Shown here: piece after piece, positions 1 to 52,385 of the stretch
Layout: each line of letters begins with the position of its first letter
How positions within the stretch are numbered: position 1 is the first letter of the stretch
Assembly: GCA_038904395.1 (NCBI GenBank)
Contig: JBCKKC010000005.1
Coordinates: 1-52,385 of the forward strand
DNA from: Acidimicrobiia bacterium
Lineage (GTDB): Bacteria > Actinomycetota > Acidimicrobiia > UBA2766
Direction: 5' to 3'
Length of the DNA: 52,385 nucleotides
Notes under the pieces: generated by a model
What the model saw: only the letters and a program-made list of their open reading frames with translations
Told to the model about the DNA's origin: nothing
Databases searched by the model: none
Translations under genes and position numbers: made by a program

Positions 1-1
1 T

Positions 2-2266
2 CATCCGGCCGCGGCGCCAGGCGATGATAGTCAAATCCCGACCGATCGCCTCACGATCAAGTTTTCACCTGACCACCCCTATAAGGTCAAGAAAATACTC
101 GAGCGCCACTGTCGTTCTCATGAGCATCTCTTCGACCAGTGGTATAGCTGCCGCACAAAACATAAAACCACAGAAGACGATGCCAACAAAGATCTCCGAA
201 GCGAATACGGGCCCCTGATGGAAAAGATCGAACGTGCCGCGCGCGTGCGTCTTGATGCAATCCCCAACGATCCGATGTACGACACCTCGCAGTGGGCGTT
301 GACGAAAAGCTTTATGAACGCACCACCAGCATGGGATATCACGAAAGGCTCCGATGATGTCGTCATCGCAGTCGTCGATAACGGCGTAGATATCACCCAC
401 CCAGACTTTTATGAACAACAAGACCCCGTAAACCCCGAAAATCCAAAAGCAGACCCAGCTCGACCGAACAATATTTGGACCAACCCGAACTATGACAAGG
501 ACAAGAACAACGGCGTGCCCACGGAAGACAACCCGAAACACGGATGGAACTTTGCAGACAACAACGACAAGCTCGAACTCAAAGATGAGGGAAGAAAGCA
601 CGGCACTCACGTTGCAGGAATTGCCGCAGCAAGGGGAAACAACGGTATCGGGATCACTGGAGTTGCATGGAAAACCAAAATCATGCCTCTGGTTGGGAGC
701 AACTACATCTGGAACACTATTAAGGCCATCAACTTTGCAATCAAGCACAAGGCCAATATCATCAACGCCTCCTTCGGCTCTGACGCTGAAAGCGAGGCTG
801 AGAAGGACGTCATACGAAAGGCGGGCGAGCAGGGAATTCTTGTAGTCGCTGCTGCGGGTAATGGCGACGCCGAGGGCCACGCCGAGAACAATGATGTGAT
901 ACCGCAATACTCTGCCAGCTTTGATTTGGACAACATCATATCGGTAGCCAACCTCGACTACGACCACGACCTACAGCCCTCATCGAACTATGGGCCAAAA
1001 AGTGTCGATCTAGCTGCTCCCGGTAGGGGTATCCTATCGACGGCGCCAGGCGGCTCGTATGACACAATGACTGGAACGTCAATGGCAGCGCCGCAGGTTT
1101 CGGGCGTCGCTGCGCTCATCATGGCCAAATACGGAAAACCCGAAAATCTCGATGGCGTTAAAAGTGTGAAGGAGCGCATACTGAACGGCGTAACCCAACT
1201 TCCCGTCCTCAAGTGCAAAGTACTCTTAGGCGGAATGCTCAACGCGGCAGCCTCACTAGCTGACCTAGCACCCCCGCCAGCACTACACTGCACTCCTCCA
1301 CCGCCTGCAGCCAGCACTCTCACCAAAATTCCCGAGTCCGGATTCGATGCTGAAGGTGTGGTATCCAGCCCATCCGGCGCATTCTTTACTCATGGCTCCC
1401 AAATAAGCAAAGTAGAAGCGTCAGGAGGTGTAATCGAGTTCGCCGGAACGGGCGCAGACGCCTTCGGCGGCGACGACGGCCCCGCAATAGACGCCAAACT
1501 TAATCAGCCACGAGGGATAGCCATCGACGACCTACTCAACGTCTATGTCGCCGACACAGACAACAACCGCATCCGAAAAATCGACAAACAGGGCATTATC
1601 ACCACAATCGCAGGAACCGGAAAAGCAGGCCCCAACGGCGATGACGGGCCAGCAACAAAAGCCCAACTTGATGGCCCGCAAGGGATTGCTATCGACCGAT
1701 TCCAAGGCAACATCTTCATCGCCGACACATACAACAACCGCATCCGCAAAATCGACAACAAAGGGACAATCACCACAATCGCAGGAACCGGAACAGGGGG
1801 CTTCAGCGGCGACGGCCCAGCAACAAAAGCCCAACTCAATTTCCCGAGCGGGATTGCTATCGACCGATTCCGAGGCAACATCTACATCGCCGACTCGCTC
1901 AACGACCGCATCCGAAAAATCGACGAACAAGGGACAATCACTACAATCGCAGGAACCGGAACAGGGGGCTTCAGCGGCGACGACGGCCCAGCAAATGAGG
2001 CACAACTCAATTTCCCGCGAGGCATTGCTGCACACGGTGACAACATCTACTTCGCCGATACGAAAAACGACCGCATCCGAAAAATCGACGAACAAGGGAC
2101 AATCACCACAGTCGCAGGAACCGGAGCATCAGGCTTCAATGGCATCGGTGGCCCTGCGAAAGACGCACAACTCAACCGCCCGGTTGGAGTTGCGATCGAC
2201 CCAACACACAACATTTATATAGCCGACAAAAATGGCTTGCTCAAGATCACACCGCCGGCTGGCTGA
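2..2266 (+). CDS. S8 (subtilisin-family) serine protease with Pro-rich linker and C-terminal NHL-repeat beta-propeller; 5'-partial
   Basis: Catalytic triad motifs VAVVDNG, HGTHVAG and GTSMAAPQV, plus oxyanion motif AAAGN. PPPP linker is followed by repeated PxGIAID...YIADTxNNRIRKID...TIAGTG units. The frame is open from base 2 to the ATG at 218, so the true start probably lies upstream of the window. Confidence 0.93.
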   Translation, partial: HPAAAPGDDSQIPTDRLTIKFSPDHPYKVKKILERHCRSHEHLFDQWYSCRTKHKTTEDDANKDLRSEYGPLMEKIERAARVRLDAIPNDPMYDTSQWALTKSFMNAPPAWDITKGSDDVVIAVVDNGVDITHPDFYEQQDPVNPENPKADPARPNNIWTNPNYDKDKNNGVPTEDNPKHGWNFADNNDKLELKDEGRKHGTHVAGIAAARGNNGIGITGVAWKTKIMPLVGSNYIWNTIKAINFAIKHKANIINASFGSDAESEAEKDVIRKAGEQGILVVAAAGNGDAEGHAENNDVIPQYSASFDLDNIISVANLDYDHDLQPSSNYGPKSVDLAAPGRGILSTAPGGSYDTMTGTSMAAPQVSGVAALIMAKYGKPENLDGVKSVKERILNGVTQLPVLKCKVLLGGMLNAAASLADLAPPPALHCTPPPPAASTLTKIPESGFDAEGVVSSPSGAFFTHGSQISKVEASGGVIEFAGTGADAFGGDDGPAIDAKLNQPRGIAIDDLLNVYVADTDNNRIRKIDKQGIITTIAGTGKAGPNGDDGPATKAQLDGPQGIAIDRFQGNIFIADTYNNRIRKIDNKGTITTIAGTGTGGFSGDGPATKAQLNFPSGIAIDRFRGNIYIADSLNDRIRKIDEQGTITTIAGTGTGGFSGDDGPANEAQLNFPRGIAAHGDNIYFADTKNDRIRKIDEQGTITTVAGTGASGFNGIGGPAKDAQLNRPVGVAIDPTHNIYIADKNGLLKITPPAG
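1545..2200 (+). repeat. Near-identical intragenic tandem repeats (about 165-171 bp) encoding NHL units
   Basis: cgcatccg(a/c)aaaatcgac recurs at about 1568, 1739, 1907 and 2072, with long shared stretches such as acaatcgcaggaaccgga. Confidence 0.85.
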
Positions 2267-2300
2267 CGCAACCACCCACGTCTCCCCGAACCCCACTCGA

Positions 2301-2441
2301 GCGACCAGCGAACGCCAGGTAAGCCCAGAAAGCAGCGGCCAAGAGGACCCCCATTGCGACGTTGATCGCCACTGGCCAGCCGGCTGTTGTCATAAAACCT
2401 TCAACGATGGCAGCGAGGATAAAGAATGGCACGGTACCGAC
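2301..2441 (-). pseudogene. Diverged duplicate of the 3' end (47 codons) of the SpoIIM-family gene at 21453-21593
   Basis: Translates to VGTVPFFILAAIVEGFMTTAGWPVAINVAMGVLLAAAFWAYLAFAGR, 42/47 identical to the intact gene. Homology stops abruptly after ggcacggtaccgac. Confidence 0.9.
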
Positions 2442-2530
2442 GTGGGTCTGCCTCGACTGCCTGGATTCAAATGTCCCAATTGTCACAGTTTATTGGGGTG
2501 AGTTACCAATCGGTCAACTAGCCTGTATAG

Positions 2531-5500
2531 ATGCATATCTTGCGGCCCGGTCGGCCCAGCCTTCGCCGGCATCGAGGACCTGCTCAAGTTCGAAGGACGA
2601 GACTCATCAACGTACACAAGCAACGGCACACTCGCTACCTAATTCCACTGTTGGCCCCAATCCTGATTGCGTGCCTTTTCGTGGGTGGGGTCGCTAGCGC
2701 ATCCCCAGGCCAGTTAGATCAAACATTCAAGTCAACGCCGGGTGTCATTTATCCGCATGTGGCCCATCCTCAGGCAATTGAGCGAACCTCGTCTGGCGTG
2801 AAGGTTGCCGTGCTGGCTGATGGCAGGATGATTATTACCGGCACCACCCAAGACGCCAACAACAATGCCGTCGTGTTTGCTGCTCGCCTCATGCCAAACG
2901 GCAGCCCTGACCCAAGTTTTGGAGAGAACGGGATCAGGCGCATTCAGGCAACCGATCCCCGTGCTCAGATCCCGAAATCGTATGCCGTTGGTCTAGCGCT
3001 ATCACCAACTGGCAGCATCCTCATTCTCGCCCAGGCCCGAAATGAACTGAACGAACCCTGCTTTGGCTTAATCCAAGTGACACATGACGGCCAAATCGAC
3101 ACGAGCTTCGGACAGTCCGGAGTCCATCGTGTGCAACCCTCGCAAGCCGAATCATCTGGTTCGAAAGAGTCGATCCCCACGGCTGTCGCGATCCAACCCG
3201 ATGGCAACAGTTTCAAAATCGTAGCTTTAGGTTCAGCCAGCGTGACGGGACAGTTAACAGAATCCGTAGCAGTGCGATTTCATCAAGATGGCTCCCTTGA
3301 CACAGACTTCGCCCTGGGTGGGGTAGCCAGAATTCGCCACCGCCCAAATATCACTTCGGGCAGATCTTTCACATATGCCGCCGCTGTCGCTCCGGACGGC
3401 TCAATCATCATCGTTGGCCAGTGTGGGACGGAAGCAACCGAACTTCGAGCCACGGTCGCACGCCTGTCACCAATTGGAAAATTGGATCGTGAATTTAGCA
3501 CGCGCTCCGAACAAACCCAAGCCGAGACGATAGTCAGGAACCCGACAGCAGCTCGGGCTGTGACAATTGCGTCCGACGGCAAGATAATTGTCACCATGCA
3601 AGGTCACGGCCGACAAAACGACGAGCGCATATTCTTGGCTCGCCATATGCCTGACGGCACACTTGACCGCACATTTAGCATCGAAGGAATTTATTCAACG
3701 CAGCTGGCCAAACGGTCATCAGTGATCGATGTGAAGTTATGTCCCGACGGACGGATTGTCGTTGGCGCCGCAGCCGGGACGCCCGATGGCGAAGCATTAC
3801 GATTCCTGCGTTTGTCACGCGATGGCGCCCGTGACGAGAGTTTCGGCACGGACGGCGTCGTCAGCTTACAATCGTGTAACCCCGGGCCTCACTGCCAGAG
3901 CTCGACATTGCTCTCAATGGCGGTGGCACCAGACGGGACCATTATCGGTACCGGTCACGCAATCAATGAGCACAATCAATATGGTTGCATAGTCGTCCGC
4001 CTCTTACGTGATGGCAGTCTCGATACCAGTCTGGGTAAAGGCGGCATAGCCAAGGCCCAGACTGCACAGTTGGTTCCTCGTGGCAGGTCCTTTGCTGAGA
4101 CAGCTACCCGCCAGCCAGATGGCAAATTCGTTTTGGCCGGAAATGCAACTGACGCAAACGGTGACCTTGTCTGGGCCGTTACTCGCTTCTCGGCCAACGG
4201 AATGCCTGATGCGAGCTTTGGACACAATGGGGCGATCCGAATCGATGCCAAACATCCCAAGGCGACACCTGACCCGTACGCTCGAGCGACCACCGTTGTC
4301 ATTGACCCTAGCGACGGGAAAATCATTGTAGCTGGCAACACCAAAGGCCCGAGAAACGAAGGGTGCATAGCCGTCGCTAGACTCCTCGCCGATGGCAAGA
4401 TCGATCCCACATTTGGCTCAGCGGGCATCACACGAATTCAAACTGGCCCCCCACAAGAAGCACAAAGCCGCATGGACTGGCCCGAAGCAATGGGACTTCA
4501 ATCTGATGGCAAGATAATCATCGTCGGCACCACCAAGCGCGGCGAACAGTCCAACTTGGTCATCGCTTCGCTCCACCCAGATGGAACGCAAAATCAGGCC
4601 TTCGGGCAAGCTGGCGTCACAACAGTGGACGCGTCTCATGCCAAAGCCCAAGAAAAGACTTCGAACGCCCGAGCAATCACCGTCCTGGGCGACAACAGCT
4701 TCATCGTCGGCGGCAATTCAAGCGACCACTTCAACCATCCGTGTGCCACTGTCGCACATTTCACTGCCGGAGGCAGCCTACAGCCACGTTTCGGAACCAA
4801 TGGCATCGCCCGCATGCAACCACAAATTGTTACCAACCCCCAAGTGATTGTTAGTTCCATGACAAACTCTGTCGCTATTCAAATGCACAACAGCGAAATG
4901 AAGATTGTCACCGCAGGTATATCTACGTCACCAGAAGGCTATCAAGTACCTACCATCACTCGGTTTACTTCTAGCGGCAAGATCGATACCACATTCGGCA
5001 ATCAAGGCACGACCACATACCACTCAACCGCCTACCCCCGGGGCTTTGCGTACGCCATTGACGCCACAAGCAACAGAATCATCGCATCGGGCGCCGTGAT
5101 TAGCGCCGCAGGTGCGTTGACGGATGCAGTTTGGGCCCTCACCGCGGACGGGCAGGCCGATACGACCTTCGGCGACAACGGCACGGCCATCGTCGAGTTG
5201 CGCCCCGGAGATCCAGGACCTCGAAGGCCGATGGTCGATAAAGTGTTTGTACTCAACGACAAGATCGTTGTCGCGCTCAACCGCCCGGACCGAAGAAACA
5301 TGCCATGTATGGCAGTAGCTGCCCTTAACACCGTCGGTCAAACACTTCGTTCCTTCGGCGCCGACAGCGGTATGACCGGGATCGACGCCTCATTCACCAA
5401 GACACAACCGGAGCGTTCGGGAGCGTCAGCCACAATCGTGGATCGTGAAGGCAAGGTGATTGCTGCCGGCACTGCCACCGACGCATACGGTAATCCTTGC

Positions 5501-6919
5501 ATGGCAATTACTCGCTTCCACCCGACAGGAGAAATCGACCTGAGCTTCGCAAACAAGGGAACGCTCCGAATACAAGCTTCCCCGCCCGGAACTTCGAAGC
5601 CCAGCTCGGCGGTTCGTGCGGTCGCTCTGCAAGAAGACGGCAAAATCGTCGTCACCGGAACCGCCAAGAGTGGCGACGGAACCGACACTATCGCCGTCGC
5701 CCGTCTCTCACCAGAAGGCGCTATCGATACCAGCTTCAGCCGCACCGGCGTGGTCCTGCCTCAAGCTCCGGGGAAACACCCAAACCTGAAATGGTCGATG
5801 GGGAACGCTATCGCTGCCCAGACAGACCGGTCCCGCCGCACAGAGCCCAAGATCATTGTCGCCGGAGTGGCGACCGACCCCCACGGCAAACGCTGCTTTG
5901 TTGTCATGCGTCTATTATCGAACGGCCAACTCGATTCAGAGTTCGCCCCAAGGACTACTGCCCACAAGCGTCGGCTGCCAGCAGACGAACAACCCTCGCC
6001 AGCCAGCTACGTAAACAACATCGCATACATACAAGCATCGACTGCCAGCTTCTCGAAATTCTCCGAAGCAACCTCGCTCATAGTCCAACCGGACCAAAAG
6101 ATTGTTGTCGCCGGCCGCGCTCGAGATGCCGCCTCCGCTCCGGCCATGGCCCTCATCCGCCTCCAACCCAACGGCACCCTCGATCCATCATTCGGCACAA
6201 ACGGAATCGTCCTCCACCAAGCCTCCCGGACACAGACAGCGCCACGCCGCCCATTCCGCCTGCCTTCGGGCAACACACTACCCGTCCCCCCCGATCCAGA
6301 CCCGGCCCCAACAGGACACCTCGACCAAGGCCCGACCGGCGCTAAATGCGCAACAGCACACGCTCTCGTCGACGAACACCAAGGCCGATACTTCGACGGC
6401 CGAAATCCACTCGACCACAACAGCCCTCAAGACTCAGAGATCAACAGCATCACGATCATGCCCGGCGGCCGGATCATTGCTGCCGGATCGGCCAAAAGCC
6501 CGGCCGGCGAAATCGAAATGGCCATCGCCCAATTCATGCCCGACGGATCGCTAGACACCACTTTCGGCAATGGCGGCACTATTCATGTGCAAGCATCATC
6601 AGACCCCTCCCTCAAGATCTCACGAGCCCTCGGAGTCACCACCCACCAGGGCAAGATCGTCGCAACCGGAATAGCCAGAGACAACGGACGAATATGCAGT
6701 GCCACTCTCAGGCTCCACCCCTCCGGCCAGCTCGACGAGTCCTTCGGCGCCAAAGGACTCGCCCTCATACAGGCGGCCCCCGGGACAACCTCACAAGACC
6801 AAACCTTCACCCCCGCCCTCGTTCGCCCCGATAACAGAACCAACAAGATCGTCCTCGCCGGCACAACCACCAATGCCGACGGCACCTCCGAACTGACCCT
6901 CATCCGCCTCGAAACGTAA
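2531..6919 (+). CDS. Large secreted delta-60 repeat (beta-propeller-like) protein
   Basis: Hydrophobic signal-like segment ending VASA, then more than 15 repeats of xPDGKIVVAG...R(L/F)xxDGxLDxxFG. Start codon uncertain. Confidence 0.85.
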   Translation: MHILRPGRPSLRRHRGPAQVRRTRLINVHKQRHTRYLIPLLAPILIACLFVGGVASASPGQLDQTFKSTPGVIYPHVAHPQAIERTSSGVKVAVLADGRMIITGTTQDANNNAVVFAARLMPNGSPDPSFGENGIRRIQATDPRAQIPKSYAVGLALSPTGSILILAQARNELNEPCFGLIQVTHDGQIDTSFGQSGVHRVQPSQAESSGSKESIPTAVAIQPDGNSFKIVALGSASVTGQLTESVAVRFHQDGSLDTDFALGGVARIRHRPNITSGRSFTYAAAVAPDGSIIIVGQCGTEATELRATVARLSPIGKLDREFSTRSEQTQAETIVRNPTAARAVTIASDGKIIVTMQGHGRQNDERIFLARHMPDGTLDRTFSIEGIYSTQLAKRSSVIDVKLCPDGRIVVGAAAGTPDGEALRFLRLSRDGARDESFGTDGVVSLQSCNPGPHCQSSTLLSMAVAPDGTIIGTGHAINEHNQYGCIVVRLLRDGSLDTSLGKGGIAKAQTAQLVPRGRSFAETATRQPDGKFVLAGNATDANGDLVWAVTRFSANGMPDASFGHNGAIRIDAKHPKATPDPYARATTVVIDPSDGKIIVAGNTKGPRNEGCIAVARLLADGKIDPTFGSAGITRIQTGPPQEAQSRMDWPEAMGLQSDGKIIIVGTTKRGEQSNLVIASLHPDGTQNQAFGQAGVTTVDASHAKAQEKTSNARAITVLGDNSFIVGGNSSDHFNHPCATVAHFTAGGSLQPRFGTNGIARMQPQIVTNPQVIVSSMTNSVAIQMHNSEMKIVTAGISTSPEGYQVPTITRFTSSGKIDTTFGNQGTTTYHSTAYPRGFAYAIDATSNRIIASGAVISAAGALTDAVWALTADGQADTTFGDNGTAIVELRPGDPGPRRPMVDKVFVLNDKIVVALNRPDRRNMPCMAVAALNTVGQTLRSFGADSGMTGIDASFTKTQPERSGASATIVDREGKVIAAGTATDAYGNPCMAITRFHPTGEIDLSFANKGTLRIQASPPGTSKPSSAVRAVALQEDGKIVVTGTAKSGDGTDTIAVARLSPEGAIDTSFSRTGVVLPQAPGKHPNLKWSMGNAIAAQTDRSRRTEPKIIVAGVATDPHGKRCFVVMRLLSNGQLDSEFAPRTTAHKRRLPADEQPSPASYVNNIAYIQASTASFSKFSEATSLIVQPDQKIVVAGRARDAASAPAMALIRLQPNGTLDPSFGTNGIVLHQASRTQTAPRRPFRLPSGNTLPVPPDPDPAPTGHLDQGPTGAKCATAHALVDEHQGRYFDGRNPLDHNSPQDSEINSITIMPGGRIIAAGSAKSPAGEIEMAIAQFMPDGSLDTTFGNGGTIHVQASSDPSLKISRALGVTTHQGKIVATGIARDNGRICSATLRLHPSGQLDESFGAKGLALIQAAPGTTSQDQTFTPALVRPDNRTNKIVLAGTTTNADGTSELTLIRLET

Positions 6920-6998
6920 CCGGCAGCCACCGTCCCGGTGAAGTTTCAAAGGAAGACCAGCGCCACGCTAAAGCCAAAACAATTCAGAGCGCCCATTC

Positions 6999-7072
6999 CG
7001 TCATTGCGAGCGAAGCGAAGCAACCTAGTCCGTGACTTTCACCCCGAAGACGCAGGTCACGGACCAGGTTGC
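6999..7072. repeat. CGTC-type REP-like palindrome/hairpin between convergent genes (possible bidirectional terminator)
   Basis: cgtcattgcgagcgaagcgaagcaacc is nearly the reverse complement of 43199-43226. Stem gcaacctagtccgtgac pairs with gtcacggaccaggttgc. Confidence 0.75.
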
Positions 7073-7076
7073 TTTG

Positions 7077-7622
7077 TTACACAGCCTTTGCGAGGTTTAG
7101 GAGTTCTTCTCGGTCAGAGGCTGGAAGGCTGCTCAGCTGACTACGTAACGCCAAGGCTGCGTTCAGCGACTTAACGACGTCGGGTTCAACATGGTGTGCG
7201 TGCTTGATCTCATACGCATGGGATTCCAGCCAAGAAGAAACCTCAGACCAATGCCAGAGGCCAGATCTTCCTATCTGGGCTGCCGGAGTTGGGAATCCCC
7301 CAGGGCCCCGCCCGCCTTGGCTTAGAAGCCGAACCGACTCGTGGGTCCGCCCCAGTCGTGAAGCGATCTCATCAAGACTCACCATATCTTCCGGCTCAAT
7401 CTCGAGAACTTGAAGCCCAGGAAGGGCTTCTTGAAGTTCAGCTATAACCGACAGAACCGCCTTTTTGAAACTTGGCGAGCGTCTCGTGACCTCAGCAATG
7501 GTAACTCCATCGACAAGGCCAGGGCTGACATCCGAATCGGTTGCTTCATATATCGCCTCATAAATGTCATCATCATCAACATTGATGCCGTCAAGCACTA
7601 AAGAAAAGGTCCATTCGGGCAT
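7077..7622 (-). CDS. Putative antitoxin / DNA-binding protein (HicB-like N-terminus, AlpA/excisionase-like HTH C-terminus)
   Basis: Acidic N-terminal domain, then VSLDEIASRLGRTHESVRLL...FPTP...LWHWSEV; lies directly downstream of a small basic ORF. Confidence 0.65.
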   Translation of the reverse strand: MPEWTFSLVLDGINVDDDDIYEAIYEATDSDVSPGLVDGVTIAEVTRRSPSFKKAVLSVIAELQEALPGLQVLEIEPEDMVSLDEIASRLGRTHESVRLLSQGGRGPGGFPTPAAQIGRSGLWHWSEVSSWLESHAYEIKHAHHVEPDVVKSLNAALALRSQLSSLPASDREELLNLAKAV

Positions 7623-7633
7623 GGCATCTCGAT

Positions 7634-7852
7634 TCAAATCCGATGCGGACATTTCAAAATCTTCCTTCTGATCATGTTCGCCTCATTACTTGGATTCCTT
7701 GGCGTGCTTGAAATTGGAGCCATGCAGCCATGGCCACATTCGATCTTTCCCCATCGATGCCCTCTATGGATCTCGAGCACCATCCATCCCGACTCTTGTG
7801 CATCCTGTAGCGCCTTTTCGACATCCTTCTTTGGGTGCCGACGTCTACTCAT
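7634..7852 (-). CDS. Putative HicA-like toxin (72 aa)
   Basis: Small basic protein HPKKDVEKAL...GW...HRWGKIEC...STPRN; toxin-first order with the adjacent gene. Confidence 0.6.
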   Translation of the reverse strand: MSRRRHPKKDVEKALQDAQESGWMVLEIHRGHRWGKIECGHGCMAPISSTPRNPSNEANMIRRKILKCPHRI

Positions 7853-7971
7853 TACCTAAAGATAGCACCCCCGTTGGATATAGCCAACGACCCCCGTGAT
7901 GCTAAGTCCTGACCGAGCGGTTTATGGAAGATCCTGGGGAATGAATTTGAAAGGCGAGTTGCAATCAGGAC

Positions 7972-8283
7972 TTATTTTCGAGCTGGTCCGCCATGCTCGA
8001 TGGCCTCCAGGAGCGCGCCGATGTGGTGATGTGACTCGAGTGGGTGCCGCAGCGGTTGGTCAGGATCGAGTATGTAGTGGTTCCTCCGGCCGACTTTAGA
8101 GCGTCGGATGTAACCCGCCTCTTCTAGGTCCGAGACGATGCCACCCGCTGTGCGTTCAGTCACCCCGACGAGATTAGCTATGTCACGCAATCGCAAGTTT
8201 GGGTTCTTGGCGATCACGAGCAGAACGTGGCCGTGGTTGGTCAGGAACGTCCAATGGCTCTCGGTCGCGTTGTCATGAGTCAC
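7972..8283 (-). CDS. Winged-helix transcriptional regulator (MarR/AsnC-like, WTFLTNH type)
   Basis: [15 protein letters not shown]...RLRDIA..VGVTERT...DLEEAGYI...GRRNHY. GTG start at 8283 assumed; the ORF track extends to 8319. Confidence 0.85.
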
Positions 8284-8405
8284 TTGTTTCTGGCCAGAAA
8301 TCGTCTGCCTGATGCGCAAGACGGTGCTTCCTTCCTATCCCACAATTGATCTTCTTTTGACATCCTCCACATGGCTGAAGCCATGGGATTCCTCAGCGGT
8401 TGCTT

Positions 8406-9450
8406 TTAGGCTGCCACGCTTGTGCGTGGCCCGAGTTGGGGTTCCCAGTTCCTAGACGTACTAGCGCAGAGGTCTCCTTGGGCTGCCACCGCATGTCCTT
8501 CGGCGGAAGCGAGTTTGATCCCTCGCTCACGGATATTCAATGCTGCGTTATAGTCCGCGTTGATCGGCCCGAGACCACATGCTTTGCAACAGAACACCGC
8601 TTGGCTCTCACGGTTATCCGCTGATCTGTGGCCACACGCCGAACAGTCCTGACTTGTATATTGTGCCGGTACTTTCTCCAATCTGGCGCCATACCAGTCG
8701 GTCTTATAGCCCAACTGGCGGTGAAACTCTCCCCAACCTTGCTTCCTGATTTCTCGGTTCAAGCCCCGCTTAGCCGATACGTTCACTCCCGGAGCTTCGA
8801 TAGTACCCGCCGCCGATTTCGACATGGCTTGCACATCCAAACTCTCTATAGCCACCAAACCATATGTTATGGCTAGCAGTGTCGTTGACTTATGGATAGC
8901 GTCTAGGCGGCGATCAGCTTCACGGCCCCGCAACTTCGCTACCTGTATCTACACAGAAACTTGCCCACCAACGGCCCCGACGATCTTTAGAAATCGTAAT
9001 ATTGCGGATCTGACCGTTGAAGGGGCGACTCCACCGGAACCGGCACCAACCCAACTTAGGCAGCTTTGCTTCCCACCACTTACGCGACAGTTTACGGACC
9101 TCGAACTGTTCAGGATCGGGATAACGGAACGACTCATCGGCACCCTCTTTCCGCCACCCCGGATAGCCAGCCTCATGATGGAAAAATTTTTCGTAGGCGT
9201 TTTCGCAGTCCTTTATTGCCTGTTGGCTGGTATGGACAGGCGCTGCACGTATCCAAGACTCCGACGCCCGCAGCTCGGTAAGATCTTTACATTGCGCCCC
9301 AAAACCAGGAGACTTGCCCGTCATCCGGTACGCGGTCTCACGTTGCTCACGAGCCAAATTGTAGACACACCGAGTGACCGCAGCGAACTTCTCGGCTTTC
9401 TCAGCCTGTTCCTCTGAGAATTCGAGACGAAAACGGCGGCCCTCAAACAT
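8406..9450 (-). pseudogene. tnpB: tnpB RNA-guided nuclease, split into two frames by an internal deletion
   Basis: N-terminal HTH/WED half at 9450-8920. C-terminal half at 8933-8406 has AIESL, zinc finger CSAC..CKAC and NADYNAALNI. The RuvC-I GxDxG segment is absent at the junction. Confidence 0.88.
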
Positions 9451-9852
9451 TTATGCCGCCAGCTTCTGATTCTCAACATAGGCCTTCACCACCGATAGAG
9501 GGGCCCCGCCCACCGTGGAAACGAACCAAGGGCGAGTCCACAAAGTGCGCATCCGGCGAAGATGACCGAACTCCTGACGCAACAGACGACTCGAGCATCC
9601 TTTCACCATCTGCATGAACCTCGACAGCGGAACCGAAGGCGGAACCTCGGCCAAGAGATGCACATGATCGGGCATCACTTCGACCTCGATGATGCCCACG
9701 CCAAGCTCACCGCAAACATCGCCAATGATCTCTTTCAAACGCACATCCACCCCACCAGCCAACACCCGCCGCCTGTACTTGGGACACCAGACGAAATGGT
9801 ATTTCGCGGAAAAGACTACGTTGCGGGTCGACTGGTACCTCATGGCAAGCAT
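9451..9852 (-). CDS. tnpA: IS200/IS605 Y1 HUH transposase
   Basis: YHFVWCPKYRR, HUH motif DHVHLL, catalytic Tyr in AYVENQ; likely ATG at 9843. Confidence 0.95.
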   Translation of the reverse strand: MLAMRYQSTRNVVFSAKYHFVWCPKYRRRVLAGGVDVRLKEIIGDVCGELGVGIIEVEVMPDHVHLLAEVPPSVPLSRFMQMVKGCSSRLLRQEFGHLRRMRTLWTRPWFVSTVGGAPLSVVKAYVENQKLAA

Positions 9853-10036
9853 TATCGCTCAGGGGTGTGACAAAAACGAGCCTTCAAGAACAGAAAAAGA
9901 GAAACAAAAGGATAACCGCCTAGAGCGGTTGGCTGCTCATGCTCACCCAAAGCTGAAGCATTGGGCTTGCGCAGACATTTTTGGTCAAATCCTACTGCTG
10001 CGTAATCCGTAGTGCTGTTGAACCTAGATGGTGATG

Positions 10037-11227
10037 TCAGCTACCGGCCGACGGCGCCGGGGCTTCCAGACCATGGAATTCGTTGACGGCTGTCCGGGCC
10101 AGCGTCAGTCCAACTGTGGGACTGTCGGCGAGTACCGTGATGTGGCCGATCTTTCGTCCCGGCCATGGTTGTTTGCCATAGACATGCACATGGGCGCTTG
10201 GGACGGCGAGCGCACGGGAAAGCCCTTGTGTCAGCGATCCGGTAGTGGCACTCCCGAGGATGTTCACCATAGCGGCCGTTGGTGCACGCATATTCGTGTT
10301 GCCGAGAGGCCAGTCCAGTACGGCACGAATGTGGTTCTCGAACTGTGAGGTGACGCTGCCTTCGATGGTGGCATGACCGGAATTGTGAGGCCGCAGCGCC
10401 AGTTCGTTGACGACAAGTTTGTCGTCTTCGGTGATAAAGAGCTCGACAGCAACGATGCCGACGGCATCAATAGTCTCGACGAGCTCCTCGGCGAGTAACC
10501 GAGCGTCGGCCGCCAGAGAAGGAGGCATCCGGGCAGGCATGATAAGTTCCCGACAGATGCCGTCCTGCTGTACGGTTTCTATAACCGGATAGACAGCGCG
10601 TTCACCCGATGGTCGCCTAGCGATCAGAATTGCCGCTTCCATGGCGATCGAAACATGCGCTTCGACGAGCCAGATACCCGTTGGCAGCTCTTGGTCGAGG
10701 TCAGCAGACTCGTGTAGCACACGCACGCCGCGGCCGTCATAGCCGCCGCGTCGGGCCTTGAGCACAACCGGCCAGCCGTGGACCTTGGCGAACGCAGCGA
10801 TGTCGTCTGCGTCGTTGACCTCGCTGAATGCCGGGACCGGGAAGCCCTTTTGTTGCAACTGGCGGCGAGCGTGGAGCTTGTCCTGTGCGAACAGCATCGC
10901 GTCAGCTGACGGGCGGACGTAGTGGCCGTTGGATTCGAGGGTGGCGAGGTGGGCATTGGGCACGAGCTCGTGGTCGAGCGTGACAACGTCAACAGATACT
11001 GCGAGCGCTAGCAGAGAATCGAGATCATTTGGGGAACCGGGGCAGTGAATAGCTCCGGCAAGAAGGACTGGGGCGGCCACGTCATCGGTGAGTATGTGCA
11101 GTTGGACGCCGAGGTCGATGGCGGCACGTTGGGTCATGCGGGCGAGCTGTCCACCGCCAACGACCCCGATCCTGGCCGTTGTGAGGTCGGTACGTGCAGA
11201 TGGGCTGCCAGTTGGGTCTGATGTCAT
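10037..11227 (-). CDS. purK: N5-carboxyaminoimidazole ribonucleotide synthase
   Basis: GGGQLARM, GGYDGRG, NELALRPHNSGH, YGK..PGRKIGH; ATG at 11227 with GAGGGG RBS. Confidence 0.96.
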   Translation of the reverse strand: MTSDPTGSPSARTDLTTARIGVVGGGQLARMTQRAAIDLGVQLHILTDDVAAPVLLAGAIHCPGSPNDLDSLLALAVSVDVVTLDHELVPNAHLATLESNGHYVRPSADAMLFAQDKLHARRQLQQKGFPVPAFSEVNDADDIAAFAKVHGWPVVLKARRGGYDGRGVRVLHESADLDQELPTGIWLVEAHVSIAMEAAILIARRPSGERAVYPVIETVQQDGICRELIMPARMPPSLAADARLLAEELVETIDAVGIVAVELFITEDDKLVVNELALRPHNSGHATIEGSVTSQFENHIRAVLDWPLGNTNMRAPTAAMVNILGSATTGSLTQGLSRALAVPSAHVHVYGKQPWPGRKIGHITVLADSPTVGLTLARTAVNEFHGLEAPAPSAGS

Positions 11228-11303
11228 GTCAATTAGCCCCTCGAGGTGGTGCTGATAATGTTGAGTTGCTGTTGCCTGATTACCTTTCCTTGGAGAAGCG
11301 TGC

Positions 11304-11813
11304 TCATTCGCTATCGAGACCTTTGTCGGCCGTGCGAGTGGCTTCAGCGAGACCCTTTTGGTGACGGACCAGGTGTGCGGCGAGTCGCTCGTCACTCACT
11401 GCTAAGATGCGCGCTGCGAGCAGCCCTGCATTCTGGGCACCGTCGATTGCAACTGTTGCGACGGGCACACCACTTGGCATCTGTACGATCGACAGAAGCG
11501 AGTCGATCCCGGAGAGAGTTCGAAGCGACACTGGGACCCCGATCACCGGCAGGGTCGTCACCGAGGCCAGCATGCCGGGCAGATGTGCAGCACCGCCCGC
11601 CCCAGCAATGAGGACCCGTAAGCCTCTCTCGGATGCTCTGGCACCGTAGTTGATCATCTCCTGGGGAGTCCGGTGTGCTGATAAGACGCGCACTTCCCTA
11701 GACACGCCCAGGTCAGCGAGGACATCAGCTGCCGCTTTCATCACCTCGTAATCGCTGTTGCTGCCCATGACCACGCCAACCTGCGGGGAGGTCGAGTCAC
11801 TACCATTTGTCAC
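11304..11813 (-). CDS. purE: N5-CAIR mutase (class I PurE)
   Basis: [40 protein letters not shown]. Confidence 0.97.
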
Positions 11814-11917
11814 TGCGCATTTCCTCTGTTCATGCGGTTCTCTACACCGCTCCTATGTAAGTAATATGATACCGGAAATTGAATACCTGAGATGAAGCGC
11901 CTATTATAGAAGGCCAC

Positions 11918-14900
11918 ATGCGTATCATGAATTTCTTGCTCGGAGCTGTGCCAGTTCTGCCAGCTGGAGCGTCTGCTGCAATTGTTCTTTGCCGCCCGGC
12001 TGGAGTCGTCGCTGGACGATGGGCGCTGCGGGCGACCGCTGCCGCTTTCGTTGCCGCGGCCATTGTCGCTATTTCCGTTGGCCTCGGGCATCCTATACAA
12101 GTGGTCGTCGAGGCGGGAGACGGGGGTGCCCTGTTTGGGCTCTACGCAAACCGGGTTGGCGCAGTCCTCGCACTCCTGACGACCGGCGTCGGCGTTGTCG
12201 TGCAGTCCTTTGCAGTCAGGGCGTTGGCGGGTGACCAACGCGAGGCTCGCTTCTTCGCGTTGGTCGGGCTGCTCACCGCGGCCACTACCGCTGTCGCAAT
12301 CTCCGCCACAGCCATTGGTCTGGCGATAGCGTGGGCTGGGGCGAGTGTCGCTCTCGGACTTCTTGTTCAACACCGATTAGGCTGGGAGCCCGCCGCTCGA
12401 GCTGCTCGCCTTACCCGCTGGAGCTTGCTCGTTGGTGATATCGCTCTCGTCGTTGGTGTGCTGCTCGTCGTCGGCACGGTTGGCAATATCGACTTTCGAT
12501 CTGTTGAAGCGTCCGTCGGCGAGCTCACTGCGACGTCGACGATAATCTCAGGGATCGAAGTCAATGTCCTGAATGTCGTTGCCGTGCTGCTGGTGGTCGC
12601 TGGTTTATCGCGATCGGCTCTCGTGCCACTGCATCGATGGCTTCCGGCCTCTTTGGCGGCGCCTACGCCAGTGTCAGCACTACTCCATGCTGGCTTCGTT
12701 AACGGAGCGGGGGTGTTGCTGATTCGGTTTGCGCCCGTGTTCGGATCGTCAAGACTCGCCACGGGACTCGCGCTGGTCGCCGGTCTGAGCACCGCGGTCA
12801 TTGCAACAGCGGTGATGCTGATCCGAACTGACGTGAAGGGCAACCTTGCATGGTCCACGGCCGGGCAGATGGGTTTCATGGTAATGCAGGTCTCGGTGGG
12901 CGCGCTCGGCGCGGCACTGTTTCATCTCATCGGGCACGGCATGTATAAGGCTGCTTTGTTCCTCGGGTCAGGCAACGCGGTTACCACGCACCTGCATCAC
13001 CTTCGGCTGCCGCTCGCTCGCCAGCGTGTCCCTCGCCCAATAGAGAGTGCGGTCACTATACTGGGTCCCCCAGCTGCCATACTCGGCGCCTACATCGTCT
13101 TTGATCCTCACCTGTCAACTGCCGGCAACATCCTCGTCATAACGTTCGCGTGGGCAACGGCTGCCCGCGGGCTTAGCGGTTGGATGCGCGCAGCTCCGTT
13201 AAGCCGAACCGCTACCGTCGCCGTGGCCATGTTGGGCACACTCATCGCCATGTTTGCATACATCGGCGGCCTTTCCGTGTTCGAGGGGTTCGTCAACCCA
13301 GCCTTGCCGACAGAACTGCCGGGCGCAGTCGGTCCCACACCACTCGTGATCAGCCTCGCTGCCATTGCCTTGGTAATAGCAGTAGTGCGGTTCATGCCAG
13401 GGGCATTTGGAAGCGTGTTACGCCACCGGCTCTACGCGATATTGCAGTCAACAGCCAGTCCTAGGTTTTCGGCACGTATAACGCGGGTCAGCACTCGAAC
13501 CCATGACCAATCCGCTGCGCCACTGAGAGCGCCGTCCCCGACAACCACGAGCGTCAGCGCCCATGAGCAAGGTCGCGCTACGACAACAGACCAGACCGAG
13601 GACTATCTCGCTGATAGCCGCCAGGCAAGGCTCCTCGCGGAGGTTGTCGAGGCGTCGGCGATCGTTGCCCCTATGTGGCCACTTACCAGCTTTGTCGCAG
13701 TCAATCCCCTGGTAGGCCTCCAGAACCGGCCTTTCGAGGAGGCAACGGCGATGGCTCGAGGGTCGCTCGGCGCTCGCACCCACCTGCCACTCGATGATTA
13801 TCGAGCTGCCTATCGCCGTGGCGAGGTCACCGATGACGATCTCCGGCGCGCAATCTTGGACGCTGATGCGATGCTGGCTGTGGCCCCAGCCATCGATATC
13901 GGCCAACGACGCGTCAGCGCAGTCGATCTAGTCCGTTTAGATCTTCTCCACAGCCCCGCGGGGAATGCTCCCATCGCTTCTACACCATCGTGTGGACGTT
14001 CCGTCTCCACGCTCGCTCCCGAGATCTCGCGTTCGATCGACTCGCTTGTAGCGTCATGGTGCGCCGCGTATGTCGACGAAGCCGGTGTGCCCTGGGCGAT
14101 GCCCGGGCGCGAACACGGATTCTTTCGGGCCTGGCAGCAACTGGCTCCCCATGATCGCCGGTTGCGTCGACTCGTCGGTCGTAACGGGCTCAACTGGCTG
14201 TCCCGTCTCCCTGAACACGCTGTAGAAGCACTCGATGCTGCGCTCGACTGTTTCGGCTTCGACGACAAAGAGCGCGTCGAGGAGCTGCGCTCTCAGATAA
14301 CCCGACTTCCGGGCTGGTCAGCCTACGCACTCTGGTCGGACGCGTGGGCTCCACCTGAGCGCCACGGACCCCCCTTGAAGCTGATCGACGTTGTGACCGT
14401 TCGAACTGCCATCCAAGCTGCAGCGACAACATGGCGACCAGCTGGCTCACTGGTGGCATCAGATGGGGATATAGCTCTACATGATTCGGCTCTCCAAGCT
14501 AGGGTCAATACCGTGCTCAAAGCCTTCGATGTCCGGCTCCCGGACCCGACGGCCGCCACCAAGGTAAAAAAGGTGCTCGACCGCATACCACAGCCCACGC
14601 AGCACGCAATCTGGCTAGCAGCGACCGAGACAAACTTTCGCGACCGTCTTGTCTACCTTTTAACGCGCCTCGATCCGGGGCAGGAAACACAACGCCCACA
14701 AGTGCAAGCAGTCTTTTGCATCGACGTGCGCTCCGAAGGCCTCCGCCGCCATCTTGAGGATCACGAAGGCTACGAAACATTTGGATTCGCTGGATTCTTC
14801 GGCGTGCCGATTCGTTGGCGATCACTAGGATCCCCAATCTCAGAGGCCCGCTGCCCGGTAATCGTGACACCGAGACACGAGGTGTCCGAGCGCACGGCCG

Positions 14901-16192
14901 CAGGCATCGATCCCGACCGGTACCTAACAACCCAACACCTACTCCGGGCCAGCCACGGCGCTTTTCACGCTGCCAAAGGCGGTGCCGGCTCGCCATTCGC
15001 CCTAGCAGAAGCAAGCGGGTGGGTGGTAGGCCCTATCGCAGCCATGCGCACTCTCCTGCCGTCACTCACGGCCCATAGCCTAGACCGGTTGATTGGGCCC
15101 GGTAGTCGGTTACCAACAGACCCGGCTGTCCGCATTGAGGTCAACTCCGAGTCTGGGTTGTCACTAGAAGAGCGAACTCTCTTCGCTGAGACGATCTTGA
15201 CCACAATGGGGCTACAGCGCTTTGCGCCGCTGGTGGTGCTATGCGGCCATCTCAGTCTCACAAGCAACAACCCCCACGCTACATCCCTCGATTGCGGCGC
15301 ATGCGGGGGCGCTCCGGGAAACGCGAGTGCCCGTGTCGCTGCCACGATCTTCAACGACCCTGAGGTCCGCACAATGCTAAAAGCACGCGGTATCACGGTA
15401 CCTGCCGACACTTGGTTTATCGCCGCTGAGCACGACACAGCCTCCGACCATGTGACCGTACTCGATCGCCACCAGGTGCCTGCCACACATAATGAGCTCG
15501 TCGCTAACTTCGAACGCGACATCTCTGTGGCTGGAGCGCAGCTAGCGCGCGAACGCGCTAGCCGGCTTCCTGGCGATCCTGCCAAGGTGCAAAGACGCGG
15601 TAAGGACTGGGCACAAGTGCGACCGGAGTGGGGCTTAGCCGGCAACGCCGCCTTCGTGATCGGACCGCGATCTGTCACCAAAGGACTGAACCTCGCCGGT
15701 CGTGTCTTTCTTCACTCATACGAGCCCGACATAGACCAGAACGCTATAGCGCTCGAAACCATCCTCACCGGTCCGCTCATTGTCGCGCAATGGATCTCAG
15801 CCCAGTACTATTTCGCTACAGTGGACCCCGAAGTGTTCGGCGCCGGAGATAAAATGCTGCACAACCCTGTAGGTGGGATCGGCGTCGTCCTTGGAGAAGG
15901 TGGCGACCTCAAGACCGGCCTACCGCTCCAATCGATCTTCATGGGTGACCAACGAATGCACGATCCACTTAGGCTCCTCGCTGTAGTGCAGGCGCCCCTG
16001 GAGCGGATCGAAACTATCATCCAACGCAACCAGGTCCTCCAAGAGCTGCTAGGTGGGCAATGGATCCACATAGCCGCCCGCTCCCACCCTAACGAAGAGT
16101 GGTCAATCCGCAGTCCTGCAGGTACCTGGTCGACCTATCATCCTTTCTGCCCCACAAACCACAAGACGCTCCCATCTTTGGAGGTTCGATGA
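11918..16192 (+). CDS. Fused inorganic-carbon pump: NuoL/MrpA-like membrane subunit (DabB/MpsA) joined to DUF2309 beta-carbonic-anhydrase-like subunit (DabA/MpsB)
   Basis: N-terminal ~500 aa is multi-TM with WLP..LAAPTPVSALLHAG, STAGQMGFM and HGMYKAALFL. C-terminal part has WPLTSFVAVNP, FCIDVRSE, LCGH, LDCGACGG and DWAQVRPEWGLA. One uninterrupted ORF. Confidence 0.93.
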   Translation: MRIMNFLLGAVPVLPAGASAAIVLCRPAGVVAGRWALRATAAAFVAAAIVAISVGLGHPIQVVVEAGDGGALFGLYANRVGAVLALLTTGVGVVVQSFAVRALAGDQREARFFALVGLLTAATTAVAISATAIGLAIAWAGASVALGLLVQHRLGWEPAARAARLTRWSLLVGDIALVVGVLLVVGTVGNIDFRSVEASVGELTATSTIISGIEVNVLNVVAVLLVVAGLSRSALVPLHRWLPASLAAPTPVSALLHAGFVNGAGVLLIRFAPVFGSSRLATGLALVAGLSTAVIATAVMLIRTDVKGNLAWSTAGQMGFMVMQVSVGALGAALFHLIGHGMYKAALFLGSGNAVTTHLHHLRLPLARQRVPRPIESAVTILGPPAAILGAYIVFDPHLSTAGNILVITFAWATAARGLSGWMRAAPLSRTATVAVAMLGTLIAMFAYIGGLSVFEGFVNPALPTELPGAVGPTPLVISLAAIALVIAVVRFMPGAFGSVLRHRLYAILQSTASPRFSARITRVSTRTHDQSAAPLRAPSPTTTSVSAHEQGRATTTDQTEDYLADSRQARLLAEVVEASAIVAPMWPLTSFVAVNPLVGLQNRPFEEATAMARGSLGARTHLPLDDYRAAYRRGEVTDDDLRRAILDADAMLAVAPAIDIGQRRVSAVDLVRLDLLHSPAGNAPIASTPSCGRSVSTLAPEISRSIDSLVASWCAAYVDEAGVPWAMPGREHGFFRAWQQLAPHDRRLRRLVGRNGLNWLSRLPEHAVEALDAALDCFGFDDKERVEELRSQITRLPGWSAYALWSDAWAPPERHGPPLKLIDVVTVRTAIQAAATTWRPAGSLVASDGDIALHDSALQARVNTVLKAFDVRLPDPTAATKVKKVLDRIPQPTQHAIWLAATETNFRDRLVYLLTRLDPGQETQRPQVQAVFCIDVRSEGLRRHLEDHEGYETFGFAGFFGVPIRWRSLGSPISEARCPVIVTPRHEVSERTAAGIDPDRYLTTQHLLRASHGAFHAAKGGAGSPFALAEASGWVVGPIAAMRTLLPSLTAHSLDRLIGPGSRLPTDPAVRIEVNSESGLSLEERTLFAETILTTMGLQRFAPLVVLCGHLSLTSNNPHATSLDCGACGGAPGNASARVAATIFNDPEVRTMLKARGITVPADTWFIAAEHDTASDHVTVLDRHQVPATHNELVANFERDISVAGAQLARERASRLPGDPAKVQRRGKDWAQVRPEWGLAGNAAFVIGPRSVTKGLNLAGRVFLHSYEPDIDQNAIALETILTGPLIVAQWISAQYYFATVDPEVFGAGDKMLHNPVGGIGVVLGEGGDLKTGLPLQSIFMGDQRMHDPLRLLAVVQAPLERIETIIQRNQVLQELLGGQWIHIAARSHPNEEWSIRSPAGTWSTYHPFCPTNHKTLPSLEVR

Positions 16193-16512
16193 ACTGGAAA
16201 GAACTAACTACCATGGTCAAGATTGAGGTGATCGTCGACGGCGGCCTGGTCCCGGCCATCCGTGACCTATTCCTACAAGTCGGTGCCACTGGCTACACCG
16301 GAGTCCCAGGAGTCTCCGGCTTCGGCCACCACGGATACCATCAGGGCCGGCTTCTGTTCAACGACCGCGCTAGCCTATCCATGTTGATCACCGTCGTCCC
16401 TGAGGACAAGATCAACTCACTAGTAGCTGGTATCCGCCGGCTACTAGAGGACAACCACGGCGTGTTCTTCTTAAGCGAAACCTACGTGAGCAGGCCAGAG
16501 TACTTCCAATGA
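16189..16512 (+). CDS. PII-like (SbtB/DUF190-type) regulatory protein
   Basis: KIEVIV...GATGYT...SGFGHHG...ITVV; ATGA overlap with the pump stop codon; GGAGG RBS. Confidence 0.85.
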   Translation: MNWKELTTMVKIEVIVDGGLVPAIRDLFLQVGATGYTGVPGVSGFGHHGYHQGRLLFNDRASLSMLITVVPEDKINSLVAGIRRLLEDNHGVFFLSETYVSRPEYFQ

Positions 16513-16514
16513 GG

Positions 16515-16883
16515 CACCGCCGACCGGTTGAGCTCGGCCGCGAAGAAAGTCGACGCTAAACGTAGGATCTCGTTCGCTCTGCGTAGTTCCGCATTTTCTG
16601 CTTCAACTTGCGCAAGACGCGCCAACGGATCCGAATCTGTCCTCGGCACGCTCGATGGTCTAGTCCGAGCCGCTTTCGCCCAGTTGTAAACCGTGCCCGG
16701 ATTCGCCCCCAGATTGGTGCCGACACGATACGCTGCCTGCTTGACTGACTCTTCGGGCTGGCGACTCTCAAACACCAGACGCACTGCACGTTCACGGAAA
16801 TCTGGACCATATTTGTGTGGATTACTCACTACTTATCCTCCCAGGATCGTGTCAAAAGTCTCCACTAATCCCAGGGCGATTCA
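16515..16883 (-). mobile_element. Truncated IS3-family element (left end + orfA only)
   Basis: Left IR TGAATCGCCCTGGGATTAGTGGAGAC at 16883-16858; orfA KYGPDFRERAVRLV...LRRANEILRLASTFFAAEL; no orfB. Confidence 0.88.
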
Positions 16884-17072
16884 CAGCCTGGCATGACGCT
16901 CAAGTCACCAATGGACCCACCGAAGCTATCAACAATCTGATCAAGCGTGTCAAGCGGGTTGCTTTCGGCTTCACGAACTTCGCCAACTACCGAATCCGGA
17001 CTCTCCTCTACGCCGGCAAACCCAACTGGAACCTACTCCACACAATCACACCCCGCTGAAATCCGAAGTACC
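16884..17072 (+). mobile_element. ISL3-family remnant (transposase C-terminus + right end)
   Basis: TNGPTEAINNLIKRVKRVAFGFTNFANYRIRTLLYAG; ends ...ctgaaatccgaagtacc. Confidence 0.85.
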
Positions 17073-17093
17073 CTTAAAACTGACAGACCCTTA

Positions 17094-20000
17094 TTACTCG
17101 ACGGGGGCAATTGGGAAGGCTGTGATGACGTTTGCAAAGTCGGAGGAGACAACAATTCTCATACGACATGTGAGCGTCGGGGCGGAACTCTGCCCATTTC
17201 TTAATGGTGTGTATGTTCCGATTTGGCGTTCGCATTGATACTCGAAAATGAACCTGCCGTCGTTTGCTTGTTCCGTGATCGACTCTGGATCAGAATTCAG
17301 CGTTTCCGACACCAGCCGCACCAGCGCATCCTTGTTGCGATACTGCGGTAAGAACTGACCAGCTGGCAGCGATACGTCATTTCTAGATTCACTACTATGA
17401 TCTTGCGTGGCATGTCTTCGCCAGATATGTCCGACGTTGACAGTGTGCGTTGGTTCATTAGGCGCTGCAGCCCCACCCCCAGCGACAGCAGCCTGACACG
17501 TGCTGGATGTCGTCGTGTCTGGCCGAGGCGCTGCAGCCCCAGCAGCAGCAGACGAGGCAACAGGGCCAGATGGTTTTTGTCCTCTAACGAGAGCGTTCAA
17601 TGCTTCGGGCTCCCAAGTTGGAACCATAGAACGCAGACGTGCCTGCGCTCTGTCGCGCAGGGAATCCTGAACGGTATCCCGAGACGAAATATGTCGGACC
17701 CATGAGGCAAAATCTTCATCGCCGGGCTCTTCAGCGGGTTGGTCGACCGTTTCCGGACCGGCAGAACTGACATTAGCCTGGTCGGCTACTTTCCTCTGCC
17801 TGCGCCGCTCGTCTCGCTCCCGCTGCTGCAATTGTTTGGCCTTCTCACGGGCTTGCGTGTTCTTGCCTCGAACAGCATTGCAAGTATTTGTTAAATCTCC
17901 CGCGAGTCCTTCTTGAATCTGTTTAAGATTTGTCGATTCCTCGCTACGCAGGGCCTCCCTCCCAGCGCTCTCCTCCTGTTGAAAAGCTAGCTTCGCTGCA
18001 TTCGGGTCGGCCGCCCACTCGCTACATATCGTCTGAAATTCAGCCCGCATCTCAAGATCAAGCTGTTGGCGTTTTTCATCTTCTTCAACCGAAGCTATCC
18101 CTCTCAGGAACTGGCGAAATTGCTGCTCCACGAGTGACCGACGAGTCCTTTCCGACTCCGCCAAATTCTCTCGCTTCTTTCTCTGCTGGTCCAGCCACGC
18201 TCGCTGCCTCGCGTCAAGTATCCGCTGACGAACGTCATGAAACTCAGCATGTGAGGTGGACGCTGCAGCGATCTCAGCTTCCAGTCGCTCACGTAGCGCA
18301 CCCGGACTGGCCACCACTAACAACCCGCCCTCTTCAGCAACGAAAATGTTTCCATCCTTATCTACGGCAAGGCCGGTAGGCCGCGACAATTGAGCTGCAG
18401 TTGCAACTCCACCCTCACCACCTAAACCAGACACACCAGTACCGGCAACCGTCGAAATCTTGCCATCAGAAGTAATGGCCCTCACGCGCGAATTGTCACT
18501 GTCGATAAAATACAAAGTGTCATCAGGTCCAAAAGTAAGCCCATGCGGGCGATCCAATTTCGCATCGACAGCCCGACCCCCATCGCCACTAAATCCAATC
18601 TCGTCTGAACCAGCAACAACCCGCACCGTACTACCATCCAAAGATCGACAGTAGATCTGATGGATGTCAGCGATATAGAGCCCATCTGGGCCGACTGCAA
18701 GCCCGGCCAAAAGCCAAGCCCTAGCCGCTCTCCCATTCTCGAGACGGCCGAGCTTTCCAGATTCCACGATCCGCTCTGGCTGCTGACCCTGTTTGATACT
18801 CCAGATATTCCTCGATAAGTCCCCCACATAGACAGTCTCATCCGACCCAATAGTCATAGCCAGTGGCGCACCCAACCCTACAACCCCGCCGGCCCCCACA
18901 TCCCGGCTGACAAGTTTCTTCCAATCATCCCCGTGTTTCAGATCCGACACCCACACGCCCTCATAATCGGCAACATAGACGCGCCTCGATGGCCCAACTG
19001 CGATTGCTGTCATTTTCCCCAGCCAATCGCCAGGCGGATAATCAAAACTTTGCCAACGGCCGTCCACTCCCGCAATCCACACGCAACGGCGCTGGTTGTC
19101 GGCCACATAAACCGAACCATCGCCACCAACCGCCACGGCTGACAGCTGCCCTATCCGCAGCGCAGTGGGACCGTCTGAAGAATCCACCAGATCGCCTCTG
19201 CCAGCGACAGCGAATGGTTGCCCCCCGGATTCACCAAAAGCAACAACCCGCGAACCATCTGCCACATAAACAAACCCACAAGGTCCAACAGCAAGGGACG
19301 TATACCGAGAGCCTGATGCGTCTTTAAAAGTGGCGAAAGTTTTAATATTATTATCATCAGCGGATCGGGCTACAATTGATCGCCCGTCTTCCATATAGAG
19401 AGTCCCGTTTGGCCCCACTGCCAAGCTAGGTACACGGGAATCGTCGCCTAGCGCTATAACTTGTTGCACATCCCGTCTATTTTTATTTATGGCGTGAACA
19501 CCCTGGACAGTCGCGACATAGAGCGTATCGTCTGGTCCAACTGCCAAATTCCGCGGGCCTTCGATCATACGGGGGCCTCTGGCAGAGTGCTTATGAAGTT
19601 GCGTTGCACCACCGGCAACAGTGCGAATCTTACTACCAGGCATAAATGCTCGAACACGGGTTAACCCGTCTACAAAGTAGACGGTACCATCCGGACCAAT
19701 AGCCATCCATGCCGGCTCATTCAGTCTTGCTTGTATGGCCTGACCATCATCACCATCACCATCACGACCAGGTTCCCCCGTTCCGGCCACTGTGCGGATA
19801 ACTCCATCGCGACTGACGGCTCGGACACGATGGTTTGCGGAATCAGCTATATAGACAACCCCATCACGACCTATGGCTACAGCCATCGGCTGACTAAGAG
19901 CAGCTAGAGTGGCCTGACCATCATCACCACGATAGTCAGGCGCCCCGGTGCCCGCAAAGACACGCGCAATTCCGTCAGGACCAATTGCATACACCCGATG

Positions 20001-20303
20001 CGCATCGCTATCGGCAACATAGACCGTGTTGTCGTCAGCCACGGCCAACGAATTGGCATGAAAATCAAGACGCCCAGCCTGCACACCATTGCTCCTCACG
20101 AGAGCAAACAATCGCCGATCACCAGCATCGGCACCGCCACCAGCATCGGCACCGCCACCAGCACCGCCCACAGCCTGAGCAGGCACGCCCGCAAACTGGT
20201 AAAGCGAAACAACCACTAGGAACAAACTCCCTAGCGCTCGCAAAGAACGCACCCAGCCACGCCGACTACGACTACGAATTCGAATTAATGACTGCTCACC
20301 CAT
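17094..20303 (-). CDS. Secreted/membrane-anchored NHL-repeat protein with coiled-coil stalk and C-terminal toxin-like domain
   Basis: Arg-rich then hydrophobic N-terminus (..PAQA); about 11 (L/V)AVGPDGxxY(V/I)AD repeats; E/R/Q-rich helical region; last ~115 aa HIWRRH...GQF...IGT...RIVV...VITAFP. Start uncertain (track start 20375). Confidence 0.75.
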   Translation of the reverse strand: MGEQSLIRIRSRSRRGWVRSLRALGSLFLVVVSLYQFAGVPAQAVGGAGGGADAGGGADAGDRRLFALVRSNGVQAGRLDFHANSLAVADDNTVYVADSDAHRVYAIGPDGIARVFAGTGAPDYRGDDGQATLAALSQPMAVAIGRDGVVYIADSANHRVRAVSRDGVIRTVAGTGEPGRDGDGDDGQAIQARLNEPAWMAIGPDGTVYFVDGLTRVRAFMPGSKIRTVAGGATQLHKHSARGPRMIEGPRNLAVGPDDTLYVATVQGVHAINKNRRDVQQVIALGDDSRVPSLAVGPNGTLYMEDGRSIVARSADDNNIKTFATFKDASGSRYTSLAVGPCGFVYVADGSRVVAFGESGGQPFAVAGRGDLVDSSDGPTALRIGQLSAVAVGGDGSVYVADNQRRCVWIAGVDGRWQSFDYPPGDWLGKMTAIAVGPSRRVYVADYEGVWVSDLKHGDDWKKLVSRDVGAGGVVGLGAPLAMTIGSDETVYVGDLSRNIWSIKQGQQPERIVESGKLGRLENGRAARAWLLAGLAVGPDGLYIADIHQIYCRSLDGSTVRVVAGSDEIGFSGDGGRAVDAKLDRPHGLTFGPDDTLYFIDSDNSRVRAITSDGKISTVAGTGVSGLGGEGGVATAAQLSRPTGLAVDKDGNIFVAEEGGLLVVASPGALRERLEAEIAAASTSHAEFHDVRQRILDARQRAWLDQQRKKRENLAESERTRRSLVEQQFRQFLRGIASVEEDEKRQQLDLEMRAEFQTICSEWAADPNAAKLAFQQEESAGREALRSEESTNLKQIQEGLAGDLTNTCNAVRGKNTQAREKAKQLQQRERDERRRQRKVADQANVSSAGPETVDQPAEEPGDEDFASWVRHISSRDTVQDSLRDRAQARLRSMVPTWEPEALNALVRGQKPSGPVASSAAAGAAAPRPDTTTSSTCQAAVAGGGAAAPNEPTHTVNVGHIWRRHATQDHSSESRNDVSLPAGQFLPQYRNKDALVRLVSETLNSDPESITEQANDGRFIFEYQCERQIGTYTPLRNGQSSAPTLTCRMRIVVSSDFANVITAFPIAPVE
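20119..20168. repeat. 18-bp tandem repeat encoding GGGADA linker
   Basis: accagcatcggcaccgcc occurs twice plus a partial copy. Confidence 0.8.
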
Positions 20304-20505
20304 AATGACCTCAAAGTAAAATGTCCGGCCTATTGCATAACCGATGTTTGGTGTACCAGAACGGAAGACGATCACGATTTCCTAATGTAACAACCGAACC
20401 TGAAAAACACCTGAACACGAGGGTCTTTCTCGTAACCATTCAGCCCCTCCTCGCAAGAGTTGTGCTACCAGGACATTTGTCCTCGCGAGCCCTGGGCTTT
20501 GGCAG

Positions 20506-20611
20506 GGCTTCACGAACTTCGCCAACTACCGAATCCGGACTCTCCTCTACGCCGGCAAACCCAACTGGAACCTACTCCACACAATCACACCCCGCTGAAA
20601 TCCGAAGTACC
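20506..20611 (+). mobile_element. Second copy of the ISL3 right end (106 bp direct repeat of 16967-17072)
   Basis: Sequence matches from ggcttcacgaac to ccgaagtacc. Confidence 0.92.
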
Positions 20612-21261
20612 ACATAACCGGCCTCTCGGGCATAGTCAAAATAGACGAAACCTTCAACATCTTGCGACTGTTAGCGATGCGAACCGCAAACGAACTTGTA
20701 ATGGAAAACATTGTCCGAGACTCAACCCTGAGCCGAACCACGGTCTATGACCGGGTCACGTGGCTAGAAAGAGTCTTCTTAACGATCAAGATTCCCGCCT
20801 GGTCAAAAAACCTGACGAAACGAGTCACCAAACATCCGAAAATATACGTCACAGACTCTGGCCTAGCGGCGAGCTTACTGAACGTAAGCCCATCACGCCT
20901 GACTGACCCTGCCTATTCGCCCTCAGGCATGCTGCTCGAATCATTCGTGGCAAATGAAATACTCCGACATCTATCGTGGGCACAATCCCGGGCCCGCGTC
21001 TACCACTACAGAGACAGCACGGGACCAGAAGTCGATCTAGTCCTCGAAGGCAGCGACGGCAAAATCGTCGCAATCGAAGTAAAGAAAACACAGAGTATTT
21101 CCACAAGAGACTTCCGCTGGCTCAAACTAATGCGCGACCGCCTCGGCGATGACTTTGTCCAAGGAATCCTGATCTATCTCGGACGCGATACGCTCCCGCT
21201 CAGCGATAGGCTAACAGCCATTCCACTGAGCACACTCTGGACACCCAACATTCACGAATAG
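20612..21261 (+). pseudogene. 5'-truncated AAA-ATPase/DUF4143 family gene (C-terminal half only)
   Basis: KHPKIYVTDSGL, ESFVANE, YHYRD..GPEVDLVLE, AIEVK. No Walker A motif; the frame starts at the ISL3 end. Confidence 0.82.
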
Positions 21262-21443
21262 CCGGTCTAGGCAACAAGACAATAACCAAGAGTGCAACAC
21301 CAAGAGAGGTCATCGTTTTGCGTCCAACACCGTTCACAATCAACTCGCAAAATTGACGGGAACCGGTCCTTTCAGGTCGACTTGACTATCACACATCCTT
21401 TGTCTATCTCCGCATCCAGGCCTTGAGCAAGATCGTTCTGCCG

Positions 21444-22406
21444 TCAAGCCTGACGCCCGGCGAAGGCTAAGTAGGCCCAGAAGCCGGCCGCGAAGAAGAC
21501 CCCGATGGCCACGTTGATCGCCACCGGCCAACCGGCTGTCGTGACGAAACCCTCGACGATGGCGGCGAGGATAAAGAACGGCACGGTACCGACCAGTATG
21601 CGGATTGCCTCTTTGCCGGCAGCGACAATCGCAAGGCTTCTGCGGCGCCGCCCTGGCGCTATAATTGCCCAGCCAATCCGGACACCGGCGGATCCGGCCA
21701 GGATTATTACGGTCAGTTCCACCAAACCGTGGGGCACGATCAGAGCAAGAAAATCACCACCGTGGCCCGTCGAAAATGCGACCCCACCAAATGCCCCAAC
21801 GAGCAGGCCGTTCGTAACGAGAACAAAGCCGGCCCCCAAACACCCAAAAACCCCTAGAGCAAACGCAACAAAAGCCACCTGAATGTTATTGACCGCAATC
21901 TGGAAGAAGCTGACCACACTCTCGCCTGGTGTCGAGAGCGGAACTTCCGCCTTGTTGAATCCACCGTGCAAGCCGAAGGCATCCTTAGCTGAGTCTGGAG
22001 AAAATACAAACCAAAGCACACCGCCCAGTGCTGCCGCCACGAACAGCGCCGCCCCCACTCCCACAAAAGCCTTGTTTCGCCTCACTGCCTGGGGAAATCC
22101 GGCTCGCATCAAACGCCACAGACGCTGCCAGCTACGATGTGGCTCTGTGTAAAGCGCATTGTGCGCCTGGGCCACTGTCTTGTTGAGGTCTCCTACGATC
22201 CCGCTGCGGGGGTAGCGTAAACGGGCCACGGCAAGATCGGCCGTAGTTGCCCGATACAACTCGGCGAAACGCAACAGACCCTCGGCCCCAAGCTTGCTGA
22301 CCCGCCGGCCCTTCAATTTGGCGAGCATGGCGCGCAACTCCGCCCAATCGCTGCCACGAAGGGCAACAAAATCCTCAAAGCTTCGCCGGGTTGGGAGTCT
22401 GTCCAT
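21444..22406 (-). CDS. Stage II sporulation protein M (DUF95) family membrane protein
   Basis: LYRATTADLA, NNIQVAF, NGLLVG, PHGLVEL, AAIVEGFVT; divergent from an RDD gene, a familiar arrangement. Confidence 0.9.
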   Translation of the reverse strand: MDRLPTRRSFEDFVALRGSDWAELRAMLAKLKGRRVSKLGAEGLLRFAELYRATTADLAVARLRYPRSGIVGDLNKTVAQAHNALYTEPHRSWQRLWRLMRAGFPQAVRRNKAFVGVGAALFVAAALGGVLWFVFSPDSAKDAFGLHGGFNKAEVPLSTPGESVVSFFQIAVNNIQVAFVAFALGVFGCLGAGFVLVTNGLLVGAFGGVAFSTGHGGDFLALIVPHGLVELTVIILAGSAGVRIGWAIIAPGRRRRSLAIVAAGKEAIRILVGTVPFFILAAIVEGFVTTAGWPVAINVAIGVFFAAGFWAYLAFAGRQA

Positions 22407-22430
22407 GAAACAATCGCTACATTTGGGCTT

Positions 22431-23240
22431 ATGAAAATTCAGGAGCGCCAGAGAATTTCTACGCCCGAAAATGTTCAACTGTCACTCACTCTAGCTGGCA
22501 TCGGTTCTCGCTTCGGCGCCGCGCTGATTGATCTCATCATCCAGCTAGTCCTGCTGTATTTGTTGCTGATCGTGTTGGGGTTAGTGGCCGGATTCATTGG
22601 TGCCGCCGTCGAAATTGCCGGCTATGTGGTGATCGGCCTTACTATCGTGGCCGTTTTTGTTGTTTGGTTCTTATACCACCTCATTTTGGAGTGGGCCTGG
22701 CACGGCAAGACCGTCGGCAAGGCGGCCATGCGAATCCATGTCACCCGAGATGGCGGCCTTCCATTAACTCCATCGGCAGTCGTCATTCGCAACCTATTGC
22801 GAATCGTGGACTTCCTGCCCGTCTTCTATCCGGTCGGACTCTTCACCCTCTTGACAAACAAGTCACGTAAGCGTGTTGGTGACCACTTGGGTGGAACAAT
22901 TGTGGTCAAGAACGACCGACCCGAGCCTGGTAGTGGACCGGTTCGTGTGTCAGCCCTCCCGTACGGATATGCCTGGACTTGGGATCGATGGGACCTGTCC
23001 GCCCTCAGCGACGACGACGAAATGCTCATCCGCCGCTTCCTGCAACGCCGCTACAAGCTCTCCCCCGCTGCCCGTTGGCATACGGGTAATCGACTGGCCA
23101 GCTATATCCGCCCGAAAATATTCGGCAACGTTCCCGACCAACCTCCCGAAGCCCTCCTCGAGGGAATCGAGCTGGCCCTTGCCCAACGCCCCGGCCATCA
23201 GCTCGCCCTGCCTATTCTTGTTGTACCTACACAGCGATAG
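22431..23240 (+). CDS. RDD family membrane protein
   Basis: TPENV, AGIGSRFGAALID, GKTVGK, RNLLRIVD, RVGDHLGGTIVV. Confidence 0.92.
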   Translation: MKIQERQRISTPENVQLSLTLAGIGSRFGAALIDLIIQLVLLYLLLIVLGLVAGFIGAAVEIAGYVVIGLTIVAVFVVWFLYHLILEWAWHGKTVGKAAMRIHVTRDGGLPLTPSAVVIRNLLRIVDFLPVFYPVGLFTLLTNKSRKRVGDHLGGTIVVKNDRPEPGSGPVRVSALPYGYAWTWDRWDLSALSDDDEMLIRRFLQRRYKLSPAARWHTGNRLASYIRPKIFGNVPDQPPEALLEGIELALAQRPGHQLALPILVVPTQR

Positions 23241-23321
23241 TCAGCGCAAAGGACTCCCTTATAATTGGTCGTACAGGCCGCCGACCATTACCCACCACGA
23301 CGATTGCTGAGGATTACTAAG

Positions 23322-24455
23322 ATGACAGACGAACCCGCGCCTGAAGCCGACGAAAACACAAGCTTTCTGCGCTCTGACCCCTTCAAAGACTCAGTCATCG
23401 TTGCCCCCCAACGGGCTAAGCGACCACACGCAACCGGGGAAACTCCGGTCACCCCGAAGCGCCCGGCCGCCACAAAGGGCGGCTCTGAGGGAGGGCCGTC
23501 GTCCGGCGAAGATTTCGATCCTGACTGTCCGTTCTGTCCGGGCAACGAAAGCCAAACCCCGCCGGAGATTGTGGCAATTCGCCCACCGGAATCGCCAGCT
23601 GACAGCGCTGGTTGGAGTGTACGGGTAATCCCAAATTTGTATCCGGCCGTTTCGGCCCGGCCGGAAGCTAATACACCAAGAGCCGCCTCGGCCAACATGG
23701 CGGACTGGCCTGGCGATGCATTGCATGCCCAAAAGCCCGCTTTGGGCAATCATGAGGTCGCGATTCATTCCCCACACCACCACAGTCGCCTCGCCGAGCT
23801 GCCTTCGTCCCAGCTTGAATTGGCAATGCAAACCTGGAAGTTACGTTGCCAAGCCCATCGCTCCGAAGGCCTGGCAATAACGATTCCGATAGTCAACGAG
23901 GGGCGGGCAGCTGGCGCGTCACTTGCCCATCCGCATGCCCAGCTCTTTGGACTCGAGTTTGTACCCCAAGTCATCACTCATGAACTAGCTGTGCAAGCAA
24001 AGTGGCAAGTCCACAATGACGAATCGCTACTCGGCCAAACCGTCGCAGCGCAAGTCGATGGGCCACGCTTCGTCGACAAAGAAGGCTCGTTAGTGGCGTG
24101 GGCCCCGTGGTGGTCATCGACCCCTTACGAAGTTTGGCTCTCGTCGAGCGAGCCCGATTCTTCTACTGGCGCTTTCGCTGATAGCTCCTCGATCCAGGAT
24201 GCAGCCCTCCTGCTTGGACGGGTGTGCCTGCGGATCAAGGAAGCTGCCGGCGATCCAGCCCTCAATGTCGTCTTGCGCGATATTCCTCACGCTATGTCTG
24301 CGGCCGGCGGCTCCGACCCGTCACAACTCTCGACGTGGTGGCACATTCGGGTGCTGCCCCGCATCGGTATCGAAGCTGGATTCGAGGCCGCCACTGGCAT
24401 TCGCATCCTCACCCTCTCACCCGAATCCGCCGCCGAGGCCTTGCGCTTTGTCTAA
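23322..24455 (+). CDS. Galactose-1-phosphate uridylyltransferase (GalT/HIT) family protein
   Basis: RAKRP, CPFCPGNE, VRVIPNLYPA, GASLAHPHAQ (HPHxQ), AGFE. Confidence 0.88.
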   Translation: MTDEPAPEADENTSFLRSDPFKDSVIVAPQRAKRPHATGETPVTPKRPAATKGGSEGGPSSGEDFDPDCPFCPGNESQTPPEIVAIRPPESPADSAGWSVRVIPNLYPAVSARPEANTPRAASANMADWPGDALHAQKPALGNHEVAIHSPHHHSRLAELPSSQLELAMQTWKLRCQAHRSEGLAITIPIVNEGRAAGASLAHPHAQLFGLEFVPQVITHELAVQAKWQVHNDESLLGQTVAAQVDGPRFVDKEGSLVAWAPWWSSTPYEVWLSSSEPDSSTGAFADSSSIQDAALLLGRVCLRIKEAAGDPALNVVLRDIPHAMSAAGGSDPSQLSTWWHIRVLPRIGIEAGFEAATGIRILTLSPESAAEALRFV

Positions 24456-24460
24456 GTTCC

Positions 24461-25474
24461 CTACCTGAACGATTGCAGCACATGGTTGACGTGGTGGAAG
24501 TCTTCTTTGTCGGCTGGAATTTCGAATATGAATGTCGCCACGCCAGAGCCGACGAGATCCTCGATTAACCTGCCAACGCGCTTGTAGTCTCCGACAAAGT
24601 AAGGACAGTCGGCTTGGAAAGTTTCAAATGGTTCAACCCAGTAGCCGGCTGCAGCTTCTGAAGGCATGTTAAACAAGCGCCGTTTCCATGTCGCATCGGT
24701 ATTGGCCATTGACACTTCAACGAGCCGAGCCTCACGTTTGCCGTCCCCGAATCGCTCGTGGGCAGCCTGCCAAGCCTGCGAGTCGGACTCCCTTGTGATG
24801 ACGCCAAAATGTAGCCCAGGAACACCGGCTCTGTCTCCAGATACCAGCAGAGAAGGGGGCAGCATTTGCAGCCGGGTAGCGCCAATTCTCGCTGCAGTAT
24901 TGACCGCGGAATCTGATTCGCCTGAAACAAATATTTCCGGAGACAGCTCAGGCGGAATCGGCGGCTGCAACTGCAGTCGAAGCGTCTGATAGAACTGCCC
25001 CTCGAATGTTAACGGGCGCTGACTACCCAATAGGGCGAGCATTACGTCAGCAAACTCCGCCAGCCGGGCGTATCGCTGAGCATGATCAAGCTGGTCTCCC
25101 ACAGCCGTGTGGTCGCTCAAGGCAGTGCCAGCAATAAGATTTACAGCCACTCTGCGGCTATACAACTGGGCGAGCGATGAAACCATGCGTGCTGCGGTAA
25201 ACGGGTGCATTGTCACTGGGTTAATCGCCACGATCGGCCGTAGGCGATTACTTTCTGCCACGACGGCTGTTCCAGCAACCCAGGGATCAAGCGGAGCGCC
25301 ACTGCCTGTAAATAGGAGCATCCCGTCAAGGTCGATCTCGTCGCTGAGGGAGATGACATCACGCGTGATGGCCAAGGCGTCTCTCGCATGCTTGACCCGC
25401 GGAGCAACCGAATAGAATTGTGGGCTTGCGCGCAGGTCGGATTCAGTCTGTGTCATCGAGGAATTGTCAGTCAT
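24461..25474 (-). CDS. Luciferase-like (LLM) flavin-dependent monooxygenase
   Basis: DPW...LRPIVAINP..MHPFTAARM..L..LY.RR..VNLIAG, FEGQFY, VSGESD; start overlaps the PKS stop. Confidence 0.88.
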   Translation of the reverse strand: MTDNSSMTQTESDLRASPQFYSVAPRVKHARDALAITRDVISLSDEIDLDGMLLFTGSGAPLDPWVAGTAVVAESNRLRPIVAINPVTMHPFTAARMVSSLAQLYSRRVAVNLIAGTALSDHTAVGDQLDHAQRYARLAEFADVMLALLGSQRPLTFEGQFYQTLRLQLQPPIPPELSPEIFVSGESDSAVNTAARIGATRLQMLPPSLLVSGDRAGVPGLHFGVITRESDSQAWQAAHERFGDGKREARLVEVSMANTDATWKRRLFNMPSEAAAGYWVEPFETFQADCPYFVGDYKRVGRLIEDLVGSGVATFIFEIPADKEDFHHVNHVLQSFR

Positions 25475-28223
25475 GGCTATTGTACTCCAACTCGTTCGGT
25501 GTCTCGGCTGAGTCGATAGTCTCCACGGACTCCAGGAGGGCAAACAATTTGGCCTCGGAAGCCTCGCTCAACACCTGGCTGAGCGTTTCCGACTGTGAGG
25601 CCAGCGTGGGGGTGTCAAGAAACATTCTCATGTTGAGATCAACCTGAAATATCTCTGATAGCTCGGCAACAATTTGGCCTGCCGTCAGCGAGTTACCGCC
25701 AAGATCGAGAAACATTTCGTTCATGCCCACTTGTCGTTCGATGCCAAGATACTCGCGCCACAGGTTAGCGACGACCTTTGCGAGTGGCGCCGTTGGCGCA
25801 ATGAAATCGGCTGGCAGTGCCTTTGCGCGAGGATCATCGAGATCATGGGCAACGTGGCCCTGCGCCTGATGTACGGAGGCAGGGCGGTTAAACCAATATC
25901 GGCTGCGTTGAAATCGATATGTCGGTAACGCAACTATCATGCGTCGCGTGCTGGCGTGGAATTTTTTCCAGTCGATCTCTGCCCCAGCACTCCATATCGT
26001 TCCCAAAGCATTTAGTAGTGCTTCGGTATGGTCGGCATCGGCCACATCGGGATGGGTAGACACGATCACCCGATCTGGTCTCGTATCCTGCCGACTGATG
26101 GCCCCGGCAAGCGTACCATCGCCAATATCGACAATGATATCGGGCGCATGTTCGATCAGGGCTGCCACTGCATCGCTTGATGCAATCGCCCCCAAACTAG
26201 TGACCGTTCCTGTGCCGGCAGGAATCTCGCTCGCCAGCAACTCCCCACCGCTGGCAAGAACCAAGGGAAACTCAGGATCTTGGGTTTGCACTTGCTCCCT
26301 GGCGGAGTCCTCCATGTCCAACATCCCGATAGCGGTGGCTAAGGGGAGCAGCCCGGCAATTGACGCAGCGACCAGCTCGCCCGTGGCCGAGCCCATGACC
26401 ACCGCAGGACTGACGCCCCACTCCTTGAGGCGCTTACCAAGGCCATATTGAGCAGCAAAGCACAATGTATTTTCCAATGCGTCGCTGTGTGTGGTGGAGC
26501 GCGTAGCCTGCTCTAGCTGTGGACGGATATCAAGATGGAGAACAGATCCAGCTGATTGAGCTACTTCTTCAAGAGCGGCTTTGAATACCGTGTCGTCGAC
26601 GAACTGGTCCATGTCAACTATTGCCTGCCAATTGCAAGTGGCGGAGAAGACCAGCGCTACTCGTGGTTGGAAAAAGGCTGGTCGGCCAGTCGAATGGCGT
26701 AACGCCTCAGAGACTTGCACGCAACTCTGGTCAACGACAAACGTCCTGTGCGAGAAGTGCTTTCGGCCAACGTTGCTGGTATATGCGACGTCGGCGAGCG
26801 CATCCTCGGTGACATTCAGATGGTCGGCATAGTCATCAACAATTTGCACAAGAGCATCAGAGGAATCTGCTGAACAAGTAACAATCTGCCATGGCCGCTG
26901 GTCAGGCAGCGAACGGCGTTGAGGGGCCTCTTCGAGAATGATGTGAACATTCGTGCCACCAACACCAAACGAATTGAAAGCGGCGCGGCGTGGCAACGAG
27001 TCTGTGTCCCAGCTACGAAGTTCCGTGTTTACGGCAAGTGATCCCTTCACCCAATCAATTTGAGGATTCGCAATGGTGAAGTTGATACTGGGTGGCAGTT
27101 CTTTGTGGTGCAAGGCCAGAGCGACCTTGATTAGACCTGCAATACCCGCGGCCGCATCGAGATTGCCAATATTGGGCTTGATCGACCCAACCGCAATGGT
27201 CTGCGAGCTATCGGCATTGCGCCCGTAGGTTTCTTGCAGGGCAGCAATCTCAATGACATCGCCCATGGCAGTTCCGGTCGCGTTCGATTCGATATAGGTA
27301 ATTGTCGACGGATCAATGTCAGTAGCTTGCAGAGCTTTATTAATCACACGGGTCTGGCCATCCTTGCTGGGCGCTGCAAAACTTACCTTTGCCCCTCCAT
27401 CGTTGTTGACAGCTGAGCCCTTGATTACTGCATAGATCTGGTCTTGAGCGGCAATGGCATCATCTAATCGCTTCAGAGCCACAACGCCAACACCGTCGCC
27501 GATGAGATATCCGTTCGCATCCTTGTCGAAGGAGCGACACTGGCCATCCGGGGAAGTTGTCGAACCACGCTCGTGCATATAGCCCATCGGCCGTGGCGCC
27601 TTGATGCTCGTACCGCCAACTAGAACCAAGTCGCATTCTTGATCGAGCAAGCTATTTACGCCATGGTGCACGGCAACCGCAGATGATGAACAGTTTGATT
27701 GCATTGTAACGCTGGGCCCGGTGAGTCCCAGTTTGTAAGAAGCGCGGGTGCTGAGATTGTCCTTGTCGCTGGAAACAGCGAGGACAAAATTCCCAAATGA
27801 CTTAACTAATGATTCGTTTGGAGCAACATTGTTCAAGAAATATAGGTTCATGCCACATGCGGCATAGACACCGATCTCTCCGGTGAATTTCTCGGGATCG
27901 CACCCAGCGTCTTCGAGACACTCCCAAGCACATTCAAGGAAAAGGCGCTGTTGCGGGTCGATCACAGCCGCTTCCCGGGGGGAGTAGCCAAAAAACGTGG
28001 CATCGAATTGATCAGCACCCTCGATGCCAGCCCACGCACGAACATAACGTTGATCAGACGACTCCGATGTTGGCACCTCAGCGGCAGCTAGTTCGTCGTC
28101 TGTGACAGCGCGTACTCCTGACTTTCCATCGCGCAAAAGTTGCCACAGCCCAGTGGCACTCGGAGCCCCTGGAAATCGGCCAGACATACCAACAATTGCC
28201 ACATCAAAAGCACTCGTGCTCAT
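25467..28223 (-). CDS. Type I PKS-like protein: KS (Cys intact, both His replaced by Asn) - degenerate AT - ACP
   Basis: VAIVGMSGRFPGA, DPQQRLFLE, QSNCSSS, IESNATGT, NIGNLDAAAG, SFGVGGTN; AT has GSATGE in place of GHSxGE; ACP LGGNSL. Confidence 0.92.
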   Translation of the reverse strand: MSTSAFDVAIVGMSGRFPGAPSATGLWQLLRDGKSGVRAVTDDELAAAEVPTSESSDQRYVRAWAGIEGADQFDATFFGYSPREAAVIDPQQRLFLECAWECLEDAGCDPEKFTGEIGVYAACGMNLYFLNNVAPNESLVKSFGNFVLAVSSDKDNLSTRASYKLGLTGPSVTMQSNCSSSAVAVHHGVNSLLDQECDLVLVGGTSIKAPRPMGYMHERGSTTSPDGQCRSFDKDANGYLIGDGVGVVALKRLDDAIAAQDQIYAVIKGSAVNNDGGAKVSFAAPSKDGQTRVINKALQATDIDPSTITYIESNATGTAMGDVIEIAALQETYGRNADSSQTIAVGSIKPNIGNLDAAAGIAGLIKVALALHHKELPPSINFTIANPQIDWVKGSLAVNTELRSWDTDSLPRRAAFNSFGVGGTNVHIILEEAPQRRSLPDQRPWQIVTCSADSSDALVQIVDDYADHLNVTEDALADVAYTSNVGRKHFSHRTFVVDQSCVQVSEALRHSTGRPAFFQPRVALVFSATCNWQAIVDMDQFVDDTVFKAALEEVAQSAGSVLHLDIRPQLEQATRSTTHSDALENTLCFAAQYGLGKRLKEWGVSPAVVMGSATGELVAASIAGLLPLATAIGMLDMEDSAREQVQTQDPEFPLVLASGGELLASEIPAGTGTVTSLGAIASSDAVAALIEHAPDIIVDIGDGTLAGAISRQDTRPDRVIVSTHPDVADADHTEALLNALGTIWSAGAEIDWKKFHASTRRMIVALPTYRFQRSRYWFNRPASVHQAQGHVAHDLDDPRAKALPADFIAPTAPLAKVVANLWREYLGIERQVGMNEMFLDLGGNSLTAGQIVAELSEIFQVDLNMRMFLDTPTLASQSETLSQVLSEASEAKLFALLESVETIDSAETPNELEYNSHD

Positions 28224-28242
28224 CTCAATACCCTCCATGTTG

Positions 28243-31200
28243 CTATTTTGAATCCATCTCTTTTGCCCTGCGTTCTCGTAACAGTTCACGGCGGGGCGTT
28301 AGTTTGGTAGCTCGCTCTGATCGTGCACTCGGCCCAGCGGTTTCATCATTCGTGACGACCTGTTTAGAGGTGCGCAAACCATCGACGTAGCTGACAAGAC
28401 TCTTGCAAGTAGCGTGGTCGTAAAGGTCGACCAGCTCGAAGTCATGCCCGACAAATTCCTGCAGTCGCAGGTGCACTTCCACCAAACTGAGCGAGTTGCC
28501 GCCCAGATCAAAAAAGTTCTCGTCTGGGTTAATGTCCTCGATGCCCAAGACTTCCTGCCATATGTGCACTACTGCCATGGCGGTCGAGTCAGCGCTTCGG
28601 TTGACCTTGGCCTTGGGTGTTGCAGCGCTGGGCGATGTCATCTCCTTGAGCCTCTGCCTGCTCACCTTGCCCGTGTCGGTGCGCGGAAGACAGTCAACAA
28701 TGTAGAGAACAGGAATCATGAACTCTGGAAGATGCTGCCTTAGGTGGGATCTGATCGAGCCCAGCAAGTTCCTATCTGCAACGCCGCGCAGCGGATCATT
28801 CGTATGGCTGGGCGAAAGGGCGGCAATTTCGCCGGGCTCTTCCCACTGCAATGGCGTGGTGGGTTTTCGCGGCGAAAAACGTAGGTCCATGAATGCCCCA
28901 CTTGAGGGCACTATGTCTACATGGCAACCAATGGCCAGCGCCATCGCCCAGATCGATTCTGGATCAACCGAAACGGCCGATACAATTCGGCCAAGTTTGC
29001 TGATAACGCTATCGTCAATCGCAGCCTCTAACTGAGCCGCCAGATTGGCAGCGTCCGCAATTCGAGCATTCGGGACATCCTTAACCAGAACGGGCCGACC
29101 TCGCCGTGAAGCTATCGCTGCACGCAGGGCCGTTTCGCTGCCCAGTTCAGACCAATTGAACCGCTCTGGTACGGGCGCCGGACTCGCTTCCCCCTCGCCA
29201 CCATCGGCGCTCCCAACATGGAGGATGACGTCGTAGCGGAATCCATTCAGCTCATTATGGTGACGGCCTCGTTTGAGCAGAAATTCCACATGAGTCACAT
29301 CTGCGAGTTCCTGAGCAATCGCTTCGAAAAAGCCTCGCGATACAACCAGCTCTTCTTCTTGGGCTACCCGTTGGCCTATACGCTTCTTAGCGTCAGCCGC
29401 AGTTGCGTCCGGCGGCAGTTGACCTAACACGACCGAAGCATGGAACATCGCCAACAGATCGAGATCCCGCACATCGCCCAGGTAAATACGACCGCCAGGC
29501 GCCACGAGGGGCACGATGCGTCGAATCACTTCCACCAAGTATTCGGAGCCCGGAAAATACTGCGTAACCGAATGCAGAACGATTGTGTCAAACGACTTCT
29601 GATCCAGGCCGGACACGTTGGTGGCTGGGCGCTCGAGCACAGTGACTTGATCTGTGATACCCGCCTCTTGAAGTTGAGAGTCTACGAATGCCACGGCCTG
29701 TGCGGAAAAATCAGTTGCCACATACTTTCTAGTGTCGTTGGCCAGTGCCATAACGAGATTGCCCGTGCCGCAGCCAATCTCAAGAACATCCTGTGGTGCA
29801 AACGCACGAATGCGGGCAACGGCTTCGCCAACCCACTCACTCATTTCTGCAGCCGCAAAGGGTTCGCCCGTATAGCTGCTGCGCCACATCTCGTTTTCAC
29901 GTTTGGGTTCTGCGGCGACCTGTCCGTAGAACTCTTCGTATAGGCGTTGCCACTCCCCGACTCGATCGGCCTCAGTGCCACCTTGAGAGTGATCCAACCT
30001 TTCCAAGGAAACGACCGCTGCCACTAGCCGCATATCACCATGCGGACCAGCCGAGGCCGTAACAACTGCCTCACTCACGCCAGGATGAGCAAGTAGAGCA
30101 GCTTCAACTTCTCCGGGCTCAATGCGAAATCCACGAATCTTTATCTGTTGGTCAACTCGGCCAAGATATTCCAAGGTACCATCCGGGCGGAACCTGCCTC
30201 TGTCGCCAGTGCGAAACAGACGTTCCCCACCAGTCAGGCTAAAGGGATCTGGCACAAACTTTGTCGCCGTCAAGTCTGCACAGTCGAGATAGCCTCGGGC
30301 AAGCCCTGCACCCCCCACACAAATCTCACCTTCAAATCGAGACGGGACCGGATTCAAATCGTGGTCGAGCACATAGATACGAGTGTTGCCGATCGGCTTG
30401 CCGATCGTGCATTCAGGATCTTGCGCCGAAATCACTTCAAGTGTGACATCTGCCGAAACTTCTGCTGAGCCATAGAGGTTGATCAGAGTGCATTCCGGCA
30501 GCGTTTCCATAAAGCGAGATGCGACATCGTCATGCAGTGCTTCACCGCTCGAATGGCAATACTTCAGATGGCCCAATCGGGACGACAAATCTTCGCCGCA
30601 ATCCAGGATGCTGCGCAATAGAGACGGAACTGCAACAAGGCGAGTCACCCGATGTTCTTCGAGTAGCTTGACAAGACGAACCGGATCACGCCCAGTTGCA
30701 GGATCAACTACAACCAGAGGCGCACCCGAAACGAGTGGCCAGAAGATTTCTCCACCAGAATCGAAGAAAGGCAGAGCCGTTTTTACACAGCCCACTTCTC
30801 CTGGCGCGTATGGAAACTCTTGCATCATCCATCGTTGCCTGTTGGTGATTCCGCGGTGGAGGCCGACAACTCCGTTCGGCTTACCCGTGGATCCCGATGT
30901 ATAGATCACATAGGCAGCGTTATCGGGCCCGACACTCGATATCGGATTGTCTTGCCTCTCGTTGACGAGGTCGGGGGCAGACGGGTCGATGCAAACTAAG
31001 CCATCGAAGTTGAGTTCACTGCCCTTGGCCGTGCTGACAAGAACCACATGGGCCCCACAATTGGTCAACATCATGCTTTGTCGCTTGGGCGGATCTGACG
31101 GATCGATCGGAACGTATGCTCCTCCGGCCTTGAACACCCCAAGGATGGCGACAATGCTTTGCGCGCAGCGTTCCATTACCAGCGCAACACGCACCTCAGG

Positions 31201-34200
31201 CCCTACACCTGAGCGTTGGAGTCGATGCGCGAGCCGATTGGCGGCGGCGTTCAATTCGCCATATGTCATCGTGGCGTTTGACGCGATCAACGCCGGCGCT
31301 TCGGGCGCTCGCTTTGCCGCATCCTCAAACATCTCATGGATTGGTGGATCCGTGGAATAGGGGGCCTCAATGTCGTTCCAACCGTAAAGCATGTCGTGGC
31401 TATGGGCCACCGATATGAGCTCTAGATCTTTCACTTTGGCATCGGGCTGATCGCATGCAGTAATCAGGATGCGACGGAGCGCTTCGGCCAGGCTATGCAT
31501 GGTGGCAGGGTCGAAAAGGTCAGCGTCATACTCGAGCGTGCCAAGCAGTTCTCCCTGATGCTCACTCATGTATAGAGAGAGATCGAAATAGCACGACCGC
31601 TGCTCAACACGGACTGAATCAACCTCAAGGTCGCCCCAGTGCCCCAACGGGGCTGAGTGATTGATCGCCAAGGCTGCGAGATCTGCCTCGCCAACTCCTA
31701 GACCATCTTGGTAGGCAAACGACGCTGTCACGAGTTGCGATCGTTCCCCATTGGTGCCGCCATCGCCCCGCACGCAAGAGAGTGACTCGACAATCCGGCC
31801 AAAGGGCATGTCCGCATGGTCAGAAGCTGCCAGTACTGCCGAACGGGTTCGCTGAACGTGAGTAAGGAATGTTGGGTCATCACTGATGTCGATGGCGATG
31901 GGTAGCAAGTTCACGAGATAGCCCACGAGCGACGCAAAACGGGCCTGATTGCGACCCGAGTTCACAAATCCCAGCACAAATTCATCCTGGCCGGCGAAGC
32001 GCCCGAGTAGGGCAGCAAAAGCGCCATAGAGAACAGTCGGGATGCTGACGCTATGTTCTTTGGAAAGTGTCCGCACAGAATGGGCCACTTCAGCGTCGAT
32101 GCGAAACTGATAGTCAGCTCCACGGAAACCGCGTGTGGGCCGACGGTGATGATCGAGCGGTAGATCCAACGCCGGAGATTGGCCAATAGCATTCACCCAG
32201 AAAGTTTGAAGGTCCGCGGCCGAGTCACCGTCCAAGATCTGTTGCTGCCACTCTACAAACTCGCGGGGATGAGCATGGGCGTCCGAAGATGGCATGCCAC
32301 TATCGAGACGCGGCCCCTCATAGCGTGCTGAGAGCTCGTTCACGACTACGCCGAGCGACCAAACGTCCATGACCGTGTGGTGGGCGACAAGCAATAGCAC
32401 GTTCCGAGCGGGAGTTTGCCTGAACAACACAGCCCGAAAGAGTGAGCCACCTGCTATTTCGAACGGCCTGTATGCCTCTTCATCAAGTAAGACTTTCAGT
32501 TCAGCATCAGTACCGCCGAGTGAGTCACGGACGTCAAGATGCCACTCCTGCGAAGTTACGACCTGGTCCACGCCGCTACCGGTCGTAGTCAACGTGGTAC
32601 GCAAAGCACCATGGCTGTCAACGATGCTTTCAAGGGCGGCTGCTAACTTTTCGACATCAAGTTGGCCCGAGAAGGCGACAGCACGAGGAAGATTCAGGGT
32701 GGCAGGATCTTGAGCCACTTGAGACTGAAACCACAGCATGCGCTGGCCATATGAAAGCGGAAAACTCGCGCTTGCGTCGGCGCCTAGGTCAGGTTCCGAC
32801 GTAATCGCAGTCCGCATTGATCGACCTCCGCTCGCCACAATCACCTCGGCGAGATCTTCAATAGTGTGGTCGGTCAATATTTCTTCAAAGCTAAGCTGCA
32901 CACCTAGCGCAATCTCAACCTTGTGGCGCAATTCGATGGCCTTCAGTGAATCCAAACCTTGCAGGGCCAGCGGCTTTGTTGTGTCAACATCACAAGCAAG
33001 CACATCAGATGCGATGCTCTTCAGGCCTGCAACCACCTCAGGCCTAGATGCGAATGAGTTGGGAGCCTTTGAATTGCTTGCTTCGCGGCGCAAAGCAGTA
33101 AAGCCTGGATTGCTTCGCTCCGCTCGCAATGACGAAAGGGCCGGCATCGACGCCGGGGCTTCGGGGACGTGAATGGCTACGGAGGTGGCATCAACGTCGT
33201 TCGAGATTGTCTTGGCGACAACGCTGTCCGCCGGAAATGCCGCTAGCGTGCCGTTCGCGTAGGCCTGGCTACACATTGAGCGCCGCGTCTTGCCACTCGT
33301 TGTAATCGGTATCGACCGCGGAGGCACCACGAGCACGTGGTCAAGATCGAGGCCGTGTCCTGCTACAGCGGCTTGGCGGATTAGGCGTTCTCTACGCGCA
33401 ACGTCTTCGGGCCTAGTGTCATTACTTTCGTACATAGCGCAAATTGGAGCAGCCCCACCAGGGTCGTCGCTCACTTGAAATACGGCGACTCGACCGAGGC
33501 TCTCATCGTCACAGGCCTCCCTAATTGATGCCTCGATGTCTTCTGGGTAGTGATTTGCCCCTCGAATGATGATCACATCTTTTTGCCGACCGCATATGTA
33601 GAGGTGATCAGCGATACGAAAGCCCAAGTCGCCCGTGCGAAGATATCGTCCATTTCCGCCTGGCCCGCCCTCAAGGGTTGCGGCAAATATCTCTGCGCTC
33701 AATTCGGGTTTTCCCCAGTAGCCCTTTGCCACGCTGGCACTGCGCAGCCAGATCTCGCCGATGATGCCCTCGCCAACACGCTTTCCATCGCCTGTCACGA
33801 TGGCGATTTCCACATCAGGGATCATCATGCAACCAACAACATCCGTGCTTTGGGCATCACCAACCGCCTCAACAACCTGACGATGTGTTAGCGCTTTTGA
33901 GTCAACAGCAATGCTTGTCGGGCCGTGGGCGTCTGATTTGCCGGCTGCTAACAAAGTCCCTTCAGCGAGCCCATAACACGGCAAAAACGCCGCATGGTGA
34001 AATCCATACAGTGAAAACGTGTCGTCGAATAATTGCAGAGTTGATGCTCGTACAGGTTCCGAGCCGCTAAAGGCAACCTTCCAGCAACTCAAGTCAAGGT
34101 CTTGACCGGCGCTCAGCTGAGCCTTTGTTGCGCACAGGTCATAGGCAAAGTCGGGCCCGCCGCTCAAGGTTCCTCGATATTTACTGATTGCTTCTAGCCA

Positions 34201-34986
34201 CCGGGCAGGCTGCTCAATGAAGTGTTCCGGGCGCATTAAGACCGTGGTCACGCCTAGGTATAGAGGCAATAGGATTGTCCCAATCAGACCCATATCGTGA
34301 TAGTGCGGCAGCCAGCTTACAACAACCGTTTCCGAGTCAAGATTGAATGCAGTAGTGGCAAGACCCAAGTTGTGGAGCAGGTTTGCATGGCTGACCATCA
34401 CTCCCTTAGGCATTGAGGTCGTGCCCGATGTGTATTGTAGGTAGGCAATGTCATCGCCACACCTCACGGGCGAGACAAATTCACTAAACCCTGGCACCAC
34501 GCCAGCATCCAAATCAGAAGCAGCGACAACTGGCACGCCCAAGTCGGCCAGGGCTTTTCGGGATCTCTCACGCTGATGGTGCTCATCTGACACAATAATC
34601 AGAGAGGCGCCAGCATCAGACACGATGCTGGCAACGCTCGCTTCAAAGCGGCTGCTCAGACGAGTCGCAACGGGCACCGGGATAACGTCGGCATAGAGGC
34701 ATCCTAAGAAGGCAACTATAAAATCGACTCCGCCTTCGAAAATCAGCAGAGCACGCCCTCCGGCACTAGCACGCGACGCCAGTCGAGCAGCGAAGGCACG
34801 TGCCCGCGACACCAGCCCGGCAAACTCGATAGTTTCAGAATCGGCATCTGACACCAGGTAGCGCACAGCGATGTTGCCACCCCGTAGTCGAGCATGCTCT
34901 TCAATAGCTGCAATGATCGTCACTGGTGTTCCTGACAGCAACCCTTTCGAGTCCGCGACGGCCTCATGCCCGGCTCTAACATTCAT
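28243..34986 (-). CDS. NRPS starter: FAAL-ACP-C-A(MT)-PCP
   Basis: FAAL (LQYTSGTT, WLPHYHDMGLIG, CYGLAE); ACP GLDSL; C HHTVMD; A YTSGSTGKP; MT VLEIGCGTG inserted late in the A domain; PCP LGGNSL. Confidence 0.95.
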   Translation of the reverse strand: MNVRAGHEAVADSKGLLSGTPVTIIAAIEEHARLRGGNIAVRYLVSDADSETIEFAGLVSRARAFAARLASRASAGGRALLIFEGGVDFIVAFLGCLYADVIPVPVATRLSSRFEASVASIVSDAGASLIIVSDEHHQRERSRKALADLGVPVVAASDLDAGVVPGFSEFVSPVRCGDDIAYLQYTSGTTSMPKGVMVSHANLLHNLGLATTAFNLDSETVVVSWLPHYHDMGLIGTILLPLYLGVTTVLMRPEHFIEQPARWLEAISKYRGTLSGGPDFAYDLCATKAQLSAGQDLDLSCWKVAFSGSEPVRASTLQLFDDTFSLYGFHHAAFLPCYGLAEGTLLAAGKSDAHGPTSIAVDSKALTHRQVVEAVGDAQSTDVVGCMMIPDVEIAIVTGDGKRVGEGIIGEIWLRSASVAKGYWGKPELSAEIFAATLEGGPGGNGRYLRTGDLGFRIADHLYICGRQKDVIIIRGANHYPEDIEASIREACDDESLGRVAVFQVSDDPGGAAPICAMYESNDTRPEDVARRERLIRQAAVAGHGLDLDHVLVVPPRSIPITTSGKTRRSMCSQAYANGTLAAFPADSVVAKTISNDVDATSVAIHVPEAPASMPALSSLRAERSNPGFTALRREASNSKAPNSFASRPEVVAGLKSIASDVLACDVDTTKPLALQGLDSLKAIELRHKVEIALGVQLSFEEILTDHTIEDLAEVIVASGGRSMRTAITSEPDLGADASASFPLSYGQRMLWFQSQVAQDPATLNLPRAVAFSGQLDVEKLAAALESIVDSHGALRTTLTTTGSGVDQVVTSQEWHLDVRDSLGGTDAELKVLLDEEAYRPFEIAGGSLFRAVLFRQTPARNVLLLVAHHTVMDVWSLGVVVNELSARYEGPRLDSGMPSSDAHAHPREFVEWQQQILDGDSAADLQTFWVNAIGQSPALDLPLDHHRRPTRGFRGADYQFRIDAEVAHSVRTLSKEHSVSIPTVLYGAFAALLGRFAGQDEFVLGFVNSGRNQARFASLVGYLVNLLPIAIDISDDPTFLTHVQRTRSAVLAASDHADMPFGRIVESLSCVRGDGGTNGERSQLVTASFAYQDGLGVGEADLAALAINHSAPLGHWGDLEVDSVRVEQRSCYFDLSLYMSEHQGELLGTLEYDADLFDPATMHSLAEALRRILITACDQPDAKVKDLELISVAHSHDMLYGWNDIEAPYSTDPPIHEMFEDAAKRAPEAPALIASNATMTYGELNAAANRLAHRLQRSGVGPEVRVALVMERCAQSIVAILGVFKAGGAYVPIDPSDPPKRQSMMLTNCGAHVVLVSTAKGSELNFDGLVCIDPSAPDLVNERQDNPISSVGPDNAAYVIYTSGSTGKPNGVVGLHRGITNRQRWMMQEFPYAPGEVGCVKTALPFFDSGGEIFWPLVSGAPLVVVDPATGRDPVRLVKLLEEHRVTRLVAVPSLLRSILDCGEDLSSRLGHLKYCHSSGEALHDDVASRFMETLPECTLINLYGSAEVSADVTLEVISAQDPECTIGKPIGNTRIYVLDHDLNPVPSRFEGEICVGGAGLARGYLDCADLTATKFVPDPFSLTGGERLFRTGDRGRFRPDGTLEYLGRVDQQIKIRGFRIEPGEVEAALLAHPGVSEAVVTASAGPHGDMRLVAAVVSLERLDHSQGGTEADRVGEWQRLYEEFYGQVAAEPKRENEMWRSSYTGEPFAAAEMSEWVGEAVARIRAFAPQDVLEIGCGTGNLVMALANDTRKYVATDFSAQAVAFVDSQLQEAGITDQVTVLERPATNVSGLDQKSFDTIVLHSVTQYFPGSEYLVEVIRRIVPLVAPGGRIYLGDVRDLDLLAMFHASVVLGQLPPDATAADAKKRIGQRVAQEEELVVSRGFFEAIAQELADVTHVEFLLKRGRHHNELNGFRYDVILHVGSADGGEGEASPAPVPERFNWSELGSETALRAAIASRRGRPVLVKDVPNARIADAANLAAQLEAAIDDSVISKLGRIVSAVSVDPESIWAMALAIGCHVDIVPSSGAFMDLRFSPRKPTTPLQWEEPGEIAALSPSHTNDPLRGVADRNLLGSIRSHLRQHLPEFMIPVLYIVDCLPRTDTGKVSRQRLKEMTSPSAATPKAKVNRSADSTAMAVVHIWQEVLGIEDINPDENFFDLGGNSLSLVEVHLRLQEFVGHDFELVDLYDHATCKSLVSYVDGLRTSKQVVTNDETAGPSARSERATKLTPRRELLRERRAKEMDSK
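33063..33134. repeat. CGTC-type REP-like element inside the NRPS FAAL-ACP linker
   Basis: gaattgct...cagtaa.gcctggattgcttcgct.cgctcgcaatgacg aligns with intergenic 43154-43226. Confidence 0.85.
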
Positions 34987-35102
34987 ATGCGTCTGATCCT
35001 TACCGAGTTAGTTCTAATCCCTTTGCGACTGCGGACTTGCTTTTGGGTGCGCCGTGACGTACGTGGGCACCGAGTCTAGTGGTGCGTCGCTGAGATGATG
35101 TG

Positions 35103-35217
35103 GGTGTATTCGGCGTGACCTCGACATCATCCAGCAAGGCGCAACGACGCAGGTGGATAGGGACATCCATCGAGGAGGTGCAACGCAGCTGGGGATGCCG
35201 AGGGCCGCCGAGACACC
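35103..35217. repeat. Structured intergenic palindromic element, copy 1 (AAGGCG...TCGAGGAG...AACGCA family)
   Basis: Long imperfect outer stem, inner hairpin tggat/atcca; same conserved core as 50769-50879. Confidence 0.7.
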
Positions 35218-35246
35218 TGCGGCATTTCAGCGACACATCACTAAGC

Positions 35247-36167
35247 TCAACGATGCTTGAGAATCGTAAGGAATTGTTCCATAGCTTCATTGTCTGGCTG
35301 CTCAGGACCGTTCCAACGAGTCTCGCCCTCCCAGTCGATCGTGCTTGGCAGTACTTGGGGAAAGAGTGGTCCACCAATTGGATCGCCTGCGCTAAGGCCG
35401 TGATTCCACAGCAGAGGCAGAACGGCGTATTGAGGCGTATATTCGACGCCGTCGCCGAGCCATCGTGACACAAACGCTCGGCGCCGCCTTTTGCCACCGG
35501 CATAGACAGCACTGTGCAGAGCCTTAGGATGAAACAGCACTATGTCTCCTGGTTGCATTTCCCACGACAGAATCTCGTCGTTAGCGATCGTTGGGAGCTC
35601 ATCAAAATCGTTGCGTTCGTCGGAATCAGCCCATCCGGGAGTAACAGGCCGGAATGATTCCACGAAACGATGTGATCCACGAGCAACACGTAGTGCGCCG
35701 TTATCGGGGCCGCACGCATCGAGGGTCATCCAGAACGAACACACCTGATATCCGTTGATTGGCCATGAACTGACGTCTTCATGCCATGGCGTACTTATTC
35801 CGACACCAGGCTCTTTGACGAAGATTTGGTCATAGAACGCACGAACAGACCGCGAACTGAACAGTTGCTGGGACAGACGAGGGAATGGTGAAAAGTAGAC
35901 CAAGTCGCGAAAGAAATCATCGACCTTCCACATGAACGCATCACCGGCAAATGCTGCTCCGAGAAGCTGCGTCGCTTGAGCAAGCTCGGTTGGCGGAGCT
36001 TTTCGGATTCGCTCGACAGCGGCATCAATTGAAGCGACGAGCTCGTCGCCTACAGCATCCTTGATCAGGATCGCTCCGTCGCGATGAAACGCCGCTATCT
36101 CACTTTCTCGCAAATGATTCTTGGGCTGATCCGGGAGGCGCGCAAACATGTCATACCTTCTTTTCAC
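35247..36167 (-). CDS. PhyH-family Fe(II)/2-oxoglutarate dioxygenase
   Basis: FHRDG, KEPG...TPWHED, NGALRVARGSH, PGDIVLFH...LHS; 4-bp overlap with the PPTase gene. Confidence 0.92.
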   Translation of the reverse strand: MKRRYDMFARLPDQPKNHLRESEIAAFHRDGAILIKDAVGDELVASIDAAVERIRKAPPTELAQATQLLGAAFAGDAFMWKVDDFFRDLVYFSPFPRLSQQLFSSRSVRAFYDQIFVKEPGVGISTPWHEDVSSWPINGYQVCSFWMTLDACGPDNGALRVARGSHRFVESFRPVTPGWADSDERNDFDELPTIANDEILSWEMQPGDIVLFHPKALHSAVYAGGKRRRRAFVSRWLGDGVEYTPQYAVLPLLWNHGLSAGDPIGGPLFPQVLPSTIDWEGETRWNGPEQPDNEAMEQFLTILKHR

Positions 36168-36910
36168 ATCGCTAGCAGTTTTGCATTTGAGTCAAGATCG
36201 ACATCAATCAAGCGAACAGAGCGGGGCGATCCTATGCAGGCCAGGTGTCCTACATATGGTTCGGGTAGGGGCAAATCGACCAGAGACACGGCCTTGGGAT
36301 CTGTTGTAAGCTCGGGCGCATGATGTAGTCCGGCTGGCTCGCCCGGCTCGGCAACCACCACTTTGTCAGGATCTGCAGCCAGACCGAGGCCAAAAGCCTT
36401 GAGCACAGCCTCCTTCTGTGTCCAAATGGAGAGCACACCACGCTCATCGTAGGCATGTTCAGGAAACTTGCGCCGACCCAGCACTGCTCTTTCAAGCGAA
36501 GCCGACCTATGATTCGAACGGCCCATGACCTCAATATCAACACCGATTTCAACCCCGGCCGCGACAGCAACAACGACCGCATTTCCCCTGCTGGAAACCG
36601 AAAAACTCACGTTCGTATCAGCAATCACATGCGGTTTACCGTGACCATCATTATCGCAATGGTTGCACTCCCGAGAAATGACTACCTTGTCGTGAGTCGT
36701 GCCTAGATATTGCGCAAGTATGAGCTGCGTAAGTGCCCTGCGCAGCGTGAAACGATCAGCGTCGAGTCGGAAATGGAATCGTTCGAGACGTTGGCGCTCG
36801 CCCGCCGTTAGTAGGGCAACCAACTCGTCCATATCGCCGCCAATAGCCCCAAACCACACATCACAGTGCGTAGCCAATAGCTCGGTAGGTCCAGAAATAA
36901 GATCAATCAT
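36164..36910 (-). CDS. Sfp-type 4'-phosphopantetheinyl transferase
   Basis: HGKP, FSVSS, IGVDIE, WTQKEAVLKAFGLGL. Confidence 0.93.
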   Translation of the reverse strand: MIDLISGPTELLATHCDVWFGAIGGDMDELVALLTAGERQRLERFHFRLDADRFTLRRALTQLILAQYLGTTHDKVVISRECNHCDNDGHGKPHVIADTNVSFSVSSRGNAVVVAVAAGVEIGVDIEVMGRSNHRSASLERAVLGRRKFPEHAYDERGVLSIWTQKEAVLKAFGLGLAADPDKVVVAEPGEPAGLHHAPELTTDPKAVSLVDLPLPEPYVGHLACIGSPRSVRLIDVDLDSNAKLLAM

Positions 36911-36946
36911 GAGAGAAAAACAAGAATGGTATCCATGAAGCCCTCG

Positions 36947-37057
36947 CGTCATCCTGAGGGAGCGCAACGAGCAATTCAAATGGATCGAACATGTCGGTTT
37001 GTCTGCGGCTGCGCCGCAGGTGGATCCTCACGGTCGCTGCGCTCCCTCAGGATGACG
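36947..37057. repeat. CGTC-type REP/REPIN-like element with 20-bp perfect terminal inverted repeats
   Basis: cgtcatcctgagggagcgca ... tgcgctccctcaggatgacg; an inverted homologue lies at 43079-43180. Confidence 0.9.
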
Positions 37058-37282
37058 TGACGTGACGGCGGCGCCCGCAGTTTCGTTAGCAGCCATCTCG
37101 AGACGCAAACTCTTGGGACGCATGTCGGTCCAGACCTTGTTGATGTGCTCGAGGCAAGCTTGGTTCGTGCCGCTGAATCCTGCATCATGCCAGCCCAACG
37201 CATTGACCCGACCGGCAGGCCAAATCGAGTATTGCTCCTCGTCGTTGATCACAACTTTGCTTTCTTCATCTATTTGGTTCAT
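37028..37282 (-). CDS. MbtH-like protein
   Basis: VVINDEEQYSIWP...GW...CLEHINKVWTDMRPKSL; GGAG RBS. Confidence 0.96.
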   Translation of the reverse strand: MNQIDEESKVVINDEEQYSIWPAGRVNALGWHDAGFSGTNQACLEHINKVWTDMRPKSLRLEMAANETAGAAVTSRHPEGAQRP

Positions 37283-37304
37283 TGATTACTCCATTCGTAC
37301 CTAG

Positions 37305-40300
37305 TCAATTCTCGAGTCCAGCCACCTTGGCATTCACCCACGGCGTCCATTCCGCCACCTGTTCCATTAAGTCATAGTGGTCACTTTCGACATGAAACAC
37401 GTCAACGTTGAGACCTAGCTCCACGAGGGCCGAGTACTGGCGATTCTTCTGTTCGGGGTGACCGGCTGCACTGGCACTCACCAAGCGCACACTAACCGGA
37501 GATGCGAAAGGCTTGGGCCTGTGACCAGCCATCATGTTAAGCCAGTGCTGATAGCGATCGATCTGTGATTGGCTTCCGAGTCGGTCAAGCACGTCCAAGT
37601 CAGGGGCCACATCATCAATTACCCCGGGATCAAGATGGGTGTCCAGCAATGTGACGGCCACTTCATAGCCATGTGAAATCATCACATGTGCCACATCAAG
37701 GGCAAGGATGCCTGCCGATGACCAGCCGAGCAGTTCATAGGGTCCATCGATTGGCTGAGAACAGATCGCCTTTACGGCTTCGGGAACGAAATCTTCAATG
37801 TGACGCGTATCGGCCGACGGCGGCTTTACCCCAAAAACCTGCCTGTGTTGACCAAGTTGAACGGCGGCGGGCCAATAGGGCGTAAGAGAACCATGGGCGG
37901 GCAATACGAAAATCGGGCTGTCAGCTACTCGAGACGTCGTTTCGATGTCGCTGAGCAATGTGAGGCCTTCAGACACATAGACTCCCTGTCGGTCATGAAC
38001 GGGAGAACCGGCGCCGAATTCCGGGCGACCCGCTGACAACTTCTTGATCAGATCTGCCTGGTCTTTGATTGTCATTGCAGCGAAGAGATCGGGTAGAGAG
38101 GGAGAGACGTTGAAGGTCTTGCTCATAGCGCTACGCAGACCAATCAGAGTTAGCGAGTCACCGCCGAGTTCAAAAAAGTCATCGTCGGACCCGACAGACT
38201 CAATGGAGAGAAGTTCAACCCAAATTCGACCAACGGCACTTTCAACCTCGTCGAGAGGTTCTTGTCGAGGGATGGTCGCGTGTTCGACAGCGGCCTCAAC
38301 GGCAGGCAAGTCGTGATAGTTGACCTTGCCATTGGTCAATGTCGGGATAGCGTCGATAAACATGAACACGCTGGGCACCATGCTCAGGGGGAGATATTCA
38401 GAGAGCCAAGACCGCAGGGTCGAAGACTCTAGGGCAACGTCATCCTCAGGAACAACATAGGCAACTAGCCGTCGCGCTCCTGCATCTTCGGTAAAAGTAA
38501 TAACAACGGCGTTAGCAACTTGTGGGTGTCGCCGCAGGGCCACTTCAATCTCGAGTGGTTCTACACGCACACCGCGGATTTTTTCTTGCCTATCAATCCG
38601 TCCGATAAATTCAAGAGTTCCATCACCTCGGTAGCGAACGACGTCTCCGGTCCTATACATCCTCACGCCAGGTCTGCCATCGAACGGGTCCGGCAGGAAA
38701 CGTTGCGCTGTGTGGCCAGGCGCGCCAGCATATCCTCTAGCCACCCCGTCACCACCGATAAAGAGCTCACCGCAGGCTCCTATCGACACGGGCTGCAGGT
38801 CGCCATCGAGAACATAGCAGCGGGTATTCCTAATGGGGCATCCAATGGTGACAGACGAGCCTGGCTCGAGTCTCGATGTCGTCGACCAAATCGTCGTTTC
38901 GGTTGGGCCATACATGTTCCACACTTGAGCCCCTGTGGCAAGCAGATCATCGCAAAGGTCCCCTGCCAACGACTCACCTCCAACCAACACGCGCTTGCCA
39001 GTGCCGTTGCGCCACCCTGCATCTAAGAGAATCCGCCACATCGTGGGCACTGACTGGATCACATTGGCACCCGATGCTTCCATTTCTCCGATTGCTGATG
39101 CCGGATCGGCCATCCAATCAGATGGAGCAAGGGTCACATGTGCACCACAGGCCAAGGCTCCGAGGGTCTCCAGGATCGAGATGTCGAATGTCGGAGCTGT
39201 GAGCGAGTAGACCCGGTCGGACGGGCCTACTCCTGGCTCGAGTCTCATTGCCTCAATAAAACTATGTGCGCTCGTATGTGTGATTTGGACACCCTTGGGC
39301 TCGCCCGTTGAACCGGAAGTAAATATGACATAAGCCAAGTTGTCTGGACTCACCGCAACCGACGGATTGTTGGCCTTGGGGTCTTGTCCGTTGCCAAGCA
39401 CCTCATCCAGGCACATGCTCGTCACTCCGAGAGCAGCTTCAACGGCATCTGACCTTGATGGCACCAGCACCAAGCTAGATTGAGCGTTTGCCAGCATGGC
39501 GCTGCGCCGGGCCGCTGGAGCATTCGGAGAGAGCGGCAGCCAGGCCCCTCCTGCTTTTAAGATGGCCAGCATCGCAATAACACAGTCAATCGAGCGTTCC
39601 ATCTGAACGCCCACAACGTGCTCGGGCAAGACACCACCCGCAATCAGGTGGGTAGCCACGACGTTCGCTCGTTCATTTAGCTGACCAAATGTGAGCGTGG
39701 TTGCACCCGAGGTCACTGCAGGGTCATTGCCACGCGATAATGCTTGATCCTCGACCAGAGTGTGGATACAGCGACGCACTTCAGAGTTGTCAACTGGCCG
39801 GTTCCACACTTTTAATAGTTGGAGCGACTCATGGCGCGAAGCCGTCATGAGGCTGCGCAATGGCCGGTCCTTGAAGCGGACCATGCCCTTCAGCAGGTCT
39901 AGGTATCTCGTGACCAACAATTCAATGATTGCATCATCAAAGAGTTCGGTTGAATACTCCAAAGCACCACTCAACTCACCGCCACTCTGCTCAATCAAGA
40001 GGCTTAGATCGAATTTGGCCCCCTGTGACTCAAGCGGCAACCAAGTTGCTCCAACCGGCCCAAAGTCGAGTTCGGCTGAGGTGACATCAACGAGGCTAAA
40101 AGAAACCTGCGCTAGCGGCGAAATCGATAGGTTACGCTCCGGCGAAATCATGTCGACAATGTCTTCAAAGGGAACGCTGCGGTGCTCCAATGCTCTGAGA
40201 ACGCGACGATGCACCCCGTTCACGTTGTCTTGAACGGAGCCCGTCCGATCTAGTCTCGCCCGAATTGGCAACAGGTTGATGAAACAACCGATCGTGTGCT

Positions 40301-42947
40301 CTGCGTCGGCATCGTCACGTTGGAGATTCGGGCAGGCAACCACGAGGTCGTTCTCGCCGCTGTAGTCGCCCAGCAAAACGGCGAACGCCCCAAGCATTAG
40401 GTTGTGCAGACTTATGCGGCTAGCACGAGCCCAGCCGTGCAGCGCCGTGCCAAGATGAGCGTCAATTTGAAAGCGATGCGTTTTGCCTGCATGCAGAGCC
40501 CGAGTTGGGCGTGGCCTATCATGTGGAAGATCAATAGTGCGGGGAGCATCGGCTAGTTCACCTTGCCAAAATTCCATATCGGCCCGATATTTTTCAGACT
40601 GGCGTTGGGCCAATTGTCTTTGCACAAGAGTCTGATATTGGACTGGCACCGGCCGCAATGGCGATTGCTCTCCGATGCTAAACGCCTTGTACAACATGCT
40701 GAGCTCGTCAAAGAACATAGCTGTTGCCGCGGCGTCGGCTGCCGTGTGGTGGCACACCACAACAAGAACGTGACAGTCGTCATCCAGACGCGCAAGGCCG
40801 ACTCGGACTGGCAGGTCACGTTGAAGATCAAACTTGCACCCCACGAACTTGCGCACCGGCTCGGACTCTAACCAGGTCTCAATACCCTCATCAGCAGCGC
40901 CGGCCTCAAGGGTGACAATTGACACATCTGGCGCGTTCCGCACGAGTGCCTTCGGTGATCCATCAGCCACCACGATGGAGGTGCGAAGGGCCTCGTGCCG
41001 ATGCATGATCTCGGTTAGGCAGCGCTCAAGGATCGCCACGTCGAGTGGCCCATCGAAGGCAACAGCGGCCGGCATGTGCAGAGAAGAACCCGCAGTGCCA
41101 AGTTCCTCTAAGAACCAGAACCGCTTTTGGGCAGAGGATAATTCGGACAGCTTCGATTCAGGCGCAGGGATCAGCGGAAGGCGAATCCGCGACAGGTGAT
41201 GCGCCCCCGAAAGAATGTCAATCCGCGGGGGTGGTGACAACTCTGGCGTTGCCGCGTTATCGCAATCGGCCCCGGTAATTGCTACCCGAATCCTGCTGCC
41301 GGGCGAAAATACATACGATATTGGATGCAAATCGAAGGCAAGTTCAATGGGTGATGAGCCGACGGGCTCAATATCGGTTGATAAGCCTCTGTGATAGGGC
41401 AGCCCGAGGCGCTCAAGTGAGTCCTGGGCGGTGATCCTATGTGAAGCCCGTAAGCAGCCTTCTGTCACATAAGTCGACTTGCCAGCACTATCGACCTCTT
41501 CGAGATAGACAAATAGATCGAAGTCGGGCGCGGCTGTGCGAGCGTAAAGATGCACGACCGGATGCCCGGTGATTTCCGTGCCTTCTACCAGCGGTTCCGA
41601 GGTGTAGCAAAGCGCTTTCTCGTCGTTCTCGGCCATGTCGCCATAATGGAACGGCCCGCCATAACCACTCACCCATCGGCTGCCAGGGCCTGACGTGGTT
41701 GTGTAGTCCACTTCGTAGCTATCGAAAGCATCCCCTTGATCAGGTGCACGCTCTGACAGAAGTCCTGAACCCACATGAAAATAGAAGTCGGCCGGAACCT
41801 CATCTTGGAGCGGCCAATGGTCAGTGGTGCGCCATTCATCTCCCTTTGGAGCACCCAAAGTGTAGTAACTGATGGCCGGATCATCCGTTACGCCCGTGTC
41901 AATACCCTTGAGCCAATAGTCAAACCAGCGCTTGTGTTGATGAGAAAGATTGAGTCCTGAACCACCAGCTTGCCCAGTGGCATGCGACCAAGGGCCAATA
42001 ATTAGCTTGTGAGAGACACTGAGGTTTTTGTGCCACAACAGCGCATCACGCGTCCAAATGTCATACCAACCGCCAAGATGGCAAACGGGAATAGCCGCAT
42101 CATTAAGGGCCGCTAGACGTTCATGCGGACTGCGGGCAAAATAAGGTTGTTCCCCCTCAGAAAGCTGCGAATCACGCAGGGGCAACTGCTCGAACATCGC
42201 TACAGTGTCGCTATTGCGAGCGTGATCTCGATGAGCCCGTGCGAGCAACTCGCCGTTCGGGTCATCATCAAGGGGCACTGCTGCCGCTGTCATGTCGTCG
42301 TCGCGAACACCATCACCCCAAGAGCGGGCAAAGTCATCCCTGAAAATGCCGCCATCCCATCCGAACGCGTATAGATCGAACAGAGCCATTTGCGGAAAGA
42401 TCGCCTTGAGATGCGGCGGCGCTGCGGAGGCGGCCAAGTACTGCGATATGCCAAGGTAAGACCGCCCAAACATGCCGACATTCCCGTCACACCAGTCTTG
42501 AGCGGCAATCCATTCGGTAATGTCATAGGCGTCACAGGCCTCGACGGGGGCAAATGGGCCGTTGTTGATTCCGCACGACGCACCAGTTCCACGCACATCA
42601 ACGACGATAACTACATACCCCGCGTTGAGCAGATGCGCTGCGTAAGGAAAGTTGTCGAGCGAGATGTCCGCCGTGGATCCTGAGTCGATGACGGACACAT
42701 CGACCTCAAGGCCAAGTAGCCGGGCCTTCTCGAGAAATTCGGCCCCAGCCGGCCTCTGGTGAACCTGGTGATAGCGGTCATGTGCCCAAACAACAGGTAA
42801 CGGCCGCGCAACCAGCGCACCGGATTCAAGTGGACGGAAAACATAGGTTGCCAGGAGCGTAGCGTCGCGCATTGCAACATAGCTTGATTGACACACCCAA
42901 TCTTGCGCCAAGTTTCCGTCTGCAGATTGTGTAATGGTAGCGACCAA
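37305..42947 (-). CDS. NRPS termination module with N-terminal CocE/NonD hydrolase: CocE-C-A(Gly)-PCP-TE
   Basis: CocE motifs MRDATLL, DVRGTGAS, GRSYLG, GWYD, GPWSH; C HHTAAD; A pocket read as DILQLGMIWK; PCP LGGDSL; TE GWSSAG and DHY. Confidence 0.92.
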   Translation of the reverse strand: MVATITQSADGNLAQDWVCQSSYVAMRDATLLATYVFRPLESGALVARPLPVVWAHDRYHQVHQRPAGAEFLEKARLLGLEVDVSVIDSGSTADISLDNFPYAAHLLNAGYVVIVVDVRGTGASCGINNGPFAPVEACDAYDITEWIAAQDWCDGNVGMFGRSYLGISQYLAASAAPPHLKAIFPQMALFDLYAFGWDGGIFRDDFARSWGDGVRDDDMTAAAVPLDDDPNGELLARAHRDHARNSDTVAMFEQLPLRDSQLSEGEQPYFARSPHERLAALNDAAIPVCHLGGWYDIWTRDALLWHKNLSVSHKLIIGPWSHATGQAGGSGLNLSHQHKRWFDYWLKGIDTGVTDDPAISYYTLGAPKGDEWRTTDHWPLQDEVPADFYFHVGSGLLSERAPDQGDAFDSYEVDYTTTSGPGSRWVSGYGGPFHYGDMAENDEKALCYTSEPLVEGTEITGHPVVHLYARTAAPDFDLFVYLEEVDSAGKSTYVTEGCLRASHRITAQDSLERLGLPYHRGLSTDIEPVGSSPIELAFDLHPISYVFSPGSRIRVAITGADCDNAATPELSPPPRIDILSGAHHLSRIRLPLIPAPESKLSELSSAQKRFWFLEELGTAGSSLHMPAAVAFDGPLDVAILERCLTEIMHRHEALRTSIVVADGSPKALVRNAPDVSIVTLEAGAADEGIETWLESEPVRKFVGCKFDLQRDLPVRVGLARLDDDCHVLVVVCHHTAADAAATAMFFDELSMLYKAFSIGEQSPLRPVPVQYQTLVQRQLAQRQSEKYRADMEFWQGELADAPRTIDLPHDRPRPTRALHAGKTHRFQIDAHLGTALHGWARASRISLHNLMLGAFAVLLGDYSGENDLVVACPNLQRDDADAEHTIGCFINLLPIRARLDRTGSVQDNVNGVHRRVLRALEHRSVPFEDIVDMISPERNLSISPLAQVSFSLVDVTSAELDFGPVGATWLPLESQGAKFDLSLLIEQSGGELSGALEYSTELFDDAIIELLVTRYLDLLKGMVRFKDRPLRSLMTASRHESLQLLKVWNRPVDNSEVRRCIHTLVEDQALSRGNDPAVTSGATTLTFGQLNERANVVATHLIAGGVLPEHVVGVQMERSIDCVIAMLAILKAGGAWLPLSPNAPAARRSAMLANAQSSLVLVPSRSDAVEAALGVTSMCLDEVLGNGQDPKANNPSVAVSPDNLAYVIFTSGSTGEPKGVQITHTSAHSFIEAMRLEPGVGPSDRVYSLTAPTFDISILETLGALACGAHVTLAPSDWMADPASAIGEMEASGANVIQSVPTMWRILLDAGWRNGTGKRVLVGGESLAGDLCDDLLATGAQVWNMYGPTETTIWSTTSRLEPGSSVTIGCPIRNTRCYVLDGDLQPVSIGACGELFIGGDGVARGYAGAPGHTAQRFLPDPFDGRPGVRMYRTGDVVRYRGDGTLEFIGRIDRQEKIRGVRVEPLEIEVALRRHPQVANAVVITFTEDAGARRLVAYVVPEDDVALESSTLRSWLSEYLPLSMVPSVFMFIDAIPTLTNGKVNYHDLPAVEAAVEHATIPRQEPLDEVESAVGRIWVELLSIESVGSDDDFFELGGDSLTLIGLRSAMSKTFNVSPSLPDLFAAMTIKDQADLIKKLSAGRPEFGAGSPVHDRQGVYVSEGLTLLSDIETTSRVADSPIFVLPAHGSLTPYWPAAVQLGQHRQVFGVKPPSADTRHIEDFVPEAVKAICSQPIDGPYELLGWSSAGILALDVAHVMISHGYEVAVTLLDTHLDPGVIDDVAPDLDVLDRLGSQSQIDRYQHWLNMMAGHRPKPFASPVSVRLVSASAAGHPEQKNRQYSALVELGLNVDVFHVESDHYDLMEQVAEWTPWVNAKVAGLEN

Positions 42948-43078
42948 GGACGTTAGGCCCCTTCTGCCAAAGGCGCTGGACTATGCCACCGGTGCCGGCA
43001 ACAAGATCATGACTGTGCGTCAGATCGTAATCTATGGACGCAGCCAATTTCTCAAAGTCATAACCACTACGCCCCCCT

Positions 43079-43226
43079 CGTCATCCTGAGGGAGGCGCCA
43101 GCCGACCGTGAGGATCCATACTGCGGCGAAGCCGCAGACCAACCGGCATGGTCGAGCCATTTCGAATTGCTCGCTGCGCTCGCACAACAGTAATGCCTGG
43201 ATTGCTTCGCTTCGCTCGCAATGACG
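43079..43226. repeat. Composite CGTC-type REP element in the divergent promoter region of the cluster
   Basis: Left part resembles the reverse complement of 36947-37057; right part resembles 33063-33134 and the reverse complement of 6999-7027. Confidence 0.88.
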
Positions 43227-43377
43227 GGAAGGCTGGTAGCGGCCCTCGGGCCCAGAACACGTGAATGGCTACCTACTTACAAACAAAATGAGTCATCTCG
43301 CTAATAGTGTTTGGCGAGGTCGGAACTTGCGTCTCTCACGAAAGAGTGCATCTGTTGGAGTGGAGGGGACTGATACT

Positions 43378-44643
43378 GTGCCAGACAATCGCCCGGTAGC
43401 AACAATTGAAGGTAGCGCTGGACTCGACCAGGCTCTCGCGCATTGCATCAACCCGCTGATCCAGCACGCGCAAGGCTCACATTCGCGTCATCTGGGACGC
43501 TTCTATGCTGAATCATCATATGAGCAACGACGTCATGAGCCAGACGCAATAGACCTCACTTTTGGCAATCCGCACGAAATGCCTCCGGACGGTCTCATCG
43601 CTCTGTTGCAAGAGGCAGCTATTCCAAAACGGGCCAACTGGTTTTCATATCTGCGCCATCATGAACCCGCCCGACAGGCTATTGCATCGACGCTATCGGA
43701 AGAGTTCCAGGCAACGGTCACGCCCGGCCACATCGCTATGACAAATGGGGCCTTTGCCGGTCTAATGACATGCTTGCGCACCGTGTGCACACCCGGGTCG
43801 GAAGTGATCTATTTCACACCGGGATGGTTTTACTACGAAGCGATGATTCTGGCTGCTGGGGCAAGTCCGGTCGCTGTGCCAGCAGATCCTAGAACATGGC
43901 AACTCGATCTGAATTTGCTCGAGGCAAGCCTGTCAGAGAGAACGAGTGCTGTAATTATCAACACTCCGAACAATCCAACCGGTGCGATCTACAGCGACGA
44001 AACTCTCCAAGCCCTCAGTGCGATTCTTTCGAAGGCGTCAAATCGTATCGGGCGCCCGATCTATGTTCTCTCAGACGAGTCTTACAAGCGCATAGTCTTT
44101 GACGACAATACGAGTGCAAGCATCGTCGCTCATTACCCGTGGTCATTTCTCATCTACACCTTGACCAAAACACTGCTTATGCCGGGCGAGCGCATTGGCT
44201 ACCTTGCACTATCTCCGCACATGCCCGATGCTGGCGAGATGTCTGAAGCTATCACCGTTACCCAACTGATGACTGGGTGGGCTTTTCCCAACAACACATT
44301 GCAATACGCGCTGGCAGATCTTGAAACTTGGAGTGTCGATGTCGGCCCGATTCAGCGCCGACGCGATCTCATGGTCAAGGGTTTGCGCGAGTTGGGATTC
44401 GAAGTAACGCAAAGCGCTGGTACCTTCTATCTTCTTGTCCGGTCGCCCGATCATGACGATTGGGCGTATTGCGAAATGCTCGCCGAAGTTGGCCTGCTCG
44501 TTTTACCTGGCTGCGTGATGGGGGCTCCGGGCTATTTCCGTATATCACTGACAGCACCGGATGATCAGCTGCATTCAGCACTTGAGCGGCTTAAGTGCTT
44601 TGGGCTGCCCTCGCCGGAAATCGACCAGTCCAACGCCCGATGA
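43378..44643 (+). CDS. PLP-dependent aminotransferase, class I/II
   Basis: INTPNNPTG, SDESY, TLTKTLLMPGERIGY (PLP Lys), YFRISL; GTG start after GGAGGGG. Confidence 0.92.
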   Translation: MPDNRPVATIEGSAGLDQALAHCINPLIQHAQGSHSRHLGRFYAESSYEQRRHEPDAIDLTFGNPHEMPPDGLIALLQEAAIPKRANWFSYLRHHEPARQAIASTLSEEFQATVTPGHIAMTNGAFAGLMTCLRTVCTPGSEVIYFTPGWFYYEAMILAAGASPVAVPADPRTWQLDLNLLEASLSERTSAVIINTPNNPTGAIYSDETLQALSAILSKASNRIGRPIYVLSDESYKRIVFDDNTSASIVAHYPWSFLIYTLTKTLLMPGERIGYLALSPHMPDAGEMSEAITVTQLMTGWAFPNNTLQYALADLETWSVDVGPIQRRRDLMVKGLRELGFEVTQSAGTFYLLVRSPDHDDWAYCEMLAEVGLLVLPGCVMGAPGYFRISLTAPDDQLHSALERLKCFGLPSPEIDQSNAR

Positions 44644-44666
44644 CACTGTGAGGACAGGAGTTACTT

Positions 44667-46112
44667 TTGAATTCTGATGTAGAGGTTTATCTCAAGCGAG
44701 CACGAATTGCCCAACAAGCTATCGCTCATTGGGACCAAGAACTCGTTGACAACATGGTCAGGGCTGTTGCGTGGCAGAGCTATGCACCAGCAAACGTGGG
44801 TCTCCTATCTGATCTGGCCTATGAGGAAACCGGGTTAGGCGACCCGGTTGACCTCTTCGCCTTGCATCGACAGCGCGTGATTGGCACGCTGCACGATCTT
44901 GAAGATGTACAGACAATCGGCCCCATCGAAACACGACTCGCAGAGGGGCTCGTGAAATTCGCTAAACCCGTAGGCGTGATCGCGGCCGCGACGCCGGCAA
45001 CAGCTCCTTGTTCGGGAATCACCTGCAATGCCCTGCAAATGATCAAGACCCGCAATGCCGTCATTTTTAGCCCCAATCCGCGCAGCCAAGCAGCTGCGAT
45101 CAAAACTGTAGAAATATTGCGGATTGGCCTCGAAGCAGCTGGGGCGCCACCCGACCTGCTGCAGTGCCTCACACCTAGCACCCGCCAACGCTCAAGCGAG
45201 CTCATGAAAGGTGTCGACCTCGTTGTGGCCTCGGGTGGGCCGGGAACAGTCGAGCGAGCGTATACCAGTGGGACCCCCGCAATCGGAGCTGGCGTTGGCA
45301 ATCCCAGTGTCATCGTCGACGAAACCGCCGACCTGCAAGCTGCTGCCAGCATGACCGCTGCAGGCGCCGGCTACAACAACGGAACATCTTGTTCGTCTGA
45401 GAGCAATGTGCTTGTGGCCGAGGCTGTCGTAGCCGAATTCAGAGAGCTTCTGTCTGAATGTGACGCACACATTTGCAGCAGCGTCGAGTCTGAACAAGTC
45501 AGCAAGTTACTTTGGCCCGAGGGAACTGTGCTAAATCGCGATGCGGTCGGCCAACCGGCCCCTGTGCTCGCCCAAATGGCCGGCTTCCATGTAGATGTGA
45601 GTTGTCGAGTGCTGGTCGTGCAAGCTACAGACTCGTCAATTGAGAACCCTGTGTTCACGGAAAAACTCGCTCCAGTACTCACACTCGTGCCATTTCAAGA
45701 CTTTGCTGAGGCCATTCAAATAGTCAAAACGATCGGCGACAAGTCGGGCCGGGGCCACAGTTGCGGTATTCATAGCTCAGATGAGTCTCGCATCAACGAA
45801 GTGGCGCGTCACGTCGAGTTCTGTCGCTTGATCGTCAACCAATCGACAGCATTTGCCAATAGCGGAAGTCTCGGCAATGGCTTACCGTTTACGTCAGTCG
45901 TTGCTTCTGGCACATGGGGAGGCTGCGCCCAGTCTGAAAACATTACCTGGCGCCATTTCTTAAATTACACGTGGGTCTCGCGCCCAATTACTCCAACAGA
46001 ACCCGTCGAAGACCAAATTTTTGGCAAGTGGTGGCAGTCAGAGGCATACGCGGAACTGGAAGAGGTCGCCATCGCCGACACAGACCGTGAACGGAAAGTA
46101 GCACCCTCGTGA
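44667..46112 (+). CDS. CoA-acylating aldehyde dehydrogenase family protein (SauS/SucD/AdhE-N-like)
   Basis: KPVGVI, KTRNAVIFSP, GGPGTV..AYTSG.PAIGAGVGN, catalytic TSCSSE, EKLAPVL, GTWGG...SENI. Confidence 0.88.
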   Translation: MNSDVEVYLKRARIAQQAIAHWDQELVDNMVRAVAWQSYAPANVGLLSDLAYEETGLGDPVDLFALHRQRVIGTLHDLEDVQTIGPIETRLAEGLVKFAKPVGVIAAATPATAPCSGITCNALQMIKTRNAVIFSPNPRSQAAAIKTVEILRIGLEAAGAPPDLLQCLTPSTRQRSSELMKGVDLVVASGGPGTVERAYTSGTPAIGAGVGNPSVIVDETADLQAAASMTAAGAGYNNGTSCSSESNVLVAEAVVAEFRELLSECDAHICSSVESEQVSKLLWPEGTVLNRDAVGQPAPVLAQMAGFHVDVSCRVLVVQATDSSIENPVFTEKLAPVLTLVPFQDFAEAIQIVKTIGDKSGRGHSCGIHSSDESRINEVARHVEFCRLIVNQSTAFANSGSLGNGLPFTSVVASGTWGGCAQSENITWRHFLNYTWVSRPITPTEPVEDQIFGKWWQSEAYAELEEVAIADTDRERKVAPS

Positions 46113-49100
46113 ACGCTCCCAGCCAATCGAGCCTGGCCCAACGTCTTGCCGAACTCCCACCCAAACAGCGAGAACTGTTGAAAGAACGTATCCGTCAGTC
46201 TGATACATCATCGGCAAGGACCATTCCGCTTCGTGCCGGCAAGAGTGCCCCACTGTCATTCGCGCAGGAACGCCTCTGGTTCTTGGAGCAGATCGAGAAT
46301 GGATCGGTTCACCCAAACGATGCCATGTTGCTTCGGTTCGAAGGTGCCTTCGACCATGCAACATTCGATGCCAGCGTGCAAGAAATCATCAAACGCCACG
46401 AGATTTTGCGGACACGATTCGAGACAGACTCCAACGGGCTGCCCACGCAGACCACGCTGGGCTATGAAACACTCCAAATCCCAATTGTGGCCGTAGATCT
46501 TCCAGACCCTGCCGACGCTCAAGAGTTCGTCTTGCGCGAACTAGAAAAAGATCTTGAACAGCCACTCGATCTAGCAACCCCACCCCAGATGCGACTGACC
46601 ATCTACCGTCAGTCGCCCGAGTTGCATTTCGCTGCCATTACGATCCACCACATCATTTCAGACCTCTGGTCATTTGGAATTGTTATCCGTGAACTTACTG
46701 CGCTGTACGCTGCTTTCGCTCAAGGTAAGCCGAGTCCACTTCCGGCGCTGACGGTTCAGTATGGCGACTACGCCGCATGGCAACGTGCCCAAATGGCCGG
46801 ATCGAAGCTCGAAGAAGATCTTTCATATTGGAAACATAACCTCGAGGGCGCTCCGGCAGTACTTGACATTGCCCACCTTGATACGAATCGCCCCCCGCAA
46901 CGTTTCCAGGGGGCATCAAGTCATTTCACTGTGAACGCCGATGTGACCAAGCGAATCAAGAAGTGGAGCCATCAGAGCGGCTTCACACTGGCGATGACCC
47001 TGCTCGCGCTGTACAAAGCCGTCCTGAGCAAGCACGCCAATGAAACCGATGTTGTCGTTGGCATGCCCGTCGCGACACGGTCACCTCAACTTGAGGGGCT
47101 CCTAGGGTGCTTTCTCAACATGGTCGTGCTGCGCACCGACCTATCGGACAACCCATCTTTGAGCGATGCCGTCCAGCGCGTTAAAGACGCCTACTTGAAC
47201 GCTAGCGACCACCAAGACCTGCCTTTCGAACGTCTCGTAGCTGAGATCCAACCGCAACGGTCTCGGCTTCATCACCCTGTCTTTCAAGTGGCGTTTGCTC
47301 TACAGAACACCCCGCTTGAGCCATTTTCGGTTTCTGGGCTCACGATGACACACATCCAACCACCCAGTGGCCGATCACGCCTTGATCTGACGCTTCGAGT
47401 GACAGAAGTCAACGGCGAGTTAGATTGCGAACTTGAATATGACGTGGATATTTTCGAGCCCGGCAAGATCGCTCAGCTAGCTAAACATTTGCAGCACACC
47501 TTTGAGGCTGCAGCGGCGGATCCATCGACAGACATTCAAAACATGGCGCGACTGCCCGAAGATGAACGCTTCATGGTGCTGCAAGCCTGGAATGACACCT
47601 CAGTTGAATGGGATTCCGAGCTGCTTATTCACCGCATCTTTGAGGAACGCTGTGCGGTGACACCCAACGAAATAGCCGTGATCTCCGAAGGCGGATCAAT
47701 TACGTATGCGGAACTTAACGCCAAAGCAAATCAACTTGGGCGGTTTCTGCGGCATCTGGGCGTACGGCCAGAAGTGCCTGTAGGCGTATGCATGCGTCGA
47801 TCAATATCCGAGGTCACGGCAATACTCGCAATCCTCAAGGCCGGCGGCTACTACGTACCCGTCAATCCTGATGATTCTTCTGACCGCTGTGACGAAGTGC
47901 TTGATGACGTCCAGGCAGTCATCGTGCTGGCCGACACAAATATCGTTGACGACATTTTCGCACCGGGCCGTCGAATTGTCGATGTTGAAGCCGAATCCGA
48001 CACGATTGCGCAATTTGACACCCACAATCTCGATAATTTGAGTCTGCCCGACAACCTCGCGTACGTACTGTTCACGTCTGGGTCGACGGGGCAGCCAAAA
48101 GGAGTAGCGGTTCACCATCGAGGCTTCTGCAACCGCATTCTGTGGGGACAGCGAAACCATGCACTTGCCCCGGGCGACCGCGTGCTGCGCAAAGCGCCAT
48201 GTGTTTTTGATGTGTCTCTGGACGAACTCTTCCGAGCTTTATTCACCGGAGCGACCTCCGTTCTGGCAAAGCCGGCGGCGCACTTCGACCCTAATGAGCT
48301 ACTAGCGGAGATCAACAAATACGGGGTGACAGACCTTGACTTCTCACCCCCCGCCCTGCAAATCTTTCTCGACACCCTGGGCGACGGCAAATGTCCGTCT
48401 TTGCAGCGAGTTGTATCGGGCGTGGCTACACTGCCACCTGCCACGATGGCCGCTTTCCACGAAACAATTGGCACAAGGCTAGACAACCTCTACGGGCCGA
48501 CAGAGGTCTCGGTTTCGTGCACAGCCTGGAAGTGCACTCCCGACGACATGCCCGCTCGTGTTCCCATCGGCCGTCCCATGTCGAACGTGCGCATATATGT
48601 GCTCGATAAATATGGCGAACCCGCTCCAGTGGGAGTACCAGGAGAGATCTATGTCGGAGGAGCAGGAGTTGCCAGAGGCTACCACGGCCGCCCTGATCTG
48701 ACCGCAGAGCGATTCGTGCCCGACCCCTTCAGCAGCGGCGGAGGCGAACGTCTCTATCGAACCGGCGACATTGGCAAATTCACGTCGAGTGGTGACCTCA
48801 TCTTCTTGGGTCGATCTGATAATCAAATCAACATGCGCGGCCACCGAATTGAACCCGCCGAGTTGGAAGCCAGGTTGACCGAGCACCCTGACGTCGAGGC
48901 TGCCATCGTATTGCTCAAAACACGAGCCGACAAAGATACTTGCCTGTGTGCATACATTGTCGCAACCGACGGATCCGACCCCAGTCCCGCCACCTTACGA
49001 GCGCACATGCGACAACGTCTTCCCGAATATATGGTTCCGTCGGCCTATGTATCCATCGATGCCTTGCCTTTAACAAGAACGGGCAAGATTGACCACGCAA

Positions 49101-49381
49101 GCTTGCCCGATCCGGACCCTTCACTGGCTCGACACAATACCCGGACAATTGCACCCCGCAACGAAACTGAAGCTACTCTTGCGCAAATTTGGGGTGACGT
49201 GCTCGGCTGCCGTACCGTCGGCATTAGCGATGACTTTTTCGACATTGGTGGCGATTCTATCCTGGCAATTCGGGTTATGAAATTGGCATGTGACCAATTT
49301 GATATCGAGGTTGAGATCGCGGCACTCTTTGATTTCCCGACCATCGAAGAACTTGCCCCCTACTTTGAGGCGGCCAAGTGA
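46109..49381 (+). CDS. Single-module NRPS C-A-PCP
   Basis: LSFAQERLWF, HHIISD, FTSGSTGQPKG, YRTGD, IGGDSI; N-terminal helical docking-like segment. Confidence 0.95.
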   Translation: MNAPSQSSLAQRLAELPPKQRELLKERIRQSDTSSARTIPLRAGKSAPLSFAQERLWFLEQIENGSVHPNDAMLLRFEGAFDHATFDASVQEIIKRHEILRTRFETDSNGLPTQTTLGYETLQIPIVAVDLPDPADAQEFVLRELEKDLEQPLDLATPPQMRLTIYRQSPELHFAAITIHHIISDLWSFGIVIRELTALYAAFAQGKPSPLPALTVQYGDYAAWQRAQMAGSKLEEDLSYWKHNLEGAPAVLDIAHLDTNRPPQRFQGASSHFTVNADVTKRIKKWSHQSGFTLAMTLLALYKAVLSKHANETDVVVGMPVATRSPQLEGLLGCFLNMVVLRTDLSDNPSLSDAVQRVKDAYLNASDHQDLPFERLVAEIQPQRSRLHHPVFQVAFALQNTPLEPFSVSGLTMTHIQPPSGRSRLDLTLRVTEVNGELDCELEYDVDIFEPGKIAQLAKHLQHTFEAAAADPSTDIQNMARLPEDERFMVLQAWNDTSVEWDSELLIHRIFEERCAVTPNEIAVISEGGSITYAELNAKANQLGRFLRHLGVRPEVPVGVCMRRSISEVTAILAILKAGGYYVPVNPDDSSDRCDEVLDDVQAVIVLADTNIVDDIFAPGRRIVDVEAESDTIAQFDTHNLDNLSLPDNLAYVLFTSGSTGQPKGVAVHHRGFCNRILWGQRNHALAPGDRVLRKAPCVFDVSLDELFRALFTGATSVLAKPAAHFDPNELLAEINKYGVTDLDFSPPALQIFLDTLGDGKCPSLQRVVSGVATLPPATMAAFHETIGTRLDNLYGPTEVSVSCTAWKCTPDDMPARVPIGRPMSNVRIYVLDKYGEPAPVGVPGEIYVGGAGVARGYHGRPDLTAERFVPDPFSSGGGERLYRTGDIGKFTSSGDLIFLGRSDNQINMRGHRIEPAELEARLTEHPDVEAAIVLLKTRADKDTCLCAYIVATDGSDPSPATLRAHMRQRLPEYMVPSAYVSIDALPLTRTGKIDHASLPDPDPSLARHNTRTIAPRNETEATLAQIWGDVLGCRTVGISDDFFDIGGDSILAIRVMKLACDQFDIEVEIAALFDFPTIEELAPYFEAAK

Positions 49382-50745
49382 CGCCAGTTGAAACATCATT
49401 GCTGCTCGATAGACCAGATGAGTCACCTGCGGCTCCCGCTGAGACAAAACAAGGTGAGGATGCTCCTAGCGAACGGACATCGGGTGTGAGAGATGTATTT
49501 CGGATAGCGCGATTTCGGCTGCTTCTTGGCGCACGCACAATGTCGGTGCTAGGAAACGGCCTCGCCCCTGTGGCAATAGCGTTCGCTGTATTAGATCTGC
49601 GCGATTCTGGCGTCGCCCTCGGCCTAGTACTGGGCGTCCGTGCTCTGGTAACACTGCCTGGGCTGTTGCTAGGTGGCGTCTTGGCCGATCGCATGTCACG
49701 ATCGAAACTCATGGTCATAACCGACCTCATCGCCGGAATCTGCCAGATTGTGACTGCAATATTGTTCTTCTCTGGGCATGCGGCCATATGGAACGTGGCG
49801 TTGTTGCAAGGAATCAATGGTTTCGCGGCGGCAGTGTTCCTGCCCACTTCATCGGCAGTCATCCCCCAAGTGGTGCCATCTTCCCATTTACAGGCAGGCA
49901 ACGCCATCCTCGGATTCAGCATTAAGGGCTCCATGATGCTGGGGGCACTCCTGGGCGGAGCGCTCTATGCACTGGTTGGTCCCGGATGGACGCTCACAGT
50001 TGATGCCGCAACCTTCTTGATTAGCGCAGCAATCAGCATGCGCCTCCGTACTCCGCGCGTTCGAAACGTCAAGGACAGCAGCATGGCCTCGCTGCGCGAG
50101 GGATGGAAGGCGTTTTGGGCAAGAGATTGGCTGTGGAGCGTTGTTATTCAGTTCACGGTGGTAAACGCTGCGTTCATGGGAACAATGGAAGTTTTGGGGC
50201 CACTCATCGCTAAACACTCATTGCACGGTGCGTCCTCGTGGGCACTCGTACTGGCAGCCAACTCTATTGGCCTGCTGGGTGGCGGCATCATTTCGTTACG
50301 CTTGCGTACACGTCGTCCACTACGAACTGGCACATTCGCCACATTCCTCTTGGCCTTACCAATGCTTGCCCTCGTATCGACGCTCAACATGCCACTGCTC
50401 ATGCTTGCAGCCTTTGGAGCGGGCGTCGGCGCTGCCGTCTTCGTGGTCTTGTGGGATACGACCATGCAAAGCCATATCCCTAATGATCTGCTAGCGCGGG
50501 CCAGCGCTTTCGATGCGTTCGGATCGTTCGGGGCAGTACCAATTGCGATGGCTCTATATGGGGTCCTGTCTCGTGTAGTAGGAATCGATAGATTGCTGTG
50601 GATATCTGCTGTGCTAATCATTGTTGCTGGTGCGGCGGTGCTCCTTGTGCGTGACGTTCGAGAATTGCCACTGTCGCCTCATGCGGCACAAAACCTGACC
50701 GATCACATCGCTAGTCCTCAAGAAGTAATGCATGACGAATTCTAA
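49378..50745 (+). CDS. MFS transporter (likely exporter)
   Basis: About 12 hydrophobic segments, GGVLADRMSR motif; GTGA overlap with the NRPS stop. Confidence 0.92.
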   Translation: MTPVETSLLLDRPDESPAAPAETKQGEDAPSERTSGVRDVFRIARFRLLLGARTMSVLGNGLAPVAIAFAVLDLRDSGVALGLVLGVRALVTLPGLLLGGVLADRMSRSKLMVITDLIAGICQIVTAILFFSGHAAIWNVALLQGINGFAAAVFLPTSSAVIPQVVPSSHLQAGNAILGFSIKGSMMLGALLGGALYALVGPGWTLTVDAATFLISAAISMRLRTPRVRNVKDSSMASLREGWKAFWARDWLWSVVIQFTVVNAAFMGTMEVLGPLIAKHSLHGASSWALVLAANSIGLLGGGIISLRLRTRRPLRTGTFATFLLALPMLALVSTLNMPLLMLAAFGAGVGAAVFVVLWDTTMQSHIPNDLLARASAFDAFGSFGAVPIAMALYGVLSRVVGIDRLLWISAVLIIVAGAAVLLVRDVRELPLSPHAAQNLTDHIASPQEVMHDEF

Positions 50746-50768
50746 GGGCCTGCGATGGAATTAGTAGC

Positions 50769-50879
50769 GCGTTTGCGGCGAGGCCTGGACGGCTCTCGCA
50801 AGGCGCGACGACGATGCGTAGCTGGCACTACTCGAGGAGGAGGAACGCAGCGAGAGCCGCCCAGGGCCGTTGCAAACGC
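50769..50879. repeat. Structured intergenic palindromic element, copy 2
   Basis: gcgtttgc...ggctctcgc-AAGGCG...gtag/ctac-TCGAGGAG...AACGCA-gcgagagcc...gcaaacgc. Confidence 0.7.
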
Positions 50880-50950
50880 CTATGTTATTCCATCGCAGGC
50901 CCTAAGCACCAAATGCCAGGCCGGTGCCCCATCGACGATCGAGGTAACAA

Positions 50951-52385
50951 ATGACAACAAGCGGATACCAGGGAACGTCATCTTTGGAAATCCAGCCAAG
51001 CATTGCCGAATCTCCACTAGACCTCGTGGGCGACACACCTCTTGTTAGGCTCGGCAATATCGGCGTCAACTGCACTGCGCAAATAGTAGCGAAACTAGAA
51101 TTTCTCAATCCGGGCGGCAGCGTCAAGGACCGCACGGCCATCGCCATGATCGAGGATGCCGAGCGCTGCGGCAAACTCATCCCCGGAGTGAGCACGATCG
51201 TTGAAGCGACTTCAGGCAATACAGGGGTTGGCCTCGCCATGGCCGCCGCTCATCGTGGTTACCGCTGCATTTTCGTCATGAGCGACAAGATGAGCTCGGA
51301 AAAGACACAACTACTCGAAGCTCATGGCGCCGAAGTTGTGCTGTGTCCGACCGCTGTTGCGCCTGATGATCCAAGGTCGTACTATTCGAAGGCCGATCGA
51401 CTCGTGCAAGAAATCCCGCACGCGTTTAGGCCTGACCAATACTCAAATCCCGCCAATCCCATGGTGCATGAACTCACAACGGGACCCGAAATATGGAACC
51501 AGACAGCGGGCCGAATCACACATTTTGTGGCAGGCATAGGGACCGGCGGGACGATCACTGGAATAGGTCGCTACCTCAAGTTGTGCAATCCAGACATCCA
51601 GATCGTGGGAGTTGACGCCCAAAGTTCCCTCTTTTCAGGAGGCTCGGGACGCCCATACCTACTGGAAGGCATCGGCGAAGATTTTTGGCCAACGACATAT
51701 GACCCAAGCGTCGTCGACAAGATCATGCCCGTGACTGACGCCGAATCATTTGCCATGGCACGACGTATCGCCCGAGAAGAGGGCATCCTAGTTGGCGGAT
51801 CGTCTGGGGCCGCAATCCACGCTGCTCTAGAGATCGGAGCCAGCGTCGCCGGACTTGTTGTGGTGCTTGTGCCCGACTCGGGGCGCAACTACCTCTCAAA
51901 GATCTTCAACGATAAGTGGATGACCAGCATGGGATTTCTCAAACCAGGTATGGGGTCATCCGTGCCTTCGGTTGAGGATGTGCTGATTTGCACCTACGGA
52001 AACACTTGGCCTGCGTTTGTTTCGTTCCAGCCTGACGACACCATACGCAGCGCGATTGACCTATTTCAAAAAAGCGGGTTAACCGAAGCGCCCGTCGTCA
52101 CAACCACCGATAGTCCGCTGGTTGGCCACGAGATCATCGGCTCTGTTTCGCAGATCAGCATTGCTCATTCCCTGGTTGACAATAAGGTGAGTCTCGATCG
52201 ACCTGTGGGCGAAATCATGAACCCAGCCCTGCCTAGTGTCGGCATAGGCGAGTCGCTCGAGAGTGCACTCGAAGCTCTCGAGTGCAACAACACAGCTGTC
52301 GTCTTAGATGAAGGCAGAGGACGTACTCTCATTCGCCAAAGTGATATTCTGTCGTTCTTGACTGCGGCAACCGAGCCGTCAACGA
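50951..52385 (+). CDS. cbs: Cystathionine beta-synthase (PLP catalytic domain + CBS-domain-like C-terminus); 3'-partial, absent from the ORF track
   Basis: My translation from ATG 50951 (GAGG RBS) gives LVGDTPLV, KLEFLNPGGSVKDR, EATSGNTG, GTGGT, EGIGEDF and DSGRNYLSK. No stop seen before the window end. Confidence 0.9.
   Translation, partial: MTTSGYQGTSSLEIQPSIAESPLDLVGDTPLVRLGNIGVNCTAQIVAKLEFLNPGGSVKDRTAIAMIEDAERCGKLIPGVSTIVEATSGNTGVGLAMAAAHRGYRCIFVMSDKMSSEKTQLLEAHGAEVVLCPTAVAPDDPRSYYSKADRLVQEIPHAFRPDQYSNPANPMVHELTTGPEIWNQTAGRITHFVAGIGTGGTITGIGRYLKLCNPDIQIVGVDAQSSLFSGGSGRPYLLEGIGEDFWPTTYDPSVVDKIMPVTDAESFAMARRIAREEGILVGGSSGAAIHAALEIGASVAGLVVVLVPDSGRNYLSKIFNDKWMTSMGFLKPGMGSSVPSVEDVLICTYGNTWPAFVSFQPDDTIRSAIDLFQKSGLTEAPVVTTTDSPLVGHEIIGSVSQISIAHSLVDNKVSLDRPVGEIMNPALPSVGIGESLESALEALECNNTAVVLDEGRGRTLIRQSDILSFLTAATEPST

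What the first reader, a model, noticed from the sequence alone, without database searches (positions are those of the whole stretch)
24461..50745. Apparently self-contained lipopeptide NRPS/PKS cluster with several non-canonical parts
Seen: FAAL-ACP-C-A-MT-PCP, KS*-AT*-ACP, C-A-PCP and CocE-C-A-PCP-TE, plus LLM, PhyH, aminotransferase, acylating ALDH, PPTase, MbtH and MFS genes. Inferred from docking-like termini, the order is NRPS(28243-34986), PKS-like, NRPS(46109-49381), then CocE-NRPS. That would give fatty acyl - N-methyl-beta/omega-amino acid - (basic residue) - Gly, followed by oxidative and hydrolytic tailoring. I do not recognise this as a characterised pathway.
Basis: partly seen in the sequence, partly recalled or inferred. 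Interest (0 to 1): 0.85.

Follow-up and report, generated by a model that had tools for sequence, protein, structure and literature searches.

The report
Orphan lipopeptide gene cluster, rare family
This is an intact gene cluster for a small fatty-acid-capped peptide; no product is known for it, it recurs in a few distant actinomycetes, and two of its enzyme parts are built in unusual ways.

Summary
Window 24461-50745 carries eleven intact genes in two divergent operons. They are FAAL-ACP-C-A(MT)-PCP, a KS-linker-AT remnant-ACP protein, C-A-PCP, an S15 (CocE-type) hydrolase fused to C-A-PCP-TE, a luciferase-like monooxygenase, a PhyH dioxygenase, a PPTase, MbtH, a class I/II aminotransferase, a CoA-acylating aldehyde dehydrogenase and an MFS pump.

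The KS keeps its cysteine, but both histidines are asparagine. The AT has lost its serine and its back half.

The cluster is not unique. Syntenic relatives at 41-54% identity, with both arms together, lie in a Micromonospora and a Nonomuraea genome. The family is rare: 5 of 151 Micromonospora and 1 of 110 Nonomuraea genomes, and 9 S15-C fusion proteins among the 120 best hits.

My best model is fatty acyl, then an N-methylated beta/omega-amino acid, then a Lys-like residue, then Gly. The KS-ACP would act as a non-elongating transfer station, and the aldehyde dehydrogenase and aminotransferase would supply the odd amino acid.

My paper searches found no description of this cluster. I rate it a new variant of a known kind, of moderate interest.

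The parts
24461..25543 (-). Luciferase-like (FMN-type) monooxygenase. It lies directly downstream of the KS-ACP gene in the window and in both actinomycete relatives.
   Evidence: Pfam Bac_luciferase 99.8 bits. The best NCBIfam and PDB matches are alkanesulfonate monooxygenase SsuD, at 88 and 72 bits, far below the family cut-off. Relatives are 46% identical in G186 and G290 and 43% in L108.
25467..28289 (-). KS(Cys-Asn-Asn) - KS/AT linker - AT remnant - ACP. Domain ranges: KS 27078-28205, linker 26697-27068, AT remnant 25776-26696, ACP 25587-25775. Key residues: Cys200 at 27690-27692, Asn336 at 27282-27284, Asn376 at 27162-27164, GSATG at 26379-26393. The likely true start is Met23 at 28221-28223.
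   Evidence: Pfam, translation, alignment against canonical PKS proteins, invariant columns C200, N336 and N376 in 7 family members, coordinates.
28243..34986 (-). NRPS1: FAAL (33241-34923) - ACP (32833-32988) - C (31390-32763) - A core (30004-31329) - MT (29443-29826) - PCP (28384-28572). The A-domain pocket holds Phe235/Asp236, at 30760-30765.
   Evidence: Pfam, NCBIfam FAAL families, MT closest to PDB 5wmm, pocket register, coordinates.
35247..36167 (-). Fe(II)/2-oxoglutarate dioxygenase of the PhyH family, closest to MysH. The His-x-Asp motif is at 35775-35783.
   Evidence: Pfam PhyH 104 bits. Best PDB match is MysH, 124.9 bits, E 3e-35. Relatives are 52-53% identical in G186 and G290.
36164..36979 (-). 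Sfp-type 4'-phosphopantetheinyl transferase.
   Evidence: Pfam ACPS and AASDHPPT_N. NCBIfam HetI-like, 50 bits, below cut-off. No tblastn match at E 1e-5 in the G186 or G290 regions.
37028..37282 (-). MbtH-like protein.
   Evidence: Pfam MbtH 57.9 bits. Relatives are 54-60% identical in G186 and G290.
37305..42947 (-). NRPS3: S15 hydrolase (41979-42866) - PepX_C (41256-41894) - C (39816-41144) - A (38325-39752) - PCP (38046-38234) - divergent TE (37308-37919). S15 triad: Ser163 at 42459-42461, Asp296 at 42060-42062, His322 at 41982-41984.
   Evidence: Pfam. NCBIfam CocE_NonD 341.8 bits, above the 66.3 cut-off. The triad aligns to Ser117, Asp259 and His287 of cocaine esterase and is invariant in 9 fusion proteins. 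TE. A signature DILQLGMIW.
42948..43260 (.). Divergent intergenic region between the two operons. It presumably holds the promoters.
   Evidence: Gene coordinates. No promoter scan was run.
43261..44643 (+). Class I/II PLP aminotransferase.
   Evidence: Pfam Aminotran_1_2 159.6 bits. NCBIfam PRK06836 321.6 bits, below the 376 cut-off. The best PDB matches are aspartate-type aminotransferases. Relatives are 47-50% identical in G186 and G290.
44667..46112 (+). CoA-acylating aldehyde dehydrogenase, of the family that holds EutE, SucD and SauS as I recall those names. A Cys at residue 242 (45390-45392) is the likely catalytic residue. This is read from the sequence only and was not aligned to a known active site.
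   Evidence: NCBIfam best is acylating sulfoacetaldehyde dehydrogenase SauS, 427.8 bits, below the 600 cut-off. PDB best is succinate-semialdehyde dehydrogenase (acetylating) 8cei, 243.7 bits. Relatives are 49-52% identical in G186 and G290.
46109..49381 (+). NRPS2: C (46244-47569) - A (47639-49087) - PCP (49175-49357), preceded by a 45-residue N-terminal extension.
   Evidence: Pfam. A signature DVDDVGLVS, identical in G186 and G290. N-terminal invariant residues in 3 sequences.
49378..50745 (+). MFS efflux pump.
   Evidence: Pfam MFS_1 and MFS_3. NCBIfam 2A0121 197 bits and EntS 115.5 bits, both below cut-off. Relatives are 41-43% identical.

Best explanation
This is a working gene cluster, with no known product, for a small exported lipopeptide.

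**Shown by the sequence**
- All genes are intact.
- All five carrier domains keep their serine.
- The three C domains keep HHxxxD.
- The S15 domain keeps its Ser-Asp-His triad.
- The KS keeps its Cys but not its two His.
- The AT is dead.

**Inferred pathway**
1. The FAAL loads a fatty acid onto its ACP.
2. C1 joins it to the amine of a beta- or omega-amino acid, such as beta-alanine, beta-aminoisobutyrate or GABA. A1 activates this amino acid with its shifted-Asp pocket, and the inserted MT N-methylates it.
3. The aminotransferase and the CoA-acylating aldehyde dehydrogenase make that amino acid. The route runs from an anionic acyl-CoA (malonyl-, methylmalonyl- or succinyl-CoA) to the semialdehyde and then to the amine.
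4. The acyl-aminoacyl chain moves to the KS cysteine and then to the KS protein's own ACP without elongation. With no His pair and no AT there is no decarboxylative condensation.
5. This KS-ACP acts as a transfer and tailoring station, where the always-adjacent LLM oxidises the chain.
6. C2 adds a Lys-like basic residue, C3 adds Gly, and the TE releases the product.
7. The MysH-like dioxygenase hydroxylates a carbon next to a nitrogen, or a side chain.
8. The S15 domain acts in cis as a hydrolase or acyl-transfer (editing) domain.
9. The MFS pump exports the product.
For: - **Domain content and integrity:**
- **KS and AT state:**. Cys200, Asn336 and Asn376 are invariant in 7 proteins that are only 43-46% identical to the window's. 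None of about 104 KS domains in 80 ordinary PKS loci shows either substitution.
- **Conserved synteny:** NRPS2, NRPS1, KS-ACP, LLM, S15-C and MbtH lie together, and AmT, ALDH and PhyH lie together, in G186 and G290 at 41-54% identity.
- **A signatures:**. The A1 register was checked against both flanking anchors, and A1 is conserved in the relatives.
- **MT:** closest to 5wmm.
- **ALDH:** closest to enzymes that act on sulfoacetaldehyde and succinate semialdehyde.
- **Precedent:** an aldehyde dehydrogenase has been linked to beta-alanine or beta-aminoisobutyrate supply in NRPS clusters (passages of PMC12305651).
- **MysH chemistry:** passages of PMC10666671.
- **S15 triad:**
- **Module order:** only FAAL-ACP-C can start, only the TE module can end, and the KS gene follows NRPS1 in 3 of 3 clusters.
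Against: - No residue assignment comes from a predictor or an assay. The Gly and Lys-like calls and the beta-amino call rest on recalled signature tables. Figure S44 of PMC12305651, which compares beta-aminoisobutyrate A domains, was in a closed supplement.
- PanD is present in the window's genome and in G186 and G290, so a dedicated beta-alanine route is not strictly needed.
- The aminotransferase is of the alpha-amino-acid class I/II, not the omega class III.
- In the actinomycete operons NRPS2 lies upstream of NRPS1, so gene order is not colinear with the proposed order.
- The TE is very divergent.
- PhyH and LLM are conserved in relatives that use Asp rather than Gly at the third position, so their targets are unknown.
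- Nothing shows expression or a product.
Confidence: 0.5

Rival explanations
1. The KS-AT remnant-ACP protein is an evolutionary relic. It is at most a scaffold or an extra carrier. The chain passes directly from the NRPS1 PCP to C2, and the KS cysteine plays no catalytic role.
For: The AT is visibly decaying. It is longer in the window than in the actinomycete proteins, where most of it is deleted. The A domain of the S15-C protein has also decayed in the relatives, so domain loss is under way in this family. One relative, P0012, has Ser and His instead of Asn and Asn.
Against: Cys200, Asn336, Asn376 and the ACP serine are invariant in 7 proteins at 43-46% identity to the window's. The gene is kept next to NRPS1 and the LLM in 3 of 3 clusters. 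Neutral decay would not keep the same two asparagines.
Confidence: 0.2
2. The cluster family makes a lipidated metal chelator (siderophore-like). The basic residue or the beta-hydroxy-aspartate of the relatives would serve as the ligand, and the LLM or PhyH would make the chelating group.
For: The MFS pump has EntS-type matches, and an MbtH is present. The relatives carry a stand-alone A domain with the signature I recall as aspartate (DLTKVGHVG, DLSKIGHIG), next to a CmlA-type beta-hydroxylase. The middle residue is Lys-like.
Against: No lysine or ornithine N-hydroxylase of the usual flavin type, no uptake genes and no siderophore-interacting reductase were seen among the Pfam hits for window 1-24455 or 50951-52384. 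The EntS match is far below cut-off (115.5 against 324 bits). The window's own third residue reads as Gly, not hydroxy-Asp.
Confidence: 0.15
3. The C-terminal Gly is sacrificial. The MysH-like dioxygenase or the LLM hydroxylates its alpha carbon, and the hemiaminal collapses to a C-terminal primary amide plus glyoxylate. This is what MysH is proposed to do and, as I recall, what the monooxygenase domain of the myxothiazol MtaG module does.
For: The last A domain reads as Gly. The PhyH protein's best solved relative is MysH, at 124.9 bits. MysH is proposed to alpha-hydroxylate an N-linked glycyl group, which is then hydrolysed (PMC10666671 passages). An LLM-type oxygenase is also present.
Against: PhyH and LLM are equally conserved in G186 and G290. 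There the matching carrier is loaded by an Asp-type A domain, and I found no Gly-signature module in G186. The LLM lies next to the KS gene, not next to the Gly module.
Confidence: 0.2
4. The S15 domain supplies or removes the lipid. Either it frees the fatty acid that the FAAL activates, or it cleaves the acyl-N-methyl-aminoacyl head group from the mature peptide, as a leader or prodrug-type step.
For: Separate S15 genes 41-48% identical to this domain lie directly upstream of NRPS genes: a C-A-PCP-TE gene in L110 and a FAAL-ACP-C-A gene in L112. Of 49 metagenome loci with at least 3 kb beside the S15 gene, 6 have a FAAL nearby and 9 have a FAAL or an NRPS. As I recall, the S15 family includes enzymes that cut after a tertiary-amide (proline) residue.
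Against: 40 of the 49 loci show no such neighbour. In this family the domain is fused to a C domain of the last module, not to the FAAL. It has no export signal context. Cleaving off the head group would leave only a dipeptide in the window's version.
Confidence: 0.15

Closest known systems
Uncharacterised syntenic clusters in Micromonospora (handle G186, contig C1, about 2.79-2.83 Mb) and Nonomuraea (handle G290, contig C2, about 2.28-2.33 Mb)
   Same: The same ten gene types recur at 41-54% identity: C-A-PCP, FAAL-ACP-C-A(MT)-PCP, KS(Cys-Asn-Asn)-ACP, LLM, S15-C, MbtH, AmT, ALDH, PhyH and MFS. The A1 and A2 pocket signatures are identical.
   Different: In the relatives the S15-C protein ends in an A-domain remnant plus a PCP and has no TE. 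That PCP is presumably loaded in trans by a stand-alone A domain with an Asp-type signature, beside a CmlA-type hydroxylase and a class III aminotransferase. The window has a full Gly-type A domain, a PCP and a TE, and its own PPTase. No product is known for any of them.
FAAL-initiated lipopeptide and lipo-polyketide assembly lines (review PMC11837247; daptomycin-type lipoinitiation, abstract of PMC9113097)
   Same: A FAAL and an ACP hand a fatty acid to the first C domain of an NRPS.
   Different: Here the FAAL and ACP are fused to the first module, the first residue is not a normal alpha-amino acid, and a dead PKS module follows. In the review, my word search found 'ketosynthase' 4 times but not 'hydrolase', 'alanine', 'Micromonospora' or 'N-methyl'.
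Non-elongating KS0 domains of trans-AT polyketide synthases (recalled, not from a call)
   Same: The KS keeps the acyl-accepting cysteine, lacks a catalytic histidine, is followed by an ACP and adds no carbon.
   Different: Both histidines are replaced, by the same residue, across the family. The domain sits in a cis-AT-type frame with a decaying AT, between NRPS modules. My search for 'Cys-Asn-Asn' with 'ketosynthase' found no paper.
Cocaine esterase and the CocE/NonD S15 hydrolases
   Same: The domain scores above the family cut-off at 341.8 bits. The Ser-Asp-His triad aligns with Ser117, Asp259 and His287 of cocaine esterase.
   Different: Here the domain is fused to the N-terminus of an NRPS C domain. 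Only 9 such fusions, including the window's own, are among the 120 best hits listed from a 5.8-billion-protein collection. The substrate is unknown.
MysH, the Fe/2OG dioxygenase of mycosporine-like amino acid biosynthesis
   Same: It is the best solved relative of the PhyH protein, at 124.9 bits. A His-x-Asp motif is present.
   Different: This is a different pathway, and identity over the match is not known to be high. MysH acts on a free sunscreen molecule (PMC10666671).
Aldehyde dehydrogenases CdeT, KasF and surugamide Orf1, linked to beta-alanine or beta-aminoisobutyrate supply
   Same: An aldehyde dehydrogenase is encoded in an NRPS cluster whose product holds a beta-amino acid (PMC12305651 passages).
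   Different: I did not compare the sequences. Those enzymes are proposed to work in pyrimidine breakdown. The window's enzyme belongs to the CoA-acylating branch and is paired with a class I/II aminotransferase.

Membership tests
Modular NRPS with FAAL lipoinitiation | A fatty acyl-AMP ligase domain followed by a carrier domain and a C domain | tested here: met
   Pfam order is AMP-binding, DIP2-like C-terminal subdomain, PP-binding, Condensation. The best specific NCBIfam hits are FAAL families, at 388 and 357 bits, below their full-length cut-offs.
Modular NRPS with FAAL lipoinitiation | Catalytic motifs: HHxxxD in the C domains and a Ser in each carrier domain | tested here: met
   HHTVMD, HHIISD and HHTAAD are present, as are carrier serines at residues 680 and 2165 (NRPS1), 1050 (NRPS2), 1598 (NRPS3) and 867 (KS protein).
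Modular NRPS with FAAL lipoinitiation | A chain-releasing thioesterase | tested here: inconclusive
   Pfam Thioesterase scores 21.1 bits, below the 26.4 cut-off. The best PDB match is NocB TE at 27.9 bits, with the serine aligned.
Elongating type I PKS module (KS-AT-ACP) | A KS Cys-His-His triad | tested here: not met
   The Cys is present, but both His are Asn.
Elongating type I PKS module (KS-AT-ACP) | An AT with the GHSxG serine and an intact fold | tested here: not met
   There is no Acyl_transf_1 hit. GSATG aligns with GHSxG, and the region that aligns with the back half of the AT is missing.
CocE/NonD (S15) serine hydrolases | A family model score above cut-off and a Ser-Asp-His triad | tested here: met
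   TIGR00976 scores 341.8 bits against a 66.3 cut-off. The triad aligns and is invariant in 9 sequences.
SauS, acylating sulfoacetaldehyde dehydrogenase | An equivalog model score of at least 600 bits | tested here: not met
   The score is 427.8 bits. This is the best-scoring family, but the protein is not a member by the curated threshold.
MysH-type Fe/2OG dioxygenases | Close sequence relation and the iron-binding His-x-Asp...His triad | tested here: inconclusive
   The match to MysH scores 124.9 bits. A His-x-Asp is present. I did not map the distal His, and the substrate cannot be told.
Terminal-amide-forming Gly module with an integrated monooxygenase (MtaG type, recalled) | An LLM-type oxygenase domain inserted in the Gly module itself | tested here: not met
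   The LLM is a separate gene next to the KS gene, not inside NRPS3.
Characterised cluster in MIBiG | A full-length match to a cluster with a known product | not testable with these tools
   No MIBiG or antiSMASH was on hand. Paper searches found nothing that describes this architecture.

The most novel reading that the evidence does not exclude
The conserved trio of KS(Cys-Asn-Asn)-ACP, adjacent LLM and S15-hydrolase-C fusion is a new kind of in-line unit. In it a ketosynthase fold has been repurposed for chemistry other than elongation, and the two asparagines are selected for that chemistry. The KS would hold an N-acyl-beta-aminoacyl thioester for flavin-dependent oxidation or elimination. 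The S15 serine would take over or cleave the chain before the next condensation.
Probability: 0.2. Interest if true: 0.75.

Novelty: new variant of a known kind. Interest (0 to 1): 0.55.

Why it matters
It defines a rare, conserved family of lipopeptide clusters with no known product, spread over distant actinomycete lineages. Micromonospora and Nonomuraea are cultivable genera (my recollection), so their members of the family could be tested at the bench. The family offers two enzymological questions:
- what a ketosynthase with Cys-Asn-Asn does between NRPS modules;
- why a cocaine-esterase-type hydrolase is fused to, or encoded beside, NRPS genes.

It also points to a possible CoA-reductase plus transaminase route to a beta/omega-amino acid building block. 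On the other side, orphan NRPS clusters are very common, and nothing here shows an unusual bioactivity or a new principle.

Tried and rejected
- **The search for related loci, genome contigs, with the KS family alignment.** The patterns chosen were generic KS motifs. None of the 80 loci returned holds the Asn-Asn form. I reached the relatives through the genome search instead.
- **The search of protein representatives with the same alignment.** All 150 rows listed are giant multi-KS synthases of 4167-7920 residues, ranked by summed scores. The family size could not be counted this way.
- **Complex prediction.** I paired the KS protein's ACP and tail (residues 825-940) with the NRPS2 N-terminus (1-130). 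The tool gave no verdict, so this counts neither for nor against binding.
- **Pfam on the termini at E up to 10.** No docking family was found at the NRPS2 N-terminus, in its two relatives, or at the tails of NRPS1 and the KS protein. By contrast, TubC_N is found on the NRPS of locus L110.
- **The protein-atlas search on the S15 domain.** It returned only generic CocE/NonD names.
- **PanD search.** PanD is present in all three genomes, so it neither requires nor excludes a dedicated beta-alanine route.
- **Relatives of the window's genome.** 41 genomes were searched, the window's own included. The best non-self matches are ordinary PKS proteins at 41-42% identity over the KS, and most of the rest are small KS-type hits at 26-31% identity. 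None of the seven loci kept from other genomes (L002-L008) has the Asn-Asn form. The cluster was not found in those searched.
- **Paper searches.** None found a description of this architecture. Searches returned no papers.
- **Sulfonate reading of the ALDH and LLM.** I considered a taurine or sulfoacetate link, because the best NCBIfam names are SauS and SsuD. I set it aside because both scores lie below cut-off, the best solved ALDH relative acts on succinate semialdehyde, and no A domain could activate a sulfonate.
- **Downstream cystathionine beta-synthase gene.** I considered it as a diaminopropionate (SbnA-type) supplier. It passes the CBS equivalog cut-off (514.7 against 510.25 bits) and misses the SbnA one (246.7 against 349.95). 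It has no counterpart in the G186 or G290 regions.
- **The 170-aa frame at 35000-35512(-).** It has no Pfam hit and overlaps the end of the PhyH gene. I treat it as not a gene.
- **Taxonomy.** Of the 120 best PurK relatives listed, 8 carry an organism name. Seven are of the Nitriliruptor group and one is 'Actinomycetota', all at 56-60% identity. This is a weak placement of the bin in the Actinomycetota.
- **Tools and files not available.** Supplements were closed, so Figure S44 of PMC12305651 was not seen.

Full report
**What is there.** The window is one whole contig (C5) of a 2.0-Mb genome bin that is 70% complete. Between 24461 and 50745 lie eleven intact genes in two divergent operons, separated by a 313-base gap at 42948-43260.

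The minus-strand operon, in order of transcription:
- an S15 hydrolase-PepX_C-C-A-PCP-TE synthetase, 1880 aa
- MbtH
- a PPTase
- a PhyH dioxygenase
- FAAL-ACP-C-A(MT)-PCP, 2247 aa
- a KS-linker-AT remnant-ACP protein, 940 aa
- a luciferase-like monooxygenase (LLM)

The plus-strand operon:
- a class I/II aminotransferase
- a CoA-acylating aldehyde dehydrogenase
- C-A-PCP, 1090 aa
- an MFS pump

These assignments rest on Pfam and NCBIfam. The three C domains are the only ones found in the bin.

**The non-canonical parts are real.**
- *KS.* In the KS protein the acyl-accepting cysteine is present (Cys200). The two histidines of the decarboxylative triad are both asparagine (Asn336, Asn376).
- *AT.* GSATG stands where two ordinary PKS proteins have GHSxG. 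The stretch that aligns with the back half of their AT is missing, and Pfam sees no AT.
- *Not private decay.* Of the 120 best relatives listed, 8 lack the AT family, the window's own protein included. Of the other 7, 6 carry Asn at both positions. They come from a JGI metagenome, Streptomyces harbinensis, three Micromonospora and a Nonomuraea. The seventh has Ser and His. In the 7-sequence alignment, at 43-46% identity to the window's protein, Cys200, Asn336 and Asn376 are invariant.
- *Baseline.* In 80 ordinary PKS loci I counted about 104 KS domains with the usual histidine motifs and none with either change in a KS context.
- *S15 domain.* It passes the CocE/NonD model (341.8 bits against a 66.3 cut-off). 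Its Ser163, Asp296 and His322 align with Ser117, Asp259 and His287 of cocaine esterase.
- *TE.* It is very divergent but keeps an aligned serine.

**Relatives.** The cluster was not found in 40 relatives of the bin.
- *Micromonospora.* Searching the genus with one of the Asn-Asn proteins gave 5 of 151 genomes. This is a floor, because a stricter first look was used.
- *Nonomuraea.* 1 of 110 genomes.
- *Context read.* I read two of these. In Micromonospora G186 and Nonomuraea G290 the same genes lie together. The identities to the window's proteins, G186 first, are:

| Protein | G186 | G290 |
|---|---|---|
| C-A-PCP | 47% | 44% |
| FAAL..PCP | 46% | 43% |
| KS-ACP | 48% | 49% |
| LLM | 46% | 46% |
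| S15-C | 43% | 41% |
| MbtH | 54% | 60% |
| aminotransferase | 50% | 47% |
| aldehyde dehydrogenase | 52% | 49% |
| PhyH | 53% | 52% |
| MFS | 43% | 41% |

- *Both arms together.* So both arms co-occur in 3 of 3 clusters read.
- *The S15-C fusion is rare.* Among the 120 best hits listed, 9 proteins carry S15 plus C, the window's own included. Four of them sit on contigs of the same length as an Asn-Asn KS protein.
- *Decay in the relatives.* In the eight relatives the A domain has decayed to a remnant, or in S. harbinensis to a partial domain. A PCP follows, and there is no TE (Pfam for G186).
- *Extra genes in the two actinomycete clusters.* They carry a stand-alone A domain, a CmlA-type beta-hydroxylase and a class III aminotransferase. 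The window's version is the compact one, with a full A-PCP-TE.
- *A metagenome contig.* L108 repeats the order LLM, CmlA-type, S15-C, acyl-CoA dehydrogenase.

**What the pockets say.** I took the nine pocket positions from a MAFFT alignment anchored on the third module.
- *A3* reads DILQLGMIW, which I recall as the glycine signature.
- *A2* reads DVDDVGLVS, identical in G186 and G290. It has two acidic residues in the pocket and resembles the lysine-type signatures I recall.
- *A1* reads FDGVHSLAD. Counting from the A3 core motif, and back from the conserved Glu, shows the same spacing as in A2 and A3. So the Asp that binds the alpha-amino group is replaced by Phe, and an Asp sits one position later. 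The motif is conserved in both relatives. I recall a similar pattern for beta-alanine domains but could not confirm it (closed supplement of PMC12305651).
- *The stand-alone A domains of the relatives* read DLTKVGHVG and DLSKIGHIG, which I recall as aspartate. With the CmlA-type enzyme this suggests beta-hydroxy-Asp there.
- *The MT* inserted in A1 is closest to the solved interrupted A-MT domain 5wmm (153.7 bits). As I recall, that domain is a backbone N-methylase.

**Accessory enzymes.**
- *Aldehyde dehydrogenase.* It belongs to the CoA-acylating branch. Its best family is the sulfoacetaldehyde enzyme SauS (427.8 bits, below the 600 cut-off). Its best solved relative is the acetylating succinate-semialdehyde dehydrogenase (243.7 bits). 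Both act on short aldehydes that carry an anionic group. Paired with an aminotransferase, this fits a route from malonyl-, methylmalonyl- or succinyl-CoA to the semialdehyde and then to beta-alanine, beta-aminoisobutyrate or GABA, which would be the A1 substrate. An aldehyde dehydrogenase has been tied to beta-alanine or beta-aminoisobutyrate supply in other NRPS clusters (passages of PMC12305651).
- *Points against that route.* The aminotransferase is of the alpha-type class, and PanD is present in all three genomes.
- *PhyH.* Its best solved relative is MysH (124.9 bits). MysH is proposed to hydroxylate the alpha carbon of an N-linked glycyl group, which is then hydrolysed (passages of PMC10666671).
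- *LLM.* It resembles SsuD only weakly.

**How it most likely works.** Domain logic fixes most of the order. Only FAAL-ACP-C can start, only the TE module can end, and the free C-A-PCP must lie between them. The KS gene directly follows NRPS1 in all three clusters and is itself followed by the LLM. I therefore place the KS-ACP after NRPS1 as a non-elongating station. The chain goes onto Cys200 and then onto the ACP. There the LLM can act, and C2 takes the chain over. The predicted product is fatty acyl, N-methyl-beta/omega-amino acid, Lys-like residue, Gly, with further oxidation. Pfam finds no docking family there. The N-terminal 45 residues of NRPS2 share only a few invariant residues with the two relatives.

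**The S15 domain.** Its role is the least clear. Separate S15 genes 41-50% identical to it are common in metagenomes: 336 relatives among 504 pattern matches. Of the 80 loci kept, 49 have at least 3 kb on one side of the gene. L108 was left out of this count by my filter. Among the 49, 9 show a FAAL or NRPS gene nearby, and 6 of these show a FAAL. In L110 and L112 the S15 gene lies 21 and 72 bases upstream of a C-A-PCP-TE gene and a FAAL-ACP-C-A gene. So this hydrolase type has been recruited to NRPS lines more than once. Editing, lipid supply or head-group removal are all open.

**Comparison and novelty.** The system works like a FAAL-initiated lipopeptide line with a KS0-type transfer step. 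As an elongating PKS module it fails two defining tests. The ALDH is not SauS by the curated cut-off. The LLM is not built into the Gly module, unlike the MtaG type I recall. I could not run MIBiG or antiSMASH. My paper searches found no description, and the FAAL review did not mention a hydrolase of this kind. I rate it a new variant of a known kind. It is a real, conserved, rare cluster family with no known product and two unusual enzyme forms, but nothing shows a new principle yet.

**Limits.**
- No expression or product data exist.
- Residue names rest on recalled signature tables.
- Only two relatives were read in full.
- The four other Micromonospora hits are 88-97% identical to the query and are not independent.
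- The S. harbinensis cluster could not be fetched.
- The search of earlier findings and paper supplements were closed.

Noticed in passing
window 11918-16192 (+): A single 1424-aa frame joins a proton-antiporter-type membrane domain (Proton_antipo_M, residues 134-357) to a full DabA domain (residues 578-1383, 784.5 bits). As I recall, the two halves of this inorganic-carbon pump are usually separate genes.
   Followed up: no
window 2-2266 (+), 2531-6919 (+), 17094-20375 (-): There are three large repeat proteins. One is a subtilase with NHL repeats, cut by the contig start. One is a 1462-aa protein with nine DUF5122 beta-propeller repeats. One is a 1093-aa NHL/SGL repeat protein.
   Followed up: no
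window 50951-52384 (+): A cystathionine beta-synthase gene is cut by the contig end. It just passes the CBS equivalog cut-off (514.7 against 510.25 bits) and has weaker matches to cysteate synthase and SbnA families. It has no counterpart in the related clusters, so it is probably not part of the cluster.
   Followed up: partly
L110:2-1657 with 1679-5950; L112:1111-2982 with 3055-8349; also L111, L113, L164, L175, L180: Separate S15 (CocE-type) hydrolase genes 41-48% identical to the window's domain lie directly beside NRPS or FAAL genes in unrelated metagenome contigs. Of 49 loci with enough flank, 9 show this.
   Followed up: partly
G186 region (L099:1831-3513, L100:3526-5121) and G290 region: The actinomycete versions of the cluster carry a stand-alone A domain with an Asp-type pocket and a CmlA-type diiron beta-hydroxylase. 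The in-line A domain of their S15-C protein has decayed to a remnant. This looks like replacement of a cis A domain by a trans one.
   Followed up: partly
window 20662-21261 (+): A 199-aa frame matches only the C-terminal DUF4143 domain, at profile positions 20-159. As I recall, this domain normally follows an ATPase domain, so this may be a gene fragment.
   Followed up: no
window 48500-48520, NRPS2 A domain: The window's A2 domain reads SGVAT, where the Nonomuraea relative has SGGEE and the Micromonospora one SGVEE. I did not assess whether this affects activity.
   Followed up: no

Follow-up and report, generated by a model that had tools for sequence, protein, structure and literature searches.

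A ketosynthase (KS) that keeps its nucleophilic Cys and carries Asn in place of both catalytic His residues is encoded in a 52,385-nucleotide stretch of DNA from an Acidimicrobiia bacterium (contig JBCKKC010000005.1, positions 1 to 52,385; hereafter the window). Judged from its sequence, this KS most likely passes a growing chain along instead of extending it. We consider it probable that the protein is a non-elongating, transacylating relay, which would accept an N-acyl-aminoacyl chain from an upstream NRPS module and load it onto the carrier of the same protein, ready for tailoring and for the condensation that follows. The general kind is already known: in PMC9582728 and PMC7327777, KS0 domains without the His of HGTG, often located after an NRPS module, are proposed to hand the chain on. 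The window protein is set apart by the loss of the second His, an origin among modules with a cis-acting acyltransferase (AT), the retained AT relic and the small, rare family to which the protein belongs.

Results

A retained KS fold with Asn at both His positions

The gene for the KS, AT relic and carrier occupies 25467..28223 on the minus strand and encodes 918 residues from ATG 28223. This ATG is the likely start; GGAGGG lies 7 nt upstream, and the resulting product is identical to the database form P0002. The mechanical open reading frame (25467..28289, minus strand) begins at GTG 28289 and comprises 940 residues; residue numbers given here follow this longer frame and convert to the 918-residue form by subtraction of 22. 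The original prediction placed the KS at 26930..28223 and named no strand. Read on the plus strand the range is interrupted by stops, whereas the minus-strand frame is real, and its translation contains the predicted motifs within TMQSNCSSS, YIESNATGT and KPNIGNL.

Pfam matches cover both halves of the KS domain (27078..28205, minus strand) end to end, and thus the fold is retained, as had been proposed. PF00109 aligns to residues 29-278 (5.1e-69, profile positions 3-252 of 252) and PF02801 to residues 286-404 (7.7e-40, positions 1-118 of 119), placing the domain among thiolase-fold KSs. The domain also aligns with solved structures, 125 KS chains giving matches at E <= 1e-20. On the same strand follow a KS C-terminal extension with the KS-AT linker (26697..27068; PF16197, PF22621 and PF22336), the AT relic (26025..26684, residues 536-755), a conserved post-AT linker (25875..26024) with 46% identity to the clade described below and a match to the end of chain 4wky_A, and a carrier domain (25587..25775; PF00550, 9.9e-11). 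The carrier resembles peptide-synthetase T domains and bears an LGGNSL motif with attachment site Ser867 (codon 25689-25691), a Ser that is invariant in all eight aligned clade proteins.

Cys200 is present in the Asn199-Cys200 pair encoded by AAC TGT at 27690..27695 on the minus strand (Cys codon at 27690-27692). In alignments to solved KS structures, Asn336 (AAC, 27282..27284, minus strand; ESNATGT) stands opposite the His of HGTGT or HGTAT, and Asn376 (AAT, 27162..27164, minus strand; NIGNL) opposite the His of N[IV]GH. Of the Cys-His-His set of elongating KSs, the window protein therefore holds the Cys and neither His; Cys with no HGTG His is also the state that defines KS0. Lys371 of the KxNxG motif is kept. 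Sequencing error at the two His sites is unlikely because the same AAC and AAT codons occur in two independent DNA records, the metagenome contig L079 and a Nonomuraea genome.

To place this arrangement, HMM-aligned domains of 441 proteins were compared (928 rows and 337 new rows). The 150 best hits of a whole-library profile search were giant multi-module PKSs ranked by summed scores; they did not single out clade members and served as a background sample of KS domains. Cys together with replacement of both His residues is confined to the window protein and six clade relatives, with no case among ca. 1256 other KS rows, of which a few are fragments. The Asn preceding the Cys is likewise specific to the clade, occurring elsewhere in a single row, a His/His domain of P0338. 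Among columns conserved to at least 80% in 835 Cys-His-His domains, the clade as a whole departs at just five: the two His positions, Pro345 of the GDP motif, D281 and A224. Pro345 is missing, too, from roughly half of the 51 KS0 rows compared. The second His, by contrast, is present in all 60 other KS0-type rows; its loss thus goes beyond what is usual for KS0 and may signify something other than KS0 behaviour.

A dead acyltransferase and no visible extender supply

The segment between the linkers gives no PF00698 match in the KS protein at E <= 0.001. It has lost the GQG loop, GHSxGE reads GSATGE with the Ser nucleophile changed to Ala, and deletion has left it about 125 residues shorter than in a KS-AT-ACP homologue; across the clade the relic measures 31-220 residues. 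No other source of an extender unit is apparent, either as a cis AT with a GHSxG Ser or as an AT gene in the cluster. There is no acyltransferase in the 52-kb window and no PF00698 match in the genome to which it belongs; that genome is 69.8% complete, and a trans-acting acyltransferase elsewhere is therefore possible. The Nonomuraea genome yields 14 AT matches, none of them inside the cluster. The dead, truncated AT and the lack of an acyltransferase gene in both clusters lend independent support to the non-elongating character originally suggested from the His substitutions.

A small clade of cis-AT origin under purifying selection

The earlier proposal called for a comparison of homologues and a KS phylogeny. 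In a quick IQ-TREE analysis of 103 KS rows, the clade is monophyletic (SH-aLRT 100) and nested within the cis-AT hybrid KS-AT-(KR)-ACP group, and the 14 sampled trans-AT KS0 rows branch elsewhere. On this tree the clade has its origin in hybrid KS-AT-ACP modules of the cis-AT type, apart from the trans-AT KS0 domains. Asn/Asn is found in eight of eight clade sequences other than P0009 (the window protein, P0003, P0004, P0006, P0008, P0014, P0024 and L079). The six database clusters come from Micromonospora, Streptomyces, Nonomuraea and soil. P0009 is nested in the clade and carries Ser/His, so Asn can be dispensed with at the second site. All nine members share Cys200 and the NCSS around it without change, at ca. 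56% overall identity.

The KS core is 56% identical to that of the clade relatives and free of indels, compared with 23% identity for the AT relic. Because dS is saturated in pairs that include the window (pS 0.80-0.81), dN/dS was taken from Nonomuraea versus L079, the sole pair with unsaturated dS, for which it is ~0.20. By these sequence measures the KS core appears to be under purifying selection and the AT relic to be decaying. Thus, closest homologues that all carry His/His, together with relaxed selection, which would have spoken against a repurposed domain, are not what is seen: Asn/Asn recurs in the six database clusters and L079, with the one Ser/His member noted above. The original view that the substitutions are not random decay is borne out by the clade-wide Asn/Asn, the divergent fates of KS core and AT relic and the low dN/dS of that one pair. 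Strict Asn/Asn and the clade-specific Asn before the Cys amount to conservation beyond what simple loss of function predicts.

The family is small and rare. A clade profile recovered no extra member among 8000 scored candidates, with scores falling from at least 1200 bits to 924. Metagenome contigs scanned with P0003 contained one clade member, L079, among 80 loci; the contig of P0003 itself was absent from these results. When contigs of genomes were scanned with patterns from the clade alignment, which proved to be generic KS motifs, all 93 KS motif pairs, from 78 loci, were His/His. No fused form with Asn/Asn occurred among 117 new longer homologues, weak evidence given that long PKSs crowd the list. 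An orthologue was found in none of 60 relatives of the window genome (best match, 42% identity) and in one of 110 Nonomuraea genomes. The count of 0/401 for Streptomyces genomes is also weak, as two candidates per genome were scored after a stricter first look.

A conserved lipopeptide-like gene neighbourhood

Two full clusters (window and Nonomuraea) and one partial cluster (L079) were inspected. The KS gene lies 19 nt after a gene for a synthetase that starts with a fatty acyl-AMP ligase (FAAL), FAAL-ACP-C-A(MT)-T (28243..34986, minus strand), in which a methyltransferase sits between motifs A8 and A9; the order is the same in L079 and Nonomuraea, and in L079 a C-A-T gene and the FAAL-ACP-C-A(MT)-T gene are directly upstream of the KS. 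This synthetase is presumably the chain donor to the KS. The KS thus occupies the placement typical of KS0, preceded by an NRPS module and followed by a further carrier or C domain. On its other side is a gene for a luciferase-like flavin monooxygenase (LLM; 24461..25474, minus strand), weakly similar to SsuD/NtaA, whose orthologue in Nonomuraea has the same position and 45% identity. The start codon of the LLM gene (ATG, 25474) and the KS stop lie in an overlap of 8 nt, and KS stop and LLM start also overlap in Nonomuraea.

Further genes on the minus strand encode a PhyH-family dioxygenase (35247..36167; 52% identity to its Nonomuraea counterpart), a 4'-phosphopantetheinyl transferase (36164..36979) and a protein (37305..42947) that joins a CocE/NonD (S15) hydrolase (GRSYLG) to C (HHxxxD), A, T and thioesterase (TE; GWSSAG) domains. 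The Nonomuraea orthologue of the latter is S15-C-T, without the A domain. On the plus strand are a class I/II PLP aminotransferase of aspartate-aminotransferase-like type (43261..44643, start codon uncertain; 47% identity to Nonomuraea), a CoA-acylating aldehyde dehydrogenase (44667..46112; 49%), a C-A-T module (46109..49381; 44% identity to Nonomuraea and 46% to L079) and an MFS transporter, probably an exporter (49378..50745). A role of the aminotransferase as an alpha-oxoamine synthase that releases the chain from a carrier was considered and rejected, its best matches being aspartate-type aminotransferases.

Eight genes are orthologous between the window and the Nonomuraea cluster, at 41-52% identity. 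As a control, 156 loci around His/His KS genes contained no homologues of the LLM, PhyH dioxygenase, aldehyde dehydrogenase, aminotransferase or S15 hydrolase. Across the window there are three C and three A domains and a single TE, a tally that fits a linear relay. A full-text literature search found no product in print for the conserved gene set. As a separate observation, there is a hint of a sulfonate theme in the SsuD-like LLM, the aldehyde dehydrogenase (closest NCBIfam SauS, 428 bits against a cut-off of 600) and an adjacent cystathionine beta-synthase gene, with all matches below family cut-offs; the last gene has no counterpart in the Nonomuraea region.

Discussion

Relation to known KS types

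The window KS shares with trans-AT and hybrid KS0 domains (the 'hybrid, nonelongating KS' of NaPDoS2) a Cys, a missing HGTGT His and the frequent loss of the GDP Pro, and like them it sits after an NRPS module; KS0 domains use no extender and are proposed to pass the chain onward, according to PMC9582728 and PMC7327777. The window KS differs in branching inside the cis-AT hybrid KS-AT-ACP group, in still bearing an AT relic, in replacing the second His that the other KS0-type rows keep, and in forming, with its carrier, a stand-alone, LLM-coupled protein that is the sole PKS component of its line. Its architecture, linkers and peptide-synthetase-like carrier are those of elongating cis-AT hybrid KS-AT-ACP proteins that follow an NRPS, such as CurL (4mz0_A) and P0005, the latter 43% identical over 696 residues, and these too often have a FAAL upstream. 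Such elongating hybrids, however, show Cys-His-His and an AT with GQG and GHSxGE, as opposed to two Asn residues, no AT nucleophile and the deletion in the relic.

Chain 4wky_A ('Beta-ketoacyl synthase', E 1.1e-152) resembles the window protein in its SVQT.CS Cys context and in a KS-linker-post-AT-linker layout without a functional AT, but reads HGTAT and NVGH and is hence His/His. For the proposed function, a parallel is provided by shuttles of the CmaE/SyrC type, in which a Cys moves a thioester from carrier to carrier so that tailoring takes place on a dedicated carrier; these have an alpha/beta-hydrolase fold and are unrelated to KSs in sequence. Partial reactions are likewise separated by a change in the triad in KSQ loading domains and chain-length factors, where Cys becomes Gln (PMC7327777). 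KSQ represents the opposite loss: the His pair is kept, and the domain decarboxylates and cannot hold a chain, whereas the window KS keeps the Cys and loses the decarboxylation residues. Rows of QHH type are present in the KS sample and are unrelated to the Cys-Asn-Asn clade.

A chain relay and its alternatives

Our favoured account, which we rate somewhat better than even, is that a KS0-dead AT-carrier module descended from an ordinary cis-AT hybrid KS-AT-ACP and became a relay in an otherwise purely non-ribosomal lipopeptide line. The FAAL-ACP-C-A(MT)-T protein would make an N-acyl, probably N-methyl, aminoacyl thioester, and the chain would move from the upstream T domain onto Cys200. A malonyl unit would be neither loaded nor decarboxylated, because both His residues and the AT are gone. 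The unchanged chain would then pass to Ser867 of the protein's own carrier, where the translationally coupled LLM and possibly other conserved tailoring enzymes could act on it before the next condensation domain takes it up, first that of the C-A-T module and then that of the S15-C-A-T-TE protein. In this account, the passage of the acyl chain via the Cys, the sequence in which the modules work and the action of the LLM on the carrier-bound chain are inferences. Among the roles originally put forward, the exact non-elongating function may be that of a transacylase, gatekeeper or cyclase. Against a relay, the next C domain could receive the chain straight from the upstream T domain, making the transfer chemically unneeded, and retention of the module lacks an explanation unless it is required by the LLM or some other enzyme. 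The loss of a second His that the other KS0-type rows keep and the strict conservation of Asn also count against this account, as, from the opposite side, does the Ser/His state of P0009.

The KS, carrier and coupled LLM might instead form a co-evolved station in which the KS does more than relay, although we hold this to be unlikely. The Asn pair could provide the oxyanion hole in a reaction that involves no decarboxylation (cyclisation, or formation or cleavage of C-N or C-C bonds); alternatively, the thioester could be held by the KS while flavin-dependent alpha-hydroxylation or oxidative N-dealkylation takes place. On this improbable picture, Cys-Asn-Asn would be a working active site of the thiolase fold in its own right, more than a dead Cys-His-His, and the station would catalyse a so far undescribed reaction on the assembly line, with an N-acyl-N-methyl-aminoacyl thioester as substrate. 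Alpha-hydroxylation with oxidative cleavage, or non-decarboxylative bond formation via the Asn oxyanion hole, would be the candidate reactions, and the station would belong to a family of orphan lipopeptide clusters in rare actinomycetes and their uncultured relatives. Consistent with such a station are the choice of Asn specifically at both sites in all members besides P0009, the third, clade-specific Asn adjoining the Cys, the loss of a second His that no other KS0-type row lacks, and the coupling of the LLM to the KS in both clusters with downstream sequence, with no LLM at the 156 His/His loci. The nearest models of the LLM (SsuD and NtaA/DmoA) hydroxylate a carbon adjoining a heteroatom; the match is 87 bits against a cut-off of 510. 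The conserved Asn may, however, reflect phylogenetic inertia, as ordinary KS0 sub-groups keep one residue (A, N and Q types recur); P0009 is Ser/His, and the LLM could equally use a free intermediate.

Continued elongation, with an extender loaded by a trans-acting acyltransferase and hydrogen bonds for decarboxylation supplied by the two Asn residues, seems to us less likely again. In KAS III and chalcone synthases such bonds come from the Asn of a Cys-His-Asn triad, and the KS core is otherwise intact, Lys371, Glu334 and Thr340 included. There are KS modules whose AT is vestigial or absent and which are supplied in trans: 4wky_A, the top match among single domains, consists of a KS with linkers and no AT, and is His/His. 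The window genome, moreover, is incomplete. Neither the window nor the Nonomuraea cluster, however, contains an acyltransferase gene, and no KR, DH or other ketide-processing domain is present; the joint loss of the KS His and the AT points to loss of extension, and Pro345 of GDP is missing as in KS0 domains. According to PMC7327777, moreover, extension depends on the HGTG His, and mutating this residue inactivates the KS.

We give still less weight to a KS that serves purely as a dimerisation or docking platform bypassed by the chain. Conservation of the linkers on either side of the AT relic would suit such a scaffold, but Cys200 with its NCSS surround and the carrier Ser are invariant, and a purely structural role, which would not hold a nucleophile in place, is therefore disfavoured. 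A decaying pseudogene or assembly error is very improbable and is rejected: although the assembly, in 123 contigs, was binned from a metagenome and His to Asn takes one base change per codon, the frame is open over 918 residues, independent records share the codons, the state is kept clade-wide under purifying selection, and the whole cluster is syntenic.

Implications

Genome-mining rules count a KS with an intact Cys as an extending step, so that a malonate unit would be predicted for the window module and its product mis-drawn. Modules of cis-AT descent that do not extend the chain could be recognised simply by the combination of N-C...N...N with an AT relic. The signature also marks an orphan gene set that comprises a FAAL, an N-methylating module, the KS relay, an LLM, a CocE/NonD hydrolase-C fusion, a PhyH dioxygenase, an acylating aldehyde dehydrogenase and an aminotransferase. 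With both His residues gone and the remainder of the KS under selection, the clade constitutes a natural experiment that could help to separate acyl transfer from decarboxylation.

Asn/Asn active site of the ketosynthase

The plus strand has no frame at 26930-28223; the ketosynthase (KS) domain predicted there is encoded on the minus strand, within an ORF at 25467..28289. The gene likely starts at ATG 28223, preceded at 7 nt by GGAGGG; 19 nt separate this ATG from the preceding gene's stop. This start gives a 918-aa KS protein, the same as the database form P0002; residue numbers used here follow the 940-aa frame (Asn199-Cys200, Asn336, Asn376, Lys371 and carrier Ser867). The translation contains TMQSNCSSS, YIESNATGT and KPNIGNL, Asn336 and Asn376 align with the His residues of HGTGT/HGTAT and of N[IV]GH in solved ketosynthases, and Pfam covers both KS halves end to end. 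The original prediction of a KS with Cys-Asn-Asn and a retained fold is therefore correct, with the gene on the minus strand.

Downstream of the KS follow its C-terminal extension, a KS-AT linker, an acyltransferase (AT) relic, a post-AT linker and a carrier. The relic of ~220 residues aligns with the AT of the KS-AT-ACP homologue P0005, compared with which ~125 AT residues are absent, FPGQGAQ reads FSATCNW, and GHSVGE reads GSATGE, replacing the Ser nucleophile with Ala. A Pfam search of the KS protein gave no PF00698 match to the relic, which is dead. Extension needs decarboxylation residues and an extender loader, and the module has lost both of these. Still present are the Cys and the Ser of the carrier; the carrier reads LGGNSL, and its closest NCBIfam matches are peptide-synthetase T domains. 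Past the carrier, 25467-25590 (minus strand) encodes a short helix-like tail (L-R/S-E-A-x-E-x-R/K ...) common to all members of the clade described here; this tail may serve to dock the next module or the luciferase-like monooxygenase (LLM) encoded next to the KS.

Conservation, rarity and descent

Database proteins nearest to the KS protein share 41-52% identity with it, and six of these are KS-linker-carrier proteins in which Pfam finds no AT and which all carry NC...N...N: P0003 from a soil metagenome, P0004 (named Streptomyces harbinensis), P0006, P0008 and P0014 (named Micromonospora) and P0024 (named Nonomuraea). Asn/Asn is also found on the metagenome contig L079, at 76% identity to P0003. 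Conservation of the pair among homologues thus holds as anticipated for all clade members but P0009, a 723-aa database protein with NC...S...H whose AT relic, at 31 residues, is almost gone. A profile built from eight clade proteins scored members at 1200-1459 bits and all others at 924 bits or less, and found no additional members among 8000 scored candidates.

The rarity of these substitutions can be given as sample-based estimates. Every KS domain of 441 proteins was aligned to an HMM of the clade KS (928 rows + 337 new rows), and Cys-His-His was present in 835 + 322 of them. Besides P0009, 60 rows resembled non-elongating KS (KS0) domains, keeping Cys and the second His with the first His changed to Q, A, N, S, E, M or G; five had lost the second His alone, and none of the 928 + 337 rows outside the clade had lost both. 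Across the same rows, Asn precedes the Cys in a single case outside the clade, a His/His domain. Members were absent from 60 relatives of the window genome and, in a weak search, from 401 Streptomyces genomes; one of 110 Nonomuraea genomes carries P0024.

A quick IQ-TREE analysis of 103 KS rows places the nine clade sequences in a single group (SH-aLRT 100, stem 0.49), within which the window protein branches first. This group is nested within cis-AT hybrid KS-AT-(KR)-ACP proteins (SH-aLRT 100); the 14 trans-AT KS0 rows in the sample fall elsewhere in the tree. Since P0009 (Ser/His) falls inside the clade, in an unresolved position next to P0004, the second site must have changed at least twice. 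Only five columns with at least 80% conservation across 835 Cys-His-His domains differ clade-wide, namely both His, Pro345 (in the GDP after HGTGT), D281 and A224; about half of 51 KS0 rows lack the Pro of GDP as well. Between the window and the rest of the clade, the KS core shows 56% identity and no indels, as against 23% identity for the AT relic, whose length ranges from 31 to 220 residues, a contrast showing that the KS is under selection and the AT is not. A low dN/dS was likewise found, at ~0.20 for the core (dS 1.27) between Nonomuraea and L079, the only unsaturated comparison, pairs including the window being saturated. The Asn codons (AAC, AAT) are identical in three independent DNA records.

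Gene neighbourhood

The window carries a predicted lipopeptide cluster. On the minus strand lie S15-C-A-T-TE (S15, CocE/NonD hydrolase domain), a PPTase, a PhyH dioxygenase, FAAL-ACP-C-A(MT)-T (FAAL, fatty acyl-AMP ligase), the KS protein and the LLM, and on the plus strand a class I/II aminotransferase, a CoA-acylating aldehyde dehydrogenase, C-A-T and an MFS transporter. The LLM and KS genes share 8 nt, from the LLM ATG to the KS stop, and they overlap in Nonomuraea too. There the operon comprises C-A-T, FAAL-ACP-C-A(MT)-T, KS-carrier, LLM, a CmlA-like hydroxylase, S15-C-T and a class III aminotransferase, with an aminotransferase, an aldehyde dehydrogenase and PhyH divergent from it. Comparison of these two full cluster contexts gave eight reciprocal counterpart proteins at 41-52% identity; on L079, C-A-T and FAAL-ACP-C-A(MT)-T lie immediately upstream of the KS. 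In a control set of 156 loci surrounding His/His KS genes, homologues of FAAL were common and homologues of the LLM, PhyH, dehydrogenase, aminotransferase and S15 were found in none.

No acyltransferase gene was found in the window and no AT match in its assembled genome (69.8% complete); the Nonomuraea genome has 14 AT matches, none inside the cluster. The window KS is the sole PF00109 match in the assembled 2.0 Mb, which has no PF00698 match, so that the fatty-acid synthase genes (FabF/FabD) are missing from the assembled 69.8%. The PurK of this genome resembles actinobacterial clusters, a weak hint at its affiliation.

Fusion of S15 to the N-terminus of a C domain occurs at 37305-42947 (minus strand) in the window and at L161:13788-17309 (minus strand) in the Nonomuraea cluster, as S15-C-A-T-TE versus S15-C-T without A (41% identity). 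The GRSYLG nucleophile motif of the S15 domain is intact, and the fusion is an unusual, conserved NRPS architecture. The A domain of the 2247-aa protein at 28243-34986 (minus strand) is MT-interrupted and has atypical core motifs, with FDSGGE at A4 and LYGSAE in place of the usual NxYGPTE.

For three genes the best-matching families belong to sulfonate or sulfur metabolism: the LLM (24461-25474, minus strand; alkanesulfonate monooxygenase SsuD, below cut-off), the aldehyde dehydrogenase (44667-46112, plus strand; acylating sulfoacetaldehyde dehydrogenase SauS, scoring 428 bits where the cut-off is 600) and 50951-52384 (plus strand; cystathionine beta-synthase/cysteate synthase, 514.7 bits, just above the cut-off of 510.25). 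The last has no counterpart in the Nonomuraea cluster. These matches could be coincidence or reflect a sulfonate building block.

Elsewhere in the window, a single 1424-aa ORF (11918-16192, plus strand) combines a proton-antiporter-type membrane part (PF00361/PF00662) with a full DabA (PF10070, 784 bits) and so looks like a fusion of the two subunits that make up the DAB inorganic-carbon pump. Three large, secreted-looking repeat proteins are also encoded: a subtilase fused to NHL repeats (218-2266, plus strand), a 1462-aa DUF5122 beta-propeller protein (2531-6919, plus strand) and a 1093-aa NHL/SGL repeat protein (17094-20375, minus strand).

Proposed mechanism and alternatives

As the simplest account using every domain once, we infer a linear line, including its module order, chain transfer and LLM target. 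The chain would move from ACP to C1, T1, the KS Cys, the KS protein's carrier, C2-A-T and C3-A-T-TE. A methyltransferase between the A8 and A9 motifs is an indicator of N-methylation, and because the one here sits there, N-methylation of the aminoacyl residue is probable. It is established in KS enzymology that the Cys can be acylated independently of the His pair; Cys200 would take the N-acyl aminoacyl chain and the KS would pass it unchanged to its own carrier, where the coupled LLM could reach it ahead of the next condensation.

The strict Asn/Asn, the extra Asn adjoining the Cys and the fact that the second His is lost too, which is unusual, would also fit a real new function exercised together with the LLM, which we consider unlikely. 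More doubtful still is extension with a unit loaded in trans, for which the Asn pair would play the part that Asn has in Cys-His-Asn enzymes; nothing in the clusters favours it. We give little credence to a purely structural KS role, which leaves the invariant Cys unexplained. Decay or error is highly improbable, conservation across the clade ruling it out in line with the original prediction.

Full-text literature searches, covering papers outside subscription, returned none naming a Cys-Asn-Asn KS or such a cluster type. Two papers (PMC7327777, PMC9582728) describe the HGTG His as the decarboxylation residue, define KS0 by its loss and report the proposal that hybrid KS0 domains pass the chain on. 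On sequence grounds, the KS protein works like a KS0 and falls within that definition: the Cys is retained, the HGTG His is gone and the domain follows an NRPS module. It differs from trans-AT KS0 domains in that the second His is lost as well and an AT relic is retained; the clade is not among the trans-AT KS0 clades and has a separate origin, from a cis-AT hybrid module.

Follow-up and report, generated by a model that had tools for sequence, protein, structure and literature searches.

A 1880-amino-acid open reading frame (ORF) of an Acidimicrobiia bacterium encodes a serine hydrolase of the CocE/NonD family at the front of an NRPS protein, an arrangement that is rare but conserved. The ORF (37305..42947, minus strand) lies in contig JBCKKC010000005.1 of assembly GCA_038904395.1, analyzed over a stretch of 52,385 nt (the window), and runs from the hydrolase through a condensation (C) domain, an adenylation (A) domain, and a PCP to a thioesterase (TE), as delimited with the ORF list and translation, Pfam, and TIGR00976. 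The hydrolase is predicted to be catalytically competent and has apparently become a built-in station of the NRPS. A search of one literature library turned up no paper on a CocE/NonD domain within an NRPS.

The hydrolase domain and the module behind it

According to the ORF list and its translation, 37305..42947 is a single unbroken frame that opens the minus-strand operon. It starts with a TTG codon at 42947 and is preceded by 11 more open codons (1891 aa from stop to stop), and the GC content is flat along the gene (0.54-0.56). The hydrolase domain occupies residues 1-596 (41160..42947, minus strand). Residues 24-594 match TIGR00976 (CocE_NonD) over positions 1-549 of the 550-position profile (E 1.7e-100; 337.6 bits, cut-off 66.3), and Peptidase_S15 (PF02129; residues 28-323, E 8.7e-46, 157.2 bits) and PepX_C (PF08530; residues 352-564, E 1.4e-31, 110.5 bits) both score above their cut-offs. 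With a nearly full-length profile match in one 1880-aa frame, the original prediction of a complete CocE/NonD hydrolase in frame with an NRPS module was borne out. PF00975 has no match in residues 1-600, so the N-terminal domain is not a type I TE, and Pfam likewise returned no TubC-type docking domain (PF18563) anywhere in the protein.

The motifs GRSYLG, GGWYD, and GPWSH pair with GVSYLG, AGWYD, and GPWSH of cocaine esterase (CocE; phmmer E 5.7e-35). Ser163 (42459-42461), Asp296 (42060-42062), and His322 (41982-41984; all minus strand) thereby line up with the CocE triad (S117, D259, and H287), and the intact Ser-Asp-His set that had been claimed is present. Tyr164 pairs with the Tyr that follows the CocE nucleophile in the same alignment. 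Tyr59 (in DRYHQ) is invariant in our alignments and lies in a region outside the significant phmmer alignment to CocE; the oxyanion-hole tyrosines of CocE are Tyr44 and Tyr118. A clade-specific insertion of ∼25 aa follows Tyr59, next to this presumed oxyanion Tyr. S163, D296, H322, Y59, and Y164 are invariant across nine fused proteins and across 24 relatives, and the triad columns read S, D, and H in 59/59 rows of a larger alignment.

An AF2 model of the domain (pLDDT 83, pTM 0.85) is predicted to have the three-domain fold consisting of an alpha/beta hydrolase, a helical cap, and a C-terminal beta jelly roll. Its best Foldseek matches are CocE structures (1JU3 and mutants; E 3e-41, TM 0.73-0.76, identity ∼24-25%), followed by SACOL2612, the alpha-amino acid ester hydrolases (2B9V, 1MPX), and PepX. 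By phmmer, too, the domain is nearer CocE (E 5.7e-35) than the ester hydrolases (E 1.4e-10 to 1.9e-6). The protein has neither a predicted signal peptide nor a transmembrane stretch, and ∼17 residues precede the S15 fold.

A linker of ∼8 residues leads to the C domain (residues 602-1044; 39816..41144, minus strand; motif HHTAADA; PF00668 E 1.2e-77). Its best solved relatives are Txo2 (E 3e-59) and Txo1 (E 8e-56), while the CDA starter C domain reaches only 2e-14; judged by these matches, it belongs to the elongation type. The chain therefore has to move past the hydrolase, which is not the final release step. The A domain (residues 1066-1541; 38325..39752, minus strand) is complete, with TIGR01733 matched over positions 1-409 of 409 (410.8 bits, cut-off 317.4) and with AMP-binding (PF00501) at residues 1066-1406 and AMP-binding_C (PF13193) at residues 1466-1541. 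It is followed by the PCP (residues 1572-1634; 38046..38234, minus strand; motif LGGDSL; PF00550 E 4.4e-12) and a divergent type I TE (residues ∼1650-1880; 37308..38000, minus strand; motif GWSSAG). The original prediction counted two serine hydrolases in the protein, the TE being intact. A match to the TE of NocB (phmmer E 1.5e-5), with GWSSAG over GWSFGG and LLDTH over LVDSH, agrees with this; PF00975, however, stays below its cut-off (21.1 bits, cut-off 26.4) and spans residues 1702-1764 only, which leaves the second hydrolase less certain than the first. A C-terminal SDHYDLM motif was read by eye.

Conservation of the fusion and of its gene neighborhood

The combination also occurs elsewhere: 11 of the 17 non-self matches of 1034-3290 aa carry Peptidase_S15, PepX_C, and Condensation together (Pfam). 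The hydrolase-C junction is common to 11 other protein clusters (from Micromonospora, Nonomuraea, Streptomyces harbinensis, and metagenomes), which by sequence comparison rules out an assembly artifact in the window ORF. The fused loci compared came from five Micromonospora species, Nonomuraea, a Jatrophihabitantaceae MAG, and two metagenome records. Their hydrolase domains form one clade, together with that of a single hydrolase-PCP protein, with a support of 100 in two trees. Among the fused proteins of this rare lineage the hydrolase always sits, via a short linker, on the N-terminus of an ordinary elongation C domain, and the junction is unchanged from the window lineage to the actinomycetes at ∼50% identity. 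The window protein is the deepest-branching fused member and keeps a complete A domain alongside the hydrolase; its actinomycete homologues retain, as judged by eye, only an A-domain remnant of ∼90 aa, and PF00501 is absent from 10 of the 11 fused homologues carrying the three Pfam domains.

Outside the clade, ordinary enzymes for which a signal peptide is predicted make up most of the domain's close homologues (87/118, counted with a crude script), so the fold itself is silent on carrier-bound substrates. Two sister lineages are associated with assembly lines. One is represented by locus L022, the one locus at which the genomic context of a docking-domain hydrolase was inspected. There, the hydrolase gene overlaps the end of a TE-less PCP-C-A-PCP gene, and 28 of the 120 listed homologues of this hydrolase bear a TubC-type NRPS docking domain. 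L022 also encodes a type II TE of its own, and release there may in fact be due to that enzyme. The other lineage contains P0248, in which a MupA-family natural-product luciferase-like monooxygenase (LLM) is fused to the hydrolase. In the tree, the docking and LLM-fused forms fall together with the fused clade, in a group without signal peptides (SH-aLRT 88 and 94, below the tree tool's mark of 95), and the window domain belongs to a clade that is separate from the docking-domain hydrolases but grouped with them. CocE/NonD hydrolases were seen in three or four architectures that may belong to assembly lines: with a docking domain after a TE-less last module, as LLM-hydrolase, as hydrolase-C-(A)-PCP, and as hydrolase-PCP.

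Besides the fused gene, the minus strand of the window encodes a HetI-like, Sfp-type phosphopantetheinyl transferase (36164..36979; PF01648, PF22624), a MysH-like Fe/2OG dioxygenase of the PhyH family (35247..36167), and a lipo-initiation NRPS of 2247 aa whose domain matches read FAAL, ACP, C, methyltransferase-interrupted A, and PCP (28243..34986), with orthologues of 45-48% identity in Micromonospora and Nonomuraea. These are followed by a 940-aa ketosynthase (KS)-(AT remnant)-ACP protein (25467..28289; domain matches and motif alignment) and, directly after it, a luciferase-like FMN monooxygenase that is distantly SsuD-like (24461..25543). Divergently transcribed on the plus strand are a class I/II PLP aminotransferase (43261..44643), a SauS/EutE-like CoA-acylating aldehyde dehydrogenase (ALDH; 44667..46112; NF047625 428 bits, below the cut-off of 600), a 1090-aa C-A-PCP elongation module (46109..49381), and an MFS exporter (49378..50745). 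Micromonospora carries orthologues of the PhyH enzyme (53% identity), the aminotransferase (52%), the acylating ALDH (53%), the C-A-PCP module (47%), and the exporter (43%). The gene set common to all loci with enough flanking DNA consists of the FAAL-ACP-C-A(MT)-PCP protein, the KS-ACP protein, and the flavin-dependent LLM. Of the 9 fused loci, 8 have an LLM orthologue upstream of the fused gene, and KS, C1, and A(MT) orthologues were found in all 6 loci having at least 5 kb of upstream DNA.

The KS of the KS-ACP protein keeps its Cys (NCSSS) and has Asn in place of both catalytic His residues (NATGT and NIGN at the HGTGT and NIGH positions), a Cys-Asn-Asn pattern present in the window and in 6/6 orthologues. 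The Cys-His-His set of an elongating type I PKS ketosynthase is thus not present. No AT was detected in the protein (PF00698 reaches only 12.7 bits). We therefore read it as a non-elongating KS0 carrier station and not as an elongation step.

Possible roles of the fused hydrolase

As a rule in C-domain structures, the N-terminal end of the domain is where the upstream (donor) carrier docks. Our preferred reading, which we put forward tentatively, is that the hydrolase is an acyl-serine station resembling a TE, placed next to the donor side of the final C domain, and that it processes an intermediate parked on the KS0-ACP protein. Its substrate, the direction of transfer, and its link to the LLM are what we infer. 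The lipo-N-methyl-aminoacyl chain made by FAAL-ACP-C-A(MT)-PCP would be moved, without elongation, by the Cys-Asn-Asn KS0 to its own carrier, where the adjacent LLM would oxidize it. Ser163 would then take an acyl group from the carrier-bound intermediate in the manner of a thioesterase, and either water or a nucleophile within the chain would resolve the acyl-enzyme, so that the intermediate is trimmed or rerouted before the C domain forms the last peptide bond; the C-terminal TE would finally free the product. Removal of a lipid-bearing leader is one form that such trimming might take. In this form it includes the on-line removal of the FAAL-installed lipid that had originally been proposed, a possible subcase. 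The constant partners (FAAL module, KS0-ACP carrier, and LLM) would suit it. Against it stand the cytoplasmic placement of the domain ahead of a C domain and the fact that the lipopeptide-delipidating enzymes named in PMC13592322 are Ntn-hydrolase-family acylases.

An in-cis proofreading role, in which the hydrolase would clear misacylated or stalled carriers like a type II TE or a trans-AT PKS acyl hydrolase, is unlikely but is the strongest of the alternatives. Its targets would be the KS0-ACP carrier or the actinomycete PCP that lacks an A domain of its own. The window cluster contains no stand-alone PF00975 thioesterase (Pfam), some carriers of the assembly line lack a cognate loading domain, and a hydrolase by the donor site could equally well destroy an intermediate. 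Assembly lines offer precedents for editing by in-cis or dedicated hydrolases, namely an editing TE domain in CylH (PMC5707447) and the acyl hydrolases of trans-AT PKSs (bioRxiv 10.1101/2023.08.11.552765). However, the window domain stays fused at one junction from the window lineage to the actinomycetes at ∼50% identity and has a clade-specific insertion beside its presumed oxyanion Tyr, and at L022 a docking-domain hydrolase coexists with a type II TE, so the two are not obviously redundant. Editing enzymes are usually separate and dispensable.

We regard it as still less likely that the domain is an ATP-independent loader, the second idea of the original prediction, which would charge a carrier of the line with an acyl or aminoacyl group drawn from either an ester or a CoA thioester; one candidate donor would be the product of the CoA-acylating ALDH, a conserved member of the cluster. 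Decay of the A domain to a ∼90-aa remnant in the actinomycetes fits this idea better than the acyl-serine station, as does the hydrolase-PCP protein, and acyl transfer is known within the family from the alpha-amino acid ester hydrolases (2B9V and 1MPX among the fold matches). The hydrolase-PCP protein of the fused clade (P0068), in which the hydrolase leads directly into a PCP, resembles a loading didomain, but it is a lone sequence on one 10.5-kb contig. The deepest-branching member, from the window, has a complete A domain next to the hydrolase, which argues that the hydrolase did not arise to replace the A domain, and in the Micromonospora cluster the orphan PCP can be charged by an A protein that stands alone. 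The domain is, moreover, nearer CocE (E 5.7e-35) than the closest ester hydrolase (1.4e-10).

Tailoring of the free product after assembly is improbable. Here the hydrolase would cleave an ester or amide, activate a prodrug, or serve self-protection, and would be fused for coexpression only; hydrolytic loss of the FAAL-installed lipid after release would be included. Beyond the clade, the nearest homologues seem to be free hydrolases, mostly with signal peptides, the cluster begins with a FAAL lipo-initiation module, and finished lipopeptides are known to lose their lipid, at least in the systems treated in PMC13592322. The delipidating enzymes of those systems are, however, not CocE/NonD proteins, and the window domain has no signal peptide, with only ∼17 residues before the fold. 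In every case the hydrolase joins the N-terminus of a C domain and never a free end of another enzyme, and the NRPS docking domains on relatives argue for substrates tethered to a carrier, not for free ones. A scaffold that recruits the upstream carrier by docking, with no chemistry of its own, is highly improbable: the hydrolase does sit where split NRPSs have docking elements and the KS0-ACP protein has a tail of ∼35 residues beyond its carrier domain, but the triad and the two Tyr residues do not vary in any fused member, at ∼45-55% overall identity, which is not expected of a dead scaffold.

Beyond the acyl-serine station itself, a wider and more doubtful proposal is that CocE/NonD hydrolases are an unrecognized class of NRPS catalysts, and that in the fused clade the hydrolase, together with the KS0-ACP carrier and the LLM, performs on-line oxidative-hydrolytic trimming of the FAAL-installed lipo-N-methyl-aminoacyl leader. 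If this holds, the lipid would be a traceless handle, removed whole or in part from the tethered chain inside the cell and not in a periplasmic prodrug step.

Comparison with known systems

CocE of Rhodococcus (1JU3; TIGR00976, MEROPS S15 type member) shares with the window domain the three-part fold, the triad motifs, and the Tyr after the nucleophile. It is a free catabolic esterase, whereas the window domain, ∼24-25% identical to it, forms the N-terminus of an NRPS module and has the extra ∼25-aa insertion after Tyr59. The alpha-amino acid ester hydrolases of Acetobacter turbidans and Xanthomonas citri (2B9V, 1MPX) have the same family and fold; they form acyl-enzymes and pass aminoacyl groups to amines, the chemistry behind the idea of ATP-independent transfer. 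Their sequence tie to the window domain is much weaker (E 1.4e-10 to 1.9e-6). In these enzymes an acidic cluster by the catalytic Asp binds the free alpha-amino group; the window protein reads D296-I-W-T-R-D, which shares with CocE an aromatic residue at +2 and does not appear to be that acidic cluster.

The type I TE domains of NRPSs are likewise serine alpha/beta hydrolases inside a synthetase, and acylation from a carrier thioester is common to them and the proposed mechanism. The window hydrolase belongs to another family and stands ahead of a C domain, not after the last PCP. In having two serine hydrolases, the window protein resembles the tandem-TE synthetases, reportedly those of lysobactin and arthrofactin.

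ClbP-type systems have an N-acyl-D-Asn leader from a starter C-A(Asn)-PCP-E module and an S12 peptidase of beta-lactamase fold that is periplasmic or anchored in the membrane. A ClbP-type prodrug peptidase was rejected for the window protein, which lacks a PF00144 (S12) match, a signal peptide, and a transmembrane stretch, and so was a ClbP-type leader system, since the first module of the window, FAAL-ACP-C-A(methyltransferase)-PCP, contains no epimerization domain. A lipopeptide acylase of the Ntn-hydrolase type was rejected on the S15 alpha/beta hydrolase fold; PvdQ, Tem25, and PdnM are Ntn-hydrolase acylases in the account of PMC13592322, which gives PvdQ a periplasmic signal peptide.

According to PMC10835440 and bioRxiv 10.1101/2024.11.16.623930, SurE, a stand-alone thioesterase of the penicillin-binding-protein type, off-loads NRPS products and shows a non-TE hydrolase family recruited to NRPS lines, which the docking-domain CocE/NonD proteins would parallel. 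SurE-type enzymes are free proteins with a beta-lactamase (S12) fold, whereas the window domain has an S15 alpha/beta fold and is fused. We know of no comparable recruitment as a fusion before a C domain.

In enacyloxin chain release, a non-elongating KS0, which lacks decarboxylation residues, reportedly transfers the chain onto a carrier of its own, from which an NRPS C domain is served, an arrangement matched by the layout of KS0-ACP followed by hydrolase-C. In the window, by contrast, the transfer would run mid-line, with an NRPS PCP as donor and a PCP-like carrier as acceptor, and the double His-to-Asn pattern is not known from a described KS0. In the myxothiazol and melithiazol pathways, MtaG and MelG reportedly combine an LLM-type monooxygenase domain with a TE and cleave the chain oxidatively to a terminal amide, so that a flavin LLM oxygenase and a serine hydrolase jointly process an intermediate on its carrier, at the cost of a sacrificial residue. 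The window LLM is, in contrast, a separate protein of the SsuD-like subfamily, and its hydrolase is CocE/NonD and not a TE. The LLMs of the window and of P0248 belong to different subfamilies and have no detectable similarity to each other, which makes the oxygenase-hydrolase link one of analogy; as such, the P0248 fusion and the constant LLM neighbor suggest a logic similar to that of MtaG and MelG.

The fused protein and its distribution

The stretch from 37305 to 42947 on the minus strand holds one uninterrupted reading frame of 1880 codons, which begins with a TTG start codon preceded by an AAGGGG stretch; upstream of the start, the frame stays open for just 11 codons more. The source bin is 2.0 Mb in size and 70% complete, and the window is one whole contig of it. 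The hydrolase (41160..42947) matched the TIGR00976 profile nearly end to end (residues 24 to 594 on profile positions 1 to 549 of 550; E value of 1.7e-100, 337.6 bits, cut-off of 66.3), with Peptidase_S15 at residues 28 to 323 and PepX_C at residues 352 to 564 in the Pfam scan. A linker of about 8 residues leads to a condensation (C) domain (residues 602 to 1044, Pfam/NCBIfam scan), followed by a complete adenylation (A) domain (TIGR01733, profile positions 1 to 409 of 409), a peptidyl carrier protein (PCP) domain (residues 1572 to 1634, Pfam/NCBIfam scan), and a weakly matching thioesterase (TE). The three motifs of the window hydrolase aligned with the cocaine esterase stretches that hold the nucleophile, acid, and base (phmmer E value of 5.7e-35). 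An AlphaFold2 model of residues 1 to 596 (pLDDT of 83, pTM of 0.85) retrieved cocaine esterase structures as the top Foldseek matches (E value of 3e-41, TM scores of 0.73 to 0.76), ahead of SACOL2612, alpha-amino acid ester hydrolases, a thaumarchaeal aminopeptidase, and PepX. The profile match, the alignment, and the fold confirm the original prediction of a complete CocE/NonD hydrolase with Ser-Asp-His motifs, and the uninterrupted frame places it in frame with C-A-PCP-TE, as had been proposed. The further claim that the TE is intact held only in part: its nucleophile and Asp motifs aligned with those of the NocB TE among solved structures (E value of 1.5e-5; GWSSAG on GWSFGG), but its PF00975 score of 21.1 bits lies under the cut-off of 26.4, and SDHYDLM was assigned as its final His motif only by eye. 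Because of the NocB match with its aligned motifs, we regard the TE as divergent and probably functional.

A homologue search confined to proteins of 1034 to 3290 amino acids returned 18 matches, including the window protein. Eleven of these (P0003-P0013) combine S15, PepX_C, and Condensation domains and share 44 to 53% identity with the window protein across the hydrolase; their sources are Micromonospora (four clusters, one of them with 25 sequences), Nonomuraea, Streptomyces harbinensis, a Jatrophihabitantaceae metagenome-assembled genome, and metagenomes. The remaining six are fusions of unrelated kinds, with partners that include beta-lactamase, S9 peptidase, and metallophosphatase domains. 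The arrangement is thus shared by 11 further protein clusters, and since independent genomes carry it, the fusion architecture is settled. Ser163, Asp296, His322, Tyr59, and Tyr164 are invariant across nine aligned fused proteins, as are the first His and the Asp of the HHxxxD motif of the C domain. When the domain was scanned against representatives of 1.84 billion protein clusters, 14,239 relatives were found (E value of ≤0.001); among the best 150 of them, six representatives have the hydrolase at the N terminus of a protein of >1000 amino acids (the window protein, P0003, P0004, P0010, P0012, and P0013), none longer than 1880 amino acids. Given the independent fused homologues and the few long representatives among these 150, the hydrolase-C arrangement is real, conserved, and rare.

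The fused arrangement was found in 0 of 40 genomes from the window's own family and class, where the matches were to the C domain alone or to hydrolase pieces of at most 44% identity, so the window lineage may have acquired the cluster horizontally. All other taxon-labelled fused members belong to actinomycetes of the class Actinomycetes. The 40-genome comparison also revealed that the window's class holds a family of eight genomes of 1.0 to 1.1 Mb and a complete 4.8-Mb genome.

Relatives of the hydrolase domain

Stand-alone relatives of the domain are numerous: among 8000 scored proteins, 2746 matched at an E value of ≤0.001, and among the 120 matches listed, the closest are 44 to 51% identical to the window domain. 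A crude hydrophobicity script detected signal-peptide-like N termini in 87 of 118 relatives, and most stand-alone relatives are probably hydrolases that Chloroflexi, Acidobacteria, and other phyla secrete. Some secreted relatives carry additional domains: a beta-lactamase/PBP-like domain (PF00144) in front of the hydrolase in P0014, a PHB-depolymerase-type esterase behind it in P0239, and, in P0266, a long C-terminal extension that looks serine-beta-lactamase-like by eye only.

In a FastTree phylogeny of 135 rows, which left out P0017-P0019 and P0106, the 12 fused domains and the hydrolase-PCP protein P0068 formed one clade with a support of 100, with the window protein as its first branch. 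An IQ-TREE phylogeny of 61 chosen rows again gave the fused clade a support of 100 and placed it beside neighbors without signal peptides, namely, the myxobacterial Nannocystis and Sorangium proteins, the group of P0248, and a docking-domain group, of which the 14 sampled members formed one clade (support of 100). The branches joining the fused clade to these neighbors had SH-aLRT values of 94 and 88, which makes the kinship suggestive. Ser, Asp, and His are kept in all 59 aligned rows. The spacing from Tyr59 to Gly110 is 43 to 58 residues in the fused clade and its nearest signal-less neighbors and 26 to 29 residues in the docking clade and most secreted forms; the extra residues form an insertion beside the presumed oxyanion Tyr, a region where the AlphaFold2 model is poorly confident. 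A Blastocatellia locus (L011) with a hydrolase gene before a FAAL-NRPS gene was considered as a split form of the fusion and rejected, as its hydrolase (the same sequence as P0074 in the tree) has a signal-peptide-like N terminus and falls outside the fused clade.

Three further arrangements connect the family with assembly lines. In P0248 (971 amino acids), a CocE/NonD hydrolase that keeps its triad is joined to a luciferase-like flavin monooxygenase (LLM) of the MupA/Atu3671 natural-product family (TIGR04020, 432 bits). P0068 (696 amino acids), a single sequence from one 10.5-kb contig, has a hydrolase of the fused clade that leads directly into a PCP (motif GGTS), with neither a C nor an A domain. 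The third is a 654-amino-acid protein (locus L022, 9713-11677, plus strand) with a TubC-type N-terminal docking domain (PF18563, E value of 4.7e-17) in front of the hydrolase. Its gene overlaps the last 32 nt of a PCP-C-A-PCP gene without a TE and is followed by ABC exporters; genes for a type II TE, a PALP enzyme, an acyl-CoA dehydrogenase, and a FAAL-ACP-C protein lie nearby. The docking domain is present in 28 of the 120 listed homologues of this hydrolase (family proteins P0140-P0167 and P0097), with sources in Streptomyces peucetius, other Streptomyces, Micromonospora, Actinomadura, and Limnocylindrales. Docking-domain hydrolases were matched in 0 of 300 further sampled genomes from the class of G041, a Micromonospora genome with the fused cluster, at an E value of ≤1e-60, the sole match at this threshold being G041's own fused gene; they are rare. 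These docking-domain hydrolases are candidate NRPS release enzymes of a new, trans-acting kind.

The gene set around the fusion

The minus-strand operon encodes, in order, the hydrolase-C-A-PCP-TE protein, a PPTase, a MysH-like PhyH dioxygenase (35247-36167; MysH being the closest solved structure, E value of 3e-35), a FAAL-ACP-C-A(methyltransferase)-PCP protein, a KS-ACP protein (25467-28289), and, directly behind the latter, the LLM (24461..25543). Divergent plus-strand genes encode a class I/II aminotransferase, a CoA-acylating aldehyde dehydrogenase (44667-46112), a C-A-PCP protein, and an MFS exporter. The aldehyde dehydrogenase is SauS/EutE-like, and its best model is the acylating sulfoacetaldehyde dehydrogenase (428 bits, under the equivalog cut-off).

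Elsewhere in the window, a 1424-amino-acid ORF (11918-16192, plus strand) joins a proton-antiporter/NuoL-like membrane domain (PF00361 and PF00662) to a full DabA (PF10070, E value of 1.6e-235) and resembles a DabB-DabA inorganic-carbon pump in the form of a one-protein fusion. A 175-amino-acid ORF (8406-8933, minus strand), whose sole match is to the Cas12f1-like/TnpB TNB domain (PF07282), is probably a truncated TnpB remnant. Three large repeat proteins, a subtilase fused to NHL repeats (2-2266, plus strand), a DUF5122 beta-propeller protein of 1462 amino acids (2531-6919, plus strand), and an NHL/SGL-repeat protein of 1093 amino acids (17094-20375, minus strand), are not obviously members of the NRPS cluster.

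Comparison of the cluster proteins with the fetched fused loci by tblastn revealed an LLM orthologue (43 to 48% identity) upstream of the fused gene in eight of nine loci; the sole locus without a match (L010) has just 1.7 kb of upstream DNA. Orthologues of the KS (50 to 55%), C1 (42 to 45%), and A(MT) (49 to 51%) were present in all six loci whose upstream DNA spans at least 5 kb. The 20 kb upstream in G041 additionally encodes orthologues of the PhyH dioxygenase (53%), aminotransferase (52%), acylating aldehyde dehydrogenase (53%), C-A-PCP protein (47%), MFS exporter (43%), and FAAL (45%). The fusion point of the hydrolase is fixed at the N terminus of an elongation C domain, with a short linker, and its fixed partners are a lipo-initiation module, a KS0-carrier protein, and the LLM.

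The actinomycete clusters also add a stand-alone A protein, extra NRPS modules, and a separate C-TE protein. Both gene-scanned loci (L005 and L020) have a CmlA-like beta-hydroxylase gene directly before the fused gene, and a class III aminotransferase gene follows it in L005. In these actinomycetes, the fused protein has only a short remnant of its A domain as read by eye, and PF00501 is absent from 10 of the 11 fused matches. We considered a rakicidin/APD-lipodepsipeptide identity for the Micromonospora cluster, given its Sar-type A(MT) and CmlA-like hydroxylase, and rejected it: in term searches, PMC5075396 mentions no hydrolase, peptidase, esterase, or luciferase and PMC13110770 no hydrolase, peptidase, CocE, or luciferase, and the rakicidin/APD lines are PKS rich.

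Possible role of the hydrolase and comparison with known systems

The KS of the KS-ACP protein keeps its Cys (NCSSS) and has Asn at both sites that we take to be the catalytic His positions of a canonical KS (NATGT and NIGN), as do six of six actinomycete orthologues; to our knowledge, this double His-to-Asn KS matches no described type. An AT domain was not detected in this protein, the best PF00698 match (12.7 bits, E value of 0.09) falling on a GSATGE stretch, a vestige of one. The Cys-Asn-Asn KS and the undetectable AT led us to reject malonate extension, and because of them the protein is read from its sequence as a transacylase of the KS0 type that has a carrier of its own, which would serve as a parking place where the lipo-N-methyl-aminoacyl chain could undergo modification. 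For the C domain behind the hydrolase and that of the C-A-PCP protein, Txo1 and Txo2 are the best solved relatives and the CDA starter C domain is far weaker (2e-14 and 3e-13), so both resemble ordinary elongation C domains. The FAAL module is therefore the only evident start, and the chain must traverse the hydrolase-C protein.

Our preferred, still tentative, reading is that Ser163 captures an acyl group from the intermediate parked on KS0-ACP, probably after the LLM has oxidized this intermediate. Capture would take place at the donor-carrier side of the C domain, which is its N-terminal side. The hydrolase would thereby perform a thioesterase half-reaction, with the acyl-enzyme resolved by water or by a nucleophile of the chain, and the intermediate would be trimmed or re-routed ahead of the final condensation, leaving release to the C-terminal TE. 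Removal of a lipid-bearing leader, the first role suggested in the original prediction, is a possible sub-case of trimming; the KS0/LLM "processing station" makes it somewhat more plausible, as does myxothiazol MtaG, where an oxygenase and a hydrolase act together. A complex prediction for the hydrolase domain and the KS0-ACP carrier scored 0.00 against a mark of 0.32 and counts neither way.

In-cis proofreading by the hydrolase is unlikely; were this its only task, the fusion would be a modest architectural curiosity. ATP-independent loading, also suggested originally, would fit the decayed A domain of the actinomycete fused proteins and the existence of the hydrolase-PCP protein P0068, but the A domain is intact in the earliest-branching fused member, the window protein, and Micromonospora has a stand-alone A protein; we consider loading quite unlikely. 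Tailoring of the free product is improbable, and a purely structural role for the domain is hardly credible.

If the hydrolase acts on carrier-bound intermediates as in the preferred reading, peptide assembly-line engineering would gain a new type of catalytic module and a new family of trans-acting release enzymes. The fused gene also flags an orphan, conserved lipopeptide cluster family, and culturable Micromonospora and Nonomuraea strains carry the cluster, making the role of the hydrolase directly testable.

The full-text literature searched, which lies mostly outside subscription journals, contains no account of an NRPS with a CocE/NonD or S15 domain or of the window's cluster family. NCBI names the fused and docking-domain proteins "CocE/NonD family hydrolase" and nothing more. 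We know of no NRPS domain catalogue or genome-mining rule that includes a CocE/NonD (S15) domain, and we regard the window protein as an NRPS that carries an additional, embedded hydrolase whose family has no known earlier link to assembly lines. The profile match, the triad motifs, and the fold all assign the domain to the CocE/NonD family; it is not a type I TE, a ClbP-type prodrug peptidase, or an Ntn lipopeptide acylase. In the proposed role, it would nevertheless function like a TE or, alternatively, like the SurE-type non-canonical stand-alone release enzymes.
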